From contig JBFWON010000003.1 in NCBI GenBank assembly GCA_050250515.1, forward strand, positions 395 to 64,394: a stretch of DNA of 64,000 nucleotides, given 5' to 3'. The position numbers and the translations under genes were made by a program. The notes below the pieces were generated by a model. The model ran no database searches, was not told the DNA's origin, and saw only the letters and a list, made by a program, of their open reading frames with translations. The DNA is from Bdellovibrionales bacterium (GTDB lineage: Bacteria > Bdellovibrionota > Bdellovibrionia > Bdellovibrionales > UBA1609). Positions 1 through 64,000 of the stretch are shown piece after piece (positions within the stretch are counted from its first letter, which is position 1; every line of letters starts with the position of its first letter).

Positions 1-250
1 GGAACAAGATCACCACGATGACGAAGAGGTTAGAGAAGAATTTCTCTAAGATGTAATTGAACGTAATCAGTTCAAACCAAATGGACAGCATATAGGCGAT
101 GGCAAGGATGCCAAGGCCTGAGAGAATCTGAACCGCACCGGATTTTTTGATAAGGAGCAAGACGCGATAAACAACAAGCCAAACCAGGAACAGATCGACC
201 AAATCCAATGGACGAAGCTGTGTGATCAGACCAATCCAGTTATACCACAT
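1..250 (-). CDS. cdaA: Diadenylate cyclase CdaA/DacA, N-terminal part (runs off the window edge)
   Basis: Not in the ORF track. Manual translation from ATG at 250 gives MWYNWIGLITQLRPLDLVDLFLVWLVVYRVLLLIKKSGAVQILSGLGILAIAYMLSIWFELITFNYILEKFFSNLFVIVVILF, the three-TM N-terminus typical of CdaA. It lies directly downstream of ftsH. Confidence 0.85.
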   Translation of the reverse strand, partial: MWYNWIGLITQLRPLDLVDLFLVWLVVYRVLLLIKKSGAVQILSGLGILAIAYMLSIWFELITFNYILEKFFSNLFVIVVILF

Positions 251-285
251 GCTGCTGATCATAAGTTCTGACCGTTTTTATTTCC

Positions 286-2262
286 TTAGGCGGTTACTGG
301 TCCTGTTTGACCCACGGGGTCCGTTCCCGAGGCCTTTTTGCGCACTTCCTTCTCGGCCTTCTCTTGCGAGTCGGCCACCTGCTTACGCTCGCGCTCCACT
401 TGTTCCTTCTTGCTCTCACGAAGCTTTTTTACTTCTTCGATGGTTCCGCCTTGAACCAGCAAATTCACCTCATCAGAATCAATGGTCTCATATTCCAAGA
501 GGGCGCTGGCCATATTATGCAGAGCCTGCATGTTGTCGGTGAGAATGCGAAGAGCCGTCGTATGCCCGTCTTTCACCAATCGAAAAACTTCCACGTCGAT
601 CTCTTGCGCTTTCGCTTCCGAATAATCTCGGCTTTGCGCGGACTGCATTCCTAGGAATACGGGGCCTTCTCGCTTTTCGTAAGCCAAGGGGCCAAGCTTA
701 TCGCTCATTCCCCATTCGCAGACCATACGACGGGCGAGTTCCGTCGCCCGTTCAATATCGTTGCCGGCTCCGGTAGTGAAATCCTTGAACACCAATTCTT
801 CCGCGGCTCGACCACCGAAGAGGAAGGAAATCATATTCGTTGCCTTGCTGCGAGAGAGATTCAACTGATCTTCTTCGGGCAAGGTTTGAGTCAAGCCCAA
901 CGCCATTCCGCGCGGGATGATTGTCACCTTATGAATGGGATCCAAACTTGGAAGTGAACGACCCACAATCGCATGGCCGGCCTCATGGTAGGCTGTGATG
1001 CGCTTGTCCTTTTCACTAATCACCATGGATTTTCGCTCAGAGCCCATAATGACTTTGTCTTTGGCCTTTTCAAAGTCTTCCATCTCAAGACGGGTCTTAT
1101 TATCACGGGCCGCCTGAAGAGCCGCTTCGTTCGTTAGGTTTTCCAAATCCGCACCAGAAAAGCCTGGTGTTCCGCGGGCGATCTTTTCCAGATCCACGTC
1201 CGAGGCCAACGGAGTTTTGCGCGTATGAACTTTCAATATCTCTTCGCGGCCTTTTAAGTCCGGCTTATTCACTACGACTCGACGGTCAAATCGACCGGGA
1301 CGCAAAAGAGCGGGATCCAAAACGTCGGGGCGATTGGTCGCCGCGATCAAAATCACACCATCATTGGATTCAAAACCGTCCATTTCGACAAGCAATTGAT
1401 TCAAAGTTTGCTCGCGCTCATCATGACCACCGCCCATTCCGGCTCCACGGTGGCGACCAACGGCATCGATTTCGTCAATAAAGATCAGACAAGGGGCGTT
1501 CTTCTTACCTTGTTCGAAGAGATCGCGCACGCGGCTCGCGCCCACGCCGACAAACATCTCGACAAAGTCGGATCCCGAAATCGTGAAAAACGGAACATTG
1601 GCCTCACCGGCTACGGCCCGAGCCAACAAAGTTTTACCTGTACCCGGGTGACCCACCAGTAAAACGCCCTTTGGAATACGTCCGCCGAGCTTAGTGAACT
1701 TTTTAGGATCTTTTAAGAAATCCACGATCTCCCGAAGTTCCTGCTTCGCTTCTTCAACACCCGCCACATCTTTGAATGTGACTCGGTTCTTGTTTTCTGT
1801 CAGAAGACGGGCGCGACTCTTACCAAAGGCCATGGCTTTGCCACCACCGACTTGTATTTGTCGCATAAAGAACATGAACATCGCGACGATGATAATTAAA
1901 GGCAGCCAGTTCAGAAGCACACTGGCCATAAAGGAATTATCCGAACTCACGTAGTTCGGCGTGATCCCTTTGTCGCGCAGAAGCTGAAAGCCGAGGTCAT
2001 CCGTGTTTCCGCGAACTTTAAAGTGTTTACCACCGTAAATTTTCTGGCCGCCCTCATTAAGTTGGCCTTCGATTTCTTTCGTTGTGGTGTCGAAAACAAC
2101 GGATTCCTTCGAAATATGGTCATTTTCGATCGCCTGAAGAAATTTAGAATAAGTGAAATCTCGGACGATCTGGTTGGCTTGGCGCTCATACATCTGGAAG
2201 AACAAAATCGCCAACACAATCAGAAGTGCCCAGAGGGTCATTGTCTTAGAAGGAGATCGCAT
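286..2262 (-). CDS. ftsH: ATP-dependent zinc metalloprotease FtsH
   Basis: Two N-terminal TM segments, Walker A GHPGTGKT, Walker B IIFIDEID-type motif (LIFIDEID), SRH region [15 protein letters not shown] zinc motif. Confidence 0.99.
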
Positions 2263-2326
2263 TCACTGCCTTTCTGAAGGGCCTATGCCCAGTGTCTTTC
2301 AACATTATCACGAGGACTCTTTCGAC

Positions 2327-3271
2327 TCAAACTCGACTCGCCCAAATAAAGTCTTCGTTCGCTTGAATTGACAGACCCAAAACCTGAAACTCGACCGCTT
2401 TTTGTCGAGTCTCGAGACGCTTCAGAATCTCTTGCACGTGAGAGCGAGTATAACCGCTTAGACCAAGCGCGCGTAGAAATCGAGCGACGATTCTTTGACG
2501 AGAGAGAGTGTCATTCTGCATGAGCTCAGTGCGTCGCAAACTCAGGCACGGTCCCATTTCGAGAGGAGAATGCTCGTCGGCCATTACAGCCAGAGAACGA
2601 GCTAGTGCCTTGCTGGCACCTGGGCTTCTATTCTCAAGCTCTGGCAACCAATTCAGTCGAACCCAGTTGCGCAGGGCCATCTCCTCTCGAGAATTGCTCG
2701 GATCGTGAACCCATTTTAATCTTCGACTCTCGGCATACTCCACAATCTCTCTCTTCGAAATCTCCAGAAAAGGCCGAATCACGTGCCCGGCTTGATAGCG
2801 CATCGCCATCAGGCCCTGTCGCCCAGTTCCACGTAGGAGTCGAAGAACTCGAGTCTCAAGAAGATCATCTTGATGATGGGCCGTGAGTAGGCGATCGGCT
2901 TGAACCTGTTGAGACATCATCCAGCCTTTGAAGGCCTTTTGCCGTTCCTGTCGAAACTCGTCTTCCGAGTGAAGCGGAGTCGAAACTTCGGCAAAGAGAA
3001 ATGGGACCCGATGTTGGGCGCACCACTGCTCCACCCACTTTCGACTCTTCGAGCGAAAACGCTCCACTCGAGTCGAGGTCGATGGACCGTGATGGACATG
3101 GCCGACCACGAGTCTCACTTTGAGATGTCGTTGCCAGCGCCATAGGATCTCGACCATAGCCATGGAATCCACCCCACCGGACACAGCCAAAAGCCAGGTC
3201 TCACTAGAAAAACCTAGTGATTTAAGCTGTTTAACTACTTTGTGTTCCAAGCTGAGTGGGTTGGCCATCAT
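2327..3271 (-). CDS. tilS: tRNA(Ile)-lysidine synthetase (short form)
   Basis: PP-loop AVSGGVDS, TAHHQDD, LLRGTG, DPSN and RNWVR motifs; upstream of ftsH. Confidence 0.95.
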   Translation of the reverse strand: MMANPLSLEHKVVKQLKSLGFSSETWLLAVSGGVDSMAMVEILWRWQRHLKVRLVVGHVHHGPSTSTRVERFRSKSRKWVEQWCAQHRVPFLFAEVSTPLHSEDEFRQERQKAFKGWMMSQQVQADRLLTAHHQDDLLETRVLRLLRGTGRQGLMAMRYQAGHVIRPFLEISKREIVEYAESRRLKWVHDPSNSREEMALRNWVRLNWLPELENRSPGASKALARSLAVMADEHSPLEMGPCLSLRRTELMQNDTLSRQRIVARFLRALGLSGYTRSHVQEILKRLETRQKAVEFQVLGLSIQANEDFIWASRV

Positions 3272-3412
3272 ATTGATGTCTAATACAGGTGCGTTGCCAG
3301 GTAATTTGGCACTGCGTTATGGCTGTCAAAAACATGACACTTTCAGTCTCATTTCGGTCCCCATGGCCGGACTTAAGTATGTGAAATGACTTATGTCCTC
3401 TCAAGTTAGGAC

Positions 3413-3428
3413 TGGCCCTTCTTTTGCT
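3413..3428 (+). promoter_or_regulatory. Putative sigma54 (-24/-12) promoter
   Basis: TGGCCCTTCTTTTGCT gives GG-N10-GC with TTGC, lying just upstream of the AAGGAGG RBS of the 3453 gene. Confidence 0.55.
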
Positions 3429-3452
3429 ACTTAGAGACCCTAAGGAGGCCAA

Positions 3453-4139
3453 GTGCAAGGAATGAGTCTTAAGTTAGCCAAAATTTTCATCATGATCACC
3501 ATCTTTATGGCAGGGCCAGTCTTTGCTCAAACCGAGCGCGAAGTGAAGTCGGACACGCTTAAATATCTGCAAGATCTTCGCGCTCAGAATGTTCGCCGCC
3601 TCCAGGAAATCGACAAGACTCTCAGTGAGAAAATCGAAGACCCGAAACCGGCCCAACTCGACGCTGAGGTGACCGTTTTGCGATCGGCTAAGAACGAACA
3701 TTTGCTCCGCCAGGAGTTTTTGAATCGCATGATTTTCCAAGTCGACACCAAATTTGGTGGCGGTGACTTAAAGGGTTTCTTTGAGCGCGCCTTAACCGAT
3801 ATGGCCAAAGTCGATGCTCTCTCTACCGCCAAAGACACCGGACTGTGGAAGTTCTTAAAGTACGCAGCCGACGCTATGCGCACTCTGCCTGAGCAAAAAG
3901 AGAACATCCTTTCGTTTTTGGAAGGATACATGAATCGATCCATCACCAATCCGATTCGCCCCGAGGACTTTCTCTCGACGCGAAACTACACCAACGGTAC
4001 CAAGAGCGAAGCTGCCCAGCCGATCAGTCGCGAAGAAGTCGGCGCCATTGCCGATCGACGCTTGCGCGAGCAAACACCTGAGGGCTATGAGTCCGGCGTC
4101 ACACCGAACCCCGCGGTTCCTGTCGACACACAAAACTAA
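3453..4139 (+). CDS. Secreted hypothetical protein (helical)
   Basis: 228-aa ORF, AAGGAGG RBS, Sec signal peptide ending PVFA. Confidence 0.8.
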   Translation: MQGMSLKLAKIFIMITIFMAGPVFAQTEREVKSDTLKYLQDLRAQNVRRLQEIDKTLSEKIEDPKPAQLDAEVTVLRSAKNEHLLRQEFLNRMIFQVDTKFGGGDLKGFFERALTDMAKVDALSTAKDTGLWKFLKYAADAMRTLPEQKENILSFLEGYMNRSITNPIRPEDFLSTRNYTNGTKSEAAQPISREEVGAIADRRLREQTPEGYESGVTPNPAVPVDTQN

Positions 4140-4531
4140 TCTTTGATTTTGACTTCGGTCTGCAATGCCAGAGTCGGCTCGGATTCAGATCGATCCGACT
4201 TTTTGACCACTTCGATTTCGGCCTGAATGCGAAACTTGTGCTCCTCCACGAAACGGGAGGCTTCCTTCACAAAATCGATTTTCGACAGCAGCTTTATGGT
4301 CTCATTGCCGACGCGGTTTAAGAGGTCTTCCTTCGAGCGATTGGCACTCTGAAGAATGGAGGTCAGCACCTCTTTCGGAAGATTCAGACCGCTGAGAGCA
4401 CTGCGCACAGATTCTTCGGTCATAAAGGCCGCACCGAGTCCGACGCTCATCACTTTACGTAAGACCTCACCCCATTTGGGTAAATTGTCTTCCAGCTCGT
4501 CCCGATCGGCTTTGGAGGATTTCTTATCCAT
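4136..4531 (-). CDS. Hypothetical protein (phasin-like N-terminus)
   Basis: 131-aa ORF overlapping the upstream gene. The segment LRKVMSVGLGAAFMTEE resembles phasin-family helices. Confidence 0.65.
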   Translation of the reverse strand: MDKKSSKADRDELEDNLPKWGEVLRKVMSVGLGAAFMTEESVRSALSGLNLPKEVLTSILQSANRSKEDLLNRVGNETIKLLSKIDFVKEASRFVEEHKFRIQAEIEVVKKSDRSESEPTLALQTEVKIKD

Positions 4532-4952
4532 ATTTGGCCTTAATTCTGTCGTGATAAGCCTTCATCATGTTGGGCAGGTTCACATTAACAAGGGCTTTCG
4601 CCACCGGGCCTGGAACGAACACTTTGAAGGTCGCATCCACTGAGTATTTCGCTTGGGTCTGGCCACCCAAATCGGCCAACTCCCAAGAGCCCACCGAAGA
4701 TTTAAAAATGTCGCCCGAATCGAGCACCCAGGAGATCTTGCGACCGGGCTCCTCCTTGATTCTGAGTCGATAGGTAAATGTCTTGATCACAGAAACTTGA
4801 AATTCCACTAATTTCTGATTGCCCGTTTTTTCAACAACGCGACAGGTTTTCACCTCGCTCAAAAATTCGGGATATTTCTCATAATCCGAGACGATGGAGT
4901 AAAACTGCTCAGTCGAGCACGGAAATACTTCGGTAGTAGATGCGGCAGCCAT
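4524..4952 (-). CDS. SRPBCC/START-fold protein (RatA/Coq10-like)
   Basis: YSIVSDYEKYPEFL signature, 142 aa, C-terminal helix. Confidence 0.85.
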   Translation of the reverse strand: MAAASTTEVFPCSTEQFYSIVSDYEKYPEFLSEVKTCRVVEKTGNQKLVEFQVSVIKTFTYRLRIKEEPGRKISWVLDSGDIFKSSVGSWELADLGGQTQAKYSVDATFKVFVPGPVAKALVNVNLPNMMKAYHDRIKAKYG

Positions 4953-4975
4953 AGAGGTCGAGCTTAGCCGCTCTC

Positions 4976-5410
4976 TTACTTCTTGGTCAACGTACAGGCT
5001 CGTAAGGATTCCATAATTCGATCCATTTCGACCGCCAGCAAAGAAGAATTATCCGAAATCATGCTGTTCACCATGCCGATCTGCCCCGCTCCATTAGAGA
5101 GCGGATCGAAAAGGCCCACGGGAAGCGGTTCTGCCGTGCCCTCATAGGGCTGCAACACTGAATACCATTCCTGCATGCGATTTTCGACCTCGGTGAAGAA
5201 CGTCCCGACGCTCGCTTCGTGTTCGCGCTCCATCGAATTGTACTGTTGCAACGCGGCTGGGATCTGATCACAGTCAAGGAGCGGGGCCGAAGTATCGATC
5301 GGCAACGAATTGATACGCCCCTCTTGGATCGTCCCAAGTTCCAAGGCCTGAGTGTTGGGGTTCAGCGCCCCAATGGCCATCAGTGCGAGAAAACCAAATG
5401 TAAATCTCAT
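4976..5410 (-). CDS. Secreted hypothetical protein
   Basis: Start refined to ATG 5410 (GAGGGGAG RBS). Signal peptide MRFTFGFLALMAIGA. The track ORF starts at 5431. Confidence 0.7.
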   Translation of the reverse strand: MRFTFGFLALMAIGALNPNTQALELGTIQEGRINSLPIDTSAPLLDCDQIPAALQQYNSMEREHEASVGTFFTEVENRMQEWYSVLQPYEGTAEPLPVGLFDPLSNGAGQIGMVNSMISDNSSLLAVEMDRIMESLRACTLTKK

Positions 5411-5553
5411 CTTGATACTCCCCTCGGGCAAAGACTACTTGTGACCTCAAAAGAAAGTCAAAAGCCCGCTAGTAATGCAGTGACTCAAATCGGATCACAA
5501 CCATTCCAAAAATGTCACTCCGTTCGCACCTTGAACCCAGGTAGGCTTAAAGT

Positions 5554-5856
5554 ATGAAGACCTTTCTTTACATCTTTTGCGTTAGCCTCCTCCTGGTGAA
5601 TTGTGCGCCCGCTCACAAAGCGAGTTCGCAAGCGGAGGCCTCTTCGACCAGCCTTGTCGGCGACGCCGTGGCTGGGGCCACTAAGTACGAGCAAAACTGC
5701 TCTCTCTGTCATGGGGCTTTAGCGAGTTCCACACGGAGAGGAGTCACGGCCGTGCAAACTCACACAGCCATGTCCAACGAGCCGCAAATGATGTTTCTCA
5801 AGGACTATCTGACCGAGCAAGACATCGCCGACATCGTGGCCGCGCTGGCTTTTTGA
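5554..5856 (+). CDS. Monoheme c-type cytochrome (probable lipoprotein)
   Basis: CSLCH heme-binding motif, distal Met (PQMM), lipobox-like LLVNC. Confidence 0.85.
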   Translation: MKTFLYIFCVSLLLVNCAPAHKASSQAEASSTSLVGDAVAGATKYEQNCSLCHGALASSTRRGVTAVQTHTAMSNEPQMMFLKDYLTEQDIADIVAALAF

Positions 5857-5875
5857 GATAGAAATCGTTACTCAA

Positions 5876-7186
5876 TTGTCCCATAATTTTGGTGTGAAGA
5901 ACTCCATCAAAATATTCTTTGTGAGCCTAATTTCATGTCTTTTTATTCCCCAGGCTTGGTCCCAAGGCCGACCGGTGGAATCGGTTCCCAATCCGCGACC
6001 GCAAAACCGATGGATCGTCGACGAGCCCAAAATTTTGACGGACCTCCAGCGAGCCGATTTAGAAAGCCGGCTCAATCGCTTGGAGGGCGTTTCTTCCGTC
6101 GAATTCAGTGTCGTGATTTTAGGTACGATTGACCAGGCGTCACCTAAGGATTTTGCCGTGCGACTCTTTAATCATTGGGGGGTTGGCAAAAAGCCAAAGG
6201 ACAACGGCCTCTTGCTGTTGGTGGTGATGGACCAACGGAGAATGGAATTTGAAACAGGGTATGGCCTAGAGGGTGTACTACCGGATGCGCGACTGAGTCA
6301 GGTTCTTCACCAACATATTGTCCCGCAATTCAAGGCCGGGCATCCCGGAGCTGGGATTCAAAATGGGGTAAATGCCATTGTTCAGATCTTGGAGAAACCC
6401 AAAGTTTTGGACGAGGTCACGGTCTCGACATCGGACTCATCAAGGCTGGGGCGGCTCTTCGAGTGGGGCGGAGCCCTGCCTTTTATGGCCGCCGGACCTG
6501 TGCTGGTCCTTGGGGTTTTATTCCGGATGCTCTGGCTGCTGCTGGCTCGCCGAGACCCCTACTGGGCCTACAACCGCCTATCACCCTACTTCGTGTTTCT
6601 GGCGGGACTGGGGATACTTCTTTCCACGCTGCCCGCGATGTTTCTGGTTCAATTGCCTGTCTATATTGTTTTAGGCCTCGCTTTTTTTCTGATTGGATTG
6701 TTGGCTTGGGGCCTTCATCAGGCTCGGTATTTTCTGCGGTATCGGCAACGGCATTGCTCGGACTGCGACCTTCCGATGTTCTTACTGAGCGAAGAGCGAG
6801 AGGATGAGCAGCTCAATAAAAAGCAGATCTTTGAAGAAAACATTCAATCCCGTGACTACGATGTTTGGGTCTGCAAGTCCTGTAAGACCCCACGGATAGA
6901 TGCCTACGATGGCAAAATGGCGTCGCGATTTTCCGATTGTATGAAGTGCGGAACAAAGGCGAACAAATTGATTTCCGACGTGACCGTGGTCCCGGCGACC
7001 ACATTGTCTTCCGGCTCAGGCAAAATCACGCGAGAGTGCTTGGCCTGTCGCCATCGCATGGTTAAGACCTATGTGATTCCGCAAATTTCCACAAGTTCCG
7101 ACTCGTCGTCGGGCTCGAGCGATTCGGGTGGCTCTTCATTCGGGGGCGGAAGCTCCGGCGGCGGCGGGGCCGGCGCCAGTTGGTAA
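5876..7186 (+). CDS. TPM-domain membrane protein with four CxxC motifs and Gly/Ser-rich tail
   Basis: LFNHWGVGKK-DNGLLL and ETGYGLEGVLPD TPM motifs; TM segments; CSDC/CKSC/CMKC/CLAC; FGGGSSGGGGAGASW tail. Confidence 0.92.
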   Translation: MSHNFGVKNSIKIFFVSLISCLFIPQAWSQGRPVESVPNPRPQNRWIVDEPKILTDLQRADLESRLNRLEGVSSVEFSVVILGTIDQASPKDFAVRLFNHWGVGKKPKDNGLLLLVVMDQRRMEFETGYGLEGVLPDARLSQVLHQHIVPQFKAGHPGAGIQNGVNAIVQILEKPKVLDEVTVSTSDSSRLGRLFEWGGALPFMAAGPVLVLGVLFRMLWLLLARRDPYWAYNRLSPYFVFLAGLGILLSTLPAMFLVQLPVYIVLGLAFFLIGLLAWGLHQARYFLRYRQRHCSDCDLPMFLLSEEREDEQLNKKQIFEENIQSRDYDVWVCKSCKTPRIDAYDGKMASRFSDCMKCGTKANKLISDVTVVPATTLSSGSGKITRECLACRHRMVKTYVIPQISTSSDSSSGSSDSGGSSFGGGSSGGGGAGASW

Positions 7187-7305
7187 TCCTAAATTGTAAA
7201 TAGAAAACATATCAAAATCGGTGACAAATCTTGGCTCTCTCGCCGTATCTGGTCACTTGGATTTGCCCCTAAGCCTGCGAAATCGCAGCTGAGCACCTTA
7301 AGTCG

Positions 7306-7321
7306 CGGTCACTGGATTGCA
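7306..7321 (+). promoter_or_regulatory. Putative sigma54 promoter
   Basis: CGGTCACTGGATTGCA gives GG-N10-GC with TTGCA, about 50 bp upstream of the 7374 gene. Confidence 0.4.
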
Positions 7322-7373
7322 TATTTCGGCGCCGAGGGGTCCGTCCCCTTTAAGCAATGGAAGGGTTTGAGGT

Positions 7374-9749
7374 ATGTCACGTTTGTTGGTAGTCGCATTG
7401 TCGACTCTTGCCGTAACCGCAGTTGGTTGTCAGAAGACCAAGTTGAAAGGTCAGCCCGCGCCGGCCCCAAGTGCCGCGGCGGCTCCTACACCGACTTATA
7501 ATTATGATGAGTCCAATGGACGCATCGGTCAGCCGGGCTATCCCCCACCACCGCCGGTGAATCAACCACCGCCAGTGCAGGGTCCCCCGGTTGTAGTAGG
7601 TCAGGCGCCACCGCCGCCACTTCCTCCGCCGCCGCCCCCACCACCACCGACTTACAATCCTCCGCCACCTGTTCAGACTTATCCGCCACCGGTGCAGTCG
7701 GAGCCGCCGTATACACCACCGCCGCTACCACCGACGCAGCAACTCCCTCCCGGGGAGCCGCCGTATACACCACCGCCACTGCCACCGACGCAGCAACTCC
7801 CTCCCGGGGAGCCGCCGTATACACCGCCGCCACTGCCACCGACGCAGCAACTCCCTCCCGGGGAGCCGCCGTATACACCGCCGCCCGTTGAGCAGCCGCC
7901 AGTTAAACAACCGCCTGCGGTGCCGCCTCCTGGACAACCTCCAGCGGTCGACATTCCTCCACAGCCTGTGACACCTCCTCCGGTTCACACGGAGCCACCG
8001 CTGCCCGTGCCCAATCCGAAGCGTCCCGCGCAGCCGCCCGTCGTGGACACGACGCCTGAGGTTCCTCCACCGCTTCCGATCCCGAATCCGAAGCGTCCGC
8101 CTGTGGTCGACAATCCGCCGATCGCCAAGCCTAAGCCTTGCGTGGATTGCGGAACGCAAATCGATAAGCCTGAGCCTCCAAAGATAGAAGAAGATTGTCG
8201 CGTGATGAAAACCTGTGAGCCCCCTCAGCCTGTAAAAGGCCAGTGTGTGGACACATTGAAAGTGAAGAAAGAGCGCAAAGAGCTCGACATTCTCTTTGTC
8301 GTCGACACTTCGGCCTCACTCCGCCGCGGCGGAACAGGAAGCATCGAAGACGGTGAGTTGGTGAAGATCGCCGAGAATATGGTCTACTTTGTACGCAAAT
8401 TGGATCCGCAAACGGATTACCAGATTGCCTTCCTGCTCGGCCATGGAATCAACAGCAGCCGCTACCACGGTCGACTCTTCACCTCGGGTGAAGATGACCC
8501 GGCCATTATTCGATACAAAGACCTTGCTCGTGGTGGTCGCTCGCAAGCCGCTATTGAGAAGCGCTTAACCGCTATGCTTCGCAAGAAGATGCTGCGCGTA
8601 CCGAACGAGAGTGGTGGCGCCCAGGGTGAAGCCCTCCTCCACAGTCTTTACAGTGCCACGGCTCGCCTGGGCACTCTTAAGAAGTTCGTTCGCGAGGACG
8701 CCGCTTTGTCTGTTATCTTTGTGACCGACGAACAAGACGTCTGCTTTGACTACGATTCGAAGGTCGATGAATTCGGTCAGCCCGCCTATAAGCCGACATT
8801 GAAAACCAAGGTCGGAAAGGGCGGTGCGAAAGAGATGATCGTCGATCCGTATGAAACGGCTTACTTCAATCAATATTGTAAGCATGCGGTTCATAAGACC
8901 AAGTCGGATCAAGGTCGGCCCTTGACTGAAGGAATCGTTGCCGATGCCCTAGAGCGTTTGAAGAACTCTGATTCTTCAAAAGGATCGGATCGCAGTAAGG
9001 TGATCTTGAATGGAATCATCTACACCCAAGATGTTCCCGAGGATCTCCGCGGCCGCGTTGAAGACGAGAACGAATGGGGCCACGGTATTTGGGAATTGAT
9101 CCTAAACACCGGCGGTAAGATGGCTGATTTGACTGATATTGTACGCAATCAAGCTCAGTTTAAAGACAAGCTCGAAGAGCTCGGTCAGTACAATGACTTC
9201 CGCTTGCGCTATAAGCATGTGTTCAATTGTAACCTCAGCAAGGATTTCCATCCGGAATCCATCAACTTCACGTCGATGACGATGAAGGTGATCAGTGGCT
9301 CAGGTGAACACCTCGGGACCTTTGCGGCCCAGTGTTCGTCACGCGCCAATTGCCCAGCGGAGTTCAATGGACCTCTGCAAGTGTACGACAAAGCCGCCAC
9401 ACACGGCGGAATCGTCGAGTACAAAGAGGTTCGTGTAGCAGAAGACTTGATGACCAAAATGGTTGAAGACTATCGCAAGAAGACTGGAAAAGACGTTGAA
9501 GGCGGTCAGGTTGTGATTGAGTTTATGACTCGCTCGGATCGCAACCCGCGAACCGGTGCCGCTTGGAGAAAAGAAGATATGGTTCCGGTGCAAACCAAGC
9601 CATCTCCACTTCTTGGACCAGACACGGATATGCCTCCGGCGAGTATCGCCCAACCGCCCGCAGCTGGGCCGAGCGCCGCCCCTAAGGCCGGCGCTCCGCC
9701 CGCCGATCAGCCGTCGACTCCAGATATGAATGCCTGGGATTATCTGTAA
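7374..9749 (+). CDS. Proline-rich lipoprotein with VWA (MIDAS) domain, putative adhesin
   Basis: Lipobox AVGC; ~230-aa Pro-rich stalk; LDILFVVDTSAS (DxSxS) and VIFVTDEQD MIDAS motifs. Confidence 0.85.
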   Translation: MSRLLVVALSTLAVTAVGCQKTKLKGQPAPAPSAAAAPTPTYNYDESNGRIGQPGYPPPPPVNQPPPVQGPPVVVGQAPPPPLPPPPPPPPPTYNPPPPVQTYPPPVQSEPPYTPPPLPPTQQLPPGEPPYTPPPLPPTQQLPPGEPPYTPPPLPPTQQLPPGEPPYTPPPVEQPPVKQPPAVPPPGQPPAVDIPPQPVTPPPVHTEPPLPVPNPKRPAQPPVVDTTPEVPPPLPIPNPKRPPVVDNPPIAKPKPCVDCGTQIDKPEPPKIEEDCRVMKTCEPPQPVKGQCVDTLKVKKERKELDILFVVDTSASLRRGGTGSIEDGELVKIAENMVYFVRKLDPQTDYQIAFLLGHGINSSRYHGRLFTSGEDDPAIIRYKDLARGGRSQAAIEKRLTAMLRKKMLRVPNESGGAQGEALLHSLYSATARLGTLKKFVREDAALSVIFVTDEQDVCFDYDSKVDEFGQPAYKPTLKTKVGKGGAKEMIVDPYETAYFNQYCKHAVHKTKSDQGRPLTEGIVADALERLKNSDSSKGSDRSKVILNGIIYTQDVPEDLRGRVEDENEWGHGIWELILNTGGKMADLTDIVRNQAQFKDKLEELGQYNDFRLRYKHVFNCNLSKDFHPESINFTSMTMKVISGSGEHLGTFAAQCSSRANCPAEFNGPLQVYDKAATHGGIVEYKEVRVAEDLMTKMVEDYRKKTGKDVEGGQVVIEFMTRSDRNPRTGAAWRKEDMVPVQTKPSPLLGPDTDMPPASIAQPPAAGPSAAPKAGAPPADQPSTPDMNAWDYL
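7701..7886 (+). repeat. Intragenic 54-bp tandem repeat, about 3.4 copies (EPPYTPPPLPPTQQLPPG)
   Basis: Units start at 7701, 7755, 7809 and 7863 (partial) and are near-identical at DNA level. Confidence 0.95.
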
Positions 9750-9762
9750 TGGTGCCTGCTAA

Positions 9763-9808
9763 CTTTCCTCCGACCGCCGCGTTAGACGCGGCGGAGGATG
9801 AAGGAAAG
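9763..9808. terminator. GC-rich hairpin between convergent genes (possible bidirectional terminator)
   Basis: CCGCCGCGT-TAG-ACGCGGCGG stem (9774-9794) with outer CTTTCCT/AGGAAAG pairing. No clear U-tract. Confidence 0.4.
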
Positions 9809-9849
9809 GTTATGACACGCCGACGGCCCAAAAAGTAGTCCGAACCTTT

Positions 9850-11205
9850 TTAGCGACGGACCTTAAATTCTACCCGACGGTTCATCGCGCGACCTTGGAA
9901 GTTTCCATTGTCGGCAATCGGACGAGACTCTCCGTAACCAATGGCCTTGACCTTCGTCGAGGGCAATCCCAGGCGAACCAACGTCTTACGTACAGTTTCG
10001 GCCCGGCGCTGACTCAACTTTTCGTTGTAGGCCGAGCTGCCAATCGAATCTGTATGCCCCTCAATTTCAAGTGAGCTAAATCCAGGGGGCCTTTGCAGGT
10101 AGTTAACTAAGCTCTTCAGACTCAGCTCGGCCTCCGGCTGCAGCTGATCCGAATTGAACTCGAATAGCACGTCGCGAGCCACGAACGCCTCGTTCACATT
10201 TGGATCACCGGCAAATGGATCACCGGTATCCAAGTCTTCCATAGATTTGAGCGTCTGGTCTTTCACGCGAACAATAACGTTGCGAGGTTTATAAAACAAC
10301 GGACCTAGCACCCAATTCAAACCCGTATACAAGCGCCAATCGGGCGAGGATGTACCGTGAATGATCTCTGTGCCGCCACCAAAGTGCATGGCGACGGCGC
10401 GGGTCACGTCCCATTTCATGCCAAGCAAGAACTCCGCGGACTCATCATTGCGATCCGAAACAAACTGCTTCGAATCCACCGGCATGCTACCAAAAACTTC
10501 GGCGATAATTTTCGTGTTCCAACTGGTGTAGTAGCTCAAAGCCACAGATGCGATGTATTCGTCATCAATTGGTTGTACGGGTACACCTGAAATCTGAGTT
10601 CCAGGGTCACGAATGCGATAACCAATGTTGGCACCTGTCGCAAATCGTCCAAACGTCGTATCGCCGGCCAGCTCCAAGTTGTAGGTGGGACCCGCGTTAT
10701 TTCCAATGAACGGATTGTCTTCAATTTGATTGAAGTTGGCCGACAACACTCCGGCGATACCATGATCGTGATCACCAATAAACCGGTACTTGGTCATCAA
10801 TCGAACTTCCGTTAGACCATTTTCAGCAAACTCCCCGCGGAAGGTCGAAACATCGCTATCCACCTTTTGACGAAGCAACATAGGAAAGCTAAATCCCGCT
10901 TCCCAATTCGGCAACAATCCCAAGGCAAAGTTGAAGTCGGCCGAGAGCAGTGTGTCGCGAAAATTAGTTCGACTTTGGGTCGAGGTATCTTCGTAGTTGG
11001 GCAAGCTATTCACTGCGTAGTTAAGGAAGAAACCCAGGTTCAACAAACCCGGATTCAAGACTTCAGAGGAGTGGACGGTCACAAAATCCAAGCCGTCATT
11101 CGTAGGATTGAAATTCTGTGTATCAGCCCCCACCACATTGGCCCGGGAAATCGATGAAAGAAAAATAATCCCCAACAGCGACGCAAACCTGATGCAACGA
11201 ACCAT
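9850..11205 (-). CDS. OmpA-family outer membrane protein (beta-barrel plus peptidoglycan-binding domain)
   Basis: Signal peptide; beta-strand-rich N-terminal part; IEGHTDSIG, NEKLSQRRA, GYGESRP and NRRVEF OmpA_C motifs. Confidence 0.95.
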   Translation of the reverse strand: MVRCIRFASLLGIIFLSSISRANVVGADTQNFNPTNDGLDFVTVHSSEVLNPGLLNLGFFLNYAVNSLPNYEDTSTQSRTNFRDTLLSADFNFALGLLPNWEAGFSFPMLLRQKVDSDVSTFRGEFAENGLTEVRLMTKYRFIGDHDHGIAGVLSANFNQIEDNPFIGNNAGPTYNLELAGDTTFGRFATGANIGYRIRDPGTQISGVPVQPIDDEYIASVALSYYTSWNTKIIAEVFGSMPVDSKQFVSDRNDESAEFLLGMKWDVTRAVAMHFGGGTEIIHGTSSPDWRLYTGLNWVLGPLFYKPRNVIVRVKDQTLKSMEDLDTGDPFAGDPNVNEAFVARDVLFEFNSDQLQPEAELSLKSLVNYLQRPPGFSSLEIEGHTDSIGSSAYNEKLSQRRAETVRKTLVRLGLPSTKVKAIGYGESRPIADNGNFQGRAMNRRVEFKVRR

Positions 11206-11281
11206 AATGCTCCCCCTAGCTATCTAAGGATAGGGGTGACTTATGTCGTTTTGCAACAGTAAGCTTTTGCATGGAGGTCTT

Positions 11282-11836
11282 ATGATTCGATGGTTTTGCT
11301 TCATCAGTCTAATATTATCGTTACATAGCGCCCATGCGGAAGACGGTGCTCACCAAATCAAATTCAGCTATCGGAATGCAGATATTGTCAAAGTCGTCGA
11401 GGAGTACGCTAAAGAAAGCCACGAGCGATTTATGGTCGATCCTTCCGTCAAGGGCAAAGTCACCATCATCAATCCGGACCGAATCACTCTTGCCGAAGCT
11501 TACAATCAACTCTCGAGTGCCCTCGCCCTCAATAGCGTGGCGATTTCGAAACAAGGAGATATCTTTGTCGTCAGCCCATCGCGCGCCGTTCAAAGAAGTC
11601 TGATCGAAGTTGGATCCGAGCTTCCAAGCCTAAAACCAGAGCGCATGTTCACTTGGATTATCCAGCTTAAGTACGCCTCGGCCGATGAAATCAATAAACA
11701 GATTCGAACGTTGTCTTCCAAAGATGGCGAACTTGTTCCCTATACTCGCAACAATCAGATTCTCATCACCGATTGGGTCTCCAACCTTCATCGGGTGGCC
11801 AAAATTGTGGATCAACTCGACGTTAAGGCGAAGTGA
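11282..11836 (+). CDS. Stand-alone secretin N-terminal (GspD N0/N1-like) domain protein
   Basis: FSYRNADI..VV, VDPSVKGKVTII, IIQLKYASA and NQILITD motifs of GspD N domains; no secretin barrel. Start refined to ATG 11282 (GGAGG RBS); the track ORF starts at 11243. Confidence 0.8.
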   Translation: MIRWFCFISLILSLHSAHAEDGAHQIKFSYRNADIVKVVEEYAKESHERFMVDPSVKGKVTIINPDRITLAEAYNQLSSALALNSVAISKQGDIFVVSPSRAVQRSLIEVGSELPSLKPERMFTWIIQLKYASADEINKQIRTLSSKDGELVPYTRNNQILITDWVSNLHRVAKIVDQLDVKAK

Positions 11837-12828
11837 ATTTGAAAAAGGCAATTGGACCCATTTTCATTTTCTTCGGAGTGATTCTGGCGGCTTCCTCTAC
11901 GCCAGCCCTTGCTCAAGCCGGGGCCGGCTATCAGCCCCAGGTGGTACCACCGGCCACAGCCCCGTCGGCCAGCGGACCCAATACCTCTACAAATGGTCCT
12001 GCTGCAGGTGGGGCGGGAGGCACCCCAGGATTCGGGAACTCCAATTTACCTGCGGGACTGCCCGACTCGTCCGCCGGCGCGAATGGCAGTCCTTCGCGGA
12101 TCGACGACTTGCTTAAGCAGTTTGTCGGCCCCAACAATGGCGAATACTTTGATGGACCGACCGGCGCTTCTGGTGAGTATTTTGGCCCTGGCGTGATGGA
12201 GGCCTGTGGCACTCCGCCCGCGGCGGTAATGGAACAATTTGAAATGATCAAGAAGTTCAGAGCCGCCTGTGTCTTGGCCCAACGCGGAGACAATCAGAAG
12301 ATCGCGGTCAACGATTTCTCTTCGAGCAACACAAAGGAAGCCTCCTACATGTACATCATGGACAAAGACGGAAAGTGCCTGGGCAAAACCATGGTCGCTT
12401 TTGGCAACGGGGCCGGCGGCGCAAGAGTCGGCTGTGGGGATGCCAACAGCCACCTCACCCCACCGGGCTGTCATCTCACGGCCGTACACAATGGCAGCAA
12501 CAAATACAATGCCTCCAACAGCTTGAAAATGGTGGGTCTGCAAGGACAAGGAAGCACGGGGCGAGGAATATTAATTCACGCCACGCGTGCCCCTGGTACT
12601 TCAAGCACGTGGGGATGTGCGGGCGTGGGGTATGATGCATTCAAAGCGGTGCAACAGACCTTGGGATACGGCGCCCTCGTCTGCAATTTCTTTCAAGCCA
12701 ATCAGTTGGCCTCTGGATGTGGAAATCGGCGCGGACTCTCTCTTATGGAGAACGCCTGCCAGCTCGATGCCGATAGCCCCTCGATCCCTTCGCAAGCCAC
12801 CGGCCAAGGTACGCCGGCAGTAAAGTGA
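11833..12828 (+). CDS. Secreted L,D-transpeptidase (YkuD-like) family protein
   Basis: TPPG, RGILIHA and STWGC (His...Cys catalytic motif); signal peptide; low-complexity linker. Confidence 0.8.
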   Translation: MNLKKAIGPIFIFFGVILAASSTPALAQAGAGYQPQVVPPATAPSASGPNTSTNGPAAGGAGGTPGFGNSNLPAGLPDSSAGANGSPSRIDDLLKQFVGPNNGEYFDGPTGASGEYFGPGVMEACGTPPAAVMEQFEMIKKFRAACVLAQRGDNQKIAVNDFSSSNTKEASYMYIMDKDGKCLGKTMVAFGNGAGGARVGCGDANSHLTPPGCHLTAVHNGSNKYNASNSLKMVGLQGQGSTGRGILIHATRAPGTSSTWGCAGVGYDAFKAVQQTLGYGALVCNFFQANQLASGCGNRRGLSLMENACQLDADSPSIPSQATGQGTPAVK

Positions 12829-12832
12829 GGAC

Positions 12833-13237
12833 TTGATGATACGAATCTTCTTATTCACTGGCTTCATTTGTTTATCCGGACTACTCTCGACGTTCGACTC
12901 CATTGCCAGCGCAGCCAATCCAAACAAACCCGTCAAATCGCACCGATCCCCCATTCCCAAAGAGCGGCTAAAAATCAAAAAAGGCGCCGAGATTATCATC
13001 GGCAACTACCTCGAAAAGTCGAACACCTACGAAGTCATTATCAGTCGTGAAAGAGCCGTTGGCCCCAATGTCGCCACACCGGACGCGATCAAAAAATCTG
13101 TGGGCCTAAGTGAACCCGTCAAAGATTTGCAAAAGTCCTGGGCCCGCAGTCCAGGAACCATTTACGTGTTGAAAAAAGACCTACCCTTGCTCTGGGAAGA
13201 AGAAATTTTCAAACGACAAAAGACGCAGAAAAAATAG
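12833..13237 (+). CDS. Secreted basic hypothetical protein
   Basis: 134-aa ORF with signal peptide, directly following the L,D-transpeptidase gene. Confidence 0.65.
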   Translation: MMIRIFLFTGFICLSGLLSTFDSIASAANPNKPVKSHRSPIPKERLKIKKGAEIIIGNYLEKSNTYEVIISRERAVGPNVATPDAIKKSVGLSEPVKDLQKSWARSPGTIYVLKKDLPLLWEEEIFKRQKTQKK

Positions 13238-13247
13238 ACGAGCCGGC

Positions 13248-13928
13248 TCAGTTATTGAGTATCGAGTAGGGCACGTCACTGGTGGATTGAGGATCATTAA
13301 GATCACCCACTCCTATCAAACTGAATCGCAAGCTCGAGCCTTCCTGCGCCCAACGAATTTTCATTTCTGCAGCCAGGGGCCTTAAACAATCCGATGTTAG
13401 GTCGTATACGGCCTCTCCGTCGGCCGCCAGCTCTGGAGTGCTTCCACAGCTACCACCCCATGAACGCCACATATTGGCACCCTCGTCGCCGATAACATGA
13501 ACTTTGGCCATGCCAGAGGACAGGGAAACCAATCCACCACTGCTGCTCTCGGCGTACATCTGCGACTGATAGACAATTTCAATTCGAACGCGAGGCTCGG
13601 AGCAGTCCGCTTGATTCCATGTGTGGAGATCAATCGTGAGGATAGAAGAGTTGGGCCCAAGTGTGATCTGAATCGTATGCGCGATACGATCCATCATATA
13701 CAGGGAAGAATTAGAGATCGGAGAAAAACAAGCCGATTTCCAAACCCCATTCACTGAAATCGAATAACTCGAGTCACTTTGTACCGGGGGACCATCTTTC
13801 ACGGCTGTTGAAGGGGCAAAAATCTGTGCGCAGTTTTGAAAGGTGCCCATCAATACCAACAAAGCAACCACAATCAGAAATCGCTGTCTCACAATAACCC
13901 CCACGGAAGAACAATCTAGGATTTGCAA
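13248..13928 (-). CDS. Hypothetical lipoprotein (FQNC-type signal)
   Basis: Hydrophobic stretch followed by TFQNC, a signal motif common in Bdellovibrio proteins. The true start is probably slightly downstream of 13928. Confidence 0.7.
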   Translation of the reverse strand: MQILDCSSVGVIVRQRFLIVVALLVLMGTFQNCAQIFAPSTAVKDGPPVQSDSSYSISVNGVWKSACFSPISNSSLYMMDRIAHTIQITLGPNSSILTIDLHTWNQADCSEPRVRIEIVYQSQMYAESSSGGLVSLSSGMAKVHVIGDEGANMWRSWGGSCGSTPELAADGEAVYDLTSDCLRPLAAEMKIRWAQEGSSLRFSLIGVGDLNDPQSTSDVPYSILNN

Positions 13929-14067
13929 AACCCTGGCCCGACTGGTGAGCTCGTCCTCAAAAATACTACGACTGCCGGAGAGTTCAGTGGATAGAGTTCA
14001 GGCGGTGCCAAATATTTGGCCTGTCTCAGAAATAGACAACCTCATTCAACGGTGACATGCTTGTGCG

Positions 14068-14703
14068 ATGAGAATTTGTTCTTTTCCTCTTTGGGTCGCC
14101 GTAAGTCTCGCAGTAGTCTCAATTCACGCCCCTGCTGAAATTGCTTTTGTCGACGGACAATGTCGGGATTCCGAAACTGGAAAACCAGCCTGGCATGAAC
14201 ATCTATTGGCGCCCTGTAGTGACTTGGAGAAGAAAACTCTTATCAATCAGGATTTCAACAAACTCGACCTGACGGGTTCCCGCGCAAATCAGGCCAACCT
14301 CAGCCGATCTCGACTGACGAGCACCCGATTTCTTATGATGTCCTGGCCAGATGGTCACTTTGATCAGGGCGTGTGTCACGATTCAAAATTTTCCCACGCG
14401 GATATGCGCGGCTTGAAAGCCAAGGACAGTCAGTGGACCGATTGCCAATTGGACCACGTCGACTTACGAGGAAGTCGTTTTTATCAAGCCCAGATGACGG
14501 GAGGTTCTCTCAGTGGGGCCCGGCTTGCTTACTCGGCCTTGATTCTTTCGACTTTTCGAGATGTGGATCTGCGCGGCACGGACTTCACCGACGCTTTGGT
14601 GAGTATGAACACGTGGCAGGGCTGCGTGTTCGACAACACGACCCAACTGCCATTTTCCGAAGCTAAGGCTCTGGAACTCGGAATGCGTAAGGTGACCAAC
14701 TGA
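14068..14703 (+). CDS. Secreted pentapeptide-repeat protein
   Basis: Signal peptide and A(D/N)LxG-type pentapeptide repeats (LDLTG, ANLSR, ADMRG, VDLRG, TDFTD). Confidence 0.9.
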   Translation: MRICSFPLWVAVSLAVVSIHAPAEIAFVDGQCRDSETGKPAWHEHLLAPCSDLEKKTLINQDFNKLDLTGSRANQANLSRSRLTSTRFLMMSWPDGHFDQGVCHDSKFSHADMRGLKAKDSQWTDCQLDHVDLRGSRFYQAQMTGGSLSGARLAYSALILSTFRDVDLRGTDFTDALVSMNTWQGCVFDNTTQLPFSEAKALELGMRKVTN

Positions 14704-17057
14704 TGCGTGACTATCTAAAAGATCGGTGGGCGGAAATCTCCCGCTCTCCGGCTCTGCAAATTTACGGCGCAGCCCTGACCGTGCTTCATCTCTTAACCAC
14801 CTTCTACTGGTGGAAAAAATGGCCCATTCGAATGGCAGATGCTGACGGAGCCATCTGCTTCCCCTATTTTTCAACCTGTCACCTCGTGCACGGAGGTACA
14901 GAGGCACTTTATCAAAATGTTCTCATCCTTTATGGTGTCTTTAGCTTACTGATCCTGGGTTTCTGGATAGCCAAGAAATGGCGAGAAGCTTGGCTCGGAC
15001 TATTACTAATCACTGTTTTGAAGTTCGCCCTGATGAGCTTGGACTATCGCTTTATGGGGAATTTTCACTACATCTCTTACTGGGTGATCTCCGCTTTTCT
15101 ATTTCTACCCCACGCACAAAAATTCATCCCGCTTCTTTTGTGTGCCATCTATTTTTCGTCCGGGCTCTTAAAAATCAATGCCGAGTGGTTGACCGGTGCG
15201 GCCATTTCCGTCGAGCTTCCACTGCCCCCCTTGGTTAACCAAATTCTATTGTTCTTAACTGTGGTCCTCCAGCTCGTCGGCGTTTGGGGAATTCTTTTTA
15301 GAAAACCCAGCTTTTTTTGGCCGGCCTATTTGGGCCTTATCGCTTTTCACGCTTTTTCTTTTTGGATTGTAGGCTTCTTTTTTCCTGCGGTGATGTTTGT
15401 GATTTTGCTCTTACCACTGCTCAATCGACGATACCCGCCGAGAGGCGGCCTGAAAATCAGCCACTCCATTTTTTTGGGCCTCTACGGGTTTTTTCAACTC
15501 ATTCCCCACCTGGCGAGTGGGGATTCGGCCCTCACGGGTGAGGGACGCACCTTCTCGCTAAATCTTTTTGACTCTCATACCAGTTGCCAGTCCTTTGCCC
15601 ACATTCGAACGAAAGGCCGGATAGCACAAGTTTCCTTTGAAACAGAGACTTTTGCCGCCCGAATCCATTGCGACCCACTTGTGTATTTTTGGACGATCCA
15701 ACGCATCTGCCGCGAAATGAAAGACGAGTCGGACTTTGTCAATGTCGACTGGTACATGCTTAGCCGAAGAGCCACGGACCACGCCTACTCCCGGATCGTG
15801 GAAGCGAGGGATTTTTGCACGAATGAACACCACTACTCGATTTGGCCCCTCAATTCTTTCGTTATAAAGCAGAGCCAAGAAGAGGTCGATCGCGCGGCCA
15901 TGAAGGAGCGCGTGCAAACACGGTCCGTGCCCAAAATAGCGAATTCCACCAAGCTCTCTCCCCCCGTCACTTCCAATTATCGAGGCGATGCTCAAAGAAG
16001 CGGGCGCCATCCGTGGAGTTCCCATTTTCAAAATCGTCCCCGCGAAATTTGGCGTCACCCTATCGGCAATGTAGGTATTCATGGGGCCAGCAAGGCCAGC
16101 CCGGCTGTGGACAACACCGGTGTCTACGTGGGCTCGGACTCGGGCTGGTTTTCAGCCTTTGATCTAAAAGGAAACTTGCGCTGGCAGTTTTTTGCCAGCG
16201 ACGCGGACCAGGGAATTCATGGGACGGCCTCTCTCGATGACGAAGCCGTTTATTTTGGCGCCTATAATGGGTTTATATACAAACTAGACAAAGAGGATGG
16301 ACACCTGATTTGGACAAACCCTCTTGGAAATTCCATCGGGGCCTCTCCCTTTCTCACGCAAGATGACCTTTACATCTCAGTTGAGACCTTTGACCCCAAC
16401 GGGTTTTTGGCTAAATTGAATCGGGCCACCGGCGAACTGCGCTGGGTGACTAAGGACTTAGGCAACCATTCGCACTCTTCGCCCGCCTTTTCGATCGATC
16501 AGGGTTCGGTGATTATCGGGGACAACACGTCCCGCTTACGCTCGTTTTCGACTCTCAACGGCGCCTTGCAATGGGAAGTCGAAGCCAAAGGCGAGATCAA
16601 ATCCACTCCCACAGTTGATCGCAACGATCTTTATTTCACCAGCTGGGACAAAGGGCTTTACAAGATAAAGGCCGACACCGGATTGGTGCTTTGGCGATTC
16701 GAAATGGACGAAAAATCGCAAAGTAGCCCCACCGTTTGGCCCGAACACAATTTGGTGGTGGCGGCCACCAATAGCGGCACTGTTTTTGGCGTGAACCTAA
16801 AAACCGGTCGACTGAAGTGGAAAATTCCAGGCTCAGGTCAGCCAAACAAATCCAGCGCGCTTTTATTGGCTGATGGTCGCGACGGCCTCTTTCTGATCGC
16901 CTGCGGAAAGAACCATCTATGCGCCATCAATTATCAAGGTGAAGTTCTTTATCAAATCCCGCTTAAGGGCAGCTTAACAGGCGTCCCGGTCGTCCATGGA
17001 AAGCGACTTTACCTTTCCGAAAACGATCCTGGCTTTTTGATGGCCTTTGAGTGGTAA
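14703..17057 (+). CDS. HTTM/vitamin-K-dependent gamma-carboxylase-like membrane domain fused to a PQQ-like (BamB-type) beta-propeller
   Basis: Multi-TM N-terminal half with GNFHY, IYFSSGLLKINAEWLTG and AFH motifs. C-terminal repeats of the S-P...Y-x-G...G-x-L-x-W type. Confidence 0.8.
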   Translation: MRDYLKDRWAEISRSPALQIYGAALTVLHLLTTFYWWKKWPIRMADADGAICFPYFSTCHLVHGGTEALYQNVLILYGVFSLLILGFWIAKKWREAWLGLLLITVLKFALMSLDYRFMGNFHYISYWVISAFLFLPHAQKFIPLLLCAIYFSSGLLKINAEWLTGAAISVELPLPPLVNQILLFLTVVLQLVGVWGILFRKPSFFWPAYLGLIAFHAFSFWIVGFFFPAVMFVILLLPLLNRRYPPRGGLKISHSIFLGLYGFFQLIPHLASGDSALTGEGRTFSLNLFDSHTSCQSFAHIRTKGRIAQVSFETETFAARIHCDPLVYFWTIQRICREMKDESDFVNVDWYMLSRRATDHAYSRIVEARDFCTNEHHYSIWPLNSFVIKQSQEEVDRAAMKERVQTRSVPKIANSTKLSPPVTSNYRGDAQRSGRHPWSSHFQNRPREIWRHPIGNVGIHGASKASPAVDNTGVYVGSDSGWFSAFDLKGNLRWQFFASDADQGIHGTASLDDEAVYFGAYNGFIYKLDKEDGHLIWTNPLGNSIGASPFLTQDDLYISVETFDPNGFLAKLNRATGELRWVTKDLGNHSHSSPAFSIDQGSVIIGDNTSRLRSFSTLNGALQWEVEAKGEIKSTPTVDRNDLYFTSWDKGLYKIKADTGLVLWRFEMDEKSQSSPTVWPEHNLVVAATNSGTVFGVNLKTGRLKWKIPGSGQPNKSSALLLADGRDGLFLIACGKNHLCAINYQGEVLYQIPLKGSLTGVPVVHGKRLYLSENDPGFLMAFEW

Positions 17058-17080
17058 GGTTTCCGCAACTTTCCCTATCC

Positions 17081-18931
17081 CTACGGGCAGATAGAACGCC
17101 AGCGATCTTTAAACTCAGAACTCTGCAGAAACCCTTCTTCAATTGTTGAGGGAGACACACCCTTGGCTAGGTCGTTCAGCCAATAGTTCAGGCCCGCTTC
17201 ATCGGGATCTCTGGCGAGAAGACCCTGATAAATTCGAGTTAGATATATTTGGCGTGAAATACTCGAGTTCGTGCCGGCCGCAGTTTTAATGGAAGAAAAT
17301 TCCGCACTGTTCAGAAATGTCTTTGCGATCACGTAACAGCGGGCGCCGCCTGCATAGGCTTGACGCCAATAGGTCAGCCCGGCATCATCGGGCTCATGCA
17401 AAAACAAACCGCGATAGAGATTGAATAAAAACTCATCGACGGGACTCCCAATGACCACGGGATTGTTGACGATCGGGCTAGGGCGAAACTGCTCTGCAAG
17501 AGACTCAATTGATCCCTCGCCTGCAACCAGGAGCCGTAAAACTTCATACATGGACGAATCAAGATCTACAGCCCCGACTCCAACCAACGCCTGCCGAACG
17601 CGATCTTTCAAACGAGGCAGACGCGCAGGGTCTCGCAGGAGATCCACACCATCAAATTGTAGGAGGTAGTTGTACAGCATGTCCTTCGGCGAGCCATCGG
17701 TGCGGAACATTCCGTACGTGAAGGGATCGTTCGCCATATCCATCAGTTCCCAACTCATTCTAACTGGCATCAGCGCTTTCAGTCTCGGATCGGAAAAGAA
17801 CTTGGACAAAAACTGGGATTGAGCTTGACCAGAAACCACCGTATTGCCACACGCATTTTGCCTATGACACCCGGCTGACAAAGTCGTCACGCCAAATTCG
17901 CCTAGAATGATTTGATTCTTGTAAACCTCTGGCAAAAAGTCATTGATTCGGCTCGCAAAGTCCACCACATGATTAATGTAATCGTCGACAAAACCTGGGT
18001 CATCGATCCTACCCGTGTTGTTGTAGTAATAGTGAAGATTGGCCATCGCCAATCCGCCTGAACTATAGAAGCTTCGAAAGTATTCTAGATTCCCAGTCGC
18101 TCCCGATGGCATGGTGACGACAATCGGCAAACCCAGTCGATTCATCACGTGCTGAATACCTCCCGATAGAGCCGCGGCCCTCTGACCCAAGCGAGTGTCA
18201 CCGAGCCTGCAGGACGGTCCCGTCGGCAAGGAATCGAGTTCATTGAATGGATCAATCATCACATGTTGGCGAATCCAGTTGCGATCCATGGCAGGATCAT
18301 TCCACAGCGTATTAAGCATCAGGCCGTAAGACTCCGACATATTGTTCTTTAGGACCTCAAACACATCGTCGCCTTCTGGCAGAAAACAAACTCGGTCAGC
18401 CTCGGCGTTTCCTTTGTACCCGACGCGCCCTAGAGCCTCGAGTTCCGGATTCATCCACGTGGGCATCGGCGAGCCCATCGACAACATGATCGTGGCATTT
18501 TGCTTTTGATAAAGGCGCATAATGGTGAGCAATTCCTCTTTGTATCCGAGCACTCCTCTCTTTGGGAAGAATCGGCTCGTCTCAAAGATCTCGCGATAGT
18601 GAAGAAGCGAGGTACCCGTCGTCCCACTGAGAACATCCTTTATATCCTCCAAGGACATAGGCAACGGATGTCGGGGGCATGTGGCGCACACACCGTATTT
18701 TCCATTGAGGTAGCTGGATAGAAGCATGGTATTGGTGCCGGCGCCGGAGGCACCATCGGGCCGATATATTCCCGTAGGAATACTGCCATTAGCCGCTGTG
18801 ACTGAAGATAAGTTGAACGTGGAAGAACCTGTGGCCTGGAGACCTTTGACCGTCTTCGACGAAAAAGGAGAGCACGCCGCAACAATGAGAATCTGGAAAA
18901 AAATAATGCCTAGTTTTTTTGCCCCTGCCAC
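17081..18931 (-). CDS. Lipoprotein with clan GH-A-like glycoside hydrolase domain and two DUF4214-like repeats
   Basis: Lipobox IVAAC; FNEL (acid/base) and ILGEFG (nucleophile) motifs; LYRGLF.HEPDDAGLTYW and IYQGLLARDPDEAGLNYW repeats. Confidence 0.75.
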   Translation of the reverse strand: MAGAKKLGIIFFQILIVAACSPFSSKTVKGLQATGSSTFNLSSVTAANGSIPTGIYRPDGASGAGTNTMLLSSYLNGKYGVCATCPRHPLPMSLEDIKDVLSGTTGTSLLHYREIFETSRFFPKRGVLGYKEELLTIMRLYQKQNATIMLSMGSPMPTWMNPELEALGRVGYKGNAEADRVCFLPEGDDVFEVLKNNMSESYGLMLNTLWNDPAMDRNWIRQHVMIDPFNELDSLPTGPSCRLGDTRLGQRAAALSGGIQHVMNRLGLPIVVTMPSGATGNLEYFRSFYSSGGLAMANLHYYYNNTGRIDDPGFVDDYINHVVDFASRINDFLPEVYKNQIILGEFGVTTLSAGCHRQNACGNTVVSGQAQSQFLSKFFSDPRLKALMPVRMSWELMDMANDPFTYGMFRTDGSPKDMLYNYLLQFDGVDLLRDPARLPRLKDRVRQALVGVGAVDLDSSMYEVLRLLVAGEGSIESLAEQFRPSPIVNNPVVIGSPVDEFLFNLYRGLFLHEPDDAGLTYWRQAYAGGARCYVIAKTFLNSAEFSSIKTAAGTNSSISRQIYLTRIYQGLLARDPDEAGLNYWLNDLAKGVSPSTIEEGFLQSSEFKDRWRSICP

Positions 18932-19010
18932 ATTTTCAGATTAGGGCAGCCTATACTCGGGCGACACTGACATTTTTGAGCCGTTCCAAATTGAGACAGT
19001 AATTATGGGG

Positions 19011-19301
19011 CTAGCTCTTTTTAAATAAAGCTTGGGCGGCCTTTAGCAAATCCTCTTTACTCTTGCCGCCGCCGCCCGAGCCAGAACCCGCTTGAAAAAA
19101 ATCGCAGTGATTGTAGCGATCTTTCTCGCGCACCACTTCGGCCTGGGTTTCACGGCATTCGTTATAGGCCTTCGGATCGTAGAATTGGCAATTGCGGCAA
19201 ACATGCACGTCATAACGACACTTGGGGCACTCTTCTCGAAGACCGATCCGCTCTTTGAAGACCAGTTTTTCTCCGCAATGAAAACACGAGAGCTCAATCA
19301 A
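19011..19301 (-). CDS. Small Cys-rich (zinc-ribbon) hypothetical protein
   Basis: CFHC, CPKC, CRNC plus two further Cys; abuts the glpX stop. Confidence 0.8.
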   Translation of the reverse strand: MIELSCFHCGEKLVFKERIGLREECPKCRYDVHVCRNCQFYDPKAYNECRETQAEVVREKDRYNHCDFFQAGSGSGGGGKSKEDLLKAAQALFKKS

Positions 19302-20267
19302 CTAAACCACCTGTGTCTTCAAATTGAAATTGTGTTCGGCCTCCACTCGGCGAATGGTTCCGGTTTGTGAGCGCATCACAATCGAATGCGTGCTGGCCTT
19401 ATTACCTGGCAGAGTTCGAACGCCCAACAGCAAAGGACCATCGGTCACTCCAGTGGCACAGAACATAACGGATCCACGAGCCAAATCTTCTAATTTGAAA
19501 ATCTGATCCAATTTTTCAATTCCCATTTTGCTGGCGCGCTTGCGCTCATCATCGTTACGATACTTCAACCGACCTTGAAAATCTCCACCGAGACACTTAA
19601 TGGCGGCCGCGGTAATCACACCTTCTGGTGCGCCACCGGTACCCATCAATAAATCAATCCCTGATTCAGACCAGCAGGGCGCCACACCGGCCGAGACATC
19701 CCCATCCCCGATCAGCCGAATACGGGCACCGGTCGATCGCACACTCTCAATCAATTCTTTGTGCCTAGGTCGATCGAGAATCACCACGGTGACATCTTCG
19801 ACTTTCTTACACAAAACATCGGCCACAATTCGCACATTTTCTTCTGGTGTTTTTTCTAACGAAATTTTGCCTTTGGCGCGCGGACCGCAGGCGATCTTTT
19901 CCATGTAGGTGTCGGGCGCATGCAAAAAGTTTCCGCGCTCGGCAATGGCGATCACCGAAATCGAACCCACGCCTCCGGTGGCACAAATCGTCGTCCCTTC
20001 TAACGGATCCAAGGCAATATCGACGGCCGGTGAATCGGAAGTCCGTTTACCCACTTTCTCACCTATGTAAAGCATGGGCGCTTCGTCACGCTCACCTTCA
20101 CCAATGACGACCACGCCGTCGATGTTCACCGTATCAAACGCCTTGCGCATGGCATCCACCGCCGCTTGATCGGCCGCTTTTTCATCACCACGGCCCATAA
20201 ATCGCGCACTCGCTAGCGCCGCCGCTTCTGTGATTCTTACAAATTCGAGAGCCAGGTTTCGGTCCAT
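19302..20267 (-). CDS. glpX: Class II fructose-1,6-bisphosphatase GlpX
   Basis: VIGEGERDEAPML, DPLEGT, GDGDV, GGAPEGV and ATGVTDG motifs. Confidence 0.98.
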   Translation of the reverse strand: MDRNLALEFVRITEAAALASARFMGRGDEKAADQAAVDAMRKAFDTVNIDGVVVIGEGERDEAPMLYIGEKVGKRTSDSPAVDIALDPLEGTTICATGGVGSISVIAIAERGNFLHAPDTYMEKIACGPRAKGKISLEKTPEENVRIVADVLCKKVEDVTVVILDRPRHKELIESVRSTGARIRLIGDGDVSAGVAPCWSESGIDLLMGTGGAPEGVITAAAIKCLGGDFQGRLKYRNDDERKRASKMGIEKLDQIFKLEDLARGSVMFCATGVTDGPLLLGVRTLPGNKASTHSIVMRSQTGTIRRVEAEHNFNLKTQVV

Positions 20268-20662
20268 TTTTCCTTCTCCAAAGTTTTGGTCAGATCTTCG
20301 CTGGGTCGCACCGGCTTTAAAGACGAATCCACCGGAATGTGGAGGGTCTCGGCCTCGGCAATGCGCTGATCGCCCTTATAAATCGCGTACTGAAAGTGAA
20401 TTTTCAACCCCTGTCGTTGCACCTGCAGAAAAACCTTCAAAAGATCATCAAAGCGAGCCGGTTTTAGGTGCCAAACCTGATAGTGCAAAAGAGCCAAAAC
20501 CTTATCGGACAGTGGATAATGGGTATGACTCAAATCACGCGCCCGCATCCAAGCGACACGAGACTCTTCGCAGTAGCGCAGGTAATTGGCGTGATGAACC
20601 ACACCCATGGCATCCGTATCGGAGAACGCCACTCGCCGTTCATAACTAAAAGCGTCTAGCAC
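20237..20662 (-). CDS. Acyl-CoA thioesterase (YbgC/4HBT hotdog family)
   Basis: DTDAMGVVHHANY signature; PARFDD. Confidence 0.92.
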   Translation of the reverse strand: MLDAFSYERRVAFSDTDAMGVVHHANYLRYCEESRVAWMRARDLSHTHYPLSDKVLALLHYQVWHLKPARFDDLLKVFLQVQRQGLKIHFQYAIYKGDQRIAEAETLHIPVDSSLKPVRPSEDLTKTLEKEKWTETWLSNL

Positions 20663-20665
20663 CAG

Positions 20666-21292
20666 TTAAACTCCAGGAGCAATTGAGCGGAGGAATTCTT
20701 TCATAGGAATATCCGGTTTGTCCATCTGGGAAAGGATAAGAAGCGCACGAAGTTGCACAGGTGTGGGTTTGAAGACTCGGGTCCCGCGCGAAAAATGCAC
20801 ACTTCCTTCCGCCAGCTCCAAATGCACTTGATCGATCATGAGGGGAGTTTTCATGTAGATAAAAACGCTGATTCCATTTGGTCCCTGCAGCCAACGGTCA
20901 AAGGCCTCACCTTTATCGACCCAGCTCGCCTGTACCGGGCGCAGGGCCTGACCAATCAGTTTCGCGTCCAAAAATTCACCGATGGCGTAATGGCCCTCTG
21001 GGGGAATTTCCAAAAATTCCAGTCCCACTTGCTCAAGATTGAACCAAACCACTCTGGCTTTGCAGGCAAAAGAGGGTGAAATCCCAAGCCTTACGTGAAC
21101 AGGCACCACTTGCTGCGCAGCAAAAGGAAACAGTCCCGGTTTTTGGGCAGCGCACCCACGATAACTCAGATCTGTGAGACTGGAGGCTTCTAGATTGGGC
21201 CAAGTGAGACTTGCACTCAACTCGCCGATACTCTCGGCAATGTCTGCCTGAAGTCTAACTCGTGGGTAACGACGCTGATCTTTGCTGCTCAC
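20666..21292 (-). CDS. PilZ domain protein
   Basis: QRRYPR (RxxxR) and DLSYRG (D/NxSxxG) c-di-GMP-binding motifs. Confidence 0.88.
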   Translation of the reverse strand: MSSKDQRRYPRVRLQADIAESIGELSASLTWPNLEASSLTDLSYRGCAAQKPGLFPFAAQQVVPVHVRLGISPSFACKARVVWFNLEQVGLEFLEIPPEGHYAIGEFLDAKLIGQALRPVQASWVDKGEAFDRWLQGPNGISVFIYMKTPLMIDQVHLELAEGSVHFSRGTRVFKPTPVQLRALLILSQMDKPDIPMKEFLRSIAPGV

Positions 21293-21354
21293 GGGTTCAC
21301 CTCTATTCTTGATGCCTCACCAATATAGAGCTCTTCGCGAGCGAGGTCACATTT

Positions 21355-21978
21355 TTATGTGGGGCGCGAGCATATCTTAAGAAAGGTCAATTCGAGTTGT
21401 ATCCAACTCTTTGATTCATCTATTGGTCGGCCCAGCATGAGATCCACTTGCGAATTGGCTCTGGCAGACTCGATTCTCAGCTTCAATGCCTTACAAATGG
21501 GATTCTGATCCCGTTTAGGAAAAGAGTCGTGCAATTCGAGCGACTCTACCTTTGCCATACCCTCGGCAAAGATTTCGTCCAAAACGCTCGACAGGCGATT
21601 CGCAATTATCTTCAACTCTTCCTTGAGCTCAATATCAAACGGAGAACAATCAATTTGGACCTGCACAGCGTCGAGTAAAAGTGTGCCTGTAAAAAGGATG
21701 GCGCGAGTGGCCTGCATGCAATCATCTCGACACTTGTCATACAAAAGCTTTTCTGGACCGGCTTGCACCTCAAGAGCCAAACGAGCCGCCCGATCCACCT
21801 CAACGTATTTGTCACTTGGCACTATGAACCGAGTCTTTGATGCTTTTAGAGTTTCCGCCGATTGAAGGACCGAGGCCACCCCATGCCGGGTGGCCTCAAC
21901 GAATGCTGGGTCTGTCCAACAGACCGGTGCGGCCGATAAGTTCAAGCCTACAAACAAAGCCCCTAGCAGAAGAATCAA
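21355..21978 (-). CDS. Secreted helical hypothetical protein
   Basis: Signal peptide; six Cys; 4-bp overlap with the upstream gene. Confidence 0.7.
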   Translation of the reverse strand: MILLLGALFVGLNLSAAPVCWTDPAFVEATRHGVASVLQSAETLKASKTRFIVPSDKYVEVDRAARLALEVQAGPEKLLYDKCRDDCMQATRAILFTGTLLLDAVQVQIDCSPFDIELKEELKIIANRLSSVLDEIFAEGMAKVESLELHDSFPKRDQNPICKALKLRIESARANSQVDLMLGRPIDESKSWIQLELTFLKICSRPT

Positions 21979-22760
21979 TGTAAAGCTCCGACCATGGCTT
22001 CGTGACTTTGCTTAAGTCGAATCATCGTTTCCAATAGACCTTGTTGAACTTGCACTTGGGCCGCCAAGTTAGCCGTCAGTTTCTGAGCAGCTCCCAGCAG
22101 CTCCCCAGCTAAGGCTTGATTCACATTTTCGTGAAATTTGGCCAACAACGACATATATCCTGACATCAGCTCGCCGGGTCTGCGCCAAAACCAATCGTTG
22201 GCCTTTTCTATACGATCCCGCAACTGTGCCGCGCTTTTCCGGTCTTCAGATGACAAGCCTGTTTGACTTTCGATTTGCTTCAATGCCGTAATCCAAAGAA
22301 CTCGATTGCTCTCCGAGTTTACAAAAAGGGGGCTTAAAATCTGTGCGACCTGCGCATGAGTCTTCAGCGCAAAAATCTGTTCCGCCATGCTTCGGACCGA
22401 CTTCTCAACTTCCTGAGCCGACGCCAAAATGGCTTGAGAGTAATTTGCCTGTTCCGTTTGCCTTTGGATCAGCTGAGTTAGCCGAGCGTCTTCCTGAGAT
22501 AAAACAGCGTTCACCTGAGCTCTCAATTTCTCAATGACCGCTTTCTTTTTAGAGAGCTTTTCAGATACTTCTTTGTGTTGACTCTGGGCACTCGGCAGTT
22601 GCGAGCGCCTTTGAGCAATTTGACCCTCGACCGCCGACTTTTGCTGTTGAGCCTCGTCGGCCTTCTTGCGAAAACCCCAGGGGTCCAACTTGTCTCGTAA
22701 ATCGTTGGCCTGAACTGCACTGACAAAGACCAAAACGGAAAATAAAATTAAACTTTTCAT
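21975..22760 (-). CDS. Secreted coiled-coil hypothetical protein
   Basis: Signal peptide (SAVQA); long Gln/Ala/Lys-rich heptad pattern. Confidence 0.75.
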   Translation of the reverse strand: MKSLILFSVLVFVSAVQANDLRDKLDPWGFRKKADEAQQQKSAVEGQIAQRRSQLPSAQSQHKEVSEKLSKKKAVIEKLRAQVNAVLSQEDARLTQLIQRQTEQANYSQAILASAQEVEKSVRSMAEQIFALKTHAQVAQILSPLFVNSESNRVLWITALKQIESQTGLSSEDRKSAAQLRDRIEKANDWFWRRPGELMSGYMSLLAKFHENVNQALAGELLGAAQKLTANLAAQVQVQQGLLETMIRLKQSHEAMVGALH

Positions 22761-22763
22761 TTT

Positions 22764-23654
22764 TTACTCCTGTGTCGAATCGATGGCACTGGCCATCTCG
22801 TCGTTTCGTTTTTTGCTGATGGACGCATCCGCATAGATCGAGCGGGCGGATTGGGCCGTTTGCTTTAAACCCTCTTCCACGTGATCCATCGCCTTTTGAT
22901 AGCTTTGCTTCACTTCATCAGATGCCATTTTCGAAAGCGCTAGGTAGGAGCTCTTCAATGTCTTGCCCATCGAATTGGCAATCTGTTGGAAGGCCGCCAC
23001 CGCTCGCGCAATGACTTCCGTTTGACCTTGAGATTTGGCCACTTCAACGAGGGCCTGTCCCGCCGACTTTTGCTCTCCACTTGAGATGCCCTGGAGCTCT
23101 ATTAAAAATGGCTTCAATTGATTCACAGCCGAAGCCGCCGATCTACTCACAATACCGGTTTCCTTACGGATGATCTTCAGTCTGGCCTGCGCGACCACAA
23201 TCATTTTTTCAAGACCTTCAAATTCACGTCGGTAAGTTTCGAAATGGTGGTTGAAGGTACGCGTGCTCTCCAACTGGCGAGCTTTGTACGACTTGAACTG
23301 CACTTTTTCCGCCTCGGTCGCTTTGATGACATCATCGATCTGTTTATTTATGGCGTTGAGTTCTCCCTGAACTTTTTGAAGTTCCGCCACTTTAGCATTG
23401 TACTCTTCCTCTTGCTTGCGTCTTTCATTTTCACCCGTGATGGCATTCTTGCCTCTTTCAAGGGCTCCGCAAATGTCCCCTCCGCAATTGGGTGTCGGAA
23501 TATTGGTGCCTTGGGCCTGTGGACCCACCTTAATCCCGCCGCTACCAATTGAAACCACACCGCCAATACCAATACTCCAGTCGCCACCCCACGCTTGGGT
23601 GGCAACGGCCACAAGCGAAATCAAAATCGCTCGGGATACTATTTTATTTGTCAT
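22764..23654 (-). CDS. Secreted coiled-coil hypothetical protein with Gly-rich N-terminal segment
   Basis: GGAGG RBS; signal peptide; WSIGIGGVVSIGSGGIKVG and CGGDIC followed by a long coiled coil. Confidence 0.78.
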   Translation of the reverse strand: MTNKIVSRAILISLVAVATQAWGGDWSIGIGGVVSIGSGGIKVGPQAQGTNIPTPNCGGDICGALERGKNAITGENERRKQEEEYNAKVAELQKVQGELNAINKQIDDVIKATEAEKVQFKSYKARQLESTRTFNHHFETYRREFEGLEKMIVVAQARLKIIRKETGIVSRSAASAVNQLKPFLIELQGISSGEQKSAGQALVEVAKSQGQTEVIARAVAAFQQIANSMGKTLKSSYLALSKMASDEVKQSYQKAMDHVEEGLKQTAQSARSIYADASISKKRNDEMASAIDSTQE

Positions 23655-23689
23655 GTTCTTCCTCCATTCGATTGACCACGTCTCCCCTA

Positions 23690-23705
23690 ATCAAGATCCG
23701 GGCCA
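23690..23705 (-). promoter_or_regulatory. Possible sigma54-like promoter for the leftward operon
   Basis: Minus strand TGGCCCGGATCTTGAT: GG-N10-GA, so the -12 element is non-canonical. Confidence 0.3.
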
Positions 23706-23712
23706 TCGGATT

Positions 23713-23728
23713 TGGCCGCCGATTTGCT
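23713..23728 (+). promoter_or_regulatory. Putative sigma54 promoter for the rightward operon
   Basis: TGGCCGCCGATTTGCT gives GG-N10-GC with TTGC. Confidence 0.5.
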
Positions 23729-23796
23729 CAAAGGGATTACCCGAAAGGAGAGTCTGGAGCAGCTAAGTAGGCGAATACAGACTAAAGGACCACGAA

Positions 23797-25068
23797 ATGA
23801 AGAAAAAATCGAACGCCCCAATCAAGAATTTCCGCGCTTTCGTGCAACGCTTCGGACACAATGTCCGAGAATCCGGACGTCGACTCAGCCTCATTCTCCT
23901 TCTGATAGGGGCGCTTCCATCATGGGCCGATAACGACTCCCTGATCGATATGGCCTTTGACGAGAATCTCTTTATATCAGTCCACGGGCGAATTGAACTC
24001 GACCGCGCCACGGCCCGAATTGAGGGCATCTGTAAGATGTTGGTTTCACCTTCGACCGTGGATCAAAGCGCCTGTCAATGGCCCGCAAAGGCCCGCCAGG
24101 TCCAAGCCGCCTATGAACAGTTGAATTCAAAGGTCAGCGAAAGCTCAATGGCTAGGACGGGTCGCTTGGCCGCGCGAAACCTGTCTCGGGCAGAACTTTT
24201 GCTCAACGGATGGGGAAGCCGAACCTCTGATCTAACAGATACCCTTCAAGCCGTAGCATTTGCACGAAGTCTGACGGATTCCACTCAGTCGTTGATGTCA
24301 GCACTTGGGTCACCAGATTGGATCCTGGCCAATGCTTTAAACAACGAATCGGCAGATCTCCTTAAGATCCATCAAATCGCCCCCCAGTTCACTGCTTGGG
24401 TCCAGAGCGAGGAACCTCTCGGCTTTTTTTTGCGTTGGTCGAATTTTTTGCCGTCGCAGGCCCAATGGGTCGAGGGCATTTTCACCTGCCTGCGAGCGGA
24501 AGATGACATAGCCCACGCTTTGAATCATCCCGAAACCGTCCGAGTTCAACGTCGATTGATGCTGAAGGAGATTGAGGTCACCCGGTCCGGCTGGGGCCTA
24601 CCAGCCCCTGGCCTGTTGGTGGACTTTGGTTCGAGTGGTACCTCAACTGCTGAAGTTCTCGCACCCATCCTAGATCAGTTGTTAACTCTTGATTTAAGCC
24701 CCATGGCGCGAGAGCTGAATGAATGTCGCTCACTCGCGCAAGCATTGGCTTCTGTGGGGATCAATGAAGAAGTCATCAATTCCACTCGCCTCCAGTGTGA
24801 AAAAGCCCGCCAGACCCAGAATTCCCTTCACTTAGAAGATCTGCCCCCCGGGACCGCCACTCGCCAATATGCCCTAGTCTTACATGAAACCCGCACAGAG
24901 CGCGGCTATCAGCCGAGCGTTTTTGAGAGGCGCGCCGTCAGTCTTTTTAGGAGCCTCGAGAGCGCACCAAAATCCGCGACCCCGTGCGACCCGAAAATTC
25001 AAGCTAAGCTTAGTCCATTGATTCAACAGCTGCGTCGCCTCATCAACAACCAGGAACTCGGAGGATAA
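23797..25068 (+). CDS. Secreted hypothetical protein
   Basis: 423-aa ORF. Signal-like RRLSLILLLIGALPSWA suggests the true start may be further downstream. Confidence 0.7.
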   Translation: MKKKSNAPIKNFRAFVQRFGHNVRESGRRLSLILLLIGALPSWADNDSLIDMAFDENLFISVHGRIELDRATARIEGICKMLVSPSTVDQSACQWPAKARQVQAAYEQLNSKVSESSMARTGRLAARNLSRAELLLNGWGSRTSDLTDTLQAVAFARSLTDSTQSLMSALGSPDWILANALNNESADLLKIHQIAPQFTAWVQSEEPLGFFLRWSNFLPSQAQWVEGIFTCLRAEDDIAHALNHPETVRVQRRLMLKEIEVTRSGWGLPAPGLLVDFGSSGTSTAEVLAPILDQLLTLDLSPMARELNECRSLAQALASVGINEEVINSTRLQCEKARQTQNSLHLEDLPPGTATRQYALVLHETRTERGYQPSVFERRAVSLFRSLESAPKSATPCDPKIQAKLSPLIQQLRRLINNQELGG

Positions 25069-25069
25069 A

Positions 25070-25900
25070 ATGTATTTGAAATTCACACCCATTTTAATTT
25101 TCAGCCTTCTTCCCCTTTTCGTGGGGGCGTGTGGAAAGAACGACGCCCCTGAAAATTCCGTTCCCCCTCAGTACGACTGGGGACACTTTGTCTTTAATCT
25201 TGAAAATCCAGCGTCCCAACTGAGTGCTCATCTCACTCGAATTGTCGGGGCCAAAGGTCGAACTTTAAATGTGGAACTCAAAATTACGGCCGCAGGCCAG
25301 TGCACCGAGTACAACGAGATTATGCACAGTCAAACTTCAAAATTGAGGGGGGACTTCAACACGGAGTGGTCGTTTGTGACCCCGAAAGGTGAAGGTCGCC
25401 CCTGCCAGGCGGAACCAGGCGGCCTCACCATCTCGTCAGAGGAATGGACGTCGATCCAACAGGGCCGGCACCGTGACCTGCAAGCGCGAGGCTCCTATAT
25501 TTTGATCGAAGAAGAAGTAGCACAAGTCCCGGAACTTCCAGTTTCAGCTAACTTGGGGACACGTACCCTCCTCTTTCAGAGCAAAGCGCGAATCGATCAG
25601 CAAGCCCTTCCTGTGGCGGCGATTGTTGACTTAGAAAAGCGAAGGCTGGTGGGATTGGCGATCGACTCAACCTGGCTCGAAGACACTCGATCAGATGAAT
25701 CCTTCCCAACCGAAATGGGCAAATTCTCAAAACTCCTCCCCGTGCACGTCGACAAGGTGGACCAAGAATTTAAAAGTCAAAGATGCCGGCTTCAGGCTGG
25801 CTATGTACGACATCTCGAGCAATCTGAATCAGGGCTACCAACCCAACCCCTCAAAGAATTTATCAAATCTATCAAAACTCCCACAAAGGAATGTCCATGA
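25070..25900 (+). CDS. Hypothetical lipoprotein
   Basis: GGAGG RBS; lipobox FVGAC. Confidence 0.78.
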   Translation: MYLKFTPILIFSLLPLFVGACGKNDAPENSVPPQYDWGHFVFNLENPASQLSAHLTRIVGAKGRTLNVELKITAAGQCTEYNEIMHSQTSKLRGDFNTEWSFVTPKGEGRPCQAEPGGLTISSEEWTSIQQGRHRDLQARGSYILIEEEVAQVPELPVSANLGTRTLLFQSKARIDQQALPVAAIVDLEKRRLVGLAIDSTWLEDTRSDESFPTEMGKFSKLLPVHVDKVDQEFKSQRCRLQAGYVRHLEQSESGLPTQPLKEFIKSIKTPTKECP

Positions 25901-27774
25901 AGACCTGGATCTCTTTTTTAATCGTACCTCTTGGGCTCAGCGCTTGGGGTGACTCTGGCGATGTTTCTACTAAAGTAGAGACCGGCGGAGGCGTCACCTA
26001 TTTCGAATCCGAAGATCATCCCATGAAAATGGACTGGGACAATTGGACCTTTTGTTGGGGCGCCAATGCCAAATCCAAAACCCACAGTGGTGATTCTGCC
26101 GTCAGTGGGTCATCTGAAAACTCTGGCACGATCGATTCTTATGCCAACGTGGAGGGGCCCCTTAGTCGAATGCTGGTCAATCGTCTGCAATGGGAATCCA
26201 AGTTCAATAAGGAAGATATGACTTTTAGAATCAACATTCATCGAAAGATCGGCGCCAATCAAGAGCGCCAGGAGCGATCGACTTGCACCACGCATGATTG
26301 GAAGTACAAGGTCAACAAGGCCCAATCTAAGGTGGAAACCTCTGTCAAACTCCATGTACCCGACAATGTTTGGGTGATGCGAATTAAGACTTTGATCAAT
26401 CACTCCGGTTATCGACCCGTTATTGACAGCTCCCGGCCCATGCCGATTCGAGAAAGCTCGCAAGTACAAGAGACCAAAGGTTTTGAGCTTGACGGATATC
26501 AGTACTTCTTCACTCGACCAGGCGAAGACTTCCAGATCGCTCTGAATATTGATGAGAAGCAGGTCAAAGACATCGATTTAGTCACCTCGATTGAAGTTAC
26601 TTTCGTTGGTCACAATCGCTGCGAACAAACCTTTCAAGAAGTCTTCGGTAATGAAAAACTAGCCACATCCGATAAGGTGGCCAGCGCAGCTAGAGAAGCC
26701 TTTGAAAAAATGGAGGCCAGTCTGGATCGAAAAGATCAGGCTACCATTGGAGATTTGCACCGCACCACTTTGCTCATTGGTTGTCTAATGAACCGCAATG
26801 TGGCCGACGGGATTCTTTACCATAATGACACGACCCAAGTGCAAAAACTAATGTCCGAAGTGCAAAGCTTTCGTCAACGGGTCACCGACCGCACTCTCCA
26901 AGATCCTTCTTATAAACGTGCAGGAGACGCCCTAAAACTTCTGACCCAAATGTCGCTCGCTAGCCTCACGTCAAATGTTCTTGAGCACGTTCAACCCTTC
27001 TGTGAGAAAATTCCCATTTTCAATCGAAGTTCCGGTCAAAAGATTGGATACAAACGCGGATTTGTCCAGATTGGCGAGAATTTAAAGCAGGCTCGAAATC
27101 TACTGGGCGGAGCGGGATTTACCCGATATTTTTCCGACCTCTTTGCCAAGTATCAATTCGCCAGCCTAAGCGGCCGAACCCACGCCCAACTTATGTCCGA
27201 CCCCGTGACTCGACAAAACATTGTTGAGTTGTCCAATCTCTTCGAAGCCAACAATAAGGTCTTGGTCGCCCACAAGATCTCATCGCTGTTGGCCGAAATG
27301 CCCGGACTCAAACCGAATGTGGTGGTTGTCGGGCTGGCCGAGTCCGCACTCAAAATGGAAGCCACCGTCGGTCGACTGCATTCGGCCTTCACGCGTGAGC
27401 TGGATAAACTTGCCGCGCGCTCCGCCACTCGTCCCGATCTTAAAAATTTCGACACGGACATTCGGGCCTTGGACAATTCCACGAAATCCATGCAGGCGAA
27501 CCTACAAGCTCTATTGGCTCTTGTTGACAAAGCCGAGGGTGGCCCCATCGCCTCAGATTTTGCCAATGCCACCCAAGGAATTCTCACGATCGGGGGAAAT
27601 TTCTGGCTCGCACAGGTCTATGGCGGTTATTTCGCAGATTTTTTGGCCTCAATCGACCCCGATTTTCGCTCCGCCCGGGAAAAAAAATCCGTCGAGGCCA
27701 ATGGCACTTACAAACAACTCGCTCTTGAAGAGGTGAAGTCATGTCTTACCGCATACTCGTCCCTAAACAATTGA
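25891..27774 (+). CDS. Secreted hypothetical protein (beta-rich N-half, helical C-half)
   Basis: 627-aa ORF with signal peptide (LSAWG), overlapping both neighbours. Confidence 0.78.
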   Translation: MSMKTWISFLIVPLGLSAWGDSGDVSTKVETGGGVTYFESEDHPMKMDWDNWTFCWGANAKSKTHSGDSAVSGSSENSGTIDSYANVEGPLSRMLVNRLQWESKFNKEDMTFRINIHRKIGANQERQERSTCTTHDWKYKVNKAQSKVETSVKLHVPDNVWVMRIKTLINHSGYRPVIDSSRPMPIRESSQVQETKGFELDGYQYFFTRPGEDFQIALNIDEKQVKDIDLVTSIEVTFVGHNRCEQTFQEVFGNEKLATSDKVASAAREAFEKMEASLDRKDQATIGDLHRTTLLIGCLMNRNVADGILYHNDTTQVQKLMSEVQSFRQRVTDRTLQDPSYKRAGDALKLLTQMSLASLTSNVLEHVQPFCEKIPIFNRSSGQKIGYKRGFVQIGENLKQARNLLGGAGFTRYFSDLFAKYQFASLSGRTHAQLMSDPVTRQNIVELSNLFEANNKVLVAHKISSLLAEMPGLKPNVVVVGLAESALKMEATVGRLHSAFTRELDKLAARSATRPDLKNFDTDIRALDNSTKSMQANLQALLALVDKAEGGPIASDFANATQGILTIGGNFWLAQVYGGYFADFLASIDPDFRSAREKKSVEANGTYKQLALEEVKSCLTAYSSLNN

Positions 27775-29426
27775 TTGCGGCTGTAGTTTCCATCTGTCTC
27801 GCGACTCAGTCAGCTTGGGTGATTCCGGCTCACGCCGATCAGGCCGATGACTTTATCGCGAAGACCCATAAGTTAGCCGATGGCATTGCCACCAGTACGG
27901 TCAATATGATGCTTTTGAGCGCGCTTCAGCAAGCGGTGTATATGCAAAATGCAGATCCGTCCGTGGCTTTAAAGGCCATGCGTGAGCAAACCATTGCGAT
28001 GAAAAGTTTGGGCGCCCGCCTAAACAAAACTTACGCGATAGCTTTGGACGGCGCCGGTCAACTGAGCGGGCAACGGCTTACACAGCTCTACAACGATTAT
28101 GTTTCGATCATGTCGCAAATCACGAATCAGAGTCTTCGTCTCGATGGAATTCGCCGAGATGCACATGCCTTTCAGGCCGTGATTTTCAATTTGGCCCAAG
28201 GGTTAATGCAGAGTCTTGAGGATCGCTGTCGCGAAGGATACTACGTCAATCCTTATAGCGAAATTCGACCCGCCCTGCAGGCCATCATGCCGGCCTACGA
28301 AGTGCGACTGTCATTTGAGTTTGGCGGCGGACAAAGTCCACACATGGACCCCGCCAAGAGTGGCGTTTCCATCGCGAAGACCGACGAAGAAAAAGCCCTT
28401 TGGGCGGTCTTTTACGCCGGGAGTGTCATTCTCTCAACCTATGCTTTGACTGGCACATGGGTGTTGACGACGCAGGCGTTTTCAAGCCTTGCGCTCGGGA
28501 CACAAATGGCGGCACTCGGCATGGCATTTGGCGTGGGACTGGCGGTGGCGGCCATTATTGTGGCAGTGCAAATTTCGCAAGCGCGCGACGCTGCCAAAAA
28601 GGCCGTTGATCAACAGCGACGAATGTTTGAACAAAGAGCTGATCACAATACGGTCAACAAACTCTTCACTGAGAAGTGCGAGGCCGCGAAGAAAGAGTTC
28701 ACCGATTTGCGCGGAGCACTTGAGGCCATGGCGCGCGGCGAAACCTCCATCATACAGCAGTTAGAATCCAACCGAACTGCCATGAAGGCCAAGATCCAAA
28801 CTTTCGTTGCGGATCTGAATGCCTATGTAGAGACGCGAAAGCGAATCTTAGGTGCTGATTTTGAAAGCAAGGCAAAAGAAGAACAAACCAAGCTTTTGAA
28901 CGAGCTCGACAAGTCTCCTGAGGCGAAAAAATTCATGACCGCTAGCCAGGGCCTCAATCCCAAGGATATGGCCCAAATGATCATGTTCATAATTAAAGAT
29001 CTTTACCATGGCGGAGTGACCTACTCGAAAAAACTGGAAGACGCCTTTCAAAACACAGTGTCGATCATCAATGGAAAGCGCTCGGAAGAGCGAGCCACTC
29101 TTCTTCGAATCATGGCTGGTCAGAAGAACATGGAGGAAATCCAGCTCAAATCATCTGACGATCTGCAAATCGAAATTCGCCATTCTCAGGAATTGGCTGA
29201 AATTTATGCAGATTTGGATGCAGTGATTTTGGATTTGGCGGAGGCTGTCTTTTTGCCCGAAACCGCCCTTCGCCCAAAAGTGGAATCCATCAATGAGCGC
29301 GTCGCCAAGCTGCAAGAGCGCATTCAAGCCGCGGCCGAGCGACATCCCAAAAGCGAACTTCTGACTTTTCTCAAGGTCAAATTTCAGAACGTTCAATCCA
29401 ATATCGCGATCGGGAGGACATTATGA
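27741..29426 (+). CDS. Secreted helical protein with central hydrophobic hairpin (pore-former/translocator-like architecture)
   Basis: Signal peptide (PAHA); coiled coils flanking a ~60-aa uncharged segment WAVFYAGSVIL...GVGLAVAAIIVAVQ. Confidence 0.7.
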   Translation: MSYRILVPKQLIAAVVSICLATQSAWVIPAHADQADDFIAKTHKLADGIATSTVNMMLLSALQQAVYMQNADPSVALKAMREQTIAMKSLGARLNKTYAIALDGAGQLSGQRLTQLYNDYVSIMSQITNQSLRLDGIRRDAHAFQAVIFNLAQGLMQSLEDRCREGYYVNPYSEIRPALQAIMPAYEVRLSFEFGGGQSPHMDPAKSGVSIAKTDEEKALWAVFYAGSVILSTYALTGTWVLTTQAFSSLALGTQMAALGMAFGVGLAVAAIIVAVQISQARDAAKKAVDQQRRMFEQRADHNTVNKLFTEKCEAAKKEFTDLRGALEAMARGETSIIQQLESNRTAMKAKIQTFVADLNAYVETRKRILGADFESKAKEEQTKLLNELDKSPEAKKFMTASQGLNPKDMAQMIMFIIKDLYHGGVTYSKKLEDAFQNTVSIINGKRSEERATLLRIMAGQKNMEEIQLKSSDDLQIEIRHSQELAEIYADLDAVILDLAEAVFLPETALRPKVESINERVAKLQERIQAAAERHPKSELLTFLKVKFQNVQSNIAIGRTL

Positions 29427-31576
29427 GCCGCTGGTTGTCTCTAGTATTGGCACTCACCCTGGCATTACCAGTCGGAGCGGAGCGAATCTTAACAAACACC
29501 GACATTCACCTCCGCTACATGGACACACGCCAAACGCCCTCGGGAGTGCAAGTTCACAATTTTTTTGCCACGGATATTCGCACCAATCGCGATTATGTGG
29601 TGATCGTAGCTTCGCGCGGATCGAATTGGGTTTCGATGGTGCCGCGGGAAATTCAATACAATCCCGATTTGGGTGGACGAGCGGTCGTAACGGGTCTGGC
29701 CTCTGACGACGTTCGAGATCGAATTCGCACCAAGCTAGCGCAAGAAAAGGACGGCTTTCGTCAGTGGAAACAGGACAAGTATGCAAAACCGCCAGAAATG
29801 GCCGACAATTCCCGACCGAAAAAGGACGAGAAAATTCCAAAACCTGACCTGCGCCCGGGCGACCGCCCTGGCTCCGGTCGAAGCGATGAAATCGATTTCG
29901 GCAAAATCGGTCCAGGCCAAAACGATGGGCAAACCGACTGGCAGCGCTGGAAGGCTCGCCAAACTCCTTTTGTTGTAGGTCAAACTCTAGATTCCATGGG
30001 GTGGGACGCACAGGCCCAGTACAAAGCCGAAATGGCCCAGAATGACATGATTCGCGAGCACCAGCGCATGGTCGACGCCGACCTTGCGGCTCGACTGGAG
30101 CGGCAGGGATTTGTCAATTCACAGATCAAAGCCAACATGATTGCCTCGTTACACGAGTACTTGGAAAGGCCGGCGCCAGGAGGTGTTCCGGTCGAAGACG
30201 GAATCTTGACTCGAATTGACCTCACCGAAGAAGGGCGCAGTTCGATGCGCCAGGATCTGCAAAAATTCAAGGAGGAGCACCAATGGAATCGTTTGGCCGA
30301 CCGGATTACAGGGCTTTCCAATCCATGGTCTGGTAGCCCGGCAGATCCAGCCCTACGCGGATATGCGGATCACCAAGGGATTATGAATGGCCCTGTTATT
30401 CGACCTGATTCCATACAGATCAGTGGCCGTGAATCTATGGTGCATCGAATTCGCCAAGTCGCCAACCGACTGCAAGCATTTGCCTTGCAGGACGACAGCT
30501 GGAAGTCGGGTACCTACATGGCGCGAATTGTGACGAATGCCGCATTGGCCATTCGAAGCTCCGCTTTGCTCGAGAGCATGGGAGTTAAGGATGAAGCCGA
30601 AAAACTCCTAGGCTTCGCCGAGGCCGCAACACAGTTTTTACAAGGACGCGATGAGGGCATTTTGATCGGAGTGGTACAAGGTGTGGCTGGTTTAGCCGAA
30701 CTCGTGGTGACTGGTTATGAGGCCGTCGAGTTCACAGCTAAAAATCCGCAACAAGTCGTCAAGGGACTGAAGTCCGCCGCTGAATTTTTTGGCGATCCGG
30801 AACTGGTTCGAGAAGCGACTGAGCAAATTTATACGTCGCTGACTCAGCAGGCTCCAAAAGTATTGAGCGCGGCATGGAAACGTGTGGTTCACCATGCCCT
30901 TCATGACTCCGCCCGAGATCGAGGACGAATTGCCGGCCGCGTGATAGCAGAAGTGGGCATGGCGGTGCTGGGAGCAGAGGTGGCGCAAGTCGCCAAAGGG
31001 GCTCTGAGTGTTGGCAAAGTCGCTCGCCTTGAAGTCGCCGCCGATGAATTGGCCACCGCAATACTAAAAAAGGCCGACAAGGTCGCCTATCGAAGTGAAC
31101 AACTGGCGGCAATTGGTAAAAAGACCGGGCCTTACGTGCGCGACTTGCCGGACATTCGCGAACTTGCAGCTACAATGAAAGACCCAAAGGCAGCCGAAGC
31201 GCTCCGTAGTTTTGCCAACGCATTTGAAGCGCACATTTTCAAAGGAGACCTCAAACCAGGTGATATTCTTTTTCAATCCCAGCGACTCAATCAAACTCAG
31301 CCGGGATCTTGGTTCTCTGTGATTCGTCCAACCGACTCGGTCGAAGCTGAAGAACTTTTGAACATCTTTAAGCACGGCAATTACGCTGAGAAGATGACAA
31401 CCTATGTGGTGAAGGAGCCCATCAGCATTTATGCGGGAAAAGTGGCCGGCGGCAACGGTCATCAGATAATGTTCCCGACCCATCCTGCGTTTAATCGTCC
31501 CCTTAGACTTCTAGATGTGTTAGAGGAAGTGGAAACCATAAAGCTCCCCTTCAACGGGGGACCGGTTGGTCAGTGA
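29423..31576 (+). CDS. Secreted polymorphic-toxin-like protein with C-terminal TNT/ART-like domain
   Basis: Signal peptide; pre-toxin-like hydrophobic helices (GILIGVVQGVAGLAELV, GRVIAEVGMAVLGAEV); C-terminal LKPGDILFQSQR..GSWFS..YVVKEP.SIYAGKVAGGNGHQI pattern. Confidence 0.6.
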   Translation: MSRWLSLVLALTLALPVGAERILTNTDIHLRYMDTRQTPSGVQVHNFFATDIRTNRDYVVIVASRGSNWVSMVPREIQYNPDLGGRAVVTGLASDDVRDRIRTKLAQEKDGFRQWKQDKYAKPPEMADNSRPKKDEKIPKPDLRPGDRPGSGRSDEIDFGKIGPGQNDGQTDWQRWKARQTPFVVGQTLDSMGWDAQAQYKAEMAQNDMIREHQRMVDADLAARLERQGFVNSQIKANMIASLHEYLERPAPGGVPVEDGILTRIDLTEEGRSSMRQDLQKFKEEHQWNRLADRITGLSNPWSGSPADPALRGYADHQGIMNGPVIRPDSIQISGRESMVHRIRQVANRLQAFALQDDSWKSGTYMARIVTNAALAIRSSALLESMGVKDEAEKLLGFAEAATQFLQGRDEGILIGVVQGVAGLAELVVTGYEAVEFTAKNPQQVVKGLKSAAEFFGDPELVREATEQIYTSLTQQAPKVLSAAWKRVVHHALHDSARDRGRIAGRVIAEVGMAVLGAEVAQVAKGALSVGKVARLEVAADELATAILKKADKVAYRSEQLAAIGKKTGPYVRDLPDIRELAATMKDPKAAEALRSFANAFEAHIFKGDLKPGDILFQSQRLNQTQPGSWFSVIRPTDSVEAEELLNIFKHGNYAEKMTTYVVKEPISIYAGKVAGGNGHQIMFPTHPAFNRPLRLLDVLEEVETIKLPFNGGPVGQ

Positions 31577-31962
31577 GGTCAAGTATGGGCTACCTTTTCT
31601 ATGTCAAGTATTCACCACCTTTCAATACGTCCATGGGAGCGCCCTTGATTTCCGAAGTTGAAATCGAGGGTATGGACTGGCAACCCGAGGTCTTAAAGAA
31701 ACATTATTTTCACTATGATGTCTCCGCGACTTCGGGAGAATGGGTGGCTCTCGCCCGTTACGATGTCGGAATTCAAAGGGCCAATTTTCAAATTTTCTTG
31801 TTTGATGCCAAAAATAAGAAAATCTACACTTCCAAAGTATTTGAAGCCTTCCCTGAGCGGCTAAAAATCCTCGATGCAAAGAAAGTGAGGGTTGAATATG
31901 TAACCGGGATGGAAAATCAAGAAACCGTGATTTCAGACTGGGAAGAATTGCCCAACACGTAG
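31573..31962 (+). CDS. Putative immunity protein
   Basis: 129 aa, no signal peptide, 4-bp overlap with the stop of the toxin-like gene. Confidence 0.5.
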   Translation: MRSSMGYLFYVKYSPPFNTSMGAPLISEVEIEGMDWQPEVLKKHYFHYDVSATSGEWVALARYDVGIQRANFQIFLFDAKNKKIYTSKVFEAFPERLKILDAKKVRVEYVTGMENQETVISDWEELPNT

Positions 31963-31973
31963 GCCATTGCGCG

Positions 31974-32543
31974 TCATTCAGCTTTCTCTTCCACATACCT
32001 TCGAATCGCGCCGGCCATTCGTTGAAACATGACTTCGAGGCCGAATTTCAAGAAAAATGCAGGTAGAGGAAATTTCTCGTACTTGTAGGTTCCATCAACA
32101 CCGACATCACATTTTTTCGCGGCCACTTTGAAAAACTCGAAGCTTCCCGTCATGCCGGGCAAAGGCCCTTTCAAAACGCGAAAAGCCATGGTCGGCGGAT
32201 CCTTTTTTTCATCCATCTCCATTTTCATTTCGATATGGGCCGTGAGTCCGTACGCTTTTACGTGAGCCTTTAAGATTTGCGATTGCGAGTCGAATTCCGC
32301 TCGGTCGATATAACCAGTCGAGAGTGCAGCAGCTTTCATGTCGCGGGACTTTTCGATCGTGTAGGCACAAGACCTGGCGATTTGGCCACCGCCGGAAACT
32401 TGCAAATGCCCTGTCGGCCCGGAAACGGAAACGATGATCTCGCGATTTTGAATTTTGTCATAGACACGCTCTTTCGCCCGCCAGAAAGGTGTGGCCGCGG
32501 CCTGACTCGCCAGTACAATTAGGCCCAAGACGGCCTGCAACAT
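31974..32543 (-). CDS. Secreted SRPBCC/START-like hypothetical protein
   Basis: Signal peptide; FRVLKGPLPGMTGSF plus C-terminal helix typical of the START fold. Confidence 0.6.
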   Translation of the reverse strand: MLQAVLGLIVLASQAAATPFWRAKERVYDKIQNREIIVSVSGPTGHLQVSGGGQIARSCAYTIEKSRDMKAAALSTGYIDRAEFDSQSQILKAHVKAYGLTAHIEMKMEMDEKKDPPTMAFRVLKGPLPGMTGSFEFFKVAAKKCDVGVDGTYKYEKFPLPAFFLKFGLEVMFQRMAGAIRRYVEEKAE

Positions 32544-32580
32544 CTCGACTTCCCCCCAGATTTTAAGATATACATTCTAA

Positions 32581-33132
32581 ATGCATCCCAAGTGGAAGAC
32601 AAACCTACCAACATGGTTGACCTATTCACGCGCCTTGATGGCGCCCGTCATTGTGGCCGTGTTGATGTCGGGTTGGATGTATTCCGGATATCTTGCTGCC
32701 ATTTTGTTCATTATGGGCTCGCTGACGGACTGGTTGGACGGCGCGCTCGCAAGGCGTTACAAAGTCGAGAGCAACATGGGTCGACTCATGGATCCGATTG
32801 CCGATAAAATTCTTGTCGCCGGCGCCATTGTTATGTTGCTCGCCATGGGCCGCGTAGACCCGGTGATGGTCTTTCTGTTCATCGCACGTGACACGTTTAT
32901 TGGCGGAATTCGCTCGGTCGCGGCGGCCAATAACACGATCATCAGCGCCAAACCGTTTGGTAAATGGAAAACCGCCTTCCAAATGGTGGCCATTCCCTGC
33001 CTTTTGATCTACGAGCCCTTGTTTCGCATTCCCCTTGCCGACATTGGCTATTATGGCCTTTGGGTGAGCGTCGGTCTAAGTGTAATCTCAGGCGCTGAAT
33101 ACACGCTGGGATATTACAAAGGCCGGGCCTAG
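32581..33132 (+). CDS. pgsA: CDP-diacylglycerol--glycerol-3-phosphate 3-phosphatidyltransferase
   Basis: NLPTWLT, TDWLDGALAR...G.LMDPIADK CDP-alcohol phosphotransferase motif, GKWKT. Confidence 0.96.
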   Translation: MHPKWKTNLPTWLTYSRALMAPVIVAVLMSGWMYSGYLAAILFIMGSLTDWLDGALARRYKVESNMGRLMDPIADKILVAGAIVMLLAMGRVDPVMVFLFIARDTFIGGIRSVAAANNTIISAKPFGKWKTAFQMVAIPCLLIYEPLFRIPLADIGYYGLWVSVGLSVISGAEYTLGYYKGRA

Positions 33133-33176
33133 CTGCAACGCTTCACTGGTTTACAGGACCCCCTTCCCTTGAAAGA

Positions 33177-34421
33177 TTGGGAGCTTCAAAAATGGAATAT
33201 CTAAGAAGCAACATTTGGGAGATTAAAAAATCCGGTGCGCTCAAATCTTTGGGTGCGCTGCTGGCCCTTTTTCATCTTCTGCAGTTTTACCTTTGGTATG
33301 ACGATGGGCATCTCCCGCTGAAATTTGCTCAACAGGACCTGCCGATGTGCTGGTCCCTGATGGAAAATTGTGAGTGGATCAAGTCTATCCCCTTTGGCGT
33401 CTTGCAAACCGCTTACTATGCCTATGCGTCTTTGATGGTTTTGGCGGCCTTGATATGGCTGGTCTCGGACTTTGTGGCCTTTGGCTACTACATGATGCTG
33501 ATTGGGCTGGGTTGCGGAATGGCGCTCTACTTTCAGGATTTGCGCCTTAGTTCTAACGAAGGCTATGCGATTTTCCTACTCTCTTTCGCTTTTTTACTGG
33601 TGCCATCCAAGCATAGAGTTATGCGCTGGCTGATTGTGTCTTTTTTTGCAGCCCGAGGATTGTCCCAGGCTTCGCCCGATTGGCTCAGCGGAACTTGGTA
33701 CAGAGAGCATATGAACATTCCGATCAAATTGGCTGAGTGGCTCGCCGCCTTAAGCCTTTTGGTGCAAATGATCGGAAGCGCCACCTTGCTCTTTCGTGAT
33801 GGCCGCTATTTTTGGAGCGGCTGGATTTTGCTGTTCTTGTTTCAGTGCTCGCAACTTTATATGGGCGAGTTGCTGGGCGCCTCCACCGGCCTGGGGGTTC
33901 TACTCTACGCCATGTTTGATGAATTCGAACTGCGCAAACAAGAGCGTGAGTATATCTACCAATCCTTTATTCGCCCTGAGCCTTCAGGTGTGATTGGAGT
34001 TTGCCTGCTCATTCTTTTTTGGACGGCCCAGCTGGTGCCCTATCTGCCAGTCCAAAGAGGTTCCACGGTAAAGCGAATTTTGGATGTGTGGGCCCTTCAC
34101 CCGGAGGCCGCGCACGAAGACTGTCGACAGCGTACGTTTGCCCAGTACAAACATCGAACCGAGCAAATTCAGGTCGAACCGCAAATTGCTCGACAGCCGG
34201 CCATGCTGTGCAACGTTTATATGCGCTTTTTGGACTTAAAAGCCCTGTGCAATCAAATGCGCGCCGATCCTGAGTTCATCACTTTGGCCAGTGTTCTGGA
34301 TATTCGCAGTTATCGGGATCGTAAGAGCTACCGAGCTTTCGAAGCCCGCGACTTTTGTTCCGATGGTCTGACGTTCAAAAAGATCAATGAGGTGAAATGG
34401 ACTACGACAAAAGACATGTAA
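33177..34421 (+). CDS. HTTM-like membrane protein, degenerate paralog of the N-terminal half of 14703..17057
   Basis: Shares EI..S.AL...GA.L...HLL, CW/CF...C, D.R...N, W.(S/T)G and EARDFC motifs with the 14703 protein. Likely start is ATG 33192. Confidence 0.75.
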   Translation: MGASKMEYLRSNIWEIKKSGALKSLGALLALFHLLQFYLWYDDGHLPLKFAQQDLPMCWSLMENCEWIKSIPFGVLQTAYYAYASLMVLAALIWLVSDFVAFGYYMMLIGLGCGMALYFQDLRLSSNEGYAIFLLSFAFLLVPSKHRVMRWLIVSFFAARGLSQASPDWLSGTWYREHMNIPIKLAEWLAALSLLVQMIGSATLLFRDGRYFWSGWILLFLFQCSQLYMGELLGASTGLGVLLYAMFDEFELRKQEREYIYQSFIRPEPSGVIGVCLLILFWTAQLVPYLPVQRGSTVKRILDVWALHPEAAHEDCRQRTFAQYKHRTEQIQVEPQIARQPAMLCNVYMRFLDLKALCNQMRADPEFITLASVLDIRSYRDRKSYRAFEARDFCSDGLTFKKINEVKWTTTKDM

Positions 34422-35794
34422 AGTGGTACTGGCTGTTTCTCTTCTTGGTCTATTGCGGTGCCGTGATTTACCTTCTGTTCGCGGCCAACCCATATTTGTA
34501 CTCTCATCATGAGTTGCGGGCCGCCATGAATCACTCCGATTCCATGGAACTTTTGACGATCCCGGCGGAATCGGGACAGCGCCAAAAGCTGACCGATCCC
34601 ACATTCTTTTCGCGCTTCAATTTTAGTCATTCGGCTGTGGACCCGGTCGGGAGCCCACGCAATAAGAACTATACAGAATTTAAGAAGTACCCGGTTCAGT
34701 TGAATGAAGAGAACTTCACGGTCGAAAAGATCGCGCAAGATCCCTCGGGCTTCTACCTGGCGAGCACCAGCCCCTGGATCATCAGTGTGGGTCTCACGGG
34801 CGAGGTGCGGTGGAAGTTCCGTATGCGCGACTTAGGTGAAAACCAAGCCGCTTGGGCGCCCCTTCTTGATCAGGAGACCGCCTATATTTTTCATCCTGGC
34901 GGCGAAGTGTACGGGGTGAATAAAGAAACGGGCACACTGGTTTGGACCACCCGTTTGGATGATGAAATCATCAGTCAGCCGTTTATGTGGAAGGATGAGC
35001 TTATCATTCCCGTTGAGCGTGAAAAAGGACCCATTTGGTTACGATTGCACCGCGCGGACGGTCGGGTCGCGCCGAAAAAAATTAAGCTGGATATCGCCTC
35101 ACCCTTTGAAGTCAGCCTGGGGCCCGGCGGAAAGTCACTGTTGTTCACGACCGATAACAAACTCTATTCCGTTGATCCCAATACTTGGGAAATCGTTTGG
35201 AGCCTTTCGGTCACCGACCCGATCAAAGGACCGGCGGTCGTCGCAGAATCGCAGATTTTTTTGGCCACCCTTGGCGCCAAGATCGTTAAAGTGGATGGTG
35301 GTAAAAAGGCCAAAGTCGATTGGGAAGTCGACCTGGAAAAAGCGCCGGCGAGTCCGCCCTCTTTTTTACCGGTGGTCAATCGCCTGTCGGTGCAATTGGT
35401 TGGTGGAACGCTGGTGGCCATTGACGTGAAATTGGGCAAAGTCTTATGGAGCTACAACAACGAGAACCACAATCCCCTGACCGACACTTGGTCCGTTCGA
35501 CTGAGCGCCAAGCATATTGAAGAGTTTAAGATGGATTGGCTTCATAAAGGGTGGACCATTTGGAGCGCCTGTGGGTCGCGAAAAATCTGCATTTACACCC
35601 CCAATAAAGGCCAACTGGTGGAGCGAATCGTAATGAGCGCCTCCCCCATGACCCTACCCCTCCCGGTCGAAAAGACCTGGATCAGCTTTGGCGAGATAAA
35701 GCCCGGCCAATACGAGATTTCCCACCTTCTGGAACAGTCGGAAATCAAGAAGATCTTGGCTGAGTCCGCCACGGAAACGCAAAAGCCTCAGTAA
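34397..35794 (+). CDS. PQQ-like (BamB-type) beta-propeller protein with N-terminal TM anchor
   Basis: TGEVRW, TGTLVW and GKVLW repeats; overlaps the upstream HTTM-like gene. Confidence 0.8.
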   Translation: MDYDKRHVKWYWLFLFLVYCGAVIYLLFAANPYLYSHHELRAAMNHSDSMELLTIPAESGQRQKLTDPTFFSRFNFSHSAVDPVGSPRNKNYTEFKKYPVQLNEENFTVEKIAQDPSGFYLASTSPWIISVGLTGEVRWKFRMRDLGENQAAWAPLLDQETAYIFHPGGEVYGVNKETGTLVWTTRLDDEIISQPFMWKDELIIPVEREKGPIWLRLHRADGRVAPKKIKLDIASPFEVSLGPGGKSLLFTTDNKLYSVDPNTWEIVWSLSVTDPIKGPAVVAESQIFLATLGAKIVKVDGGKKAKVDWEVDLEKAPASPPSFLPVVNRLSVQLVGGTLVAIDVKLGKVLWSYNNENHNPLTDTWSVRLSAKHIEEFKMDWLHKGWTIWSACGSRKICIYTPNKGQLVERIVMSASPMTLPLPVEKTWISFGEIKPGQYEISHLLEQSEIKKILAESATETQKPQ

Positions 35795-35823
35795 ATCAGG
35801 AACTTGGATTCCTTTTTGGGTGA

Positions 35824-35852
35824 TTGACGGACGGCTGAGGACTCGGTATGAC
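35824..35852 (+). promoter_or_regulatory. Putative sigma70 promoter of the host tRNA-Gly gene
   Basis: TTGACG-N17-TATGAC, ending 18 bp before the tRNA 5' end at 35871. Confidence 0.5.
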
Positions 35853-35870
35853 TGTGAATCTCTTTTACGC

Positions 35871-35910
35871 GCGGGAGTAGCTCAGTTGATAGAGCGTCGC
35901 CTTGCCAAGG
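35871..35910 (+). pseudogene. 5' half of the host tRNA-Gly(GCC), interrupted by the integrated element (contains the attL core 35892-35910)
   Basis: GCGGGAGTAGCTCAGTTGATAGAGCGTCGCCTTGCCAAGG followed by non-tRNA sequence. Its acceptor strand pairs with CTCCCGC of the fragment at 56025-56079. Confidence 0.9.
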
Positions 35911-36033
35911 TTTGAGTGACGAAATCGAAGGGGCGAAAAGGTCTTTGAAATTCTGAAGTTGCACACCGTTCAGTCATTGAAGTGAGTGGAAATCGAAAAC
36001 GATAATCACTGACTTGGATGACTGAAATGATGG

Positions 36034-36109
36034 GCGCGAGTAGCTCAGTTGATAGAGCGTCGCCTTGCCAAGGCGAAGGTCGCCGGTTTGAGCCCGGTCT
36101 CGCGCTCCA
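36034..36109 (+). tRNA. tRNA-Gly(GCC), complete, element-borne
   Basis: 76 nt; acceptor stem GCGCGAG/CTCGCGC; anticodon arm TCGCC-TTGCCAA-GGCGA; T-arm GCCGG-TTTGAGC-CCGGT; encoded CCA. Possible promoter TTGAAG(35977)-N18-GATAAT(36001). Confidence 0.97.
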
Positions 36110-36161
36110 ATTATTTCAATAACTTACGAGATTTTCAGTCATCCGGCCACATCGAGAATTT

Positions 36162-36449
36162 ATGAATTCATCGACAACTGAAACTTCCAAACCAAATGAT
36201 CGACGCATTGACCGCCACTATATTTGGCGGAAGCCCACTATCGTTGACCGGCATCCGGATTTTCTAGCGTATCTCGACACCAAACCGAAATATATCGACG
36301 CGCTTTACGAGCGCCGACACCGCCTTCGTCAGCTTGAATGGAATCGAATCACCACGGAAAATTCTGCGGGCAAGCCTCCAAGAAAACTAATAGACATGGA
36401 TAACCTGAAGGTGACGGCGCGCCTGACGCTGGTCACGCGCTCAGAATAG
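36162..36449 (+). CDS. Small hypothetical protein
   Basis: 95-aa ATG ORF between the tRNA and the integrase stop; no recognisable motif. Confidence 0.35.
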   Translation: MNSSTTETSKPNDRRIDRHYIWRKPTIVDRHPDFLAYLDTKPKYIDALYERRHRLRQLEWNRITTENSAGKPPRKLIDMDNLKVTARLTLVTRSE

Positions 36450-37802
36450 TTCCCTCAATTTTCGTTTAGCCTTAAGTCCCTTGAGAGCATCCATTGCTTT
36501 GTTAAACAGCGGGTCATTTGGATTTTGATCTTCGGCAATGCACGGCCACTTGGCCGCCAACACACATTCCAGGACGAAGCCATACCAGTTCTGCGGAATG
36601 CCCGCGATTCCAAGAGGCATCGCTTCTTCCCACGGGCGTTTATCCTTCACAGGCAGCCTTGCGTAGTGCGCATCCAACATCCTGCTGCTCATGTGTCCGG
36701 CTGTATCCCTGATTTCTTTTTGTGGGAGCGAAGAGTGTGAAAGCCACGTCAGCGCCGTGTGACGAAGGCAGTAGCGATTGAGTCCTTTGGCCGCCCCTCC
36801 CAAGGCATCGTCGATCACCTGTCGAAAGTATTTGGCGCCCGCCTTCGTTCCAATGGGAGAAACCTCACAGCCGGTAACGAGCAAGATGGCGTCAACAATC
36901 GGGGTTCGCGCGACAGAAATTTCCGCCACGCCGTCACGGGCGGTCTTCAATGACTTCAGTTTCCCACCAGTGAAGGTCTGATTGACGTAAATGGAACTTG
37001 GCAAAACTTTAGCGCAACATGGCTCCTGGGGTCGCCAACCAAATATCATCTGCAAAATCAGAGCGCTCCGCAGCTTCCCACCATGCCCGTCGTCTGCATG
37101 AACCAACTCCCTGATGAACTCAACAGCCTCAGTCCGCTCCAAGGGACGCTGCTTGCGGGAATCATACTCAACGCCCTCGTCCTTCAGTTGGGATTCCTGG
37201 GGAATTGTGACGTTCGTAAACAACCCATCCACGTCCTTCACGCCAATTGCCTTGGCGATTGCTTTAATATCGGTTCTCCAACCACGGAGCGTTTCGGGTG
37301 CTTTATGGTTATCTGGATTCATCCAAGACTTAAAACAGGATTCGACAATAGCTGGTGTCAGTGAGTTGCTTGTTCCTGCGTGCCGGGCCAATTCACGGCA
37401 TAGGCCCATCACGTTTGTCTTCGACGAACGGCTGACGTAACGTTGGCAATAGGACTCGCAGTAGGCTCTCAACTTTTTTCCAAGGTCGGTCTGCCCAAAA
37501 TTGAGATCGAACTCTTTTTTTCGTGACGAGTTCCGCTTCAGCGGCGACACCACCCTGGCACGAACCCATTGCTCACGCTCATGCTCCGTGGCCAACTCCG
37601 GAAGGCACTTGGTTAAGTTGTTCCACACAGCTATGGCCGCAGCTTCGGAGAACGCAATGGTCTTTGTAAATTTTCGGTTTTTGCCGCTGCGATAGAACTC
37701 AATCTCGTATCGCGTCTTTTGCTTGTCGTGGACAATGGCCAACTTCAGCCACTGGTGGGCTTTAATGATTTGCCGCCATTTTTGAGTCCGAGTCGATTTC
37801 AT
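36441..37802 (-). CDS. Tyrosine recombinase/integrase
   Basis: Catalytic pattern GWRPQE (R), LKT (K), YCLRH (HxxR variant), AGH and HYA (Y); adjacent to the att site. Confidence 0.9.
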   Translation of the reverse strand: MKSTRTQKWRQIIKAHQWLKLAIVHDKQKTRYEIEFYRSGKNRKFTKTIAFSEAAAIAVWNNLTKCLPELATEHEREQWVRARVVSPLKRNSSRKKEFDLNFGQTDLGKKLRAYCESYCQRYVSRSSKTNVMGLCRELARHAGTSNSLTPAIVESCFKSWMNPDNHKAPETLRGWRTDIKAIAKAIGVKDVDGLFTNVTIPQESQLKDEGVEYDSRKQRPLERTEAVEFIRELVHADDGHGGKLRSALILQMIFGWRPQEPCCAKVLPSSIYVNQTFTGGKLKSLKTARDGVAEISVARTPIVDAILLVTGCEVSPIGTKAGAKYFRQVIDDALGGAAKGLNRYCLRHTALTWLSHSSLPQKEIRDTAGHMSSRMLDAHYARLPVKDKRPWEEAMPLGIAGIPQNWYGFVLECVLAAKWPCIAEDQNPNDPLFNKAMDALKGLKAKRKLRELF

Positions 37803-38030
37803 ATTCCCAGCCCAAAGTCCCTATTCATAGTCTAGGACGTGCCGAAATGGCAAAGTCCCAAAAACATGAGGACCTCACAGCCCTCGCATTCTCATTTCAT
37901 CCGTCTAATCATGATAAGATTTTATCGACCTTAGTCCGCGATAACTAGTAATCCTAGAGCTTGAACGATTTCGGTATAGCCAAGACTTGGCCTCCATACC
38001 GCTATACCGTTTGCCGAAAAACAGACTTGA

Positions 38031-38864
38031 ATGCTTATATTGATAGACCCCAAGAAGAGAAAAGAACTGGAAGAACGGATTGAAAAACTTGGATTTTCAA
38101 AATCGGTATTCCAAGTTCTTGAGGTCATATTCTACCAGGCAATGGCGAAAGACGGCCTAGAATACAAAGACCTCAGACCAGAACATCGTCTATTCGATAG
38201 TCACCTCTCAAATGAGGCCCGTGTTAAGTTGTGTTGTGAATATGTTCGCGATTGGGAGCGCCGAAATGAAGGCGCGACTTTTGGATTTGAACGAATATAC
38301 GTCGATGAATATTTCGACGCCACATCGGCAATGGAGAGATTTCGCGAGTCACTGGAGAATATCGAACGACTCTCCCAACGCCTGACTAAGACAAGCAATT
38401 TCTTGGTCACTAAAGGTGGAAAAAAGACGCTCACCGCTCTAAGAAAAATCTTGGAGGCAAACAAGAATCTCAAACTCAGTGAGTTCACGACATCCCACTA
38501 TTTCACAAGCTATCTCGGCATTTCTAAGGCAATTTACTATGATTTTTTTGAGGCAATGGGCGGAAAGAAAAGAAACAAGTTTAATGAATTCATTGCTTAC
38601 AAAATTGCTCGTGAGCACGATGAGGCATACGCTCCCAAGGATTCGCCGTTTCACGGGAGGCCGGGCATTAAGGAGAAATTCGATAGGGACCTAATAAAAT
38701 CCCGGCTAGTCGCAAACAAAAACTCCTATCATGAATTCGCGGTTAAGCTCCACAATTGGGGCTTGGTAACTCCAACATTTATCCAATATTTGGCGGACAA
38801 TCGAACGAAAGACATTTTTATCGCATCCACTGGCAGTCTGCCAATCGGCGCTAAGACAGCTTGA
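38031..38864 (+). CDS. Hypothetical protein
   Basis: 277-aa ORF in AT-richer island DNA; no motif recognised. Confidence 0.65.
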   Translation: MLILIDPKKRKELEERIEKLGFSKSVFQVLEVIFYQAMAKDGLEYKDLRPEHRLFDSHLSNEARVKLCCEYVRDWERRNEGATFGFERIYVDEYFDATSAMERFRESLENIERLSQRLTKTSNFLVTKGGKKTLTALRKILEANKNLKLSEFTTSHYFTSYLGISKAIYYDFFEAMGGKKRNKFNEFIAYKIAREHDEAYAPKDSPFHGRPGIKEKFDRDLIKSRLVANKNSYHEFAVKLHNWGLVTPTFIQYLADNRTKDIFIASTGSLPIGAKTA

Positions 38865-39178
38865 AACAATCAGTATAGCGATTTTCATTTGGCGATCACG
38901 CCTATACTAGAGCATCCAAATTTCATTCAAAAATTCCATTTCAAAAGTTCCCTGTTATCCTGAATTTGCTAGTGAACCAGACTGAAAGCGAAAGCAGAGG
39001 TGTTGCAAACTAGGATTTGGATTTGAACTGATCGTCAGGGGTGCGTGAGGCCGTACCGTCTTCTCCCCATAAGGTATCGGTCCACCACTCTGGCGACAAC
39101 TAAAAAATTTAACTTAAACCAATTTGGTACTGGCGATGCCAAAGCTGGATTTGTCCGTCCAAAAATGAAAGGAATTTT

Positions 39179-39388
39179 ATGGAAAATAATAAATCGAGCG
39201 AACTGATAGCGTCTTGCGGTGACGAAATCGAACGCCTGCTAATCTCATCCAGTCAGTCCAAGGACCTCTATGCCCCTCTTACAAGGTTAATTGAACTTGC
39301 CGTTGCGTTGAGATCGAAGCTGGTTCTCAATCCTCTGCCATCCATTGTGCCACTGGATATTCGTGAACAAGTTGGAGGTGGGAAATGA
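39179..39388 (+). CDS. Small hypothetical protein
   Basis: AAGGA RBS, 69 aa, 4-bp overlap with the next gene. Confidence 0.55.
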   Translation: MENNKSSELIASCGDEIERLLISSSQSKDLYAPLTRLIELAVALRSKLVLNPLPSIVPLDIREQVGGGK

Positions 39389-40617
39389 GCGATTTACTAA
39401 ATTTGGTATCCAACCCAGTAAGTAGTTACACAGTTCCAGCGATATTCCTCGATGCCATTTCAATATCAATTGGATTTGAGTCAAACGTAAGAGACTACGC
39501 CCGCCATGACCTCCCGTCAGAATTTTCAACAAGGATTGTGAATCCCCATATCCAGTTCGGCAAGAATGGAATTGCAACAGTAAGTGGTGGTTCGATGATT
39601 AGCGGTGGTAAACGTCTTTTATATAAGGCTGTTCATAAAGCCTATCCCAATAGCAGGAGAAAGCATCACAATTTGCTATCGTCATCCGACAAGATCGGCG
39701 TCCTATCCTTATCCAACGGAAAGCCATACCTCTACCAGAACCAACTCCTCTTCAATTTGGTGGATGACCTAAAAGCCCATTGCTTTTCAAGGGAGATCAA
39801 ATTGAACTTCATCGACGGCGATCAGGTCCTTAACGAAGCCTATGCAGTGTTCGTCAGCAAGTTCTTCCCAGAAAAAATCAACTATATAGAATATTGCATG
39901 GAGTTCCCCTTTCAAGTTAGGCCTGATGTTCAGTTATTCCATGTAGCCAATGCGATCTCTGGACTGTACGGTGCCACGGCGGGGATTCATGGCCATCCAG
40001 GCAACACAGCCGATTTACGATGGACCGTGCAGCAATCAACTCTATTGAGCGGTACGGAGTTAATTCAAATCAAGGCTTACCCCAAGGATTTTCCAGACGA
40101 GAATGGCGTAATTGAGCAGGTCTACCGTGTAGAGGTGCGCTTCGTTAAACCACGAGTTCAGCCGAATGAATTTGGGCATGCAAGGGACCTTAAAGAAAAG
40201 GTCGAAATCATCGCGAACGAGGCCGCATTCATTCTCAACGGAATTTATCAAAGATGCCAGGCCCCACGAAAACTCCACGGCTACAAGGAAATCGAGCAGG
40301 CTGTCCTGTGCGTCCTGAAGCGATCTCGCAACGACAAACGTATTGTCGCATTAATTGAGTCTCTTATGGAGTGCGGGGCCTACACGCCCAGCTACCATAA
40401 AACGAATAAGGTTCCCGTCTATCACTTGCGAAAACTTGTGGCCGCAGGGGTATTGAGGGAAATCTACATTTCCAAGCAAAGGAAATCGTACATTCTCGAC
40501 TCAATTGCTGGCGCAACAGATGACCTTCAAAAACACAATGCTTTCAAGCCCTTCCATCCAAATCCGAATAATGAAGTAGTAGTAGGAGAAAAAATCTATG
40601 GCGATCACGAAACCTAA
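39385..40617 (+). CDS. Rep_trans-like replication initiator/relaxase with C-terminal winged HTH
   Basis: Motif order FLDAI / INYIEYCME / IKAYPK / YRVEVRF parallels Rep_trans (D; RxDxAxD; YxK; RxExR). YHLRKLVAAGVL resembles a winged HTH. Confidence 0.55.
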   Translation: MSDLLNLVSNPVSSYTVPAIFLDAISISIGFESNVRDYARHDLPSEFSTRIVNPHIQFGKNGIATVSGGSMISGGKRLLYKAVHKAYPNSRRKHHNLLSSSDKIGVLSLSNGKPYLYQNQLLFNLVDDLKAHCFSREIKLNFIDGDQVLNEAYAVFVSKFFPEKINYIEYCMEFPFQVRPDVQLFHVANAISGLYGATAGIHGHPGNTADLRWTVQQSTLLSGTELIQIKAYPKDFPDENGVIEQVYRVEVRFVKPRVQPNEFGHARDLKEKVEIIANEAAFILNGIYQRCQAPRKLHGYKEIEQAVLCVLKRSRNDKRIVALIESLMECGAYTPSYHKTNKVPVYHLRKLVAAGVLREIYISKQRKSYILDSIAGATDDLQKHNAFKPFHPNPNNEVVVGEKIYGDHET

Positions 40618-40942
40618 ACCTCTGTGCTACCCGCAGCCCACACGCTCGCGCCTGACAATCGACAGCAGCATGGCGAACACGTTGGCCGCCGTGTGGAGCG
40701 GATTTAATCCGTCGTCCGTCGCAATTCCAATTGTACCAAGTGGAAATAACTCGGCCAATTCGCCATCTAATTCAGTGGAAAATAATCGCAATTCAAAACG
40801 CGGGCGTCCTCGGAAGCAATTAAACGCGGAAACAATTCGCCTGATGCTGAAAAACAACTTTACGAGGGCGCAGATCGCCCAGCACTTCGGCGTCAGCAAG
40901 AAGCTTATACAAACCACCCTCAACGGCAAACGCAAGGGCTAA
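40598..40942 (+). CDS. Small HTH DNA-binding protein
   Basis: KRGRPRK followed by TRAQIAQHFGVSKKLI (Hin/Fis-type HTH). Confidence 0.7.
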   Translation: MAITKPKPLCYPQPTRSRLTIDSSMANTLAAVWSGFNPSSVAIPIVPSGNNSANSPSNSVENNRNSKRGRPRKQLNAETIRLMLKNNFTRAQIAQHFGVSKKLIQTTLNGKRKG

Positions 40943-40957
40943 CAGCGGGAGAAAAAT

Positions 40958-41395
40958 ATGTTTAGAGTCAAAACCTACAATGGCACTTTCAAGAAATCGG
41001 AATCTGGTGAACCCCAGGAAGGCGTGTTCTTTCGCCTTGGCGTTCGCGGACAAGATGGAGCCAAGCCAGAGGACTTTCTAATGGATACGGGAATGTTGGA
41101 TGGCCCGCCAGTAGCGATCACTACGGAACTGGCGAAGAAATATAATCTTCAGCCCACGGAACAAGTAAGCCTGACCATCGCCAGCGATACCCCTACGCAA
41201 TTTCCCGTCGCAAAGATTGATCTGGTGATCGAGGACGTTACGCTCAGGCAAATTCCCTGTTTGATTGGGACACCCGTTTCAATGATTGGATATAAGATTT
41301 TCTGTCTAATGGACATTCAATTCCATCGAGGCCAGGTCGTAAAAATCGCGCTAAACAACGACGCCATCAACGAGATGTTCGCCCGCGACAAGTAG
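40958..41395 (+). CDS. Retropepsin-like (clan AA) aspartyl protease
   Basis: FLMDTG catalytic motif, later SMIG motif, 145 aa, GGAGA RBS. Confidence 0.65.
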   Translation: MFRVKTYNGTFKKSESGEPQEGVFFRLGVRGQDGAKPEDFLMDTGMLDGPPVAITTELAKKYNLQPTEQVSLTIASDTPTQFPVAKIDLVIEDVTLRQIPCLIGTPVSMIGYKIFCLMDIQFHRGQVVKIALNNDAINEMFARDK

Positions 41396-41400
41396 GCGCA

Positions 41401-42015
41401 TCAGGTATCAAATCCAAACGATTTCCATGTTTGGAAGCTAAACACCCCAATCCCAATGACGTTCACCGCTGCCGTCAGGCCGACTAAGCTTTCCTTGGAT
41501 AAGTGTTCTATCAAAAATCCGAGCGCCATTAGAATTGCCAAATTCAGAACTATGGCCGAAATCCCAATGACAAGCGCTACCTTCGGTTCCAGTTCAATCT
41601 TCTCAAGCTTCTTCAGCCGTTCCGCGATTACATCAAGTATGGTCTGCAAAGAAGCTGCGTTCACCTGTCGGCTTCCAAAGTGCGTAGTGATGTTGGCTGT
41701 CTGAACCAATCTCCGCTCATGCACTTCGTTCATCAATTTCTTGAAACAGGTCCTGTCGGTTTCAGCCCGATCAATCGTCGGCCTATCAAGGCCCGTTTGA
41801 GCGAGATTCGCGCCAAGGTTGGGAACATTGACGTTATGAAGACTTTGAATCAGTGTTCCCCACCAGTGTCTGGCTTGCGCCCATAGTTCATCAGTTTCCC
41901 GAAGCACAGCCGCCTTTTGATCGCGCACAAGAAGGATATGAAAAACGAGGATTGCCGCCCACACCTGCGCGGCTGTCGATGTCGAGTATAGCAAGACATT
42001 TCCAAGGTCCACCAT
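41401..42015 (-). CDS. Hypothetical membrane protein (3 TM)
   Basis: One N-terminal and two C-terminal hydrophobic helices; AAGGAGG RBS. Confidence 0.75.
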   Translation of the reverse strand: MVDLGNVLLYSTSTAAQVWAAILVFHILLVRDQKAAVLRETDELWAQARHWWGTLIQSLHNVNVPNLGANLAQTGLDRPTIDRAETDRTCFKKLMNEVHERRLVQTANITTHFGSRQVNAASLQTILDVIAERLKKLEKIELEPKVALVIGISAIVLNLAILMALGFLIEHLSKESLVGLTAAVNVIGIGVFSFQTWKSFGFDT

Positions 42016-42022
42016 TTCCTCC

Positions 42023-42316
42023 TTAAGCTGCGAACGCCTTTGCCAATTGAAAGCGGATTTCTTGCCGAACCCACAGGTTGTAAATTCGCCAGATGTTATC
42101 TCTTGACGCGGCGGATGCCCATAATTCCAGAATCACATCACCATCACGTTCCATCACTGAAGCAATGGCCGGATGCTTGCGCCTATTGGTGAATTCAACC
42201 TTCAGCGATGTGGCATAACCAGAATAGAAATTCCGGTCGTGAATTGAGAATATCAATTGGACCGTGGTTCCACACGCAACGGCCTTCATTGAAAAGCTGT
42301 CACACTTGAGTTCCAT
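42023..42316 (-). CDS. Small hypothetical protein
   Basis: 97 aa, tightly packed in a three-gene run. Confidence 0.55.
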   Translation of the reverse strand: MELKCDSFSMKAVACGTTVQLIFSIHDRNFYSGYATSLKVEFTNRRKHPAIASVMERDGDVILELWASAASRDNIWRIYNLWVRQEIRFQLAKAFAA

Positions 42317-42320
42317 AGAA

Positions 42321-42530
42321 CTATCTATACTTCTTTTTAATTGAACTAAGGCCTATCCGAAGCGCCTCCAAAATGATTGCGCTCTTGGAAATCGCCTTCT
42401 CGTCAGCCTTACGCCTCTTGTTCACGCCTTCATGGAGGGCAGCAAGTTCCTGCTCCAACCACGTCTTGTCCTTTGAATCGAGCCGAAATGCAAAAATCGG
42501 CGGCGGCGTCTTCTTTTGAAACTTGAGCAT
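42321..42530 (-). CDS. Small ribbon-helix-helix-like DNA-binding protein
   Basis: IFAFRL beta-strand, helix, then ISKSAIILEAL helix; GGAGG RBS. Confidence 0.55.
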   Translation of the reverse strand: MLKFQKKTPPPIFAFRLDSKDKTWLEQELAALHEGVNKRRKADEKAISKSAIILEALRIGLSSIKKKYR

Positions 42531-42638
42531 GGCCTAAAGCCCTCCAATCCTCACTAAAACGTTATCATAAAATGTTAAACATTTACAGTTAGACAAATAT
42601 AGCGCAACGTGTTACGTTTAATTATGGCGGGAGGACTT

Positions 42639-43127
42639 ATGCAAGGCCAATTAAACGCACTGGTGTCGTTTATAGACGGTTTTATAACCCAAGGCGGAGT
42701 AGACCTAGCGGAGGCCAAAAAGTCGCATGTTAAGGACGGCCAGACCGAATTCGAGTATCGGTTCTTTTGCACCCCAGGGCCATTGTTTGAGGCATTCGTC
42801 TATTGGTACACTGTGGGCAATACTCCGCACCCATTCATTTGCATTCAAATCCACTTATGCGACTTGGATTCGGCAAAAGAGCCAGAATTGCTGGTTCAGC
42901 GGCTACTGGAAGACAATGCAGCCTTAGCTCTTCCAATCAGATTTTCGCTCGTTGATGGCAGCGTCTGCCTCACCGCCAGATTTCAAGTGGACGCGGTCGA
43001 TCTTGAATATGCCAAGAACATCATTGAGCACGTTCTGCATCATAGCTTTTCGGCCCTTAACGCTATCTCCAACCAGCATGGCGTTCAGTCCACACTCGAA
43101 GCCGCGCTCCGAACAGACCTGCACTGA
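42639..43127 (+). CDS. YbjN/CesT-like chaperone-fold protein
   Basis: LLVQRLLEDN...IRFSLVDGSVCL pattern. Start refined to ATG 42639 (GGAGG RBS); the track ORF starts at 42609. Confidence 0.65.
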   Translation: MQGQLNALVSFIDGFITQGGVDLAEAKKSHVKDGQTEFEYRFFCTPGPLFEAFVYWYTVGNTPHPFICIQIHLCDLDSAKEPELLVQRLLEDNAALALPIRFSLVDGSVCLTARFQVDAVDLEYAKNIIEHVLHHSFSALNAISNQHGVQSTLEAALRTDLH

Positions 43128-43135
43128 GGCTGAAG

Positions 43136-43810
43136 ATGAGCGATGGCGACCAACTACCATCACAAAAGTCCGCACTAATGCCGCCTAAGCGTTGTGCGAT
43201 TTATGTCAGAATTTCCACACAGGAACAAAATAGCTCCCTCCAGGTTTCAGAATTGACCGAATTTGTCCGTAGGCGCACAGGATGGGTAGTCCATCATATC
43301 TACGAAGACAAAAGAACTGGAACGAATGGTAATCGTCCTCAACTCAAAGCATTGCTAAAGGCCGCCAGGCTACGCGAAATCGACATTGTTCTCTGCTGGA
43401 AATTGGACCGATGGTTTCGATCACTGAAAGAAATCGTGGTGACGCTTCAAGAATTGCAGGAACTTGGTATCGAGTTCGTGAGTCTGAAAGATAACATCGA
43501 CCTTACGACAAGCACTGGCAAGTTGATGATGCATATCGTGGCGGCTTTTTCCGAGTGGGAGGTATCCATCCTGAAGGAGCGCGTTCGGAGTGGTCTGATT
43601 TCCGCCCGCGCAAGGGGCGTAACGTTGGGACGGCCCCAAATAGTCACTCCGGAGATTTCAGATCAGGTAGTCGCCCTTCGGAATCAAGGACTGTCCATAC
43701 GAGCGATTGAACGGACATTGAATAGGGCCGTTAGCAAAACATCCATAGAGCGAATCTTGCGAGCGCGTGGATGTACCAAAAATGGTTCCAACGGGGGGAG
43801 TGGAGAATGA
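43136..43810 (+). CDS. Serine recombinase (resolvase/invertase family)
   Basis: IYVRIST (catalytic Ser), RPQL, KLDRWFRS, LGRP plus C-terminal HTH. Confidence 0.95.
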   Translation: MSDGDQLPSQKSALMPPKRCAIYVRISTQEQNSSLQVSELTEFVRRRTGWVVHHIYEDKRTGTNGNRPQLKALLKAARLREIDIVLCWKLDRWFRSLKEIVVTLQELQELGIEFVSLKDNIDLTTSTGKLMMHIVAAFSEWEVSILKERVRSGLISARARGVTLGRPQIVTPEISDQVVALRNQGLSIRAIERTLNRAVSKTSIERILRARGCTKNGSNGGSGE

Positions 43811-43893
43811 CCATATCTTTCCTCATCTCAATCCATTTGCATTTGGGGCTGACGAGGAATCCGTCTTTAAGAAAAGTATTCGGGACAGGTCAT

Positions 43894-44688
43894 TTACATC
43901 GCGACCGTCACGGAGATCGAATCAATTGTTCCTGGTCCCTTTTCAGTGCGCATGACGTTCACAGTTTCATCTCCTACCTTGTAGCTCTGGCTCTGAATTG
44001 GTTCCTTCGCGTTAGTCGCGGGTTGGCGCGGCTGACCTGCTTTGCCAAGAAGCTGGCGCTCAATGTCGGCTGCGTCGTCCGCAGCGGTCGAAAGTATCGT
44101 GTACCTTTTTATCAAATCACCGTCCTTGATAATCGTGACTTGGAGATTGGCGCCGACGAACTGACAGTTCTCCTGCTGCATGCCCACGATCTTGTCGCAG
44201 GTAAACCTTTCCATTGGAATGCGGGTGTTCTTGATCGGTCCAAGCCGCAGAAGCCAACCCGTACTTGGCACCTCAATAAAAACTTTCGATTCCACCATCC
44301 GATCAGGCTCACTAACTGGCACAGGCACTTCATGGATTGCGAAAGATTCGATTTTCCTTGGCGCAGTGAGCGCTCGATAGGCCCCGCCAACCAAAGCGAT
44401 CACAAACAAGCCCATCACAATTGCACGACGAACCTTGCGACCAGTGTCAAGCCGCTGCCGTTCGCGCACGAACTTGATTACAACCGCGTTGTCCTTGAGG
44501 CGATGCCCAGGTTTAGGATGGTTTTTGTAGTTCTTAACTTGTTTGTAACCGATACCCGCGATCTCGGTCAGTTCACGCTCAAAGTCTTCATTCGAGACGT
44601 TTCCGTGCTTGCGCTGAAGCTCGTCCACGATCTCGGAAAGATACTTGTTCGTCTCTCGAATCGTTGGATTAAGTCGAAACAACCTCAT
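43894..44688 (-). CDS. Membrane-anchored hypothetical protein with N-terminal HTH-like region
   Basis: ELTEIAGIGYKQVKNYK HTH-like segment, single TM, periplasmic C-terminal domain. Confidence 0.65.
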   Translation of the reverse strand: MRLFRLNPTIRETNKYLSEIVDELQRKHGNVSNEDFERELTEIAGIGYKQVKNYKNHPKPGHRLKDNAVVIKFVRERQRLDTGRKVRRAIVMGLFVIALVGGAYRALTAPRKIESFAIHEVPVPVSEPDRMVESKVFIEVPSTGWLLRLGPIKNTRIPMERFTCDKIVGMQQENCQFVGANLQVTIIKDGDLIKRYTILSTAADDAADIERQLLGKAGQPRQPATNAKEPIQSQSYKVGDETVNVMRTEKGPGTIDSISVTVAM

Positions 44689-44993
44689 GTAGAAAGGTTA
44701 CCACGGTCGTCGGAAGAGTCACTTTACCACTTCTGTGGCCGCCAAGGTGTCCGAAATGCTGGTCATGGTGTCGCAAGAGTCAGTGTTCGACGCTGCCTCA
44801 AACTGAGACGCCTGGAGGAATGTGCATGACGACATCTCGTAAGGGTCCAGCGCAAGGACAATCGTCTAGCGCCGCATCTGCGCCGCCAAGTAAGCCGCCC
44901 ACCGGCCATCAGAACATAGTCTGTGACGGAATCGTGAGCGCTCCGAACGAGATGAAGGACCAGACTCCGAACAACCCAAATGATGTCCGAGAC

Positions 44994-45326
44994 ATGGGCA
45001 TGAAATTCAAGCTCCATCTCACTCTTGAAAGCTTACTAAAAAGCAGAAACCAGTCAGCGCGTCAGGCTGCAAAGGCATGCGGAATTCCGCTTTCGACATT
45101 CAGCAGTTACCTGAAGCCCGGTAAACGCCAGATTGACCCACAACACCTATTGGCCATCTCAAAACATTTTGGGGTAAGCACGGACTATCTCCTGAGTGGG
45201 CAGAATGGCCCGACAGATACATTCAAAAACTTGCCAACCAAACGAATCTTTTCCCGTTGGGTCAAGCTCACACTGGAGGGTCTGGAATTGGACGAAACTA
45301 AGACCGGAGATTCCGCCGATGAATAA
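44994..45326 (+). CDS. XRE-family HTH transcriptional regulator
   Basis: SARQAAKACGIPLSTFSSY...ISKHFGVSTDYLL. Start refined to ATG 44994 or 45000; the track ORF starts at 44820. Confidence 0.85.
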   Translation: MGMKFKLHLTLESLLKSRNQSARQAAKACGIPLSTFSSYLKPGKRQIDPQHLLAISKHFGVSTDYLLSGQNGPTDTFKNLPTKRIFSRWVKLTLEGLELDETKTGDSADE

Positions 45327-45328
45327 CT

Positions 45329-45559
45329 CTACTCAAAATCGAGCAGCTTCTTCAAGGGAACCCCAATCGTGTCGGCAACACGGGCCAAGGTCCAGATTTG
45401 GGCATCCACCTGGCCATGTTCAATGCGGGACATTGTTGCGCGGGAGAGTCCTCCTTCAAGGTACACCCTATCCTGAGAGTAGCCCTGGGCCGTGCGAACT
45501 TTCTTTATGTGGGCGCCAAACGCCTTCAAGAAGCGCTCTTTTTGCTTTGCCTCGTTCAT
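45329..45559 (-). CDS. XRE-family HTH regulator (RM controller C-protein-like)
   Basis: FGAHIKKVR...SQD....GLSRATMSRIEHG....TLARVA..IGV, 76 aa. Confidence 0.88.
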   Translation of the reverse strand: MNEAKQKERFLKAFGAHIKKVRTAQGYSQDRVYLEGGLSRATMSRIEHGQVDAQIWTLARVADTIGVPLKKLLDFE

Positions 45560-45577
45560 CGTCCGATTTTCGGACGA
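45559..45577. promoter_or_regulatory. Palindromic operator-like site at the start of the XRE gene
   Basis: Perfect inverted repeat TCGTCCGA-TTT-TCGGACGA touching the start codon. Confidence 0.5.
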
Positions 45578-45737
45578 CTCGAATCATCACTCTCTTCGTA
45601 TATGGAGGGATATTATGTGGCCCTTCGCATTATCAGGCATTCAAAGCGATATGCCAAATAGCCGATAGGGTTGTGGGATGCCGGACGACCGGGCCGCGCC
45701 CAATTAGATCGAGTACACCAACCATCGAGGGCCATTA

Positions 45738-46907
45738 ATGAATCCAACAACAGCAGGAAAAGCCGGGTTATTCGCACTCGTAGTGGGCGGGCTCGCACTT
45801 GTGTTTTTTGGCTCCCGCCACGGGGGCGTGGCGGCGCAGTCGAATCCATTTAAACTTCACGCTAAATCCCGAATAATTGGAGTTCACGGTTGGACACTCG
45901 GCCAGAGCCTCGACCTGGCCAATTACAAACCCACCGACGACTATGAGAACGTTGAAAATCAGACCGAATATTGCGAGAAAGATCATTTCATTCAAAGCAT
46001 TGGAAAAGCTCGGTGCTCCGTAAATATTGAAGAGCTAAACATTTACCATGTAACCACTAGATGCAATGTCCGGTCTAAAGAAGATTCTTCCAGGTGGGTA
46101 ACACTTTGTCTCACACCTAGCAGTCACCAGATTTACAAGATTTCGGGAGAATTTCCCTCAAAAACCCCCGAAGTTTTAGCGGTGCTTAATGACCTGAAGC
46201 AAAGGTACAGCGACGCAAAACGAAGCAATGATGGCGCGATGTATACCTTTGACGATGATCGTAAAACGCTGTCGTTGATAATCGAACATCCTTTTTATGC
46301 ACTTAGTGCAATTGATTGGAACCTAGAAAGGCAAGCGGCAGAAGAAATCAAGAGCCCACCTCCAGTAGAGCGGACCGTTGCGTCAACTACCATCAAGGCA
46401 ACAGTCAAAGCCAATGGCATTAAAGTTTTCAAAATTTGCGATGACCAAATTCAAAACGATGGCGGCATTGTTGCTAGCCAGATGGTCCGTGACCTCTCTA
46501 TAAAATCTGTTGGAGTGCTATACGATACCACTGGCCAGCACGATGAATTCGCAAATAAATTACGTTCGGTTTTTGAACAAACAAGTAAGACGGCAGGAAT
46601 CGCAATTGAATCGTCCAATACCTTTATTGAAGGCGACTTTGACTTCAAGGCCCAGTTGACAATGATGAGATCGCGCAAGCCGGATGCGGTCCTTGTGATC
46701 GGATACCGGGATAGTTCCAACAAGATATTGGACCAATCCCGACAACTTGGATTGCAACAGCCAATCATCTATCTGGGCTGCGTTCCCGACGAACAGAAGA
46801 ATATGGCGGCTCAAACTGAAAAAGAAGAATCCGAAGTTCCCAAACCTGGACTCTTGGGCGTATTCGGTTCCGGCAAGGCCGACACCAAGGGCGTCCGGAA
46901 GGAGTAG
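45738..46907 (+). CDS. Exported protein with a C-terminal partial LivJ-type periplasmic-binding domain
   Basis: N-terminal TM/signal; C-terminal VGVLYD...GDFDFKAQLT...KPDAVLVIG...QLGL. Confidence 0.65.
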   Translation: MNPTTAGKAGLFALVVGGLALVFFGSRHGGVAAQSNPFKLHAKSRIIGVHGWTLGQSLDLANYKPTDDYENVENQTEYCEKDHFIQSIGKARCSVNIEELNIYHVTTRCNVRSKEDSSRWVTLCLTPSSHQIYKISGEFPSKTPEVLAVLNDLKQRYSDAKRSNDGAMYTFDDDRKTLSLIIEHPFYALSAIDWNLERQAAEEIKSPPPVERTVASTTIKATVKANGIKVFKICDDQIQNDGGIVASQMVRDLSIKSVGVLYDTTGQHDEFANKLRSVFEQTSKTAGIAIESSNTFIEGDFDFKAQLTMMRSRKPDAVLVIGYRDSSNKILDQSRQLGLQQPIIYLGCVPDEQKNMAAQTEKEESEVPKPGLLGVFGSGKADTKGVRKE

Positions 46908-46910
46908 AGG

Positions 46911-47285
46911 TTGGATAGACTCTCGATAATCTTAGCGATGATTGTCTTCACTACGACCCCACGGGCGCTGGCGTCTGGATGGTGTGAATCTAGTGCCGAT
47001 ACCAAGAAGGCCAAAGTCAGCTTCCACAAGACCTGCAAGGGTCACTACGAAGCCCAACTTATCCTAGCCGACTACTCGTTGGGCAAGACAGGCTCATCAC
47101 CTTCGCTTCAGAAGCACTCGGATGACATATTCAATTTTTGCCTCTGTGTTGCTAACAAATTCGCCGTGCAGAGCACGGCCAATGAAAATTGCGAATTCTC
47201 GGTAACGGACGCAATCCCTTGGGAAAAACTCGAAATAGCATGGCAAAAGACATGCGGGAGGATGAAATGGAGTTCAAATCAATAG
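46911..47285 (+). CDS. Secreted Cys-containing hypothetical protein
   Basis: Signal peptide, six Cys, 124 aa. Confidence 0.55.
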   Translation: MDRLSIILAMIVFTTTPRALASGWCESSADTKKAKVSFHKTCKGHYEAQLILADYSLGKTGSSPSLQKHSDDIFNFCLCVANKFAVQSTANENCEFSVTDAIPWEKLEIAWQKTCGRMKWSSNQ

Positions 47286-47926
47286 CGGCTACCCAAACGT
47301 GGTGGGCTGGCATTATTGCGCGAAGCCTACCAGCAATCGCGCTCTTTGTGTCGGCCTGTTCGTCGGCGCCCAAACATGAGATTGCCTCATCGGAGATCGT
47401 GCCGGATGCAGTCGTAGCCAGAATTGACGACTTAAAGGCACGCCCCGACTGGGTTTCAGAGTCACAGCCGTTCAAAATTAAGGATGGCACCGTGACCTCA
47501 ATAGGCATCACAACCGCACCAGCCGATGGCACGCGCGTTGAAGCCTTAACGCGAATCGCTCAAAATAGCGGAAAAGCCGCCATTGCCGCCGCAGTAGAAT
47601 CAAGACTCGAATTCATTTTTCAAAACGCTGAAGAGGGAGTCAGCTTCGACTCGACACAGGCGCGATACATAGGAAGCGAAGCCAGCAAAATCGTCACTTC
47701 TTCTATCCGCAGTGGACCTGTTTATTGGGAGAAGATCGCAACGTCATCTGACGGCGGAGAACGAAAGACCGTTTACAAAGTATTTGCCGCAGTCAACATG
47801 CCTGAGTCTGAACTAAAGAAAGCCATTTTGGAAGCCGCCCGAAAACGCGACGGAAAGTCCGGTCTGTCCGCCAATTTTTCCAAGAAGGTCGATGAGCAGT
47901 GGGATAGGTTTGCTTCCGGCGAATGA
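47267..47926 (+). CDS. LPP20-like lipoprotein
   Basis: Lipobox VSAC; RPDWV motif. Start refined to ATG 47267 (GGAGG RBS); the track ORF starts at 47189. Confidence 0.65.
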   Translation: MEFKSIAATQTWWAGIIARSLPAIALFVSACSSAPKHEIASSEIVPDAVVARIDDLKARPDWVSESQPFKIKDGTVTSIGITTAPADGTRVEALTRIAQNSGKAAIAAAVESRLEFIFQNAEEGVSFDSTQARYIGSEASKIVTSSIRSGPVYWEKIATSSDGGERKTVYKVFAAVNMPESELKKAILEAARKRDGKSGLSANFSKKVDEQWDRFASGE

Positions 47927-48621
47927 AAACCTTCAGATTTCCCATTCTGTTGCTTGCGGCGGCCCTGCCTTTGCCGAAGGTGATGGCAGAAGCCGCTGGC
48001 GGCAGAGTAATTACATTAACGTGCATTGGAACCGGAGCATCTTCTTCAGTTGCGCGACAGAGTGCCATTAGCGATTGTAAACGGGACGCGGCCAACTTTC
48101 TTTCCAAATCGACTGAGGTCAGGTCGCTTACGGTCGAAACCGAAGAGCGAGTTTCATACCACTCGTCAGTACAGGAAGACCTGACTGTTAAAAATTTGAA
48201 TTGTGACCCTATCAATGAGGCCGTGCAAAAAATTGACGATTCATATGAAGTTAGGCTTCAGTGTCGCTTCGACCTTTCAAAGGCGGAAGTCGCTGAAACA
48301 GTGAAAGGGCCAAAGAGGCAACGGGCCAACGCGAGCTTTTTCGACTCCAGCGGGCGCAACGTTGCCACTGCCAATGCCGGTGAATTTATCCAGAGTGACA
48401 AATATCCCATTTCAATTTCTTCAATACCCATGTGTACCGAGGTTCTCATTAGGGGTGAAAAACCCCGAAGTGTCAAATGCACCGCGAATCCAACCGTATT
48501 GAATATGGAACCTACTGATGTGGAAATAATCATTCGGTCGAGCGGATTTATTCCAAGGAAGTTCAAAGTAAGCCCCATGGATAGAGAGAGGAGCTTTCAT
48601 GTCACTCTGGAGCAGAACTAG
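47923..48621 (+). CDS. Secreted hypothetical protein
   Basis: Signal peptide, 4-bp overlap with the upstream gene, GTG...ARQSA motif reminiscent of LPP20-like domains. Confidence 0.7.
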   Translation: MKTFRFPILLLAAALPLPKVMAEAAGGRVITLTCIGTGASSSVARQSAISDCKRDAANFLSKSTEVRSLTVETEERVSYHSSVQEDLTVKNLNCDPINEAVQKIDDSYEVRLQCRFDLSKAEVAETVKGPKRQRANASFFDSSGRNVATANAGEFIQSDKYPISISSIPMCTEVLIRGEKPRSVKCTANPTVLNMEPTDVEIIIRSSGFIPRKFKVSPMDRERSFHVTLEQN

Positions 48622-49624
48622 AATATTTTTGGTTTTTCCGCTATTAATCTCATGCGCGTCCACCGTGGACCGAAAACAGGCAGCGGCGCCAACCTATAGA
48701 CTTCCCACGCCAATAATAACCCTGCCGATAGCAATTCAGAGTTGGCTCAGTCAACCTTCCAACTCTGATAAGAGCGCATCGGAAATCGCCAACGGCATTA
48801 AAAGTAGAATGTGCTCGGATGGCCGAGCCAAGTGGAATCCAACCTATAGAGTTTCGGCATTTATTCCAAAACCGCCGTCTGGGACTGCGCTCGATGAAGC
48901 TACTGCACTCCGTGAGCGGTACGCCGCACGAATACGAAAATATTTAAAGTCCGACTTGCTCTTCAATATTTCCTATGACCCAAAGAAAAACATTCCCCGC
49001 CACAATCTAGGCGAGATTGATGTCGCGCACGGCTACCAAGTTTTTCCGCAATCCTTTGAGAAGATTCCTGCTTTTTTCCAGAGCCAGGAAACCACTAACC
49101 CAGACAAATATAGATTCCAAGTGACACAATATGACCCCATCCTTGTTGTCTTTCAAAGTAGTGGGAAAATGATTCTCGTTCCAAGCGACAATAGCTTTAG
49201 CAGGTACGAGAATTATAGGTCCGGATTTCTAGTGGAGGTTGTCAAAGACGCATGCGCACCCACGGGAGGAAATTGCGTTACCACCATGAACTACGTTATG
49301 GACCTACAGCTATTGCGAGACGGCTATGCGCTATTCATGTCCAAGGAAGAACAGATGGCCACATTTGAAAATCTGAAAAGCCATATGGAATTTCCCAGCA
49401 AAGACTACTTCGGCGAAACCTACAATCCGGGCGAAGCGCCAAAGTTTACCATCGGGCGTCTTCTTCAGGAGTCTGACGAATTTTGGAGAGCGTATTTTTC
49501 GTACTTTACCACGCTGAAGGAATCGCCAGGAGCCGACCCCAATTTTGTGGCCTATGACGTATCGCTGAATCTGGACACGTTCTGCAAATATGGGCGCCCC
49601 AAAGTTGACCTAGTATCGAATTAG
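48599..49624 (+). CDS. Hypothetical lipoprotein
   Basis: Lipobox LISC, 341 aa. Confidence 0.72.
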   Translation: MSLWSRTRIFLVFPLLISCASTVDRKQAAAPTYRLPTPIITLPIAIQSWLSQPSNSDKSASEIANGIKSRMCSDGRAKWNPTYRVSAFIPKPPSGTALDEATALRERYAARIRKYLKSDLLFNISYDPKKNIPRHNLGEIDVAHGYQVFPQSFEKIPAFFQSQETTNPDKYRFQVTQYDPILVVFQSSGKMILVPSDNSFSRYENYRSGFLVEVVKDACAPTGGNCVTTMNYVMDLQLLRDGYALFMSKEEQMATFENLKSHMEFPSKDYFGETYNPGEAPKFTIGRLLQESDEFWRAYFSYFTTLKESPGADPNFVAYDVSLNLDTFCKYGRPKVDLVSN

Positions 49625-49749
49625 CCAAAACCAACGCTCACTTTCACCTCCATTTCACAGCCGCCGCTCCGGACAACTTGTTCGACTTTCGGATGTCCAC
49701 GCGGCTGTAACGTGTCCCGCTTCCAGCGGAGACGTGGTACGGTGTTGGC

Positions 49750-50172
49750 ATGGACACCTTGACCAAAGCCCAGCGTAGCGAGCGAATGAAGCTTGTGAAA
49801 GCAAAGGGCACCAAACCTGAGAAGTTGGTAGCAAATATTTTGAAGTCAATGCGGGTCAAGCCCCACACTCATGACAGTTCTGTGCCGGGCAAACCGGATT
49901 TTTCTTTTTCTAAGCGGAAGAAGGCAGTTTTTGTTCATGGCTGCTTCTGGCATAGGCACGCGTCGTGTCACAACGGAAGAAGACTGCCTAAGTCTCGGCT
50001 GGATTTCTGGGAAAATAAATTGGATAAAAATAGAAGGCGTGATGCGCGAATTCTTCGTCAACTCAATCGCTTAGGTTGGAGCTATTTGGTTATTTGGGAA
50101 TGCCAACTGGCCGCTCCAGATAGATTGGAGAAACGATTGCGCAGGTTTTTGGCATTGGGGGACCGACATTGA
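49750..50172 (+). CDS. vsr: Very short patch repair endonuclease Vsr
   Basis: MD..T..QRS..M, TKPE, GKPD, FVHGCFWH and IWEC motifs. Confidence 0.96.
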   Translation: MDTLTKAQRSERMKLVKAKGTKPEKLVANILKSMRVKPHTHDSSVPGKPDFSFSKRKKAVFVHGCFWHRHASCHNGRRLPKSRLDFWENKLDKNRRRDARILRQLNRLGWSYLVIWECQLAAPDRLEKRLRRFLALGDRH

Positions 50173-51407
50173 ATTCAGTTGAGCTTTTCACGGGCGCGGG
50201 TGGTCTTGCGCTGGGGGTTTCCGCCAGCGGATTCAAGCATCTTGCTGTTGTCGAATGGGACCATGATGCTTGCAATACGGTCCGACTAAATCAAGAGCGC
50301 GGAAATACCCTCGTTGGGTCTTGGCCTCTTCATGAAATGGATGTTGCCCAGTTCAATTTTGATGGAATTGAGCAGGAAGTTGATCTGTTGGGCGGTGGTC
50401 CGCCATGTCAGCCCTTTTCACTCGGTGGAAAGCATAAAGGCCACACCGACGAACGAAATATGTTTCCGCAGGTTTTTCGTGCGGCACGTTCGCTTCGTCC
50501 TAAAGCCATTCTAATTGAAAATGTAAAAGGGCTGGCGCGTGCGTCGTTCAAAGACTACTTGGACTACATTCTTCTTCAGTTGGGTACTCCAGAAATTCAG
50601 AGAAAAAGAGACGAGGAATGGCGCGATCATGCCGCTCGTTTAGTCAAAGTGAAGTCCAACAAAGTAAAAACTGATCTTGAATACGATGTCCAAGTAAAGC
50701 TGATAAACTCCGCTGACTATGGTGTTCCTCAGCGTCGTGAGCGAGTTATCATTGTCGGATTTCGACGAGATTTGGGCGTGAAATGGACTTATCCTCCGCC
50801 CACACATTCGCATGAAGCGCTATTGTATTCACAGTGGGTCACGGGCGAGTATTGGGAGCGCCATGGAGTTCCTAAGAAGCATCGTCCGTCCGCCCCTAGC
50901 CGTTACAAAGGAAAGATTGAAAATCTAAAGACATTGCTGATGCCTCCAGCGGAGCTTCCATGGGTCACTGTCCGAGATGCGCTTACTGGAATGCCATGCC
51001 CTGAGCGGGACAAAGAAAAGAAGGAATTTGAGAACCATCATTTCAATCCCGGCGCAAGGTCGTACCCCGGTCACACAGGAAGCCCACTCGATGAGCCAGC
51101 GAAGACTCTGAAGGCGGGGGACCATGGAGTGCCAGGCGGAGAAAACATGCTTCTGCGCCCGGATGGAACCATTCGTTACTTCACGGTTCGTGAGTGTGCC
51201 CGCCTTCAAACTTTTCCAGACAATTATGTGTTCACTGGAGCTTGGTCGGAAGCCATGCGCCAGCTTGGAAACGCCGTGCCCATGAGACTTGCTGAAATAA
51301 TCGCAACTCGAATCAAGGAAGAATTAGTCGCCGCGAAGAATCGTGGCAAATCAACACGCGGAAGGAATCGCAGCTTTGAAGAACCAACCATACAATCCCC
51401 TGGATAA
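50169..51407 (+). CDS. DNA (cytosine-5)-methyltransferase of a type II RM system
   Basis: FTGAGG (motif I), GGPPCQPFS (IV), ENV (VI), PQRRER (VIII), RECARLQTFPD (IX), GNAV (X). Confidence 0.97.
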   Translation: MNSVELFTGAGGLALGVSASGFKHLAVVEWDHDACNTVRLNQERGNTLVGSWPLHEMDVAQFNFDGIEQEVDLLGGGPPCQPFSLGGKHKGHTDERNMFPQVFRAARSLRPKAILIENVKGLARASFKDYLDYILLQLGTPEIQRKRDEEWRDHAARLVKVKSNKVKTDLEYDVQVKLINSADYGVPQRRERVIIVGFRRDLGVKWTYPPPTHSHEALLYSQWVTGEYWERHGVPKKHRPSAPSRYKGKIENLKTLLMPPAELPWVTVRDALTGMPCPERDKEKKEFENHHFNPGARSYPGHTGSPLDEPAKTLKAGDHGVPGGENMLLRPDGTIRYFTVRECARLQTFPDNYVFTGAWSEAMRQLGNAVPMRLAEIIATRIKEELVAAKNRGKSTRGRNRSFEEPTIQSPG

Positions 51408-52017
51408 GCATAATCTTGGCAAAAGCATCGCGGAGTCGATGCTTGCCAGCGACGTACAACCCTTACCACCATCTAATTTTGAGGGCGCCGGAATCTACGC
51501 GATCTACTATGTCGGCGACTTCACACCCTACAAGGCACTGAAAGAAAAAAATCTGAAAGAAAATTATTCGGCCCCAATCTATGTGGGCAAAGCCGTGCCA
51601 GCGGGCGCTCGTCGTGGTGGATTGGGACTCGATGCGAAGCCAGGTAAAGTTTTGTTCAATCGGCTTGCCGACCATGCCGCCAGCATTGAGCAAGCTAAGA
51701 ATCTAAAGTTAAGGGACTTCAAATGTCGGTATCTTACAGTGGATGACATCTGGATTCCGCTTGGCGAATCCCTTCTGATCGAGATGTTTCATCCTCTCTG
51801 GAACCATAAGATTGATGGTTTTGGAAACCATGACCCTGGCGCAGGAAGACACAAGGGTAAGCGTTCGGCATGGGATGTAATTCATCCTGGAAGAAGTTGG
51901 GCCGATAGGCTTCAACCTAACCCCAAGAGTCAGGAGGCATGGTTGAAAGAAGTGAAGGAATTTATTGCCAAAGGGCGTAGGCCAGAAACGACGATTAAGA
52001 TACCCAAGGGCGTATGA
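51343..52017 (+). CDS. Eco29kI-family (GIY-YIG) restriction endonuclease
   Basis: YNPLD, GAGIYAIYY, PIYVGKA, WIPLGE and GFGNHDPG signatures. Confidence 0.93.
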   Translation: MANQHAEGIAALKNQPYNPLDKHNLGKSIAESMLASDVQPLPPSNFEGAGIYAIYYVGDFTPYKALKEKNLKENYSAPIYVGKAVPAGARRGGLGLDAKPGKVLFNRLADHAASIEQAKNLKLRDFKCRYLTVDDIWIPLGESLLIEMFHPLWNHKIDGFGNHDPGAGRHKGKRSAWDVIHPGRSWADRLQPNPKSQEAWLKEVKEFIAKGRRPETTIKIPKGV

Positions 52018-52856
52018 GGTGCATGATTATGACGACGTTGATATTGAGTATCTTTTTTGCTTCCCACTTCGCTGGCGCGCAAATAAGTCAATTGGAAAAC
52101 ATTTATCTGGGCATCAAGGCCGCAAAATTTGCCGAGGCGTCTAGGGCATTCCAAGCCAGTAAGTGTGATGAAGATGAAGTTTGTTTCGAGGGAAAAGATC
52201 AACAGGGCAAGGAATTGAAAATACTGCCTTCCGAAGTTCGACTGGACATTGCACTATTCAAATCCATTAAGTTCAACTGCGATCAGACCACGAACAAGGG
52301 GTGGGAATCGTTCCAAACCGGCTGCTACCAGGGAATTGAAGTAGCAAGACAGCAGGGGAAAATTGAGCGAATAAAGAGAATTTCCGGAGTTGATTTGTCT
52401 GCGTTTTTTTCTGCCTATGATCGGAGACATGATGAATTGAAGGCGGAGGAACAACGGAAGGGCGAGGAGCGCGACAAGATAGCACAGAAGAAAAGGGCCG
52501 CCGAAGAGGCAGAAAGAAAACAGAGGGCAGCCTCAGTTCAATTAAAAAATTCTCCAGAAGGAAAGAAGTGCCAGGCGATGTCGGAAGCCGCTTCAAGCAA
52601 AAAAATGTATTTGATGTGGGAACAGAACTTAAATTCCATTAAACGAGATGCTCAAGACGCTGGGGTTTTTACCGCAAAAATGCAGGCGGATATTGACCAG
52701 TCACTTTCTATGAGGCGCGCCTTTTTAGCTCAGAAAGAGAATGCGGAGAAAAAGATAAAGGCAATGGTTCAAGTGCAGGTGACAGCCGCGCGTTGCAAAG
52801 AAATTCTTCCGAATTTTGGGGCAAGCATGGCCGACAAATATCAGGGAGAGGAATAA
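52014..52856 (+). CDS. Secreted coiled-coil hypothetical protein
   Basis: Signal peptide; charged coiled coil; 4-bp overlap with the REase stop. Confidence 0.7.
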   Translation: MRCMIMTTLILSIFFASHFAGAQISQLENIYLGIKAAKFAEASRAFQASKCDEDEVCFEGKDQQGKELKILPSEVRLDIALFKSIKFNCDQTTNKGWESFQTGCYQGIEVARQQGKIERIKRISGVDLSAFFSAYDRRHDELKAEEQRKGEERDKIAQKKRAAEEAERKQRAASVQLKNSPEGKKCQAMSEAASSKKMYLMWEQNLNSIKRDAQDAGVFTAKMQADIDQSLSMRRAFLAQKENAEKKIKAMVQVQVTAARCKEILPNFGASMADKYQGEE

Positions 52857-53559
52857 AATCAAGGGGGGTGTCGAAGCGGACCAAAGCCCAGGAAATGTAA
52901 ACAAATCATTCTTGTATTCCGATATTTGTTTAGCCCCAAGAACATTGAATCCAAGTGGAACCTACAGAGGCCAGGCAAGCGGCGTGAAAATTAAAGCCCT
53001 ATTCAACAGCAAAGCGATCATACCCGTTTCTCTGATTGGCTACCTAATAATTGCGACAATCTTGGCTTATTCCAACAGCGGCACGATGGAGGAGTTAAAG
53101 TCGAATTTCGGTCACTATCTCCATGCTGGACTTAACGAACTTTCGATCTGGTTATTTATCCTGTCCTTGTCATGGATTCTCGATGCGAAACAGGAGATTG
53201 TACGATTTGGCAGGAAATCGAAGTGGTTTAAGATTTCGCAGTTGGTGGGCCAAATCATCCATAAGGATGCGACATTCGGAAGCGACTCAATCTATGAACT
53301 GTACACTGAATTGGTTTCCATCAATCCAAACGCGACAGTTAATCCGGGTACAAATCACAATTCCACCAATATGAACATCGCCAACATTCAGGAGCACCTA
53401 GTCCAATATCTGAGCAATGTCCTGTTCCACGCCAGCTTCTCAAAAAATTACCGAAGCAAGAAAGTGTCCTCAGAGGGAGATTTTTGGACTATGCTTCACC
53501 TCTTAAGAGCAAAGGTACAGAGTGAAGTGATCGAAGGGAGTGGCGGCGATGCCCATTAG
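52816..53559 (+). CDS. Hypothetical membrane protein (2 TM)
   Basis: Two hydrophobic helices. The true start is probably GTG 52984. Confidence 0.55.
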   Translation: MGQAWPTNIRERNKIKGGVEADQSPGNVNKSFLYSDICLAPRTLNPSGTYRGQASGVKIKALFNSKAIIPVSLIGYLIIATILAYSNSGTMEELKSNFGHYLHAGLNELSIWLFILSLSWILDAKQEIVRFGRKSKWFKISQLVGQIIHKDATFGSDSIYELYTELVSINPNATVNPGTNHNSTNMNIANIQEHLVQYLSNVLFHASFSKNYRSKKVSSEGDFWTMLHLLRAKVQSEVIEGSGGDAH

Positions 53560-53983
53560 TAAAGAGAAGTCCGCGCAAATCGTTGACCAAATTTACAAGC
53601 ACATGGACAAAATTTCCGTACATGGAGGAATCGCGCCTGAAATCGCTGGCAGGGAGACGCAGCGCTTTCCTGGGGGGCGAGATGATTCTTTATTCAGCTA
53701 TAGCTTTCATTACAAAGGGAAGCAGTTCGTAATTAAGGCCCTCCCAAAAATGTTTCGACTGATAAACGGAGCTTCCTTTGAACTCTTCCTCATTGAACAG
53801 TCTGGAGCCACTAGTCACGACGCCGAACAACTCTATCCGCCCATTCCTGAAACCGTTTGGGATGGCGCCCGCTACGACAGCCATATAGATGGAAAGCTTG
53901 AAAAGATATATGAGCATGTTCGCAAAGAGAAAGAGAACCTAGTTGACAGAAAACTTGGTGAAAATTTCTTTGATGAAGAATGA
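53540..53983 (+). CDS. Hypothetical protein
   Basis: 147-aa ORF. Likely start is ATG 53549 after GGGGAG. Confidence 0.6.
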   Translation: MAAMPISKEKSAQIVDQIYKHMDKISVHGGIAPEIAGRETQRFPGGRDDSLFSYSFHYKGKQFVIKALPKMFRLINGASFELFLIEQSGATSHDAEQLYPPIPETVWDGARYDSHIDGKLEKIYEHVRKEKENLVDRKLGENFFDEE

Positions 53984-53994
53984 CCCCAAGCTTT

Positions 53995-54513
53995 TCAGGT
54001 AGAAAAAATCATGGAAAACAAGGCCACTGTGTAGCCGACAAAAAAGAGCCAGGGCAACGACAACTCAATATGCGTTAACGGCCAATAGACTCTTCTGTCG
54101 GTTCCCGACTTCAAAAGAAGTTCCCACTCGGTTTTGCCATACGGTCGCGCCGGTAGTTTTTCTTCCAGTACGCCAATGATTTTAAATTTGGCGCCATTTA
54201 ACTGCTTGTATGAAATTATAAGTCTCCACCAGAGGAACAGTTCCAGGCAAAGAACAAAGTAGGGGAAAAACAACAGGTACGGTTGTCGAAACGAAATTCC
54301 CTTTTCAATGATGGCAGGTCCCGCTGACAAAACCGCGCCATTTATGCTCAGGAAAAAGGCGTTTGCCACGTCCCGCCTGGCGCTGATCTTGTCAGCCATT
54401 TCGACATACAGTTTGTATTGCTCCAGGATTGTTGCCTGGCAATCAGCTTTCCCCGCGAACTTCGCAAGCACCGCCTGATTCCAAAGGTGATCTGATATTT
54501 TGTCCTTGCTCAT
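53995..54513 (-). CDS. RipA-family (octameric membrane protein-like) putative pore-forming effector
   Basis: LEQYKLYVEMADKISARR..AN.FFLSIN, W..LI.SYKQLN.AKF.II..LE..LP and EW motifs; TM helices. Start refined to 54513 (ATGA overlap with the TIR stop); the track ORF starts at 54555. Confidence 0.75.
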   Translation of the reverse strand: MSKDKISDHLWNQAVLAKFAGKADCQATILEQYKLYVEMADKISARRDVANAFFLSINGAVLSAGPAIIEKGISFRQPYLLFFPYFVLCLELFLWWRLIISYKQLNGAKFKIIGVLEEKLPARPYGKTEWELLLKSGTDRRVYWPLTHIELSLPWLFFVGYTVALFSMIFST

Positions 54514-54902
54514 CGGCTGCCGTGAATTAGCAATTTCAAATTGTCCCATGTCCAATCATACATCTTGTCCGCAGCACTCGCCGTCGTCGGTTTGGTGCAG
54601 ACTTTGTCCTTGTATCCGGTCAAAAGAAAATAAGGAACGCTTTGGTCTTTGGCCGCTTGCAACTCGAACGCGACGCCCGTCGCCGTATGGGTGTTCGCTC
54701 CGCAGATCACCGCGACAACATCGGCCCGGCCAACTCTCGCTTTTACCTTAGTCTTCCAGTCACCTTGCAGTGGCTCCTTCACTGATCTGTCGATAATATC
54801 GAACGGCGAGTCGGTATGTTTCGCTTGTCCGGCGAACAGATTTCTCAACGCTTCGTCATTGTCGTAGTCAAAACTGATAAACACATTTTTCTTGCTTGCC
54901 AT
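54510..54902 (-). CDS. TIR domain protein (ThsB/MTH538-like, DUF1863)
   Basis: VFISFDYDND, DRSVKE, GVAFELQAA (putative catalytic Glu), YDWTW. Start refined to ATG 54902 (GAGGG RBS); the track ORF starts at 54968. Confidence 0.9.
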   Translation of the reverse strand: MASKKNVFISFDYDNDEALRNLFAGQAKHTDSPFDIIDRSVKEPLQGDWKTKVKARVGRADVVAVICGANTHTATGVAFELQAAKDQSVPYFLLTGYKDKVCTKPTTASAADKMYDWTWDNLKLLIHGSR

Positions 54903-54910
54903 TTTCCCTC

Positions 54911-55492
54911 CTAAATTCCGCGAGCAATGGCCTGCTCGATTGCAGATGTAATTTGGGCTGGTTCCCAACCAGCTATCGGTGCGCCAATTTCTTTCAAAAC
55001 GGGCGGCGTGCGTCCACGGGATTCCTTTAGTCGCACGCCACAGACCGGAATCCTGTGCGCGATTGCCGTTTCAACTTCCCATTCCACCCAATCTCTCCAA
55101 GCAGTTCCGTTGCCCACCATACAAATGAGCACATCCGACGCTAGAATCTTGGACTTGAGCGCCTGTCGGATATAATTGCTGCTATCGGACCTCACTGCCC
55201 GCCTAGAAAGGGAGTCGTCCACATCGAACTGAAGGTTTGGATTTGTTAGCATTAACCGGAAGCCCTGAACAAGCCGCAGGTCGTTTGAGTGAAAGCTAAT
55301 GAACGCCTTCCTGCGGCGAGGATGGTACGACAGGTGCCCGGCGTATGCCCGCCTAAGTTCGGAAAGGGACTCGTAGCCCCGGCTGGCTAATAAATTGCCC
55401 AGACGCTGATCATCCCGAACATTGAGATCAAGGCCATATGTGGCCTCGACCGTTTGAATCTTGGTGTCGCCCCGCTTAGCTCTGAACATCAA
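54911..55492 (-). CDS. TIR domain protein (ThsB-like) with an extra ~55-aa N-terminal domain
   Basis: KAFISFH, YIRQAL..KI..SDVLICMVG..T...WVEWEVE (catalytic Glu). N-terminal RGDTKIQTVE..YGLDLNVR.D..LG.LL extension. Confidence 0.9.
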   Translation of the reverse strand: MMFRAKRGDTKIQTVEATYGLDLNVRDDQRLGNLLASRGYESLSELRRAYAGHLSYHPRRRKAFISFHSNDLRLVQGFRLMLTNPNLQFDVDDSLSRRAVRSDSSNYIRQALKSKILASDVLICMVGNGTAWRDWVEWEVETAIAHRIPVCGVRLKESRGRTPPVLKEIGAPIAGWEPAQITSAIEQAIARGI

Positions 55493-55513
55493 TCCTGGAC
55501 CAGCTTCAGGCTT

Positions 55514-55717
55514 CTATTTTTTTCTGTTGTAAGGACTTTGATTTGTCGGCTTCAGGGAAATTCCCTCTTGTGAAGCGCGATTGCGAACGGCTTCAGGTGT
55601 CCGTCCCAGTTTTAGGCCGATGACCCGCGTGGGCGTGTTTTGGTTCGCCAGCTTTTGAAGCTGCGAAACCTCGCCTTGACTCCAACCCTTGCCCGAATTC
55701 CTGGTGCTCTTAGACAT
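55514..55717 (-). CDS. Small basic Myb/SANT-like HTH protein
   Basis: WSQGEVSQL..LA..NTPTRVIGLKLGRTPEAVRNRA; poly-G RBS; first gene of the TIR operon. Confidence 0.75.
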   Translation of the reverse strand: MSKSTRNSGKGWSQGEVSQLQKLANQNTPTRVIGLKLGRTPEAVRNRASQEGISLKPTNQSPYNRKK

Positions 55718-56024
55718 GAATCCCCCCCCTTATGAAATATGGACCCACAAACTATGGGATTGAGCATGGCCCCCGTCAAGGCGATGGGAAAATTTAAACA
55801 CTCATCTGTCCCGTCCCTTAAACCCACTGCGGGATTTGAGAATCGTGGCCCGATGCTGGGTTTACCCTTGAAAATGACGCGCCGTTATGAGACGATTAAG
55901 ATGTTCCTTCCATCTCCCCAAAAATAAGCCTCTACAACTCGTTTAGTTTACCGTGGCCCATAGGCATTGCTTCGCCCTGGCGTCACACGCACATCCCCAA
56001 TCGACCTTGAAATTCAGTGTCCGT

Positions 56025-56079
56025 GAGCGTCGCCTTGCCAAGGCGAAGGTCGCGGGTTTGAGCCCCGTCTCCCGCTCCA
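56025..56079 (+). pseudogene. 3' part of the host tRNA-Gly(GCC) (contains the attR core 56025-56043)
   Basis: GAGCGTCGCCTTGCCAAGGCGAAGGTCGCGGGTTTGAGCCCCGTCTCCCGCTCCA; lacks the 5' acceptor strand and most of the D-arm. Confidence 0.92.
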
Positions 56080-56093
56080 GTTAAAATTAAGAT

Positions 56094-56139
56094 TTCACGA
56101 ATTCGCGTATTCACGAATGCAAGAATTCACGAATATAAT
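56094..56139 (+). promoter_or_regulatory. Five degenerate 8-bp tandem repeats followed by a TATAAT box
   Basis: TTCACGAA TTCGCGTA TTCACGAA TGCAAGAA TTCACGAA, then TATAAT at 56134-56139, 5 bp before the GTG at 56145. Confidence 0.55.
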
Positions 56140-56144
56140 CAGCC

Positions 56145-58319
56145 GTGGTCACATTCAAATCGACAGCTGACGCCATCGATGCACTTTTGGAAAAAGTGGG
56201 CAAAGTTTTGCGCGTGGCCACGCCCCTGGGGGCGGGGAAACCCAATCTACTGCTGAACGAACTTTACCGGCGGGCGAAGCAAGATCCTTCACTGGATCTG
56301 GTCATTATGACCGCGTTGACTCTGACCAAGCCATCTGGGAAATCCGATTTAGAAAAAAGGTTTCTGGGCCCTTTCGTCGATAGGGTTTTCAAAGACTACC
56401 CCGATCTCGATTATGAATTGGACCGCTTGGCCGGAAAACTTCCGGCCAACGTGAAGATTGTGGAATTTTATTTTCCCGCGGGGAAATACATCGGCTGTCA
56501 GTCGGCCCAACAAAATTATATTTCTAGTAACTACACACATGTGACCCGCGACCTACAGAGCCGAGGAGTGAACGTACTTCTTCAGCAAGTCGCGGTGGAT
56601 CCGAACTCCACCCCGTGGACGTTTAGCCTGTCTTGTAACGCAGATGTCACCGGAGACCTTCTGCCGGAAATTCGAGCCAAAGCCGATCGGGGTGAACCGG
56701 CCGCCATCGTCTTTCAAGTCAACTCTCAGCTACCCTTTATGACCGGCCACTGCTTAGTGGAAGAGTCTCAGGTCGATTTTCTCGTCAACAACGAAGGCGG
56801 ACATTATCACCTGTTCAGCCCCCCGAACGAGGCCATTTCCGATGTCGATTATATGATTGGACTGAATGCGAGCACCCTCATTCGCGATGGAGGCGAGCTA
56901 CAAATTGGCATCGGCGCTCTCGGCGATGCCATCACCTACGCCCTTTTACGACGCCAGCAAGACAATCGAATCTATCGAGAAGTCTTGGATCAGCTCGACT
57001 TTTCTAAAAAATTCCCATGGACAGAGCAGGTGGGTCGCGACCTCAACCCCTTTCGAGCTGGCCTATTTGCCGCGACCGAGATGCTGGTCCCTGGGTTTTT
57101 GCACTTACTCGACGCTGGTATCTTGAAGCGCCGAGTTTATGATGACGTGATTTTGCAACGCCTCTTAAATGAACGAAAAATTACCGAGGACGTCAGCGCA
57201 CAAACTCTGGAGCATCTGCTCCGTGCCCGAGCCATTGACGAAGTCATCGGAAAAAGAGAATTCACCTATCTTCAGTATTGGGGCGTTTTCCGTGCCGACT
57301 TGTCATTCGAAAGTGGCGTGCTGGTCACATCGGATGGACAAAGAATTGAAGCTCACTTAGGCAAACTCGACAGTCGCGAAGCGATTTTCAATCGATGCCT
57401 CGGGAATCGTTTGAAAAATGGTCGAATGGTCCACGCCGGTTTCTTTCTTGGACCACAGGACTTTTATCAGCGGCTTCGACAGCTTCCCATGGAGATCCGC
57501 GACCAAATCGACATGCGAAGCGTGACCAAGATCAATCAACTCTATGGCCACGAAGAAATAGATCGCCTGCACCGACGTTACGCACGTTTCGTCAATACAT
57601 GCATGATGATCACCATGGATGGCTCCGCCGTTTCCGATGCACTGGAAGACGGCACCGTGATCAGCGGAATTGGCGGTCAGTACAACTTCGTCGCCATGGC
57701 GCACGCGTTACCCGAAGGACGATCCATTCTCAATGTGCGTTCCACCCGCGGGGAAGGCTCGAGTCTTCGATCCAATTTGGTGTGGAACTACGGCCACAAC
57801 TCGATCCCCCGCCAACTACGCGACATCGTCGTCACCGAATATGGCGTTGCCGATCTGCGCGGAAAGACGGATGCGGAAATTATCGATTCCCTTTTACGTA
57901 TCAGTGATTCGCGCTTTCAAAGTTCTCTGTTGGAACAGGCTCGGAAGATGGACAAGATCAGTGCCGACTACCGGATTCCCGAGGCTTATCGACACAATCT
58001 TCCGGAATCCCTAAATTCCGCGATGGGTAAGTACCGGTCCCATGGGTTTTTCCCACGCTATCCATTTGGTTGTGACTTTAGCGACGTCGAATTGGAGCTG
58101 ATCGAAGCCTTAAAGTCTTTAAAACGGGCGACCCAGGATTGGACCGAAATGACCAAGAGAATTGTTCAGTCCGCCGCTCGATCTTCGTCTTCCCACCGCT
58201 TTGAAGAGCATCTTCAAAGAATGGGGCTGAGCCATGCCACCGGGATTAAGGAACGACTGACGCGCCGATTGCTTCTGCAAGCCCTTTACTCGGCCACCAC
58301 GGGTAGACAACCAAATTGA
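56145..58319 (+). CDS. Acetyl-CoA hydrolase/transferase family protein (long form)
   Basis: PLGAGKPN, YISSNYTH, LQIGIG, ISGIGGQYNFV and IVVTEYGVADLRGK motifs. Confidence 0.93.
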   Translation: MVTFKSTADAIDALLEKVGKVLRVATPLGAGKPNLLLNELYRRAKQDPSLDLVIMTALTLTKPSGKSDLEKRFLGPFVDRVFKDYPDLDYELDRLAGKLPANVKIVEFYFPAGKYIGCQSAQQNYISSNYTHVTRDLQSRGVNVLLQQVAVDPNSTPWTFSLSCNADVTGDLLPEIRAKADRGEPAAIVFQVNSQLPFMTGHCLVEESQVDFLVNNEGGHYHLFSPPNEAISDVDYMIGLNASTLIRDGGELQIGIGALGDAITYALLRRQQDNRIYREVLDQLDFSKKFPWTEQVGRDLNPFRAGLFAATEMLVPGFLHLLDAGILKRRVYDDVILQRLLNERKITEDVSAQTLEHLLRARAIDEVIGKREFTYLQYWGVFRADLSFESGVLVTSDGQRIEAHLGKLDSREAIFNRCLGNRLKNGRMVHAGFFLGPQDFYQRLRQLPMEIRDQIDMRSVTKINQLYGHEEIDRLHRRYARFVNTCMMITMDGSAVSDALEDGTVISGIGGQYNFVAMAHALPEGRSILNVRSTRGEGSSLRSNLVWNYGHNSIPRQLRDIVVTEYGVADLRGKTDAEIIDSLLRISDSRFQSSLLEQARKMDKISADYRIPEAYRHNLPESLNSAMGKYRSHGFFPRYPFGCDFSDVELELIEALKSLKRATQDWTEMTKRIVQSAARSSSSHRFEEHLQRMGLSHATGIKERLTRRLLLQALYSATTGRQPN

Positions 58320-59542
58320 GAAGGATTTAAGCGCATTCCCAAAGCGTGGCAAAAACGCGCGTATTGAAGATGCGCCTCTGCCCATCCCGTAATGGTCAGA
58401 TATTCGGCCTCAGCCAAACGGCTCTGATCAACTAAAGTGTCATTTAAGGAGCTTCGACCGGCCCGCAACCGTCTTTGCGTGTCTTCGTATAAAGAGAGGG
58501 CCATCTGCCTCGACTTTTCCCGATGAGCCGCGGTTTGAAGCGAAGTTTGAAGTCTGGCGCTCCCCTGTTCAAAGTCGGCTTCGGCATTGCGCCGGGCGAC
58601 TTCCAATTGTTTTTGCGCAATGGACTTTTGCGCCACCTGAACCCGGTAGTCCGCGTGCTGTTTCAAATCCATCAACGGTACGGTCAGAGTCAAAGTGGTT
58701 AACCAACCCGTGTCCTTGCGAGATTCGTAATCAAAATATCCATAATCGACGCTGAGATCGAGCGAAGGCAAAAAATCACGAAATTTGGCTCTCTCAGACT
58801 GATCCTGAGCCTCCAAAGATTCTTGGGCGGACTTCCAACTTGGAACTTGCTGGACCTTGAAGTCCTTTTTTAGCCAGGCCGCGGCCAAATTCGGCGTCAG
58901 AAATGAAGTCCATGGCCATGTGTCACTGGTGACGTCCAGAGAACCGAGCTCACTTCGAAGAACCGCACTCGCCGCTGAAAAACTATTTTCAGCATCGCGA
59001 AGCTTGGCCTCCGAATTGCTTTTTTCAATGGTGGCCTTCTGCGCCTCTTGCAGAGGAATCAGCCCCTTTTGGTAGCGAGCTTGTTGAATCTCTTCCAACG
59101 ACTGATTCAGTTGGAAAATATTTTTAGCCACTTTGACTTGAAGATCCGCCTTAACGTAGTTCACCAGGTATTCGAGATTTTTCAATTCCCGAGTCAAAAT
59201 CGTTTCGGTCAACTGGGATTTTTCAGATTCCAGACTGGCTCGGCTACTGTTGATCGAAGCCCAGTCGGAGCCACCGTGAAAGAGGTTGATCTTACCTCCC
59301 AGCGTTCCCAACTTCGTTCGACTGTAGGTCGCATCGTTTTTCTGTGTCTCTACACCTTTCGCGTAAAGCGCAGGAAAGAAAAGGGACCGAGAACTCCAGA
59401 GTTCCGCCTGAGCCTTTCTGACCTCGGCCTTTTTCACGAGAATCAATTGGTCTCTGTTCTCTAAGACCGAAAGCGCTTCGTTGAAGGAGAGACCAAAGCT
59501 AAAGCATGGCATGAGAAAAACAATGAAGCCCACCAAATTCAT
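58286..59542 (-). CDS. TolC-family outer membrane efflux protein
   Basis: Two OEP repeats (FFPAL.../FLPSLDL...), RYQKG and RLRAG. Start refined to 59542 (ATGA overlap); the track ORF starts at 59662. Confidence 0.9.
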   Translation of the reverse strand: MNLVGFIVFLMPCFSFGLSFNEALSVLENRDQLILVKKAEVRKAQAELWSSRSLFFPALYAKGVETQKNDATYSRTKLGTLGGKINLFHGGSDWASINSSRASLESEKSQLTETILTRELKNLEYLVNYVKADLQVKVAKNIFQLNQSLEEIQQARYQKGLIPLQEAQKATIEKSNSEAKLRDAENSFSAASAVLRSELGSLDVTSDTWPWTSFLTPNLAAAWLKKDFKVQQVPSWKSAQESLEAQDQSERAKFRDFLPSLDLSVDYGYFDYESRKDTGWLTTLTLTVPLMDLKQHADYRVQVAQKSIAQKQLEVARRNAEADFEQGSARLQTSLQTAAHREKSRQMALSLYEDTQRRLRAGRSSLNDTLVDQSRLAEAEYLTITGWAEAHLQYARFCHALGMRLNPSQFGCLPVVAE

Positions 59543-62500
59543 AATGAAAGCTCCGACAAGGGGCCTCTTTCCATTCGGGCCTTGGCTCGCGTGCGACGCC
59601 ATTGCCAATAGTTCACTTGCAAGGCGGGCACGATAAATAGAGTAAATAGCATGGAGATCCAAAGCCCACCCGTAACGGCAATTCCTAGAGGCTGAAGAAC
59701 CCGACCGCCTTCACCAAGACCCAATGCCACCGGCAACATGCCGATCGCCGTCGTAAGCGAGGTCATCAGGATGGGACGAAGGCGCGCATGGGCCGCCTCA
59801 AGAGCCGCCTCTTCGATCGATCGTCCCTGCGCCATCAGTTTATTGAAAAAGTCGACCAATATGATGCTATTGGCGACAGAGATTCCGTTGAGCAGAATGA
59901 CCCCAAGCGCCGAGTTCAAAGACAGCGTGCTGCCAAAAATGGCTAGCGACAAAATCACTCCGATAATTCCCAGTGGAACCGATATCAACACAAGCAATGA
60001 ACTGACCACATCGCCAAGCTGAATCACCATGGTGACAAAAATAAGAAGAATGGAGAGGCCAATCGCCCAGCCGAGCTGTTTCAAAGCTCCATTCAGCTCA
60101 TGTTGAGCATCGTCAAATTGCACGGTCATATTTCCGATCCGATCTCGATTCTCCGCCAGCCAATTCTTAATGATTTTTTGCGCCTGAAGAACTTTTCCGT
60201 CCACTCCCGATTCCTGACCCTTGTCCTGCTTAGCCTGAAGTAAAACGACGTCTTGTTGATTTTCCCGATGGCGCGGTGGCTCTCCTGCCTGGATCTGCAC
60301 TTCGGCCAGGGCTTTCAGTGGAATGATTTTGTTGTTCACACCCAAAGGAAAAGATGCAAGATCCTCGATCGTCTTGATCGTGCCCTCCGGGTAATGAAGA
60401 ACCAAGTCAAAGACGCGGTTATTGAGCACCCACTGGCCAATCGATCGCCCCTGCGTGGCAATTCGCGAAATATCCGCCAGATCTCCGGGGATCACATTGG
60501 CCCCTGCTGAGATCAATGGAGACCATTGGTCCATGTGGGGACGAATGACAATCTCCTCGGACTTCTCATGATTGGGCTCCTGCCAAACACGACTGAAGAT
60601 CTTTTGACTTTGTAAGGCTTCATCCAGTTCATGCGCAAGATTCAGGCGCTCGCGGGAAGTCCCACCCAGAATCGAAGCCTGAAAATGGGGCGGGTCCGGT
60701 ATGGGGAGTTCCGACGGATTCCATGGAATAACAAAGAATTTCATGAAGGGCGTATTCTGAAAATACTCTTGGAACTCTTTCCAAGCCGATTGCATGCGGC
60801 CTTTATCACTGAGTCGAGCCATGACGGTAGCCCGATTCGCACCGCGAATTTGAGTGAAGGTGTAGTTGATATCCTTGCCGAATTTCTTCAACAAATTAGA
60901 TTCAACTTCCGCCGCCTGTTCCTCCATCTGACGTATCAGCGTGTTGCCCTGGGTATTCAGCGCAATGACCATCCAATCGGTATCTGGCGTTCCGATAATT
61001 TCCCGTGGAAGACGAGGAAGAACCACGCCCACCAAAATCGCCAAGGTGGCGATCAAGCCGGCGTAAGTGAACAATTGAACTTTTCTTCGGCGAAGAAAGA
61101 GTCCCAACGTTGAAATATAAAACTTCTCGAGCCAATGGAGTTGCTTTTCCAGAGGGGAATGGGGCGATTTCCCGCCATCACGGTCCATCAGTTGCAAACG
61201 AATGGTCGGCACTAGAATCAGCGCCACAACGGCGGAAAATCCATGCGAGAACACAACCGTTTTCGCCAAGTCACCTAAGATGGCGTAGCTCAAATCGGAA
61301 GTGAACGCCAGCGGAAGAAAAACAACCAACGAGGCGATAGTCGACGCAATCACCGGCAGTCGGACTTCACTCACAGCTCGGACCACCACGGCCAGGCGGG
61401 ATTGGGCGTCCATTGGACCTTTATGCATCTCAAAATGACGAAAGATATTCTCCATCACCACGACCGACGCATCCACGTTCATTCCCGCGGAAAGAGCCAG
61501 ACCACCGAGCGAAATCAAGTTGATATTGATCCCATTCATTCGCATCAAAATAAAGGCTAAAACAATACTCAGAGGTATTTCGATAGCAGCCGTGGCCACA
61601 TTTCGAAGGCTCCCGACAAAGAGAAACAAAATGACCACGGCCAAACAGGCCGCGAGTATCACTTCATGAAACACGTTTTCAATCGAGTTTCGAATGAATT
61701 CGGAAGGATCGACCAGCACCCGAGACTGAACGTCTTTCGGCCACGAAGGTCTGAGTTCCTCCACGATTTTCAAAATGGACTCGGCCATCACCTTGATATT
61801 TCCACCTGGCGAGGGCGTAGCGAAAAGGATCAGGCTGGGCGAACCGCTGGTTTTAAAGCTTCGCGAATTCTGCGCGGAAGTCTTAAGCTCGACATGACCC
61901 ACATCTCGCAGGTGCACAGCGCGCCCGCCCGAAGCCATGACAGGAATGCTCTTAAGATCTTCTAGGCCGATCGCTGGACGGGGCATTTGCACCCGTAAGT
62001 TGTTGGTATTGACCAGAAGCGAACCACCGTTTTGGGCGTTGGTGGCCAGCTCAACGGCCCGAGCCACATCACGCGGCAAAACGCCCAACGCCGCCATGTT
62101 TTCGGGATTTAACTCAATGCTGACTTCTTTTTGCGTCGGGTTCCACAACGCCGCCTCATCGGCATTCTGAATTTGCGCCAGCTTTGGGGTTAACGAGGGC
62201 TCGAGCAATTCATAAAGTTCATCAAGACCGCGCTTCTCGCTGTAAAAACTCACCGCCAAGAAGCCCGAGTTTTCGGACCAAGACCAAACCTGAATATGGT
62301 CACGCATTTCCCGTGGGAATTGGCCACTCAATCCAAAGATTGAAGTCTCTACTTCCTTAACGGCTCGCTTTTGTTCAACCCCCCAATCAAAAACGATCTT
62401 GAATTGAGCTTTGTCACTTTGATAATCCGTTTGAAGCTTTTCAATCTTGATCGCTTCGTCCGCCAATGAACGCATTCGATTTTCAATTAATCCACCATAA

Positions 62501-62676
62501 ACCTTGGCGAACTCATCGGGGGTTAAACTGCTGTAAGGCACATTGACAACGACAGTGGGCTTACTGCTGTTAGGGAACATGGAAATGGGTAGCCCCACGC
62601 CCGAGAATATCCCAAATAGGGCTAGTAGGCCCAAGCAGATGTAGACCCTAAGAGGAGAACTGTAGATGAGGCTCAA
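59539..62676 (-). CDS. RND efflux transporter permease (AcrB/AcrD/AcrF family)
   Basis: 1045 aa; GMNVDASVVVMENI and RLRPILMTSLTT motifs; 12-TM organisation. Confidence 0.96.
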   Translation of the reverse strand: MSLIYSSPLRVYICLGLLALFGIFSGVGLPISMFPNSSKPTVVVNVPYSSLTPDEFAKVYGGLIENRMRSLADEAIKIEKLQTDYQSDKAQFKIVFDWGVEQKRAVKEVETSIFGLSGQFPREMRDHIQVWSWSENSGFLAVSFYSEKRGLDELYELLEPSLTPKLAQIQNADEAALWNPTQKEVSIELNPENMAALGVLPRDVARAVELATNAQNGGSLLVNTNNLRVQMPRPAIGLEDLKSIPVMASGGRAVHLRDVGHVELKTSAQNSRSFKTSGSPSLILFATPSPGGNIKVMAESILKIVEELRPSWPKDVQSRVLVDPSEFIRNSIENVFHEVILAACLAVVILFLFVGSLRNVATAAIEIPLSIVLAFILMRMNGININLISLGGLALSAGMNVDASVVVMENIFRHFEMHKGPMDAQSRLAVVVRAVSEVRLPVIASTIASLVVFLPLAFTSDLSYAILGDLAKTVVFSHGFSAVVALILVPTIRLQLMDRDGGKSPHSPLEKQLHWLEKFYISTLGLFLRRRKVQLFTYAGLIATLAILVGVVLPRLPREIIGTPDTDWMVIALNTQGNTLIRQMEEQAAEVESNLLKKFGKDINYTFTQIRGANRATVMARLSDKGRMQSAWKEFQEYFQNTPFMKFFVIPWNPSELPIPDPPHFQASILGGTSRERLNLAHELDEALQSQKIFSRVWQEPNHEKSEEIVIRPHMDQWSPLISAGANVIPGDLADISRIATQGRSIGQWVLNNRVFDLVLHYPEGTIKTIEDLASFPLGVNNKIIPLKALAEVQIQAGEPPRHRENQQDVVLLQAKQDKGQESGVDGKVLQAQKIIKNWLAENRDRIGNMTVQFDDAQHELNGALKQLGWAIGLSILLIFVTMVIQLGDVVSSLLVLISVPLGIIGVILSLAIFGSTLSLNSALGVILLNGISVANSIILVDFFNKLMAQGRSIEEAALEAAHARLRPILMTSLTTAIGMLPVALGLGEGGRVLQPLGIAVTGGLWISMLFTLFIVPALQVNYWQWRRTRAKARMERGPLSELSL

Positions 62677-63536
62677 AGGGCTTTCCCTTCGGCATTTTCA
62701 ACTTTCACTTCATCGCCATCGGCGACGAATCCGCTGGAACGCTCGACGACTAAATCTCCCTCTTTGAGTCCATCGACAATTTCAACTTGGCCTCGAAGCC
62801 TCTCACCGAGTGAGACTTCCTGTTTATGTGCTTTGCCATCAATCACCAATCGAACGAAATTCTTGTCTTGGGCTTGCACGACAGCATCTTCAGGCACTAA
62901 AAATCCGTGGTGGAGGTTGGCTTTGAAGGTCACCTTACCAATCATCCCGGGTCGCAAGGTTTTCACCTGCTCGGAATTCGCGGGAAGAAGCTCCGCCGTC
63001 GCGGTGCCGGTGGCTGGATCCACCACAGGGCTTACACCTACAACCTTAAGATCAACCGGGTTTTTGAACGAAGGTATTTCAAGCTTGCCCAAAAGGCCCG
63101 ACCTCAAGAGACTGACATCTTTAGCCGGCACTTCCACAAGAATTCGAAGGCTCGCTGGGTCGGTGACCGTTGCCAACTTTTGGCCTTTCGTGACCAAGGC
63201 CCCTTCGGTTACGAAAAGCTCACTCACAATGCCCGACACCGGGGCAATGGTTGCGGCCGGGGCGTACTGAAACACGGGATCTGTCTGCTGAACAGTGAGC
63301 ACTCGGCGTCCCCGTGTCACAGGTTGTCCCAGCTGGGCGTGAATTCGTCGTACCACCCCGTCGGCTTCCGCCAAGACCGTGGCTTGAACCCGGGTCTTTA
63401 CCGCTGCGGGATAAGTGAGCGCCTGCCCGATTTCCACCTGCTTTGAGGGACGCACCACCACAGTGGGGGTCGTTGTGGCCGCACCCGCCGGCGCGACGCT
63501 GATAAGGCCGAAAAAAATGGCAAGCCAATACCGCAT
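62673..63536 (-). CDS. RND efflux periplasmic adaptor (membrane fusion protein)
   Basis: APVSGIV, VDPATGT, LRPGM and GLKEGD motifs; short alpha-hairpin. Confidence 0.93.
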   Translation of the reverse strand: MRYWLAIFFGLISVAPAGAATTTPTVVVRPSKQVEIGQALTYPAAVKTRVQATVLAEADGVVRRIHAQLGQPVTRGRRVLTVQQTDPVFQYAPAATIAPVSGIVSELFVTEGALVTKGQKLATVTDPASLRILVEVPAKDVSLLRSGLLGKLEIPSFKNPVDLKVVGVSPVVDPATGTATAELLPANSEQVKTLRPGMIGKVTFKANLHHGFLVPEDAVVQAQDKNFVRLVIDGKAHKQEVSLGERLRGQVEIVDGLKEGDLVVERSSGFVADGDEVKVENAEGKAL

Positions 63537-63648
63537 GAAGCCCTCCTTCAGAAGTGGGGGAATTTACCATTATTATGGATAGGTACTGAAAGCACAGATG
63601 CGAGGTTGCAAATTTTATACTTAGATAGAAAGTGCGCTGACCCCAATG

Positions 63649-64000
63649 CTATCGATTGGTTGCACCCGAGGGCGCGGGCCCTTCACTTGGTTTGAGACGC
63701 TTCGCCCAGGGAGGGTTGACGATCGAGGTGTCGTCTTTATCAAAGACCCCATCTGCGGCCATCTTCTCAGCGTGACTTTTCACCTGAGCCTTTTTCGCAT
63801 CATCCATTTGGACGCCCTGGCGCCGGAGGGACTCCCCGCAGCGCATGGTGTATTCGCGAATGGCTTCCTCTCGTGGACAAATGGAACACCACTCTTTGAG
63901 ATACTTCGTCAAGGCGACTCCACTCGCTGGCGCCGGCATCGGTCGATCCAGGTCACATCGATTGCAGCCCGCTTGTCGATCCCCTTGGCTCGCATGCTCT
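63649..64000 (-). CDS. Hypothetical protein, C-terminal part (frame open to the window edge)
   Basis: The frame of track ORF 63649..63939 has no stop up to position 64000. Confidence 0.55.
   Translation of the reverse strand, partial: EHASQGDRQAGCNRCDLDRPMPAPASGVALTKYLKEWCSICPREEAIREYTMRCGESLRRQGVQMDDAKKAQVKSHAEKMAADGVFDKDDTSIVNPPWAKRLKPSEGPAPSGATNR

Follow-up and report, generated by a model that had tools for sequence, protein, structure and literature searches.

A conserved, probable toxin-immunity operon of Bdellovibrionales with a candidate Sec-exported module for the delivery of polymorphic toxins

What is the function of nine closely packed genes whose products nearly all appear to be exported, and which end in a putative toxin and its partner? 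The window, that is, the whole stretch of 64,000 nucleotides of Bdellovibrionales DNA that was analysed, contains all nine open reading frames described in the initial annotation, three leftward and six rightward, tightly packed or overlapping (-34 to +3 bp between adjacent genes of the same strand) and diverging from a 142-bp gap between g3 and A. On the minus strand lie g1 (21355-21978), for a probably exported six-Cys protein of 207 aa, and g2 (21975-22760) and g3 (22764-23654), for probably exported coiled-coil proteins of 261 and 296 aa, respectively. The plus strand carries A (g4, 23797-25068), for a Cys-containing, probably exported protein of 423 aa, found at the same place in other loci; B (g5, 25070-25900), for a 276-aa lipoprotein that is likely a membrane anchor; C (g6, 25891-27774), for a 627-aa protein with a beta domain (residues 23-239) followed by a helical domain; D (g7, 27741-29426), for a 561-aa helical bundle and candidate membrane-inserting translocator; E (g8, 29423-31576), for a 717-aa putative polymorphic toxin with a signal peptide; and I (g9, 31573-31962), for a 129-aa cytoplasmic protein, likely conferring immunity as judged from its position and lack of a signal.

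Back-to-back sigma54-like motifs had been noted in the divergent gap, and both were found, each with two mismatches. The -24/-12 site 5' of the six-gene operon (23713-23728, plus strand) keeps GG and GC; in the weaker site, facing g3-g2-g1 (23705-23690, minus strand), GA replaces the -12 GC. A random 142-bp segment of the host genome contains both sites in 0.2% of cases, and sigma54-like sites were present 5' of A at 9 of 20 other loci, against a background of 6.3%. Signal-like N-termini, called from hydropathy and inspection by eye and not by a signal-peptide predictor, were found in eight of the nine products, as the initial annotation had stated, g9 being the exception; that of A was placed at residues ~29-45, that of C falls under the 19-residue hydropathy threshold and B contains a lipobox. 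None of the nine proteins, A to D included, matched a Pfam or NCBIfam model at cut-off, and sequence searches of the PDB gave no matches.

The six rightward genes are conserved in relatives in the order A, B (lipoprotein), C, D (hydrophobic hairpin), E (toxin) and I (immunity). Of the 384 genomes of the order, about 30 (~8%) carry this operon, all of them relatives titled Bdellovibrionales and belonging to 6 of 13 families; none of 17 further genomes from the genus of the window has it. A profile of D matched 24 of the 384 genomes, likewise in 6 of 13 families. At 17 of the 24 other D loci the genes A-B-C-D occurred in order, the remainder being fragmented or ended by a contig edge, and the gene following D on the same strand (21 loci) encoded E in 20 cases and an Rhs protein in one (L041). 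An independent search with the marker domain of E added five genomes, four of them with a four-gene run upstream; this profile missed the E protein of locus L053 (genome G188). The full operon was also observed in G079, a single-contig genome. Three weak matches were detected elsewhere in the phylum, and both of the two inspected lacked the operon; metagenome contig scans with two alignments gave no relatives, and searches of an open-access literature library yielded no account of the operon. We consider it probable that these genes constitute, in Bdellovibrionales, a conserved operon for a polymorphic toxin and its immunity protein and that A-D likely act as a dedicated Sec-exported module by which the toxin would reach the cytoplasm of bacterial rivals, a joint reading whose delivery part we infer from the genes.

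The synteny that the initial annotation had anticipated holds for the six rightward genes but not for g1-g3, for which no homologues were detected. In the 30 system-positive genomes neither g1 (best E-value 0.019) nor g2 (best E-value 0.026) gave a convincing match, and g3 had none in 108 genomes of the family; a hit of ESAT6_3 on g3 (E-value 0.34) is noise. It could nevertheless be that all nine genes form one system, in which g1-g3 would be co-regulated coiled-coil proteins acting as chaperones or adaptors for E, an idea compatible with the reading that we favour. In support of it, both arms diverge from one promoter region in which two sigma54-like sites are paired, pairs of exported coiled-coil proteins are encoded 5' of PT-TG toxins at no fewer than 13 of 20 loci, a 552-aa coiled-coil gene lies directly 5' of the A-like gene at L041, the locus closest to the window, and a comparison of g3 with a neighbour in G219 gave z=4.7. 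However, the upstream neighbours are unrelated in other A-E loci, the similarity of the L041 upstream genes to g3+g2 and g1+g4 fusions, noticed by eye, failed shuffle tests, and the assignment of g2 and g3 to the coiled-coil families 5' of PT-TG toxins failed profile tests; we regard the idea as rather unlikely. What had been proposed as a multi-component Sec-exported toxin system is thus retained as a conserved module tied to a toxin-immunity pair, but not as a nine-gene unit.

A polymorphic toxin with a small partner had been suspected at the end of the locus, and the variation of the C-terminus between loci agrees with this. The core of E (residues 265-611) was matched by a profile built from other loci (E-value 4e-11) and is conserved among 23 complete E proteins, whose tips fall into nine classes. 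RES domain tips occur at 10 of the 23 loci, with Pfam RES at cut-off in four E proteins and slightly under it in two. The tip classes are mixed within well-supported clades of a D tree, itself a quick version with long branches, and tips are common to E and PT-TG toxins, the window tip being 52% identical to that of an otherwise unrelated PT-TG protein in G001. The immunity genes group according to tip class (L045 and L053, for instance, with an E-value of 9e-24). For g9, comparison with the gene that follows the tip homologue in G001 gave weak similarity (E-value 0.06-0.1), and BLAST none; I is likely an immunity protein. Judging from its conserved core, variable tips and co-varying adjacent immunity gene, E is probably a polymorphic toxin. 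In the polymorphic toxin systems of Zhang et al. 2012 (PMC3482391, in the part of the text used here), a conserved N-terminal trafficking part is combined with variable C-terminal toxins, RES included, and an adjacent immunity gene; E shows the same conserved part, variable tips and cognate immunity, with tips common to PT-TG and other carriers, whereas the trafficking module of this operon would be made up of four Sec-exported proteins that belong to no known family. Bdellovibrio is not mentioned in 300,000 of the 357,715 characters of that article, supplements aside.

Within E, the conserved marker domain (residues 262-412; 30206-30655, plus strand) is a candidate for loading or delivery. 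It is also found without A-D, in G219, and in a weaker form in PT-TG toxins behind other coiled-coil genes; therefore, A-D would not be the sole route. The toxin tip of the window (residues 596-695; 31208-31507, plus strand) had no Pfam match, PF14021 included, and no PDB sequence match, and a protein-database search with this region returned the query alone. In an alignment of eight tips the sole invariant column was a Gln (Q681) that ends a Gly-rich loop; the window tip has an aromatic residue upstream, a strand followed by another aromatic residue, and a Gln at the strand position occupied by Arg in related tips. At the level of motifs, the aromatic residues and the Gly-rich loop ending in Gln are like those of TNT and Tne2 in the part of PMC6398120 used for comparison, from which the window tip differs in lacking the PF14021 match and the DRXG and QRXL motifs as such. 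Because of this TNT/Tne2-like layout, the tip is likely an NAD(P)+ glycohydrolase.

A gave a weak colinear match to the family profile (136 columns, P=0.008, probability 4.9%) that keeps the C..C.P and P motifs of the family. The lipobox pattern is present in 20 of 23 genes at the B position, with an invariant Cys, and B matched its family profile weakly (22 columns, E-value 2e-4). Given this extreme divergence, also seen in BLAST clustering, the window copies of A and B were assigned mainly by position. C was matched by a profile built from other loci (E-value 1e-17) and has conserved Cys371 and Cys618 in its helical domain; it has no detectable paralogy to D, and an Atlas search with it gave no usable match. 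The top 50 VIA rows for C, which cover mostly the helical part, are four-helix bundles of a generic kind (the best with Z 15.2, rmsd 2.7 and 141 aligned), whereas Foldseek with the whole model returned many secretins at E-values of ~1e-3. Together with the strands of up to 20 residues in the beta domain, these rows could suggest that A-D export E over the producer's own outer membrane, with C as the channel and B as a pilotin-like lipoprotein, and that E enters by itself via Gly/Ala-rich helices preceding the toxin. Since all parts carry Sec signals an exit through the outer membrane is needed, and E has a hydrophobic stretch of its own (411-432). However, with TM ~0.1 and rmsd 23-30 A the secretin rows are probably not fold matches, no secretin appears in the top 50 VIA rows for C, and the conserved long hydrophobic segment of D is left unaccounted for; export in this sense seems unlikely to us.

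Bdellovibrionales is an order of predators, and with carriers titled as members of it the same module might serve predation, sending the toxin into the cytoplasm of the prey, either from where the two cells touch or out of the prey periplasm; in the latter case the inner membrane alone would remain, which suits a helical hairpin. Nevertheless, carriage by so small a fraction of the order and by no congener is difficult to reconcile with this role, and destroying the NAD+ of the prey would waste food. The patchy distribution points instead to competition between strains or species rather than to core predation. Moreover, tip exchange with cognate immunity is, in the part of PMC3482391 used here, a signature of conflict between rivals, and a predatory role appears improbable.

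Regarding D, the hydrophobic stretch of ~60 aa noted in the gene starting at 27741 corresponds to 63 uncharged residues (219-281; 28395-28583, plus strand) between Cys163 and Cys313. Both Cys are kept in 109 of 110 homologues, and a hydrophobic peak lies between them in 101 of the 110. By its sequence, D has a putative hairpin of the hydrophobic, membrane-inserting kind that characterizes ClyA-type toxins. The ClyA, Hbl or YaxAB folds that the initial annotation had envisaged were not seen for D: the D model, confident overall, with pLDDT<50 over 214-274 and the hairpin unresolved, gave nothing at E<=0.001 in Foldseek (the SmhA and NheA rows have TM 0.11), and its top 50 VIA rows contain no ClyA, Hbl or YaxA, the best one being a generic three-helix bundle (Z 11.3, rmsd 1.9, 91 aligned). 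ClyA appeared for C at rank 46 (Z 9.0, rmsd 6.6, 133 aligned), amid generic bundles and with models of >400 aa. Bacillus_HBL and its relatives were absent at any listed E-value of the sequence family search. In the Atlas feature search Hbl L1 came first with 0.78, a score that below 0.9 is a lead only by the tool's own rating, and 8 of the 10 best family matches share a family or clan. As the confident D model matched no ClyA or Hbl structure, kinship to ClyA is a weak lead. That A, C and D would kill as a ClyA/Hbl-type pore, with E a passenger or neighbour, is most improbable despite the Atlas ranking and the helical D with its hydrophobic segment, given a D of 510-660 aa with a Sec signal, the large beta domain of C, and an E that follows D at 20 of 21 loci and would be superfluous for a self-sufficient pore.

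In the literature portions considered, the ClyA family (Hbl, Nhe, SmhABC, AhlABC, MakABE and YaxAB) also has several exported helical proteins per operon, one with a long hydrophobic segment; the present operon differs by its lipoprotein, its beta-domain protein and its variable enzyme toxin with immunity, and by having no sequence or significant fold match to that family. The layout of D, a hydrophobic hairpin between coiled coils in ~560 aa, presumably resembles that of the type III translocator SctE (IpaB/YopB), but unlike SctE and SctA the operon products carry Sec signals along with Cys pairs of the disulfide type, and none of the adjacent genes belongs to an injectisome; among the VIA rows for C, IpaD ranked 50th (Z 8.8, rmsd 2.8, 113 aligned), within generic four-helix bundles. 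From genes alone, the operon also recalls the umbrella particles of Streptomyces, in which UmbC, with a Tat signal and ALF repeats, binds UmbB and UmbA (PMC11062931, in part): in both, genes for a secreted multi-protein assembly, a putative one in the operon, accompany those for a polymorphic toxin and its immunity protein, and long coiled coils occur. The operon differs in its Sec-like signals, Gram-negative host, lipoprotein and separate hairpin protein. An umbrella particle was discarded, since the window proteins contain no ALF or trypsin-like Pfam families and the signal of E looks Sec-like; the Umb1 row for D in Foldseek had an E-value of 0.056 and TM 0.11. A type VI effector locus was likewise rejected, the 96%-complete genome giving no match to VgrG (TIGR03361), with an E. 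coli control positive and a signal-like N-terminus on E, as were Rhs, CDI and WXG100-LXG systems, the window having no RHS repeats, CdiB, WXG100 or LXG at cut-off, in line with the absence of such hallmarks reported earlier.

The reading that we favour is that of a new, sigma54-driven and Sec-exported delivery module for antibacterial toxins. Sigma54 would drive the operon; A, C, D and E would cross the inner membrane by Sec and be stabilised by disulfides, with B anchored in a membrane; E would be loaded via its marker domain; the beta domain of C could bind the target or aid passage of the outer membrane; and the hairpin of D would insert into the target membrane, through which the tip would pass. 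RES or TNT-like tips would then destroy NAD+, other tips having other cytoplasmic targets, and cytoplasmic I would protect siblings. How the Sec-exported proteins leave the periplasm is left unexplained by this reading. A bolder version, which we put forward tentatively, is that A-B-C-D represent a new class of machine for protein translocation: a contact weapon fed by Sec and anchored by a lipoprotein, with C docked on an outer membrane or spanning it, and with the disulfide-clamped hairpin of D threading interchangeable enzyme toxins, even Rhs cargo, into the other cell. It would be the first toxin system of predator versus rival in Bdellovibrionales, and smaller coiled-coil modules, to which g1-g3 may belong, would be its sister routes.

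In summary, polymorphic toxins are classed by their delivery route. In this operon they are linked to four proteins without a known family or fold match, and the operon represents a compact candidate, amenable to testing, for a new way of toxin delivery in Gram-negative bacteria. The loci also yield several toxin tips that are uncharacterised and come with paired immunity genes. Furthermore, the operon gives a first entry point to the question of how predators of the Bdellovibrio type may combat one another or their competitors.

The order of the rightward genes A, B, C and D is conserved among relatives, being present in 17 of the 24 other loci that carry D; in one of these C is split, and in another its open frame had been overlooked by the ORF caller. 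Six of the remaining seven loci are truncated by contig ends and the seventh, L041, is fragmented. A gene on the same strand follows D in 21 loci, and in 20 of them it encodes the toxin E, one copy being cut before the conserved marker domain of this protein. The exception is L041 (3976-15352, genome G347). No other locus is as close to that of the window, and it comprises a coiled-coil gene of 552 aa, A-like and C genes that are each split, and D, after which Rhs/YD-repeat proteins stand where E would be. Profiles made without the window matched its C, D and E (residues 265-611) at 1e-17, 1e-26 and 4e-11, respectively, and gave no match to its A and B. Position and a weak colinear match keeping conserved Cys and Pro motifs led us to assign the window A as the probable counterpart of A in the other loci, and B was likewise assigned from its position and its lipobox, which is found in 20 of the 23 B genes.

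As the initial annotation described, the cluster (21355-31962) contains nine ORFs, three leftward (g1-g3) and six rightward (A-E and the small gene I, g9). The divergent gap measures 142 bp, all other neighbouring ORFs touch or overlap, and the G+C content (~50%) is similar to that of the flanks. None of the nine proteins reached a Pfam or NCBIfam cut-off, no paralogues of their genes were found by tblastn of the own genome, and signal peptides were called by hydropathy and eye only. The back-to-back sigma54-like motifs were also seen, one per strand of the gap, the rightward one retaining GG and GC and the leftward one lacking the GC; both sites occurred together in 0.2% of random 142-bp windows. 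Nine of 20 further loci have a sigma54-like site ahead of A, versus 6.3% of random equal-sized windows, a count that is not an independent sample because the loci are kin. The idea of a nine-gene unit held for the six rightward genes, which are conserved together; the leftward ones, at most possible members, lack convincing matches: g3 had none in 108 family genomes, the best E values of g1 and g2 in 30 system-positive genomes were 0.019 and 0.026, respectively, and the upstream neighbours of other A-E loci are unrelated. A unit of all nine genes would nevertheless be compatible with our main reading.

Between its variable N-terminal part and its variable tip, E has the conserved helical marker domain and then a pre-toxin region rich in Gly and Ala. 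The 23 complete E proteins fall into nine tip classes (RES-like, 10 members; a second class of 4; two classes of 2, one of them including the window; five singletons), and the small genes downstream are alike within each class, which bears out the proposal of a polymorphic toxin with a small partner. The Pfam RES cut-off was reached in four E proteins and narrowly missed in two. Strongly supported clades of a quick D tree contain mixed tip classes; 12 changes were needed (minimum 9), and 12 of 200 shuffles needed as few. One genome (G167) contains two complete A-E operons, L043 and L050, with differing tips. In another (G219), the toxin of locus L116 (741-4311) has the E marker and a RES-class tip; two immunity-like genes accompany it, the two genes before it encode coiled coils and are not A-D, and the contig ends upstream.

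The window tip shares 52% identity with the C-terminal end of a protein in G001 whose N-terminus differs and which contains a PT-TG domain; g9 weakly resembles the gene neighbouring this homologue. That PT-TG toxin lies beside an operon of ~8 exported proteins (L009, 5900-12958) with two apparent paralogue pairs (488/469 and 354/333 aa). In an alignment of eight tips a single Gln is invariant and lies after a Gly-rich loop, recalling the glycine loop described for TNT and Tne2 in PMC6398120, whose residues 811-822 terminate at Gln822, with an aromatic residue for substrate stacking. From this likeness we infer that the tip is a candidate NADase, and leave it at that level because no TNT/Tne2 profile matched it.

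Two Cys are kept in 109 of 110 aligned D homologues, and the most hydrophobic stretch lies between them in 101 of 110; the uncharged run has a median of 47 residues in homologues and 63 in the window. We favour delivery of the tip into a rival's cytoplasm by A-D, since the gene order is fixed around a changing payload, as in a delivery apparatus, and since D has the sole conserved long candidate membrane-inserting segment. We see a function of the operon in export only, and prey killing, as less likely rivals. A self-sufficient ClyA-like pore is less likely still; the one lead towards it is Hbl L1, which scored 0.78 against D in an Atlas feature search, under the tool's bar, and by sequence the operon falls outside the ClyA family. 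AlphaFold predicted D as a confident helical bundle (pLDDT 82.7, pTM 0.72; residues 214-274 unresolved), and fold searches with it gave no significant match to the ClyA/Hbl/YaxAB-like fold anticipated for the cluster, Foldseek returning nothing at E<=0.001 (SmhA and NheA at TM 0.11) and the VIA fold search only generic bundles. The C model (pLDDT 74.1) is predicted to have a long-strand beta domain next to a helical one that includes a four-helix bundle; Foldseek related it to secretins at E ~1e-3 and TM ~0.1, at most a lead.

Window D alone matched 3 of 151 order genomes, its own included, and a six-sequence D profile matched 24 of 384 (belonging to 6 of the 13 families), none of 17 congeners, and 118 clusters (50% identity) out of 1.84 billion representatives. 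Across the phylum, 12 of 401 sampled genomes matched; the single strong match beyond the order carries a C-like gene upstream. The marker-domain profile drew on 20 of 21 available E cores, the divergent L053 being excluded, and matched 28 of 384 order genomes without recovering that of L053; strong matches occurred in five new genomes, four with the four-gene run upstream. Both searches combined place the system or its toxin in ~30 of 384 genomes.

In a second, commoner locus type of Bdellovibrionales (L155, L156, L158, L161, L162, L164, L165, L168; L166, L167, L169, L171, L173), a PT-TG toxin and its immunity gene come immediately after genes for one to three exported coiled-coil proteins, in some cases with a lipoprotein. 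The PT-TG region occurs in 30 of 109 family genomes, and an exported coiled-coil gene pair precedes the toxin in at least 13 of 20 loci examined. This type is possibly a second undescribed delivery route. g2 and g3 resemble its coiled-coil proteins in architecture; tests of homology failed, save one pairing at z=4.7. The own genome has a second polymorphic toxin locus (L121, 4489-10857 of contig C52), where two genes for exported coiled-coil or helical proteins precede a PT-TG toxin of 616 aa. The tip of this toxin clusters with that of E in L047, and its gene is followed by six paralogous ~125-135 aa immunity-like genes and one unrelated small gene.

Elsewhere in the window, at both 14703-17057 and 33177-35794, a PQQ-type beta-propeller-like domain accompanies a multi-pass membrane domain (labelled by eye), the two being fused in the former (784 aa) and split in the latter (414 + 465 aa). 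In a 616-aa exported protein (17081-18931) we tentatively recognise a core like that of glycoside hydrolases and, at the C-terminus, DUF4214-like repeats. Two stretches of lower G+C (37000-41000 and 52000-55000; 0.44-0.47 versus ~0.51) are possibly acquired DNA.

By three tested features, namely a conserved core with variable tips, known or shared toxin domains and an immunity gene that tracks the tip, the A-E-I operon is a polymorphic toxin system. The features tested set it apart from type VI, Rhs, CDI, LXG and umbrella systems, the last as described in PMC11062931. Our searches of open-access literature yielded no description of the operon, although supplements, notably of PMC3482391, could list these toxins; the toxin part is of the known polymorphic kind and the delivery module appears to be undescribed. 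By analogy, we propose that the operon works like a translocon-assisted toxin, and A-D may represent a new class of translocation machine, a suggestion we hold tentatively, at somewhat less than even confidence. Under the favoured delivery reading, the proteins would be exported via Sec, with B as an anchor, C serving in target binding or outer-membrane passage and D inserting into the membrane, and the E tip would be released into the cytoplasm of the rival, while I would shield kin.

Follow-up and report, generated by a model that had tools for sequence, protein, structure and literature searches.

The window analysed here is a stretch of 64,000 nucleotides from a Bdellovibrionales bacterium (assembly GCA_050250515.1, contig JBFWON010000003.1, positions 395 to 64,394; this genome is called G000, and the other G labels designate genomes of relatives). 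It contains an integrase-bearing island of about 20.2 kb, lodged inside the anticodon loop of a host tRNA-Gly(GCC) gene (Table 1). As established by register alignment, the left piece of the gene corresponds to nucleotides 1-40 of the tRNA, the sequence departing from nucleotide 41 on, and the right piece to nucleotides 22-76. The two ends have nucleotides 22-40 in common, a short core of 19 bp, and a tRNA is rebuilt neither at attL nor at attR, which confirms base by base the arrangement proposed in a preliminary description of the locus. The joined halves fold as a cloverleaf with every stem paired, as had also been stated, and an intact tRNA with exactly their joined sequence is present in 7 of the 33 relatives examined; the halves are therefore real host sequence. 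The position of the left piece, behind a PQQ-repeat gene, is occupied by an intact tRNA in relatives, and TTGAC-type sites are found at the corresponding place in most of them. For a gapped pattern describing the left junction, the window gave a single match and 100 shuffles gave none.

A complete tRNA-Gly(GCC), the only tRNA called by ARAGORN in the window, begins 123 bp past the left piece, inside the island and facing the integrase. Compared with the joined host halves, it is changed only at pairs 4/69 and 51/63, from G-C to C-G in both, the two compensatory swaps of the preliminary description. This allele also folds with all stems paired. Hybrids between the two alleles have C4·C69 (island 5′ part with host 3′ part) or G4·G69 (the reverse). 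A scan for promoter-like sites gave 3 in the region versus 0.8±0.9 in shuffles. The island allele is the native gene in 4 of the 33 relatives (G002, G006, G008 and G017), three of which form a clade close to G000. The case of relatives having both this GCGCGAG allele and the upstream 5′ fragment had been raised earlier as one that would count against the reading: the allele is native in these four, and the fragment is found upstream in none. Presence of the allele in a sister clade of the genus does not refute the reading and points to a donor lineage.

The integrase has an open frame, and in an alignment of 14 homologues its residues R257, R347, H348 and Y380 are invariant. Its structure model (pLDDT 84.7) has lambda integrase as top fold match (E 4.4e-7). 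The 95-residue ORF, for which no family or Atlas match was obtained, is a candidate directionality factor. The Atlas clustering of the 410-residue ORF offers a weak lead towards a replication initiator, and a homologue search returned nothing for it. The remaining recognizable cargo consists of a resolvase, a restriction-modification cassette and a candidate defence operon, for whose ThsB-like genes no ThsA partner was found. Among the 26 island ORFs, comparison with Pfam and PHROGs gave no match to capsid, terminase, portal, tail or lysis genes; relaxase and conjugation genes were likewise unmatched in these searches and in NCBIfam (13 ORFs), many ORFs being without a family. By the temperate-phage criterion the island does not class as a phage, and it may be a satellite. 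Viral contigs gave no match to the gapped layout pattern, and none of 36 candidates from a search there with the integrase profile is a relative of the integrase. A complete tRNA with the same anticodon inside a non-phage element, in a lineage other than that of the known phage cases, as described earlier, is thus what the locus holds.

Table 1. Features of the split tRNA-Gly(GCC) locus and of the island, numbered along the window
Feature	Position	Strand	Basis or remark
Host promoter-like site, TTGACG-17-TATGAC	35824..35852	+	Before native tRNA position; loose scan, under the threshold of the stricter scan
Host tRNA-Gly(GCC) 5′ piece, nt 1-40	35871..35910	+	Native position behind PQQ-repeat gene
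attL core, 19 bp, across anticodon loop	35892..35910	+	Contig 17 of run X3 diverges exactly at 35892
Spacer, 123 bp, likely P′ arm	35911..36033	+	TCAGT at 35970, 36008, 36021; motif enrichment; hairpin
Island promoter-like site, TTGAAG-18-GATAAT (9/12)	35977..36006	+	Upstream of replacement tRNA; consensus match only
Complete replacement tRNA-Gly(GCC), allele C4-G69/C51-G63	36034..36109	+	ARAGORN, Rfam, alignment
Candidate IHF-like site	36114..36126	+	Just 3′ of tRNA; consensus match
95-aa ORF between tRNA and integrase	36162..36449	+	Kept in 7/7 loci of the integrase family
Tyrosine integrase, 453 aa, facing tRNA	36441..37802	-	PHROG_1, E 1.6e-16; PF00589 just under cut-off
410-aa ORF	39385..40617	+	Atlas Phage_CRI clusters at 0.84
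Small serine resolvase/invertase	43136..43810	+	PF00239, E 2.5e-38
Type II restriction-modification cassette: Vsr, C5 methylase, Eco29kI-family endonuclease	49750..52017	+	
Two ThsB-like TIR genes, then 8xMP membrane-protein gene	53995..55492	-	Candidate defence operon
attR: core (56025-56043) and host tRNA 3′ piece to nt 76	56025..56079	+	TCAGT motif at 56014 in P arm

The layout is common in Bdellovibrionota. The survey of homologous integrases advised in the preliminary description considered loci where a full tRNA faces the integrase and found the host 5′ half upstream in 4 of 6 for the island's integrase family and in 14 of 19 for a second family; the remaining 2 and 5 loci have a single intact tRNA and no 5′ half. 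Homology between the two families was detected neither by BLASTP nor by profile comparison, the second profile having only 2 rows. The split loci concern Gly-GCC, Ala-GGC, Val-UAC and Val-GAC, and in all 18 the replacement tRNA is intact, encodes CCA and matches the anticodon. A single contig carries both host halves in G085, G046, G319 and G000:C2; in these loci and in G010 the shared cores measure 10-27 bp and always include the loop. The tRNAs of one element group (G085, G046 and G553) are near-identical across hosts that belong to three families and differ in their own 5′ halves. The layout is also present twice in G000 itself, whose Val-UAC decoder is likewise supplied by an island. Finally, a gapped layout pattern run over 185,579 genomes gave 7 matches, 2 of them true (L074 and L078); the pattern was restricted to Gly(GCC) and to a spacing of 135-195 bp, missed G085 and G046, and does not measure absence elsewhere. 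The other 5 matches are tandem or damaged tRNA copies lacking the layout.

The position of attL decides how the left end is to be read. The motif TCAGT occurs 22 times in 1,704 nucleotides of att-proximal DNA from 7 members of the integrase family, versus 3.4 expected, and in none of 1,000 shuffles did any 5-mer with two or more G/C attain 22. Two of the three copies in the spacer form an inverted repeat, and in G274 and G312 every site found is in the spacer. In G085 and G046, attP rebuilt from the left core is palindromic at 14 of 15 arm positions, as against 6-7 of 15 when rebuilt through the internal tRNA, and a compensating change between the two genomes falls within the palindrome. The attP of the window itself has no palindrome (7 of 15 positions), and the words that the P arm shares with the spacer are not above chance, 20-28% of random island segments matching equally. 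In X3, a metagenome run of another study, a 298-nucleotide contig at a depth of about 3 matches 35892-35952 without difference, and its other 237 letters, upstream of 35892, do not match. On the strength of the relatives' palindromes, the arm-like repeats and this contig, the core at 35892 appears the best candidate for attL, as first proposed. The original argument, that excision through the internal copy would leave a C·C mismatch, holds for the hybrid as computed but is weak as support for attL, because C4·C69 is present in the only tRNA-Gly(GCC) detected in G009, which follows a promoter-like site.

Alternatively, the internal tRNA would be the working attL of an ordinary island repairing the 3′ half of its target, the 5′ half and the spacer being debris of a separate event. 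The internal tRNA is followed by two further TCAGT motifs and by the IHF-like site, and may be usable as a crossover site, although IHF-like sites were dropped as evidence, being too frequent (1.7 matches per kb window-wide). The distance from the full tRNA to the integrase (244-397 bp) is the same with or without a 5′ half, the spacer is absent from G549, which holds the same element as G085 (82-86% DNA identity), and a C4·C69 tRNA does occur, in G009. Against this, the internal tRNA agrees at both ends with one foreign allele whereas the outer halves match each other, the alleles being starkly different in G274, G312 and G319. Palindromes arise in G085 and G046 only with the left core, arm-like motifs are confined to the spacer in G274 and G312, the X3 contig links core and spacer to non-tRNA DNA, and a separate accident would be needed for each of 18 loci. 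We regard this alternative as improbable.

A second alternative accepts the layout but makes the island tRNA a dispensable spare, either because another Gly(GCC) gene escaped assembly or because tRNA-Gly(UCC), whose gene lies on C70, reads all four codons. The genome-wide check recommended earlier found no complete Gly(GCC) besides the island copy among 38 ARAGORN and 37 Rfam tRNA calls, nor any by BLAST, in a metagenome-derived assembly that is 96% complete, is spread over 177 contigs and has no Asp or Gln tRNAs, so that a second gene could be unassembled. However, 39 of the 42 family genomes matching a Gly(GCC)-type 5′ pattern do so once; the second matches in G010 and G085 arise through the split layout, and that in G128 has another anticodon. 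Moreover, the replacement is kept intact and anticodon-matched in 18 of 18 split loci, and reading of all four codons by U34 is exceptional in bacteria. A dispensable tRNA is therefore quite improbable. GGC and GGU make up 60.7% of glycine codons (953 long ORFs), and for as long as integration lasts the cell probably relies on the tRNA of the island.

Read support for the junctions, which it had been advised to check, is partial: the core-spacer join is matched without difference in X3, and among the contigs listed for X1 none spans a whole junction. X3 and X4 hold near-identical pieces of the island and do not cover 33500-35635. No empty site was seen in stretches of 15 relatives, where the gene to the right of attR was not found in synteny. 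An artefact stitching reads of two strains or species at the tRNA repeat, conceivable in a metagenome-assembled genome where near-repeats of 36 and 55 bp break contigs, is very improbable given the recurrence of this three-part layout, each time with an unrelated spacer, at 17 other loci, the join seen in another study's run and the correct assortment of covarying base pairs between the copies.

It is very probable, in our view, that the island splits the host tRNA-Gly(GCC) at the anticodon loop and carries, 123 bp inside its left end, a complete tRNA-Gly(GCC) that is likely the cell's only GGC/GGU decoder during integration. Strand exchange by the integrase would take place in the 7-nucleotide loop, with arm sites of the TCAGT type flanking the core, and the replacement tRNA would therefore be built into the attP arm region. 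Transcription of this tRNA would start at the island's promoter-like site, at the host promoter with read-through of the dead 5′ half, or at both, and RNase P would release the tRNA. Precise excision would rejoin the host gene; hence, dependence would last only as long as integration, and the island would not be an addiction module. The benefit may be one of host range: a loop match of about 10 bp would suffice, and no mismatched hybrid would ever be made, whereas ordinary 3′-half repair with the island allele would here have given G4·G69. The replacement tRNA was presumably acquired in a sister lineage within the same genus.

The mechanism itself is not new. Compensation by a full tRNA of the same isotype, cited earlier from actinobacteriophages, is documented as tRNA-dependent lysogeny in Fionnbharth/K4, cluster L, Gaia and BrutonGaster (Guerrero-Bustamante and Hatfull, 2024, mBio, PMC10865867). 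As in these phages, a lambda-like tyrosine integrase is used, no tRNA is rebuilt at attL or attR, a same-anticodon tRNA is borne by the element, and close relatives repair their target gene ordinarily. Cores measure 8-17 bp in the phages, 19 bp in the island and 10-11 bp in several of its relatives. Unlike the phages, the island has no matched phage structural genes and belongs, with the isotypes listed above, to another phylum; its tRNA lies in the att arm region, those of the phages being located in tRNA regions or overlapping gene 37, and its allele is 96% like that of the host and identical to that of the sister clade. Lo5R7ANS-like prophages of Sinorhizobium meliloti inactivate and replace tRNA-Leu(UAG) (PMC11476347), as does Lactobacillus Lj965 for a tRNA, so far as its citation in PMC10865867 describes it. 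In both, central-core integration disrupts the host gene and a foreign cognate tRNA is carried on the element, but these are intact prophages, and in Sinorhizobium the similarity of the replacement to the host gene is about 81%. Ordinary islands of the Islander type, with their anticodon-centred site A (Hudson, Lau and Williams, PMC4383910), share the tyrosine integrase, the crossover in the anticodon loop, a 3′ fragment displaced to the far end and the defence cargo. In contrast to theirs, the present attP has no 3′ half at the core, the left junction ending at nucleotide 40; thus, no junction restores the gene. Judging from the published algorithm (PMC4383910), a search for a full tRNA and a 3′ fragment would likely still call this island but draw its left boundary 163 bp too deep inside it. 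A literature search, with subscription papers and supplements outside its scope, found no non-phage or Bdellovibrio case, and the papers found describe the mechanism only for phages; those containing the phrase "tRNA-dependent lysogeny" concern, by their titles, phages or unrelated topics.

Defence islands that are not phages, in another phylum, would thus share a strategy proven only in phages, and would do so by a design of their own, in which the spare tRNA lies within the attachment arm. Integration into many hosts on a match of about 10 bp provides a testable reason for island-borne tRNAs. Two essential decoders of this genome, Gly-GCC and Val-UAC, would be supplied by islands, and software for mapping islands probably sets such ends in the wrong place and takes the foreign tRNA for one of the host's own genes. 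More tentatively, and as a possibility that we hold to be rather doubtful, non-phage islands of the predatory Bdellovibrionota with integrases of either of two unrelated families may split and replace their target by default. The ordinary-looking members would then be derived, recombination of the duplicated 5′ half having removed the spacer with its arm sites and grounded the island, and each cycle could swap an essential tRNA allele between species. If true, such cycles would explain why G009 has a mismatched tRNA and why the island allele is native outside its clade, in G017.

The main point of the preliminary description, namely that a non-phage island splits a host tRNA gene and carries a full replacement, was real and correctly read. 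Register alignment bears out all the proposed coordinates (see the table). The left end of the island holds nucleotides 1-40 of tRNA-Gly(GCC) and the right end nucleotides 22-76, with nucleotides 22-40 common to both pieces. The complete tRNA-Gly(GCC), the only complete tRNA of the window, differs from the joined halves by the two claimed base-pair swaps, at 4-69 and 51-63, and nowhere else. A whole-genome scan (ARAGORN, 38 calls; Rfam, 37 calls; BLAST) gives this copy as the sole Gly(GCC) gene; another may be missing, because the assembly (177 contigs) reaches 96.45% completeness and no Asp or Gln tRNA is found in it. GGC and GGU account for 60.7% of the glycine codons in 953 long ORFs of the genome. 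The analysis takes the wobble rules, the consensus for IHF sites and tRNA processing by RNase P as background.

Locations of the features discussed (in the window unless a contig or locus is named)
Feature	Location	Strand
Island	35871-56079	
Host 5′ piece, nt 1-40	35871-35910	
Spacer (123 bp)	35911-36033	
Complete tRNA-Gly(GCC)	36034-36109	
Host 3′ piece, nt 22-76	56025-56079	
Host promoter-like site	35824	
Second promoter-like site	35977	
Exact match of run X3 contig	35892-35952	
Host genes without cover in runs X3 and X4	33500-35635	
TIR, TIR and 8xMP genes	53995-55492	-
717-aa ORF and overlapping 129-aa ORF	29423-31962	+
Second island, tRNA-Val(UAC)	G000:C2:33854-51600	
A3-family element with 3′ half only	G040:C10:662-11101 and 46108-58334	
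Island arrays at tRNA-Val(GAC)	G610:C74 and C86; G615:C3:186587-248495	
Sequences like the A3 element start	G020 (L041 after 2233); G014:C98:598-750; G007; G017	
tRNA-Gly(GCC) with C4·C69	G009:C281:790-865 (L048)	
Altered tRNA-Gly copy, Ferrimonas	L075, L076, ~10001-10175	

The island is present in single copy, with a GC content of 48.8% versus 50.8% genome-wide. Its tyrosine integrase (453 aa, matching PHROG_1) faces the tRNA in an intact frame and keeps R257, R347, H348 and Y380 in an alignment across 14 homologues; the best match of its structure model (pLDDT 84.7) is full-length lambda integrase. All seven loci compared in this integrase family (A3) share the 95-aa ORF located between the tRNA and the integrase gene. 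The cargo comprises a serine resolvase, an HTH regulator, a Vsr/C5-methylase/Eco29kI-type cassette, two TIR genes and an 8xMP membrane-protein gene. The last three lie in a single run without ThsA, a candidate Thoeris-like defence operon with a pore-type effector. None of the 26 island ORFs matched phage structural families or relaxases in Pfam and PHROGs (13 ORFs also in NCBIfam). Outside the island, two overlapping ORFs, of 717 and 129 aa, have no Pfam match.

In the literature, tRNA-dependent lysogeny is defined, and the tRNA requirement proven, in mycobacteriophages (Guerrero-Bustamante and Hatfull, 2024, PMC10865867); the notion is restated in another article (PMC12429752), and two Sinorhizobium prophages are reported to behave likewise (PMC11476347). 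The present island works alike but differs in not being a phage. It also differs from the ordinary island as defined for Islander (PMC4383910), where the junction restores the gene, whereas here it does not. A literature search, with subscription papers and supplements outside its reach, found no non-phage case of tRNA-dependent integration.

The layout recurs in two integrase families. Searches with the A3 profile picked out 6 of 401 genomes of the phylum, 2 of 384 of the order and three loci of a metagenome collection, one being the G040 locus; the second profile, A1, derived from G010 and G085, gave 11 and 26 genomes of these two sets, respectively. BLASTP and profile comparison, the second profile having just two rows, detected no similarity between A1 and A3. 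Forty loci were examined (8 A3 and 32 A1); nine with less than 1 kb available, four A1 loci of 2.4-4.5 kb without tRNA and the G040 A3 locus, with a 3′ half only, were left out before counting. A full facing tRNA is found at six A3 loci, and the host 5′ half precedes it at four of these: Gly-GCC in G000 (the present genome) and G274, and Ala-GGC in G312 and G319. In A1, a full facing tRNA is found in 20 rows, and the 5′ half in 14 of 19 once L074 was merged with its duplicate G553 and G610 added from a loop search (Gly-GCC, Val-UAC, Val-GAC, Ala-GGC). These counts include kin, which are not independent: G085, G046 and G553 form one element group.

The genome also carries, outside the window, a second split-and-replace island at tRNA-Val(UAC), whose A1-family integrase has one internal stop; a near-identical element occurs in G040:C3, where the host 5′ half differs. 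On G040:C10, the 3′ half of the A3-family element, at the expected tRNA position, is preceded by an arm resembling that of A1. Further along, inspection by eye shows genes for an A1 integrase and others that are conjugation-like or metal-transport-like; a second element seems to have gone into the tRNA of the first. Several-island arrays occur at tRNA-Val(GAC) in G610 and G615; a junction on G610:C74 joins a non-tRNA arm, core, spacer and full tRNA of another allele, as in tandem insertion. Two G582 contigs (C116 and C155) share host upstream sequence, one with an intact tRNA-Val and the other with the split layout, which suggests both states within one population. In G020, G014, G007 and G017, the tRNA or its 3′ piece is followed by short sequences that resemble the A3 element start in an IHF-like site and, in G014, also in the small ORF; no family integrase was found and they are likely remnants. 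Two Ferrimonas species have another layout in common: a tRNA-Gly copy with an altered T-arm region lies directly upstream of an intact one.

The A1 tree (FastTree) has 18 rows and omits G493; its four rows with a single tRNA are scattered and need four changes. In G549, which carries the same element as G085, the host tRNA runs straight into the sequence that in G085 follows the internal tRNA. These observations fit assembly collapse, repeated gain, or a recurrent collapse of the duplicated 5′ half, and the unrooted tree favours none.

The cores common to both ends (five cases computed, and G319 read from the same output) measure 10-27 bp, all include the 7-nt loop and overlap at tRNA nucleotides 30-38. 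Rebuilt from the left core, attP is palindromic at 14 of 15 positions in G085 and G046, with a compensating change between them, versus 7 and 6 positions via the internal tRNA; no such palindrome is seen in the window, G010 or the Val islands. The att-proximal DNA of the A3 family (1,704 nt) contains the motif TCAGT, picked after inspection of the data, 22 times versus 3.4 expected, and no 5-mer with at least two G/C reached 22 in 1,000 shuffles. In G274 and G312, every copy found belongs to the spacer; the spacer of G319 is 28 nt long, and five copies follow the tRNA there. In the window, the spacer contains three copies, the P arm (the island side of attR) one, and two more follow the tRNA. 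In G339 and L082, both devoid of the 5′ half, the first 120 nt beyond the tRNA contain none. These motifs are read as putative arm-type sites. At the left junction, to which the read-contig check applied, a 298-nt contig (depth ~3) of metagenome run X3, from a different study than the best-matching runs, matches the window exactly and continues with 237 unmatched upstream letters; this hints at attP or a tandem-array junction, because a match to host tRNA should have carried on through A21. Both X3 and X4 contain 99-100% identical pieces of the island and lack cover of the host genes, which agrees with recent movement, absent contig cover being no proof.

The 5′ piece occupies the position of the relatives' intact gene, directly behind a PQQ-repeat gene. 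G4-C69/G51-C63 is found in 28 of 33 relatives' Gly(GCC) genes, seven being identical to the joined halves; the island copy is identical to the native gene of four (G002, G006, G008, G017). In a tree built from one gene, a starred clade unites G002, G006 and G008; its sister is G004 (host-type allele), G000 branches just outside, and G017 stands apart with weak support. Therefore, from position, alleles and tree, the outer halves carry the ancestral-type allele of the host, and the inner gene likely came from the sister clade whose native allele it equals. The preliminary description held that relatives with both the GCGCGAG allele and a 5′ fragment at this locus would contradict it; the objection stands only in half, because these four have the allele and none has a 5′ fragment upstream of the tRNA. 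The argument for attL at 35892 from a C-C mismatch is weakened, since one relative of the 33, G009 (one assembly), itself has C4·C69. This gene, the sole tRNA-Gly(GCC) detected there, also has A at position 48 and could be a hybrid left by an island or an assembly chimera.

The island combines a split gene, an intact integrase frame and, within the arm region, a second gene of the same anticodon that is intact. Crossover would occur in the anticodon loop, and the replacement tRNA would be expressed from either promoter-like site, a scan finding no terminator-like site in between. The host would depend on the island tRNA during integration, and precise excision would restore its own gene. The advantage is likely host range, because a 3′ half can restore the gene only when it fits the 5′ half of the host: in this case, ordinary repair with the island allele would give G4·G69.

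What the first reader, a model, noticed from the sequence alone, without database searches (positions are those of the whole stretch)
53995..55717. Four-gene HTH - TIR - TIR - RipA-like membrane effector operon: candidate Thoeris-like antiphage system without ThsA
Seen: four tightly coupled minus-strand genes (gaps of 21 bp and 8 bp, then an ATGA overlap) at the right end of the island, near an RM system. They encode a 67-aa Myb-like protein, two different ThsB/DUF1863-type TIR proteins that both keep the catalytic Glu (WVEWE, GVAFE), and a 172-aa membrane protein with RipA-family motifs. Established: Thoeris TIR proteins sense phage and make NAD-derived signals that activate ThsA effectors such as SIR2-SLOG or TM-Macro. 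No SIR2, SLOG, Macro or caspase gene was recognised anywhere in this island. Inference: the TIR pair activates a small oligomeric membrane pore, through a signal molecule or direct contact, giving abortive infection. The effector has no obvious ligand-binding domain, so the mechanism would differ from canonical Thoeris. I cannot confirm it is absent from current defence catalogues.
Basis: partly seen in the sequence, partly recalled or inferred. Interest (0 to 1): 0.82.

Follow-up and report, generated by a model that had tools for sequence, protein, structure and literature searches.

The report
Thoeris variant with RipA-like membrane effector
A mobile island carries two TIR alarm-enzyme genes and a small membrane-protein gene that likely form an untested variant of the Thoeris anti-phage system; only one TIR and the membrane gene travel together in other bacteria, and relatives of that TIR suggest the membrane protein may respond to the alarm molecule so far known only to switch on a protease.

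Summary
The four genes are there as described. They are a 67-aa basic protein, two ThsB-type TIRs (E139, E80) and a PF24838 8xMP/'RipA family' membrane protein, at the end of a 20-kb tRNA-Gly island. The four-gene unit is not conserved; the unit that travels is TIR + 8xMP. A ThsB TIR lies directly upstream in 25 of 80 genome loci (7 of the 7 closest). The 193-aa TIR (0 of 33 loci) and the small gene (0 of 3 homologues) were not found beside 8xMP elsewhere. TIRs up to 79% identical alternate between 8xMP and the type IV caspase, and both effectors share operons. So 8xMP likely is a signal-gated membrane oligomer, possibly for N7-cADPR (inferred, untested). Small membrane effectors without a ligand domain are already known (Thoeris types V, VII), so this is a new variant, not a new logic. 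The effector is not DUF2270, SLATT or PycTM by Pfam. I could not see whether it is ThsJ (type IX) or one of 29 predicted effectors in Yirmiya et al. This scan noted TIR-8xMP pairs before on other DNA (e1-9714299, e1-9890803).

The parts
53995..54513 (-). 8xMP / 'RipA family' membrane protein, 172 aa, three hydrophobic segments; core, predicted effector
   Evidence: PF24838 116 bits; AF2 pLDDT 91, long helices 23-70, 78-117, 146-171; hydropathy peaks near residues 49-67, 77-99, 149-171; homo-oligomer score 0.60 vs best control 0.00
54510..54902 (-). TIR2, short ThsB-type TIR (130 aa, E80); core, predicted signal synthase; close relatives sit before either 8xMP or a caspase
   Evidence: PF08937; partner analysis and tree; in a contig from another study 12 of 16 listed differences are third-position and 9 of 13 changed codons synonymous (one contig, depth 3.2)
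54911..55492 (-). TIR1, ThsB-type TIR with a conserved ~55-aa N-terminal extension (192-193 aa, E139); accessory, likely an added sensor
   Evidence: PF08937 57 bits; 263 homologues; TIR fold, best Foldseek hit 8fz9 E 3e-8; 0 of 33 loci with 8xMP
55514..55717 (-). 67-aa basic small protein, weak HTH; accessory leader gene of defence-like operons
   Evidence: HTH_38 E 0.049; 3 homologues in 400 other genomes of the phylum, none beside a TIR or 8xMP
55751..55779 (-). sigma-70-like promoter match upstream of the four genes (not above chance)
   Evidence: 3 sites found vs 2.2 +/- 1.8 in shuffles
56025..56079 (+). right island end: 3' piece of a split tRNA-Gly(GCC)
   Evidence: 59-nt repeat, 93% identical to the full tRNA; 19-bp core shared with the left piece and matching acceptor stems
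35871..35910 (+). left island end: 5' piece of the split tRNA-Gly(GCC)
36034..36109 (+). complete tRNA-Gly(GCC) inside the island, with a different acceptor stem; the only GCC tRNA-Gly found in the assembly
36441..37802 (-). tyrosine integrase-like gene of the island
   Evidence: Phage_integrase E 8.5e-6, 26.1 bits, just under the 27.1 cut-off
49750..52017 (+). Vsr, C5 methyltransferase and Eco29kI-type endonuclease: defence context on the same island

Best explanation
The 130-aa TIR and the 172-aa 8xMP membrane protein are a conserved gene pair that likely works as a Thoeris-type anti-phage system: the TIR would sense infection and turn NAD+ into a small ADP-ribose-derived signal, which would bind between subunits of a predicted ring of the membrane protein and breach the inner membrane, stopping the phage with the cell. 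The 193-aa TIR is likely an added sensor and the 67-aa gene a generic leader gene, both picked up locally. The most likely signal is N7-cADPR, the type IV molecule (about 40%). Shown: genes, families, co-occurrence, effector swapping among close TIRs. Predicted: oligomer. Inferred: signal, pore, defence.
For: ThsB TIR directly upstream on the same strand in 25 of 80 genome loci, including 7 of the 7 closest homologues. The pair also occurs on plasmids and viral contigs. One locus has a TIR-like domain fused to 8xMP (L082; weak TIR Pfam E 0.005-0.007). Distribution is patchy: 2 of 61 relatives, 4 of 401 genomes of the phylum over the cut-off. Neighbours include RM, GmrSD, OLD and STING-domain genes. 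Among TIR2's 7 closest plasmid relatives (53-59%), 2 precede 8xMP and 5 a caspase. Caspase- and 8xMP-linked TIRs reach 79% (L168/L006) and 75% (L152/L141) identity. On a 61-TIR tree the label changes 8 times, at least 5 forced by well-supported branches. Caspase and 8xMP are co-operonic in L001, L083 and L052. Homo-tetramer score 0.60 vs best control 0.00; the mark was reached by 20 of 30 solved pairs and 1 of 23 single chains; runs agree in at least 93% of contacts, partner pLDDT at least 74; four copies, unlike the calibration. The middle copy uses two faces, as in a ring. 16 of 22 highly conserved residues lie in that interface, which covers 82 of 172 residues (hand count).
Against: No phage, toxicity or chemistry data. 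47 of 80 8xMP loci have no Pfam-confirmed TIR within 400 bp (4 of those have one by my own profile only), mostly Actinomycetota, so the family also exists without ThsB. 8xMP also pairs with a second TIR clade only 3-19% identical to TIR2 (13 rows), which may make another signal. Yirmiya et al. show that TIRs of one cluster can serve effectors with different signals (SLATT-linked TIRs cluster with type II but make cADPR). My caspase-linked TIRs are type IV by gene order and by a Glu at about position 79-80; none is a tested TIR. The partner counts are biased by fetching most loci with 8xMP. No ligand pocket was modelled.
Confidence: 0.68

Rival explanations
1. It is an already described type: 8xMP is ThsJ (type IX Thoeris), whose domain the text of Yirmiya et al. 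does not name.
For: ThsJ is not described in the text read. TIR-8xMP pairs exist in low-GC Bacillota elements (L147, named Brevibacillus by NCBI; L149; L083).
Against: The type IX TIR makes 3'cADPR, whereas TIR2's close kin sit with caspases. No Bacillus among the organism names listed for 32 plasmid records, and no B. cereus or Psychrilyobacter among the few named of 120 listed homologues of the Brevibacillus protein (most rows unnamed, so weak).
Confidence: 0.13
2. Direct contact or reversed roles: the membrane protein senses infection or binds the TIR, and the TIR kills by draining NAD+.
For: TIR-like domain fused to 8xMP in L082; Yirmiya et al. caution that some untested TIR partners may work this way.
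Against: TIRs 75-79% identical serve a soluble caspase, which in type IV is switched on by a diffusible molecule; 8xMP accepts two very distant TIR clades, easier through a small molecule than through a shared surface.
Confidence: 0.1
3. One reading: HTH regulator, two cooperating TIRs and the pore are all required.
For: Tight spacing; contigs bridge the genes.
Against: Neither HTH nor full-length TIR1 homologues beside 8xMP in 80 loci; no 8xMP or HTH in 33 TIR1 loci, 23 of them with at least 1 kb downstream; 3 HTH homologues lead unrelated genes.
Confidence: 0.05
4. Not defence: 8xMP is an envelope or homeostasis protein, as reported for Francisella RipA, and the TIR link is passenger clustering on islands.
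For: RipA is a homo-oligomeric inner-membrane protein linked to LpxA (PMC4322802, PMC4688374, passages). That the NCBI family name refers to this RipA is my inference, not tested. Many actinobacterial 8xMP genes have no TIR neighbour.
Against: Overlapping start/stop coupling to a TIR across many phyla, the fusion, swapping with the caspase and the patchy distribution.
Confidence: 0.04

Closest known systems
Type IV Thoeris (short TIR + caspase-like ThsE, N7-cADPR; Rousset et al., bioRxiv 10.1101/2024.10.24.620036, passages read)
   Same: Short TIR with the catalytic Glu near position 80 (E79 in the paper, E80 here); TIR2's close relatives sit directly before such caspases.
   Different: The effector here is a membrane protein, not a protease; no caspase was hit among the island ORFs scanned.
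Type V Thoeris (ThsB + ThsF/DUF2270, 3'cADPR; Yirmiya et al., bioRxiv 10.64898/2025.12.03.692087)
   Same: Small three-helix membrane effector without a recognised ligand domain, modelled as a ring with pockets between protomers.
   Different: 0 of 115 8xMP members hit PF10028 at E 0.05; hhalign against 2 DUF2270 proteins gave probability 1%, E 0.051 over 94 columns; different TIR partners.
Type VII Thoeris (ThsB + ThsH/SLATT, cADPR; same preprint)
   Same: TIR plus small membrane effector, in similar phyla.
   Different: No SLATT Pfam hit in 115 members; ThsH is modelled as a filament.
Type IX Thoeris (ThsJ) and the untested effectors of Figure 1C of the same preprint
   Same: TIR-adjacent effectors, several with TM helices; 29 types were predicted in all.
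   Different: Cannot tell: figures and Tables S1-S3 were not visible.
Pycsar PycTM (PF18967)
   Same: Small membrane effector gated by a nucleotide signal.
   Different: hhalign probability 2%, 37 columns; partner here is a TIR, not a cyclase.
Francisella RipA (presumed namesake of the family; link recalled, not tested)
   Same: Homo-oligomeric inner-membrane protein with essential cytoplasmic domains (PMC4322802, passages).
   Different: Described as a virulence and envelope factor interacting with LpxA, with no TIR or defence role in the passages read.

Membership tests
Thoeris (family) | ThsB-type TIR with intact catalytic Glu | tested here: met
   PF08937 over cut-off for both TIRs; PADLOC ThsB1 hits; E139 and E80 conserved
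Thoeris (family) | TIR in a conserved operon with a separate effector gene | tested here: met
   25 of 80 genome loci plus plasmids and viral contigs
Thoeris (family) | TIR makes a diffusible ADPR-derived signal that activates the effector | not testable with these tools
   needs LC-MS and toxicity assays
Thoeris (family) | Protects against phage | not testable with these tools
   needs plaque assays
Thoeris types I, II, III | SIR2-SLOG, TM-Macro or SLOG effector in the operon | tested here: not met
   no such Pfam/NCBIfam/PADLOC hit in the four genes or other island ORFs scanned
Thoeris type IV | Caspase-like effector beside the TIR | tested here: not met
   next gene is 8xMP; the genome's caspase operon is on contig C25
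Thoeris type IV | TIR of the caspase-linked clade | tested here: met
   TIR2 lies in a 100/98 clade of 30 rows with 6 caspase-linked TIRs; reference TIRs defined by gene order, not by the tested proteins
Thoeris type V | Effector is DUF2270 (PF10028) | tested here: not met
   0 of 115 members; remote kinship inconclusive
Thoeris type VII | Effector has a SLATT domain | tested here: not met
   0 of 115 members hit a SLATT model at E 0.05
Thoeris types VI, VIII, X, XI | Effector is DUF6650, CMP hydrolase-TPR, ion channel domain or hydrolase | tested here: not met
   only PF24838 hits the effector; type X and XI effectors known to me only by these words from the text
Thoeris type IX | Effector is ThsJ | tested here: inconclusive
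   ThsJ not described in the text; indirect searches uninformative
8xMP / RipA family (PF24838) | Score over the curated cut-off | tested here: met
   116 bits vs 30
8xMP / RipA family (PF24838) | Forms an octameric ring | tested here: inconclusive
   only four copies could be folded; self-association passed its controls, 0.60 vs 0.00; no solved relative found

The most novel reading that the evidence does not exclude
8xMP/RipA-family proteins are a widespread, uncharacterised class of nucleotide-gated membrane rings and the second effector of N7-cADPR: type IV-clade TIRs have repeatedly swapped a protease for this pore, and in this genome the island's pore and the caspase on another contig could answer the same alarm.
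Probability: 0.33. Interest if true: 0.68.

Novelty: new variant of a known kind. Interest (0 to 1): 0.45.

Why it matters
It gives a testable function to a large uncharacterised family (3,890 clusters at 50% identity) and names a candidate new Thoeris effector. If the signal is N7-cADPR, it would be a second receptor for that molecule and a new binding fold, and would show one TIR signal wired to either a protease or a pore. If not, it is one more of about 30 predicted Thoeris configurations.

Tried and rejected
Four-gene conservation: rejected. Known-system profiles: no PADLOC or NCBIfam hit for 8xMP or the HTH. Solved relatives of 8xMP: none by sequence or Foldseek (0 at E 0.001); the wide structural search gave only helical bundles, best Z 9.9, under the ~13 expected to matter for helical proteins, which shows neither a known nor a new fold. 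Remote kinship to DUF2270 or PycTM: weak, not significant (only 2 DUF2270 sequences). Cap2/Cap3 conjugation tail on TIR1: most relatives end in RRS (80 of 120 'ARRS'), so no conserved C-terminal Gly. Identity of ThsJ: not resolved. TIR2 in viral contigs: 7 short 16-residue matches, ignored. Two TIR-8xMP DNA queries against E. coli genomes: no match at blastn sensitivity. Sequencing runs: no RNA holder listed. Promoter and terminator scans: not above chance. Literature searches that found no paper linking 8xMP/RipA to TIR or defence: 1 irrelevant paper; 0. The two primary RipA papers (PMC3294868, PMC2573376) are not held.

Full report
Observation. Both TIRs pass Pfam ThsB_TIR and the last gene passes PF24838 8xMP, whose members NCBI and UniRef call 'RipA family octameric membrane protein'. 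The 67-aa protein has only a sub-threshold HTH hit. The genes end a 20-kb island bounded by two pieces of a tRNA-Gly(GCC) that share a 19-bp core; the island carries an integrase-like gene, a complete tRNA-Gly of its own and a Vsr-methyltransferase-Eco29kI module. The split-tRNA reading was prompted by scan note e1-4631050 and checked. Contigs from the possible source run and a second run of the same study bridge the genes.

What is conserved. The best 80 of 249 8xMP relatives in GTDB genomes were fetched. A Pfam-confirmed ThsB TIR lies directly upstream on the same strand in 25 of 80, including the 7 closest; 8 more have a TIR_2 protein within 400 bp; 47 have no Pfam-confirmed TIR that near, mostly Actinomycetota. 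The pair also occurs on plasmids of Polaromonas, Synechococcus, Haematospirillum, Novosphingobium and Paenarthrobacter and on viral contigs. One of the plasmid regions opened, Leptolyngbya, showed no annotated TIR. L082 has TIR2-like plus a TIR-like-8xMP fusion (the fused TIR scores only E 0.005-0.007). The family is large (3,890 clusters at 50% identity) and patchy (2 of 61 relatives; 4 of 401 genomes over the cut-off).

What is not conserved. No HTH or full-length TIR1 homologue was found by tblastn in the 80 loci. TIR1 belongs to a tight 192-aa family (263 hits; TIR fold). In 33 metagenome loci, 23 with at least 1 kb downstream, none holds 8xMP or the HTH; neighbours there are caspase, SIR2, ThcB4, JAB-domain genes and further TIRs. 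The HTH has 3 homologues in 400 genomes of the phylum. One leads a nucleotidyltransferase-like gene behind a divergent IrrE-peptidase/HTH pair (the nucleotidyltransferase label is my recall; Pfam gave none); none is beside a TIR or 8xMP. In three other loci a DUF2188 gene takes the leader position. So the four-gene layout is a local assembly around a two-gene core.

The effector. AlphaFold2 gives a confident helical monomer (pLDDT 91) with three hydrophobic segments. No solved relative was found. Four copies folded together scored 0.60 against a best control of 0.00; that mark was reached by 20 of 30 solved pairs and 1 of 23 single chains; runs agreed in at least 93% of contacts, partner pLDDT at least 74; the job is unlike the two-copy calibration. 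The middle copy uses two faces, as expected in a ring. Conserved polar residues (Q32, Y33, S44, R46, R47, N51, K109, E117, E129, Y143, E150) lie outside the hydrophobic segments or at their edge, and 16 of the 22 most conserved positions fall in the interface, which covers 82 of 172 residues (hand count). A pocket between protomers is inferred, not modelled.

The signal. Searching plasmids with TIR2, the 7 best records (53-59%) split into 2 before 8xMP and 5 before a caspase. The Bosea caspase is absent from the record's gene table and was found by my profile; it may be truncated. In the phylum, the 4 other hits at 58% or more are 3 8xMP and 1 caspase. Over all loci, 29 distinct TIRs at 50% or more (own included) are 23 8xMP and 6 caspase, a count biased towards 8xMP. 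A tree of the 61 TIRs directly followed by one of the two effectors (19 of 80 rows with neither were left out; midpoint root, no direction claimed) needs 8 label changes, at least 5 forced by well-supported branches; labels are still clustered (shuffled mean 17.1). L168 (caspase) and L006 (8xMP) are sisters at 100/94 and 79% identical. Both effectors share operons in L001, L083 and L052. Yirmiya et al. use the same co-occurrence as consistent with a shared signal for ThsH and ThsI. Type IV TIRs make N7-cADPR (Rousset et al.). Against this: 8xMP also pairs with a distant clade of 13 TIRs, TIR clusters in the preprint mix signals, and none of my caspase-linked TIRs is a tested protein. The window's genome has its own TIR-caspase-TIR operon on C25; cross-talk is possible but untested.

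Comparison with what is known. Yirmiya et al. (bioRxiv 10.64898/2025.12.03.692087; parts 1-6 of 8 of the text read, figures and tables not visible) predicted 29 Thoeris types and validated V-XI, including membrane effectors without a recognised ligand domain. So 'no ThsA, no ligand domain' is an established pattern. 8xMP is not DUF2270, SLATT or PycTM by Pfam (0 of 115 members), and profile comparison to DUF2270 and PycTM was not significant. ThsJ (type IX) is not described in the text, and the unseen supplements bear directly on whether 8xMP is ThsJ or a Figure 1C effector; given how common the pair is, I think it more likely than not that it is among their predictions. Passages only were read of Rousset et al., PMC13069673, PMC13243611, PMC13712596, PMC13434031, PMC13728456, PMC4688374 and PMC4322802. 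Full-text searches for 8xMP/RipA with TIR or defence found nothing relevant. This scan has noted TIR-8xMP pairs in other genomes (e1-9714299; e1-9890803, which reaches the same signal inference; I saw it). These notes are not independent support.

Verdict. A real, intact instance of a widespread, apparently untested TIR + 8xMP Thoeris variant, here with an extra roaming TIR and a small leader gene. New variant of a known kind. Interest 0.45; 0.68 if the effector proves to be a second N7-cADPR receptor (probability about 0.33).

Noticed in passing
window 35871-35910, 36034-36109, 56025-56079: The island splits a tRNA-Gly(GCC) into a 5' and a 3' piece (19-bp shared core, matching acceptor stems) and carries a complete copy with a different acceptor stem, the only GCC tRNA-Gly ARAGORN finds in the assembly. 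Same layout as scan note e1-4631050.
   Followed up: yes
G000:C25:12065-13907 (L178): Same genome holds a TIR-caspase-TIR operon (type IV Thoeris layout) with a divergent ImmA/IrrE-like peptidase gene upstream (peptidase label from motif recall).
   Followed up: partly
L082:1486-2747 (G054): TIR2-like gene followed by a 265-aa protein with a weak N-terminal TIR fused to 8xMP.
   Followed up: partly
P0066; P0278: RyR domain fused N-terminally to 8xMP (RyR E 2e-33); P0278 has a C-terminal extension that looks similar by eye but has no Pfam hit.
   Followed up: no
L124:1417-2772; L123; L122: Homologues of the 67-aa gene lead other defence-like operons; in L124 it precedes a nucleotidyltransferase-like gene behind a divergent IrrE peptidase/HTH pair. 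It may be a general leader gene of immune operons.
   Followed up: partly
L003, L005, L006 (upstream of TIR); L074: DUF2188 occupies the leader position before TIR-8xMP in three loci; DUF1508 lies nearby in L074. Yirmiya et al. list DUF2188 as a putative effector.
   Followed up: no
L003, L005, L006, L168: These TIR2-clade ORFs have a ~20-aa hydrophobic N-terminal extension not present in the window's TIR2.
   Followed up: no
model of window 53998-54513: SPX (inositol-pyrophosphate-binding) domains recur among structural matches (Foldseek rank 2, TM 0.54; VIA Z 8.7-9.5), below the level meaningful for helical bundles.
   Followed up: no
L097, L098, L105, L110, L117: TIR1 relatives sit in multi-TIR arrays with ThcB4 (type III Thoeris, over cut-off in L097) and a JAB/Cap3-like gene (L105).
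   Followed up: partly
L052:6952-8130; L056:5598-6725: Prokaryotic STING-domain genes near or directly after 8xMP in two actinobacterial loci.
   Followed up: no
window 45738-49624, 52014-53983: Run of island ORFs with no or only weak family hits, several with signal-peptide or lipoprotein-like starts.
   Followed up: no
P0486-P0501 (8 proteins): A 263-266-aa subfamily of 8xMP with an extra C-terminal hydrophobic domain of no Pfam family.
   Followed up: no
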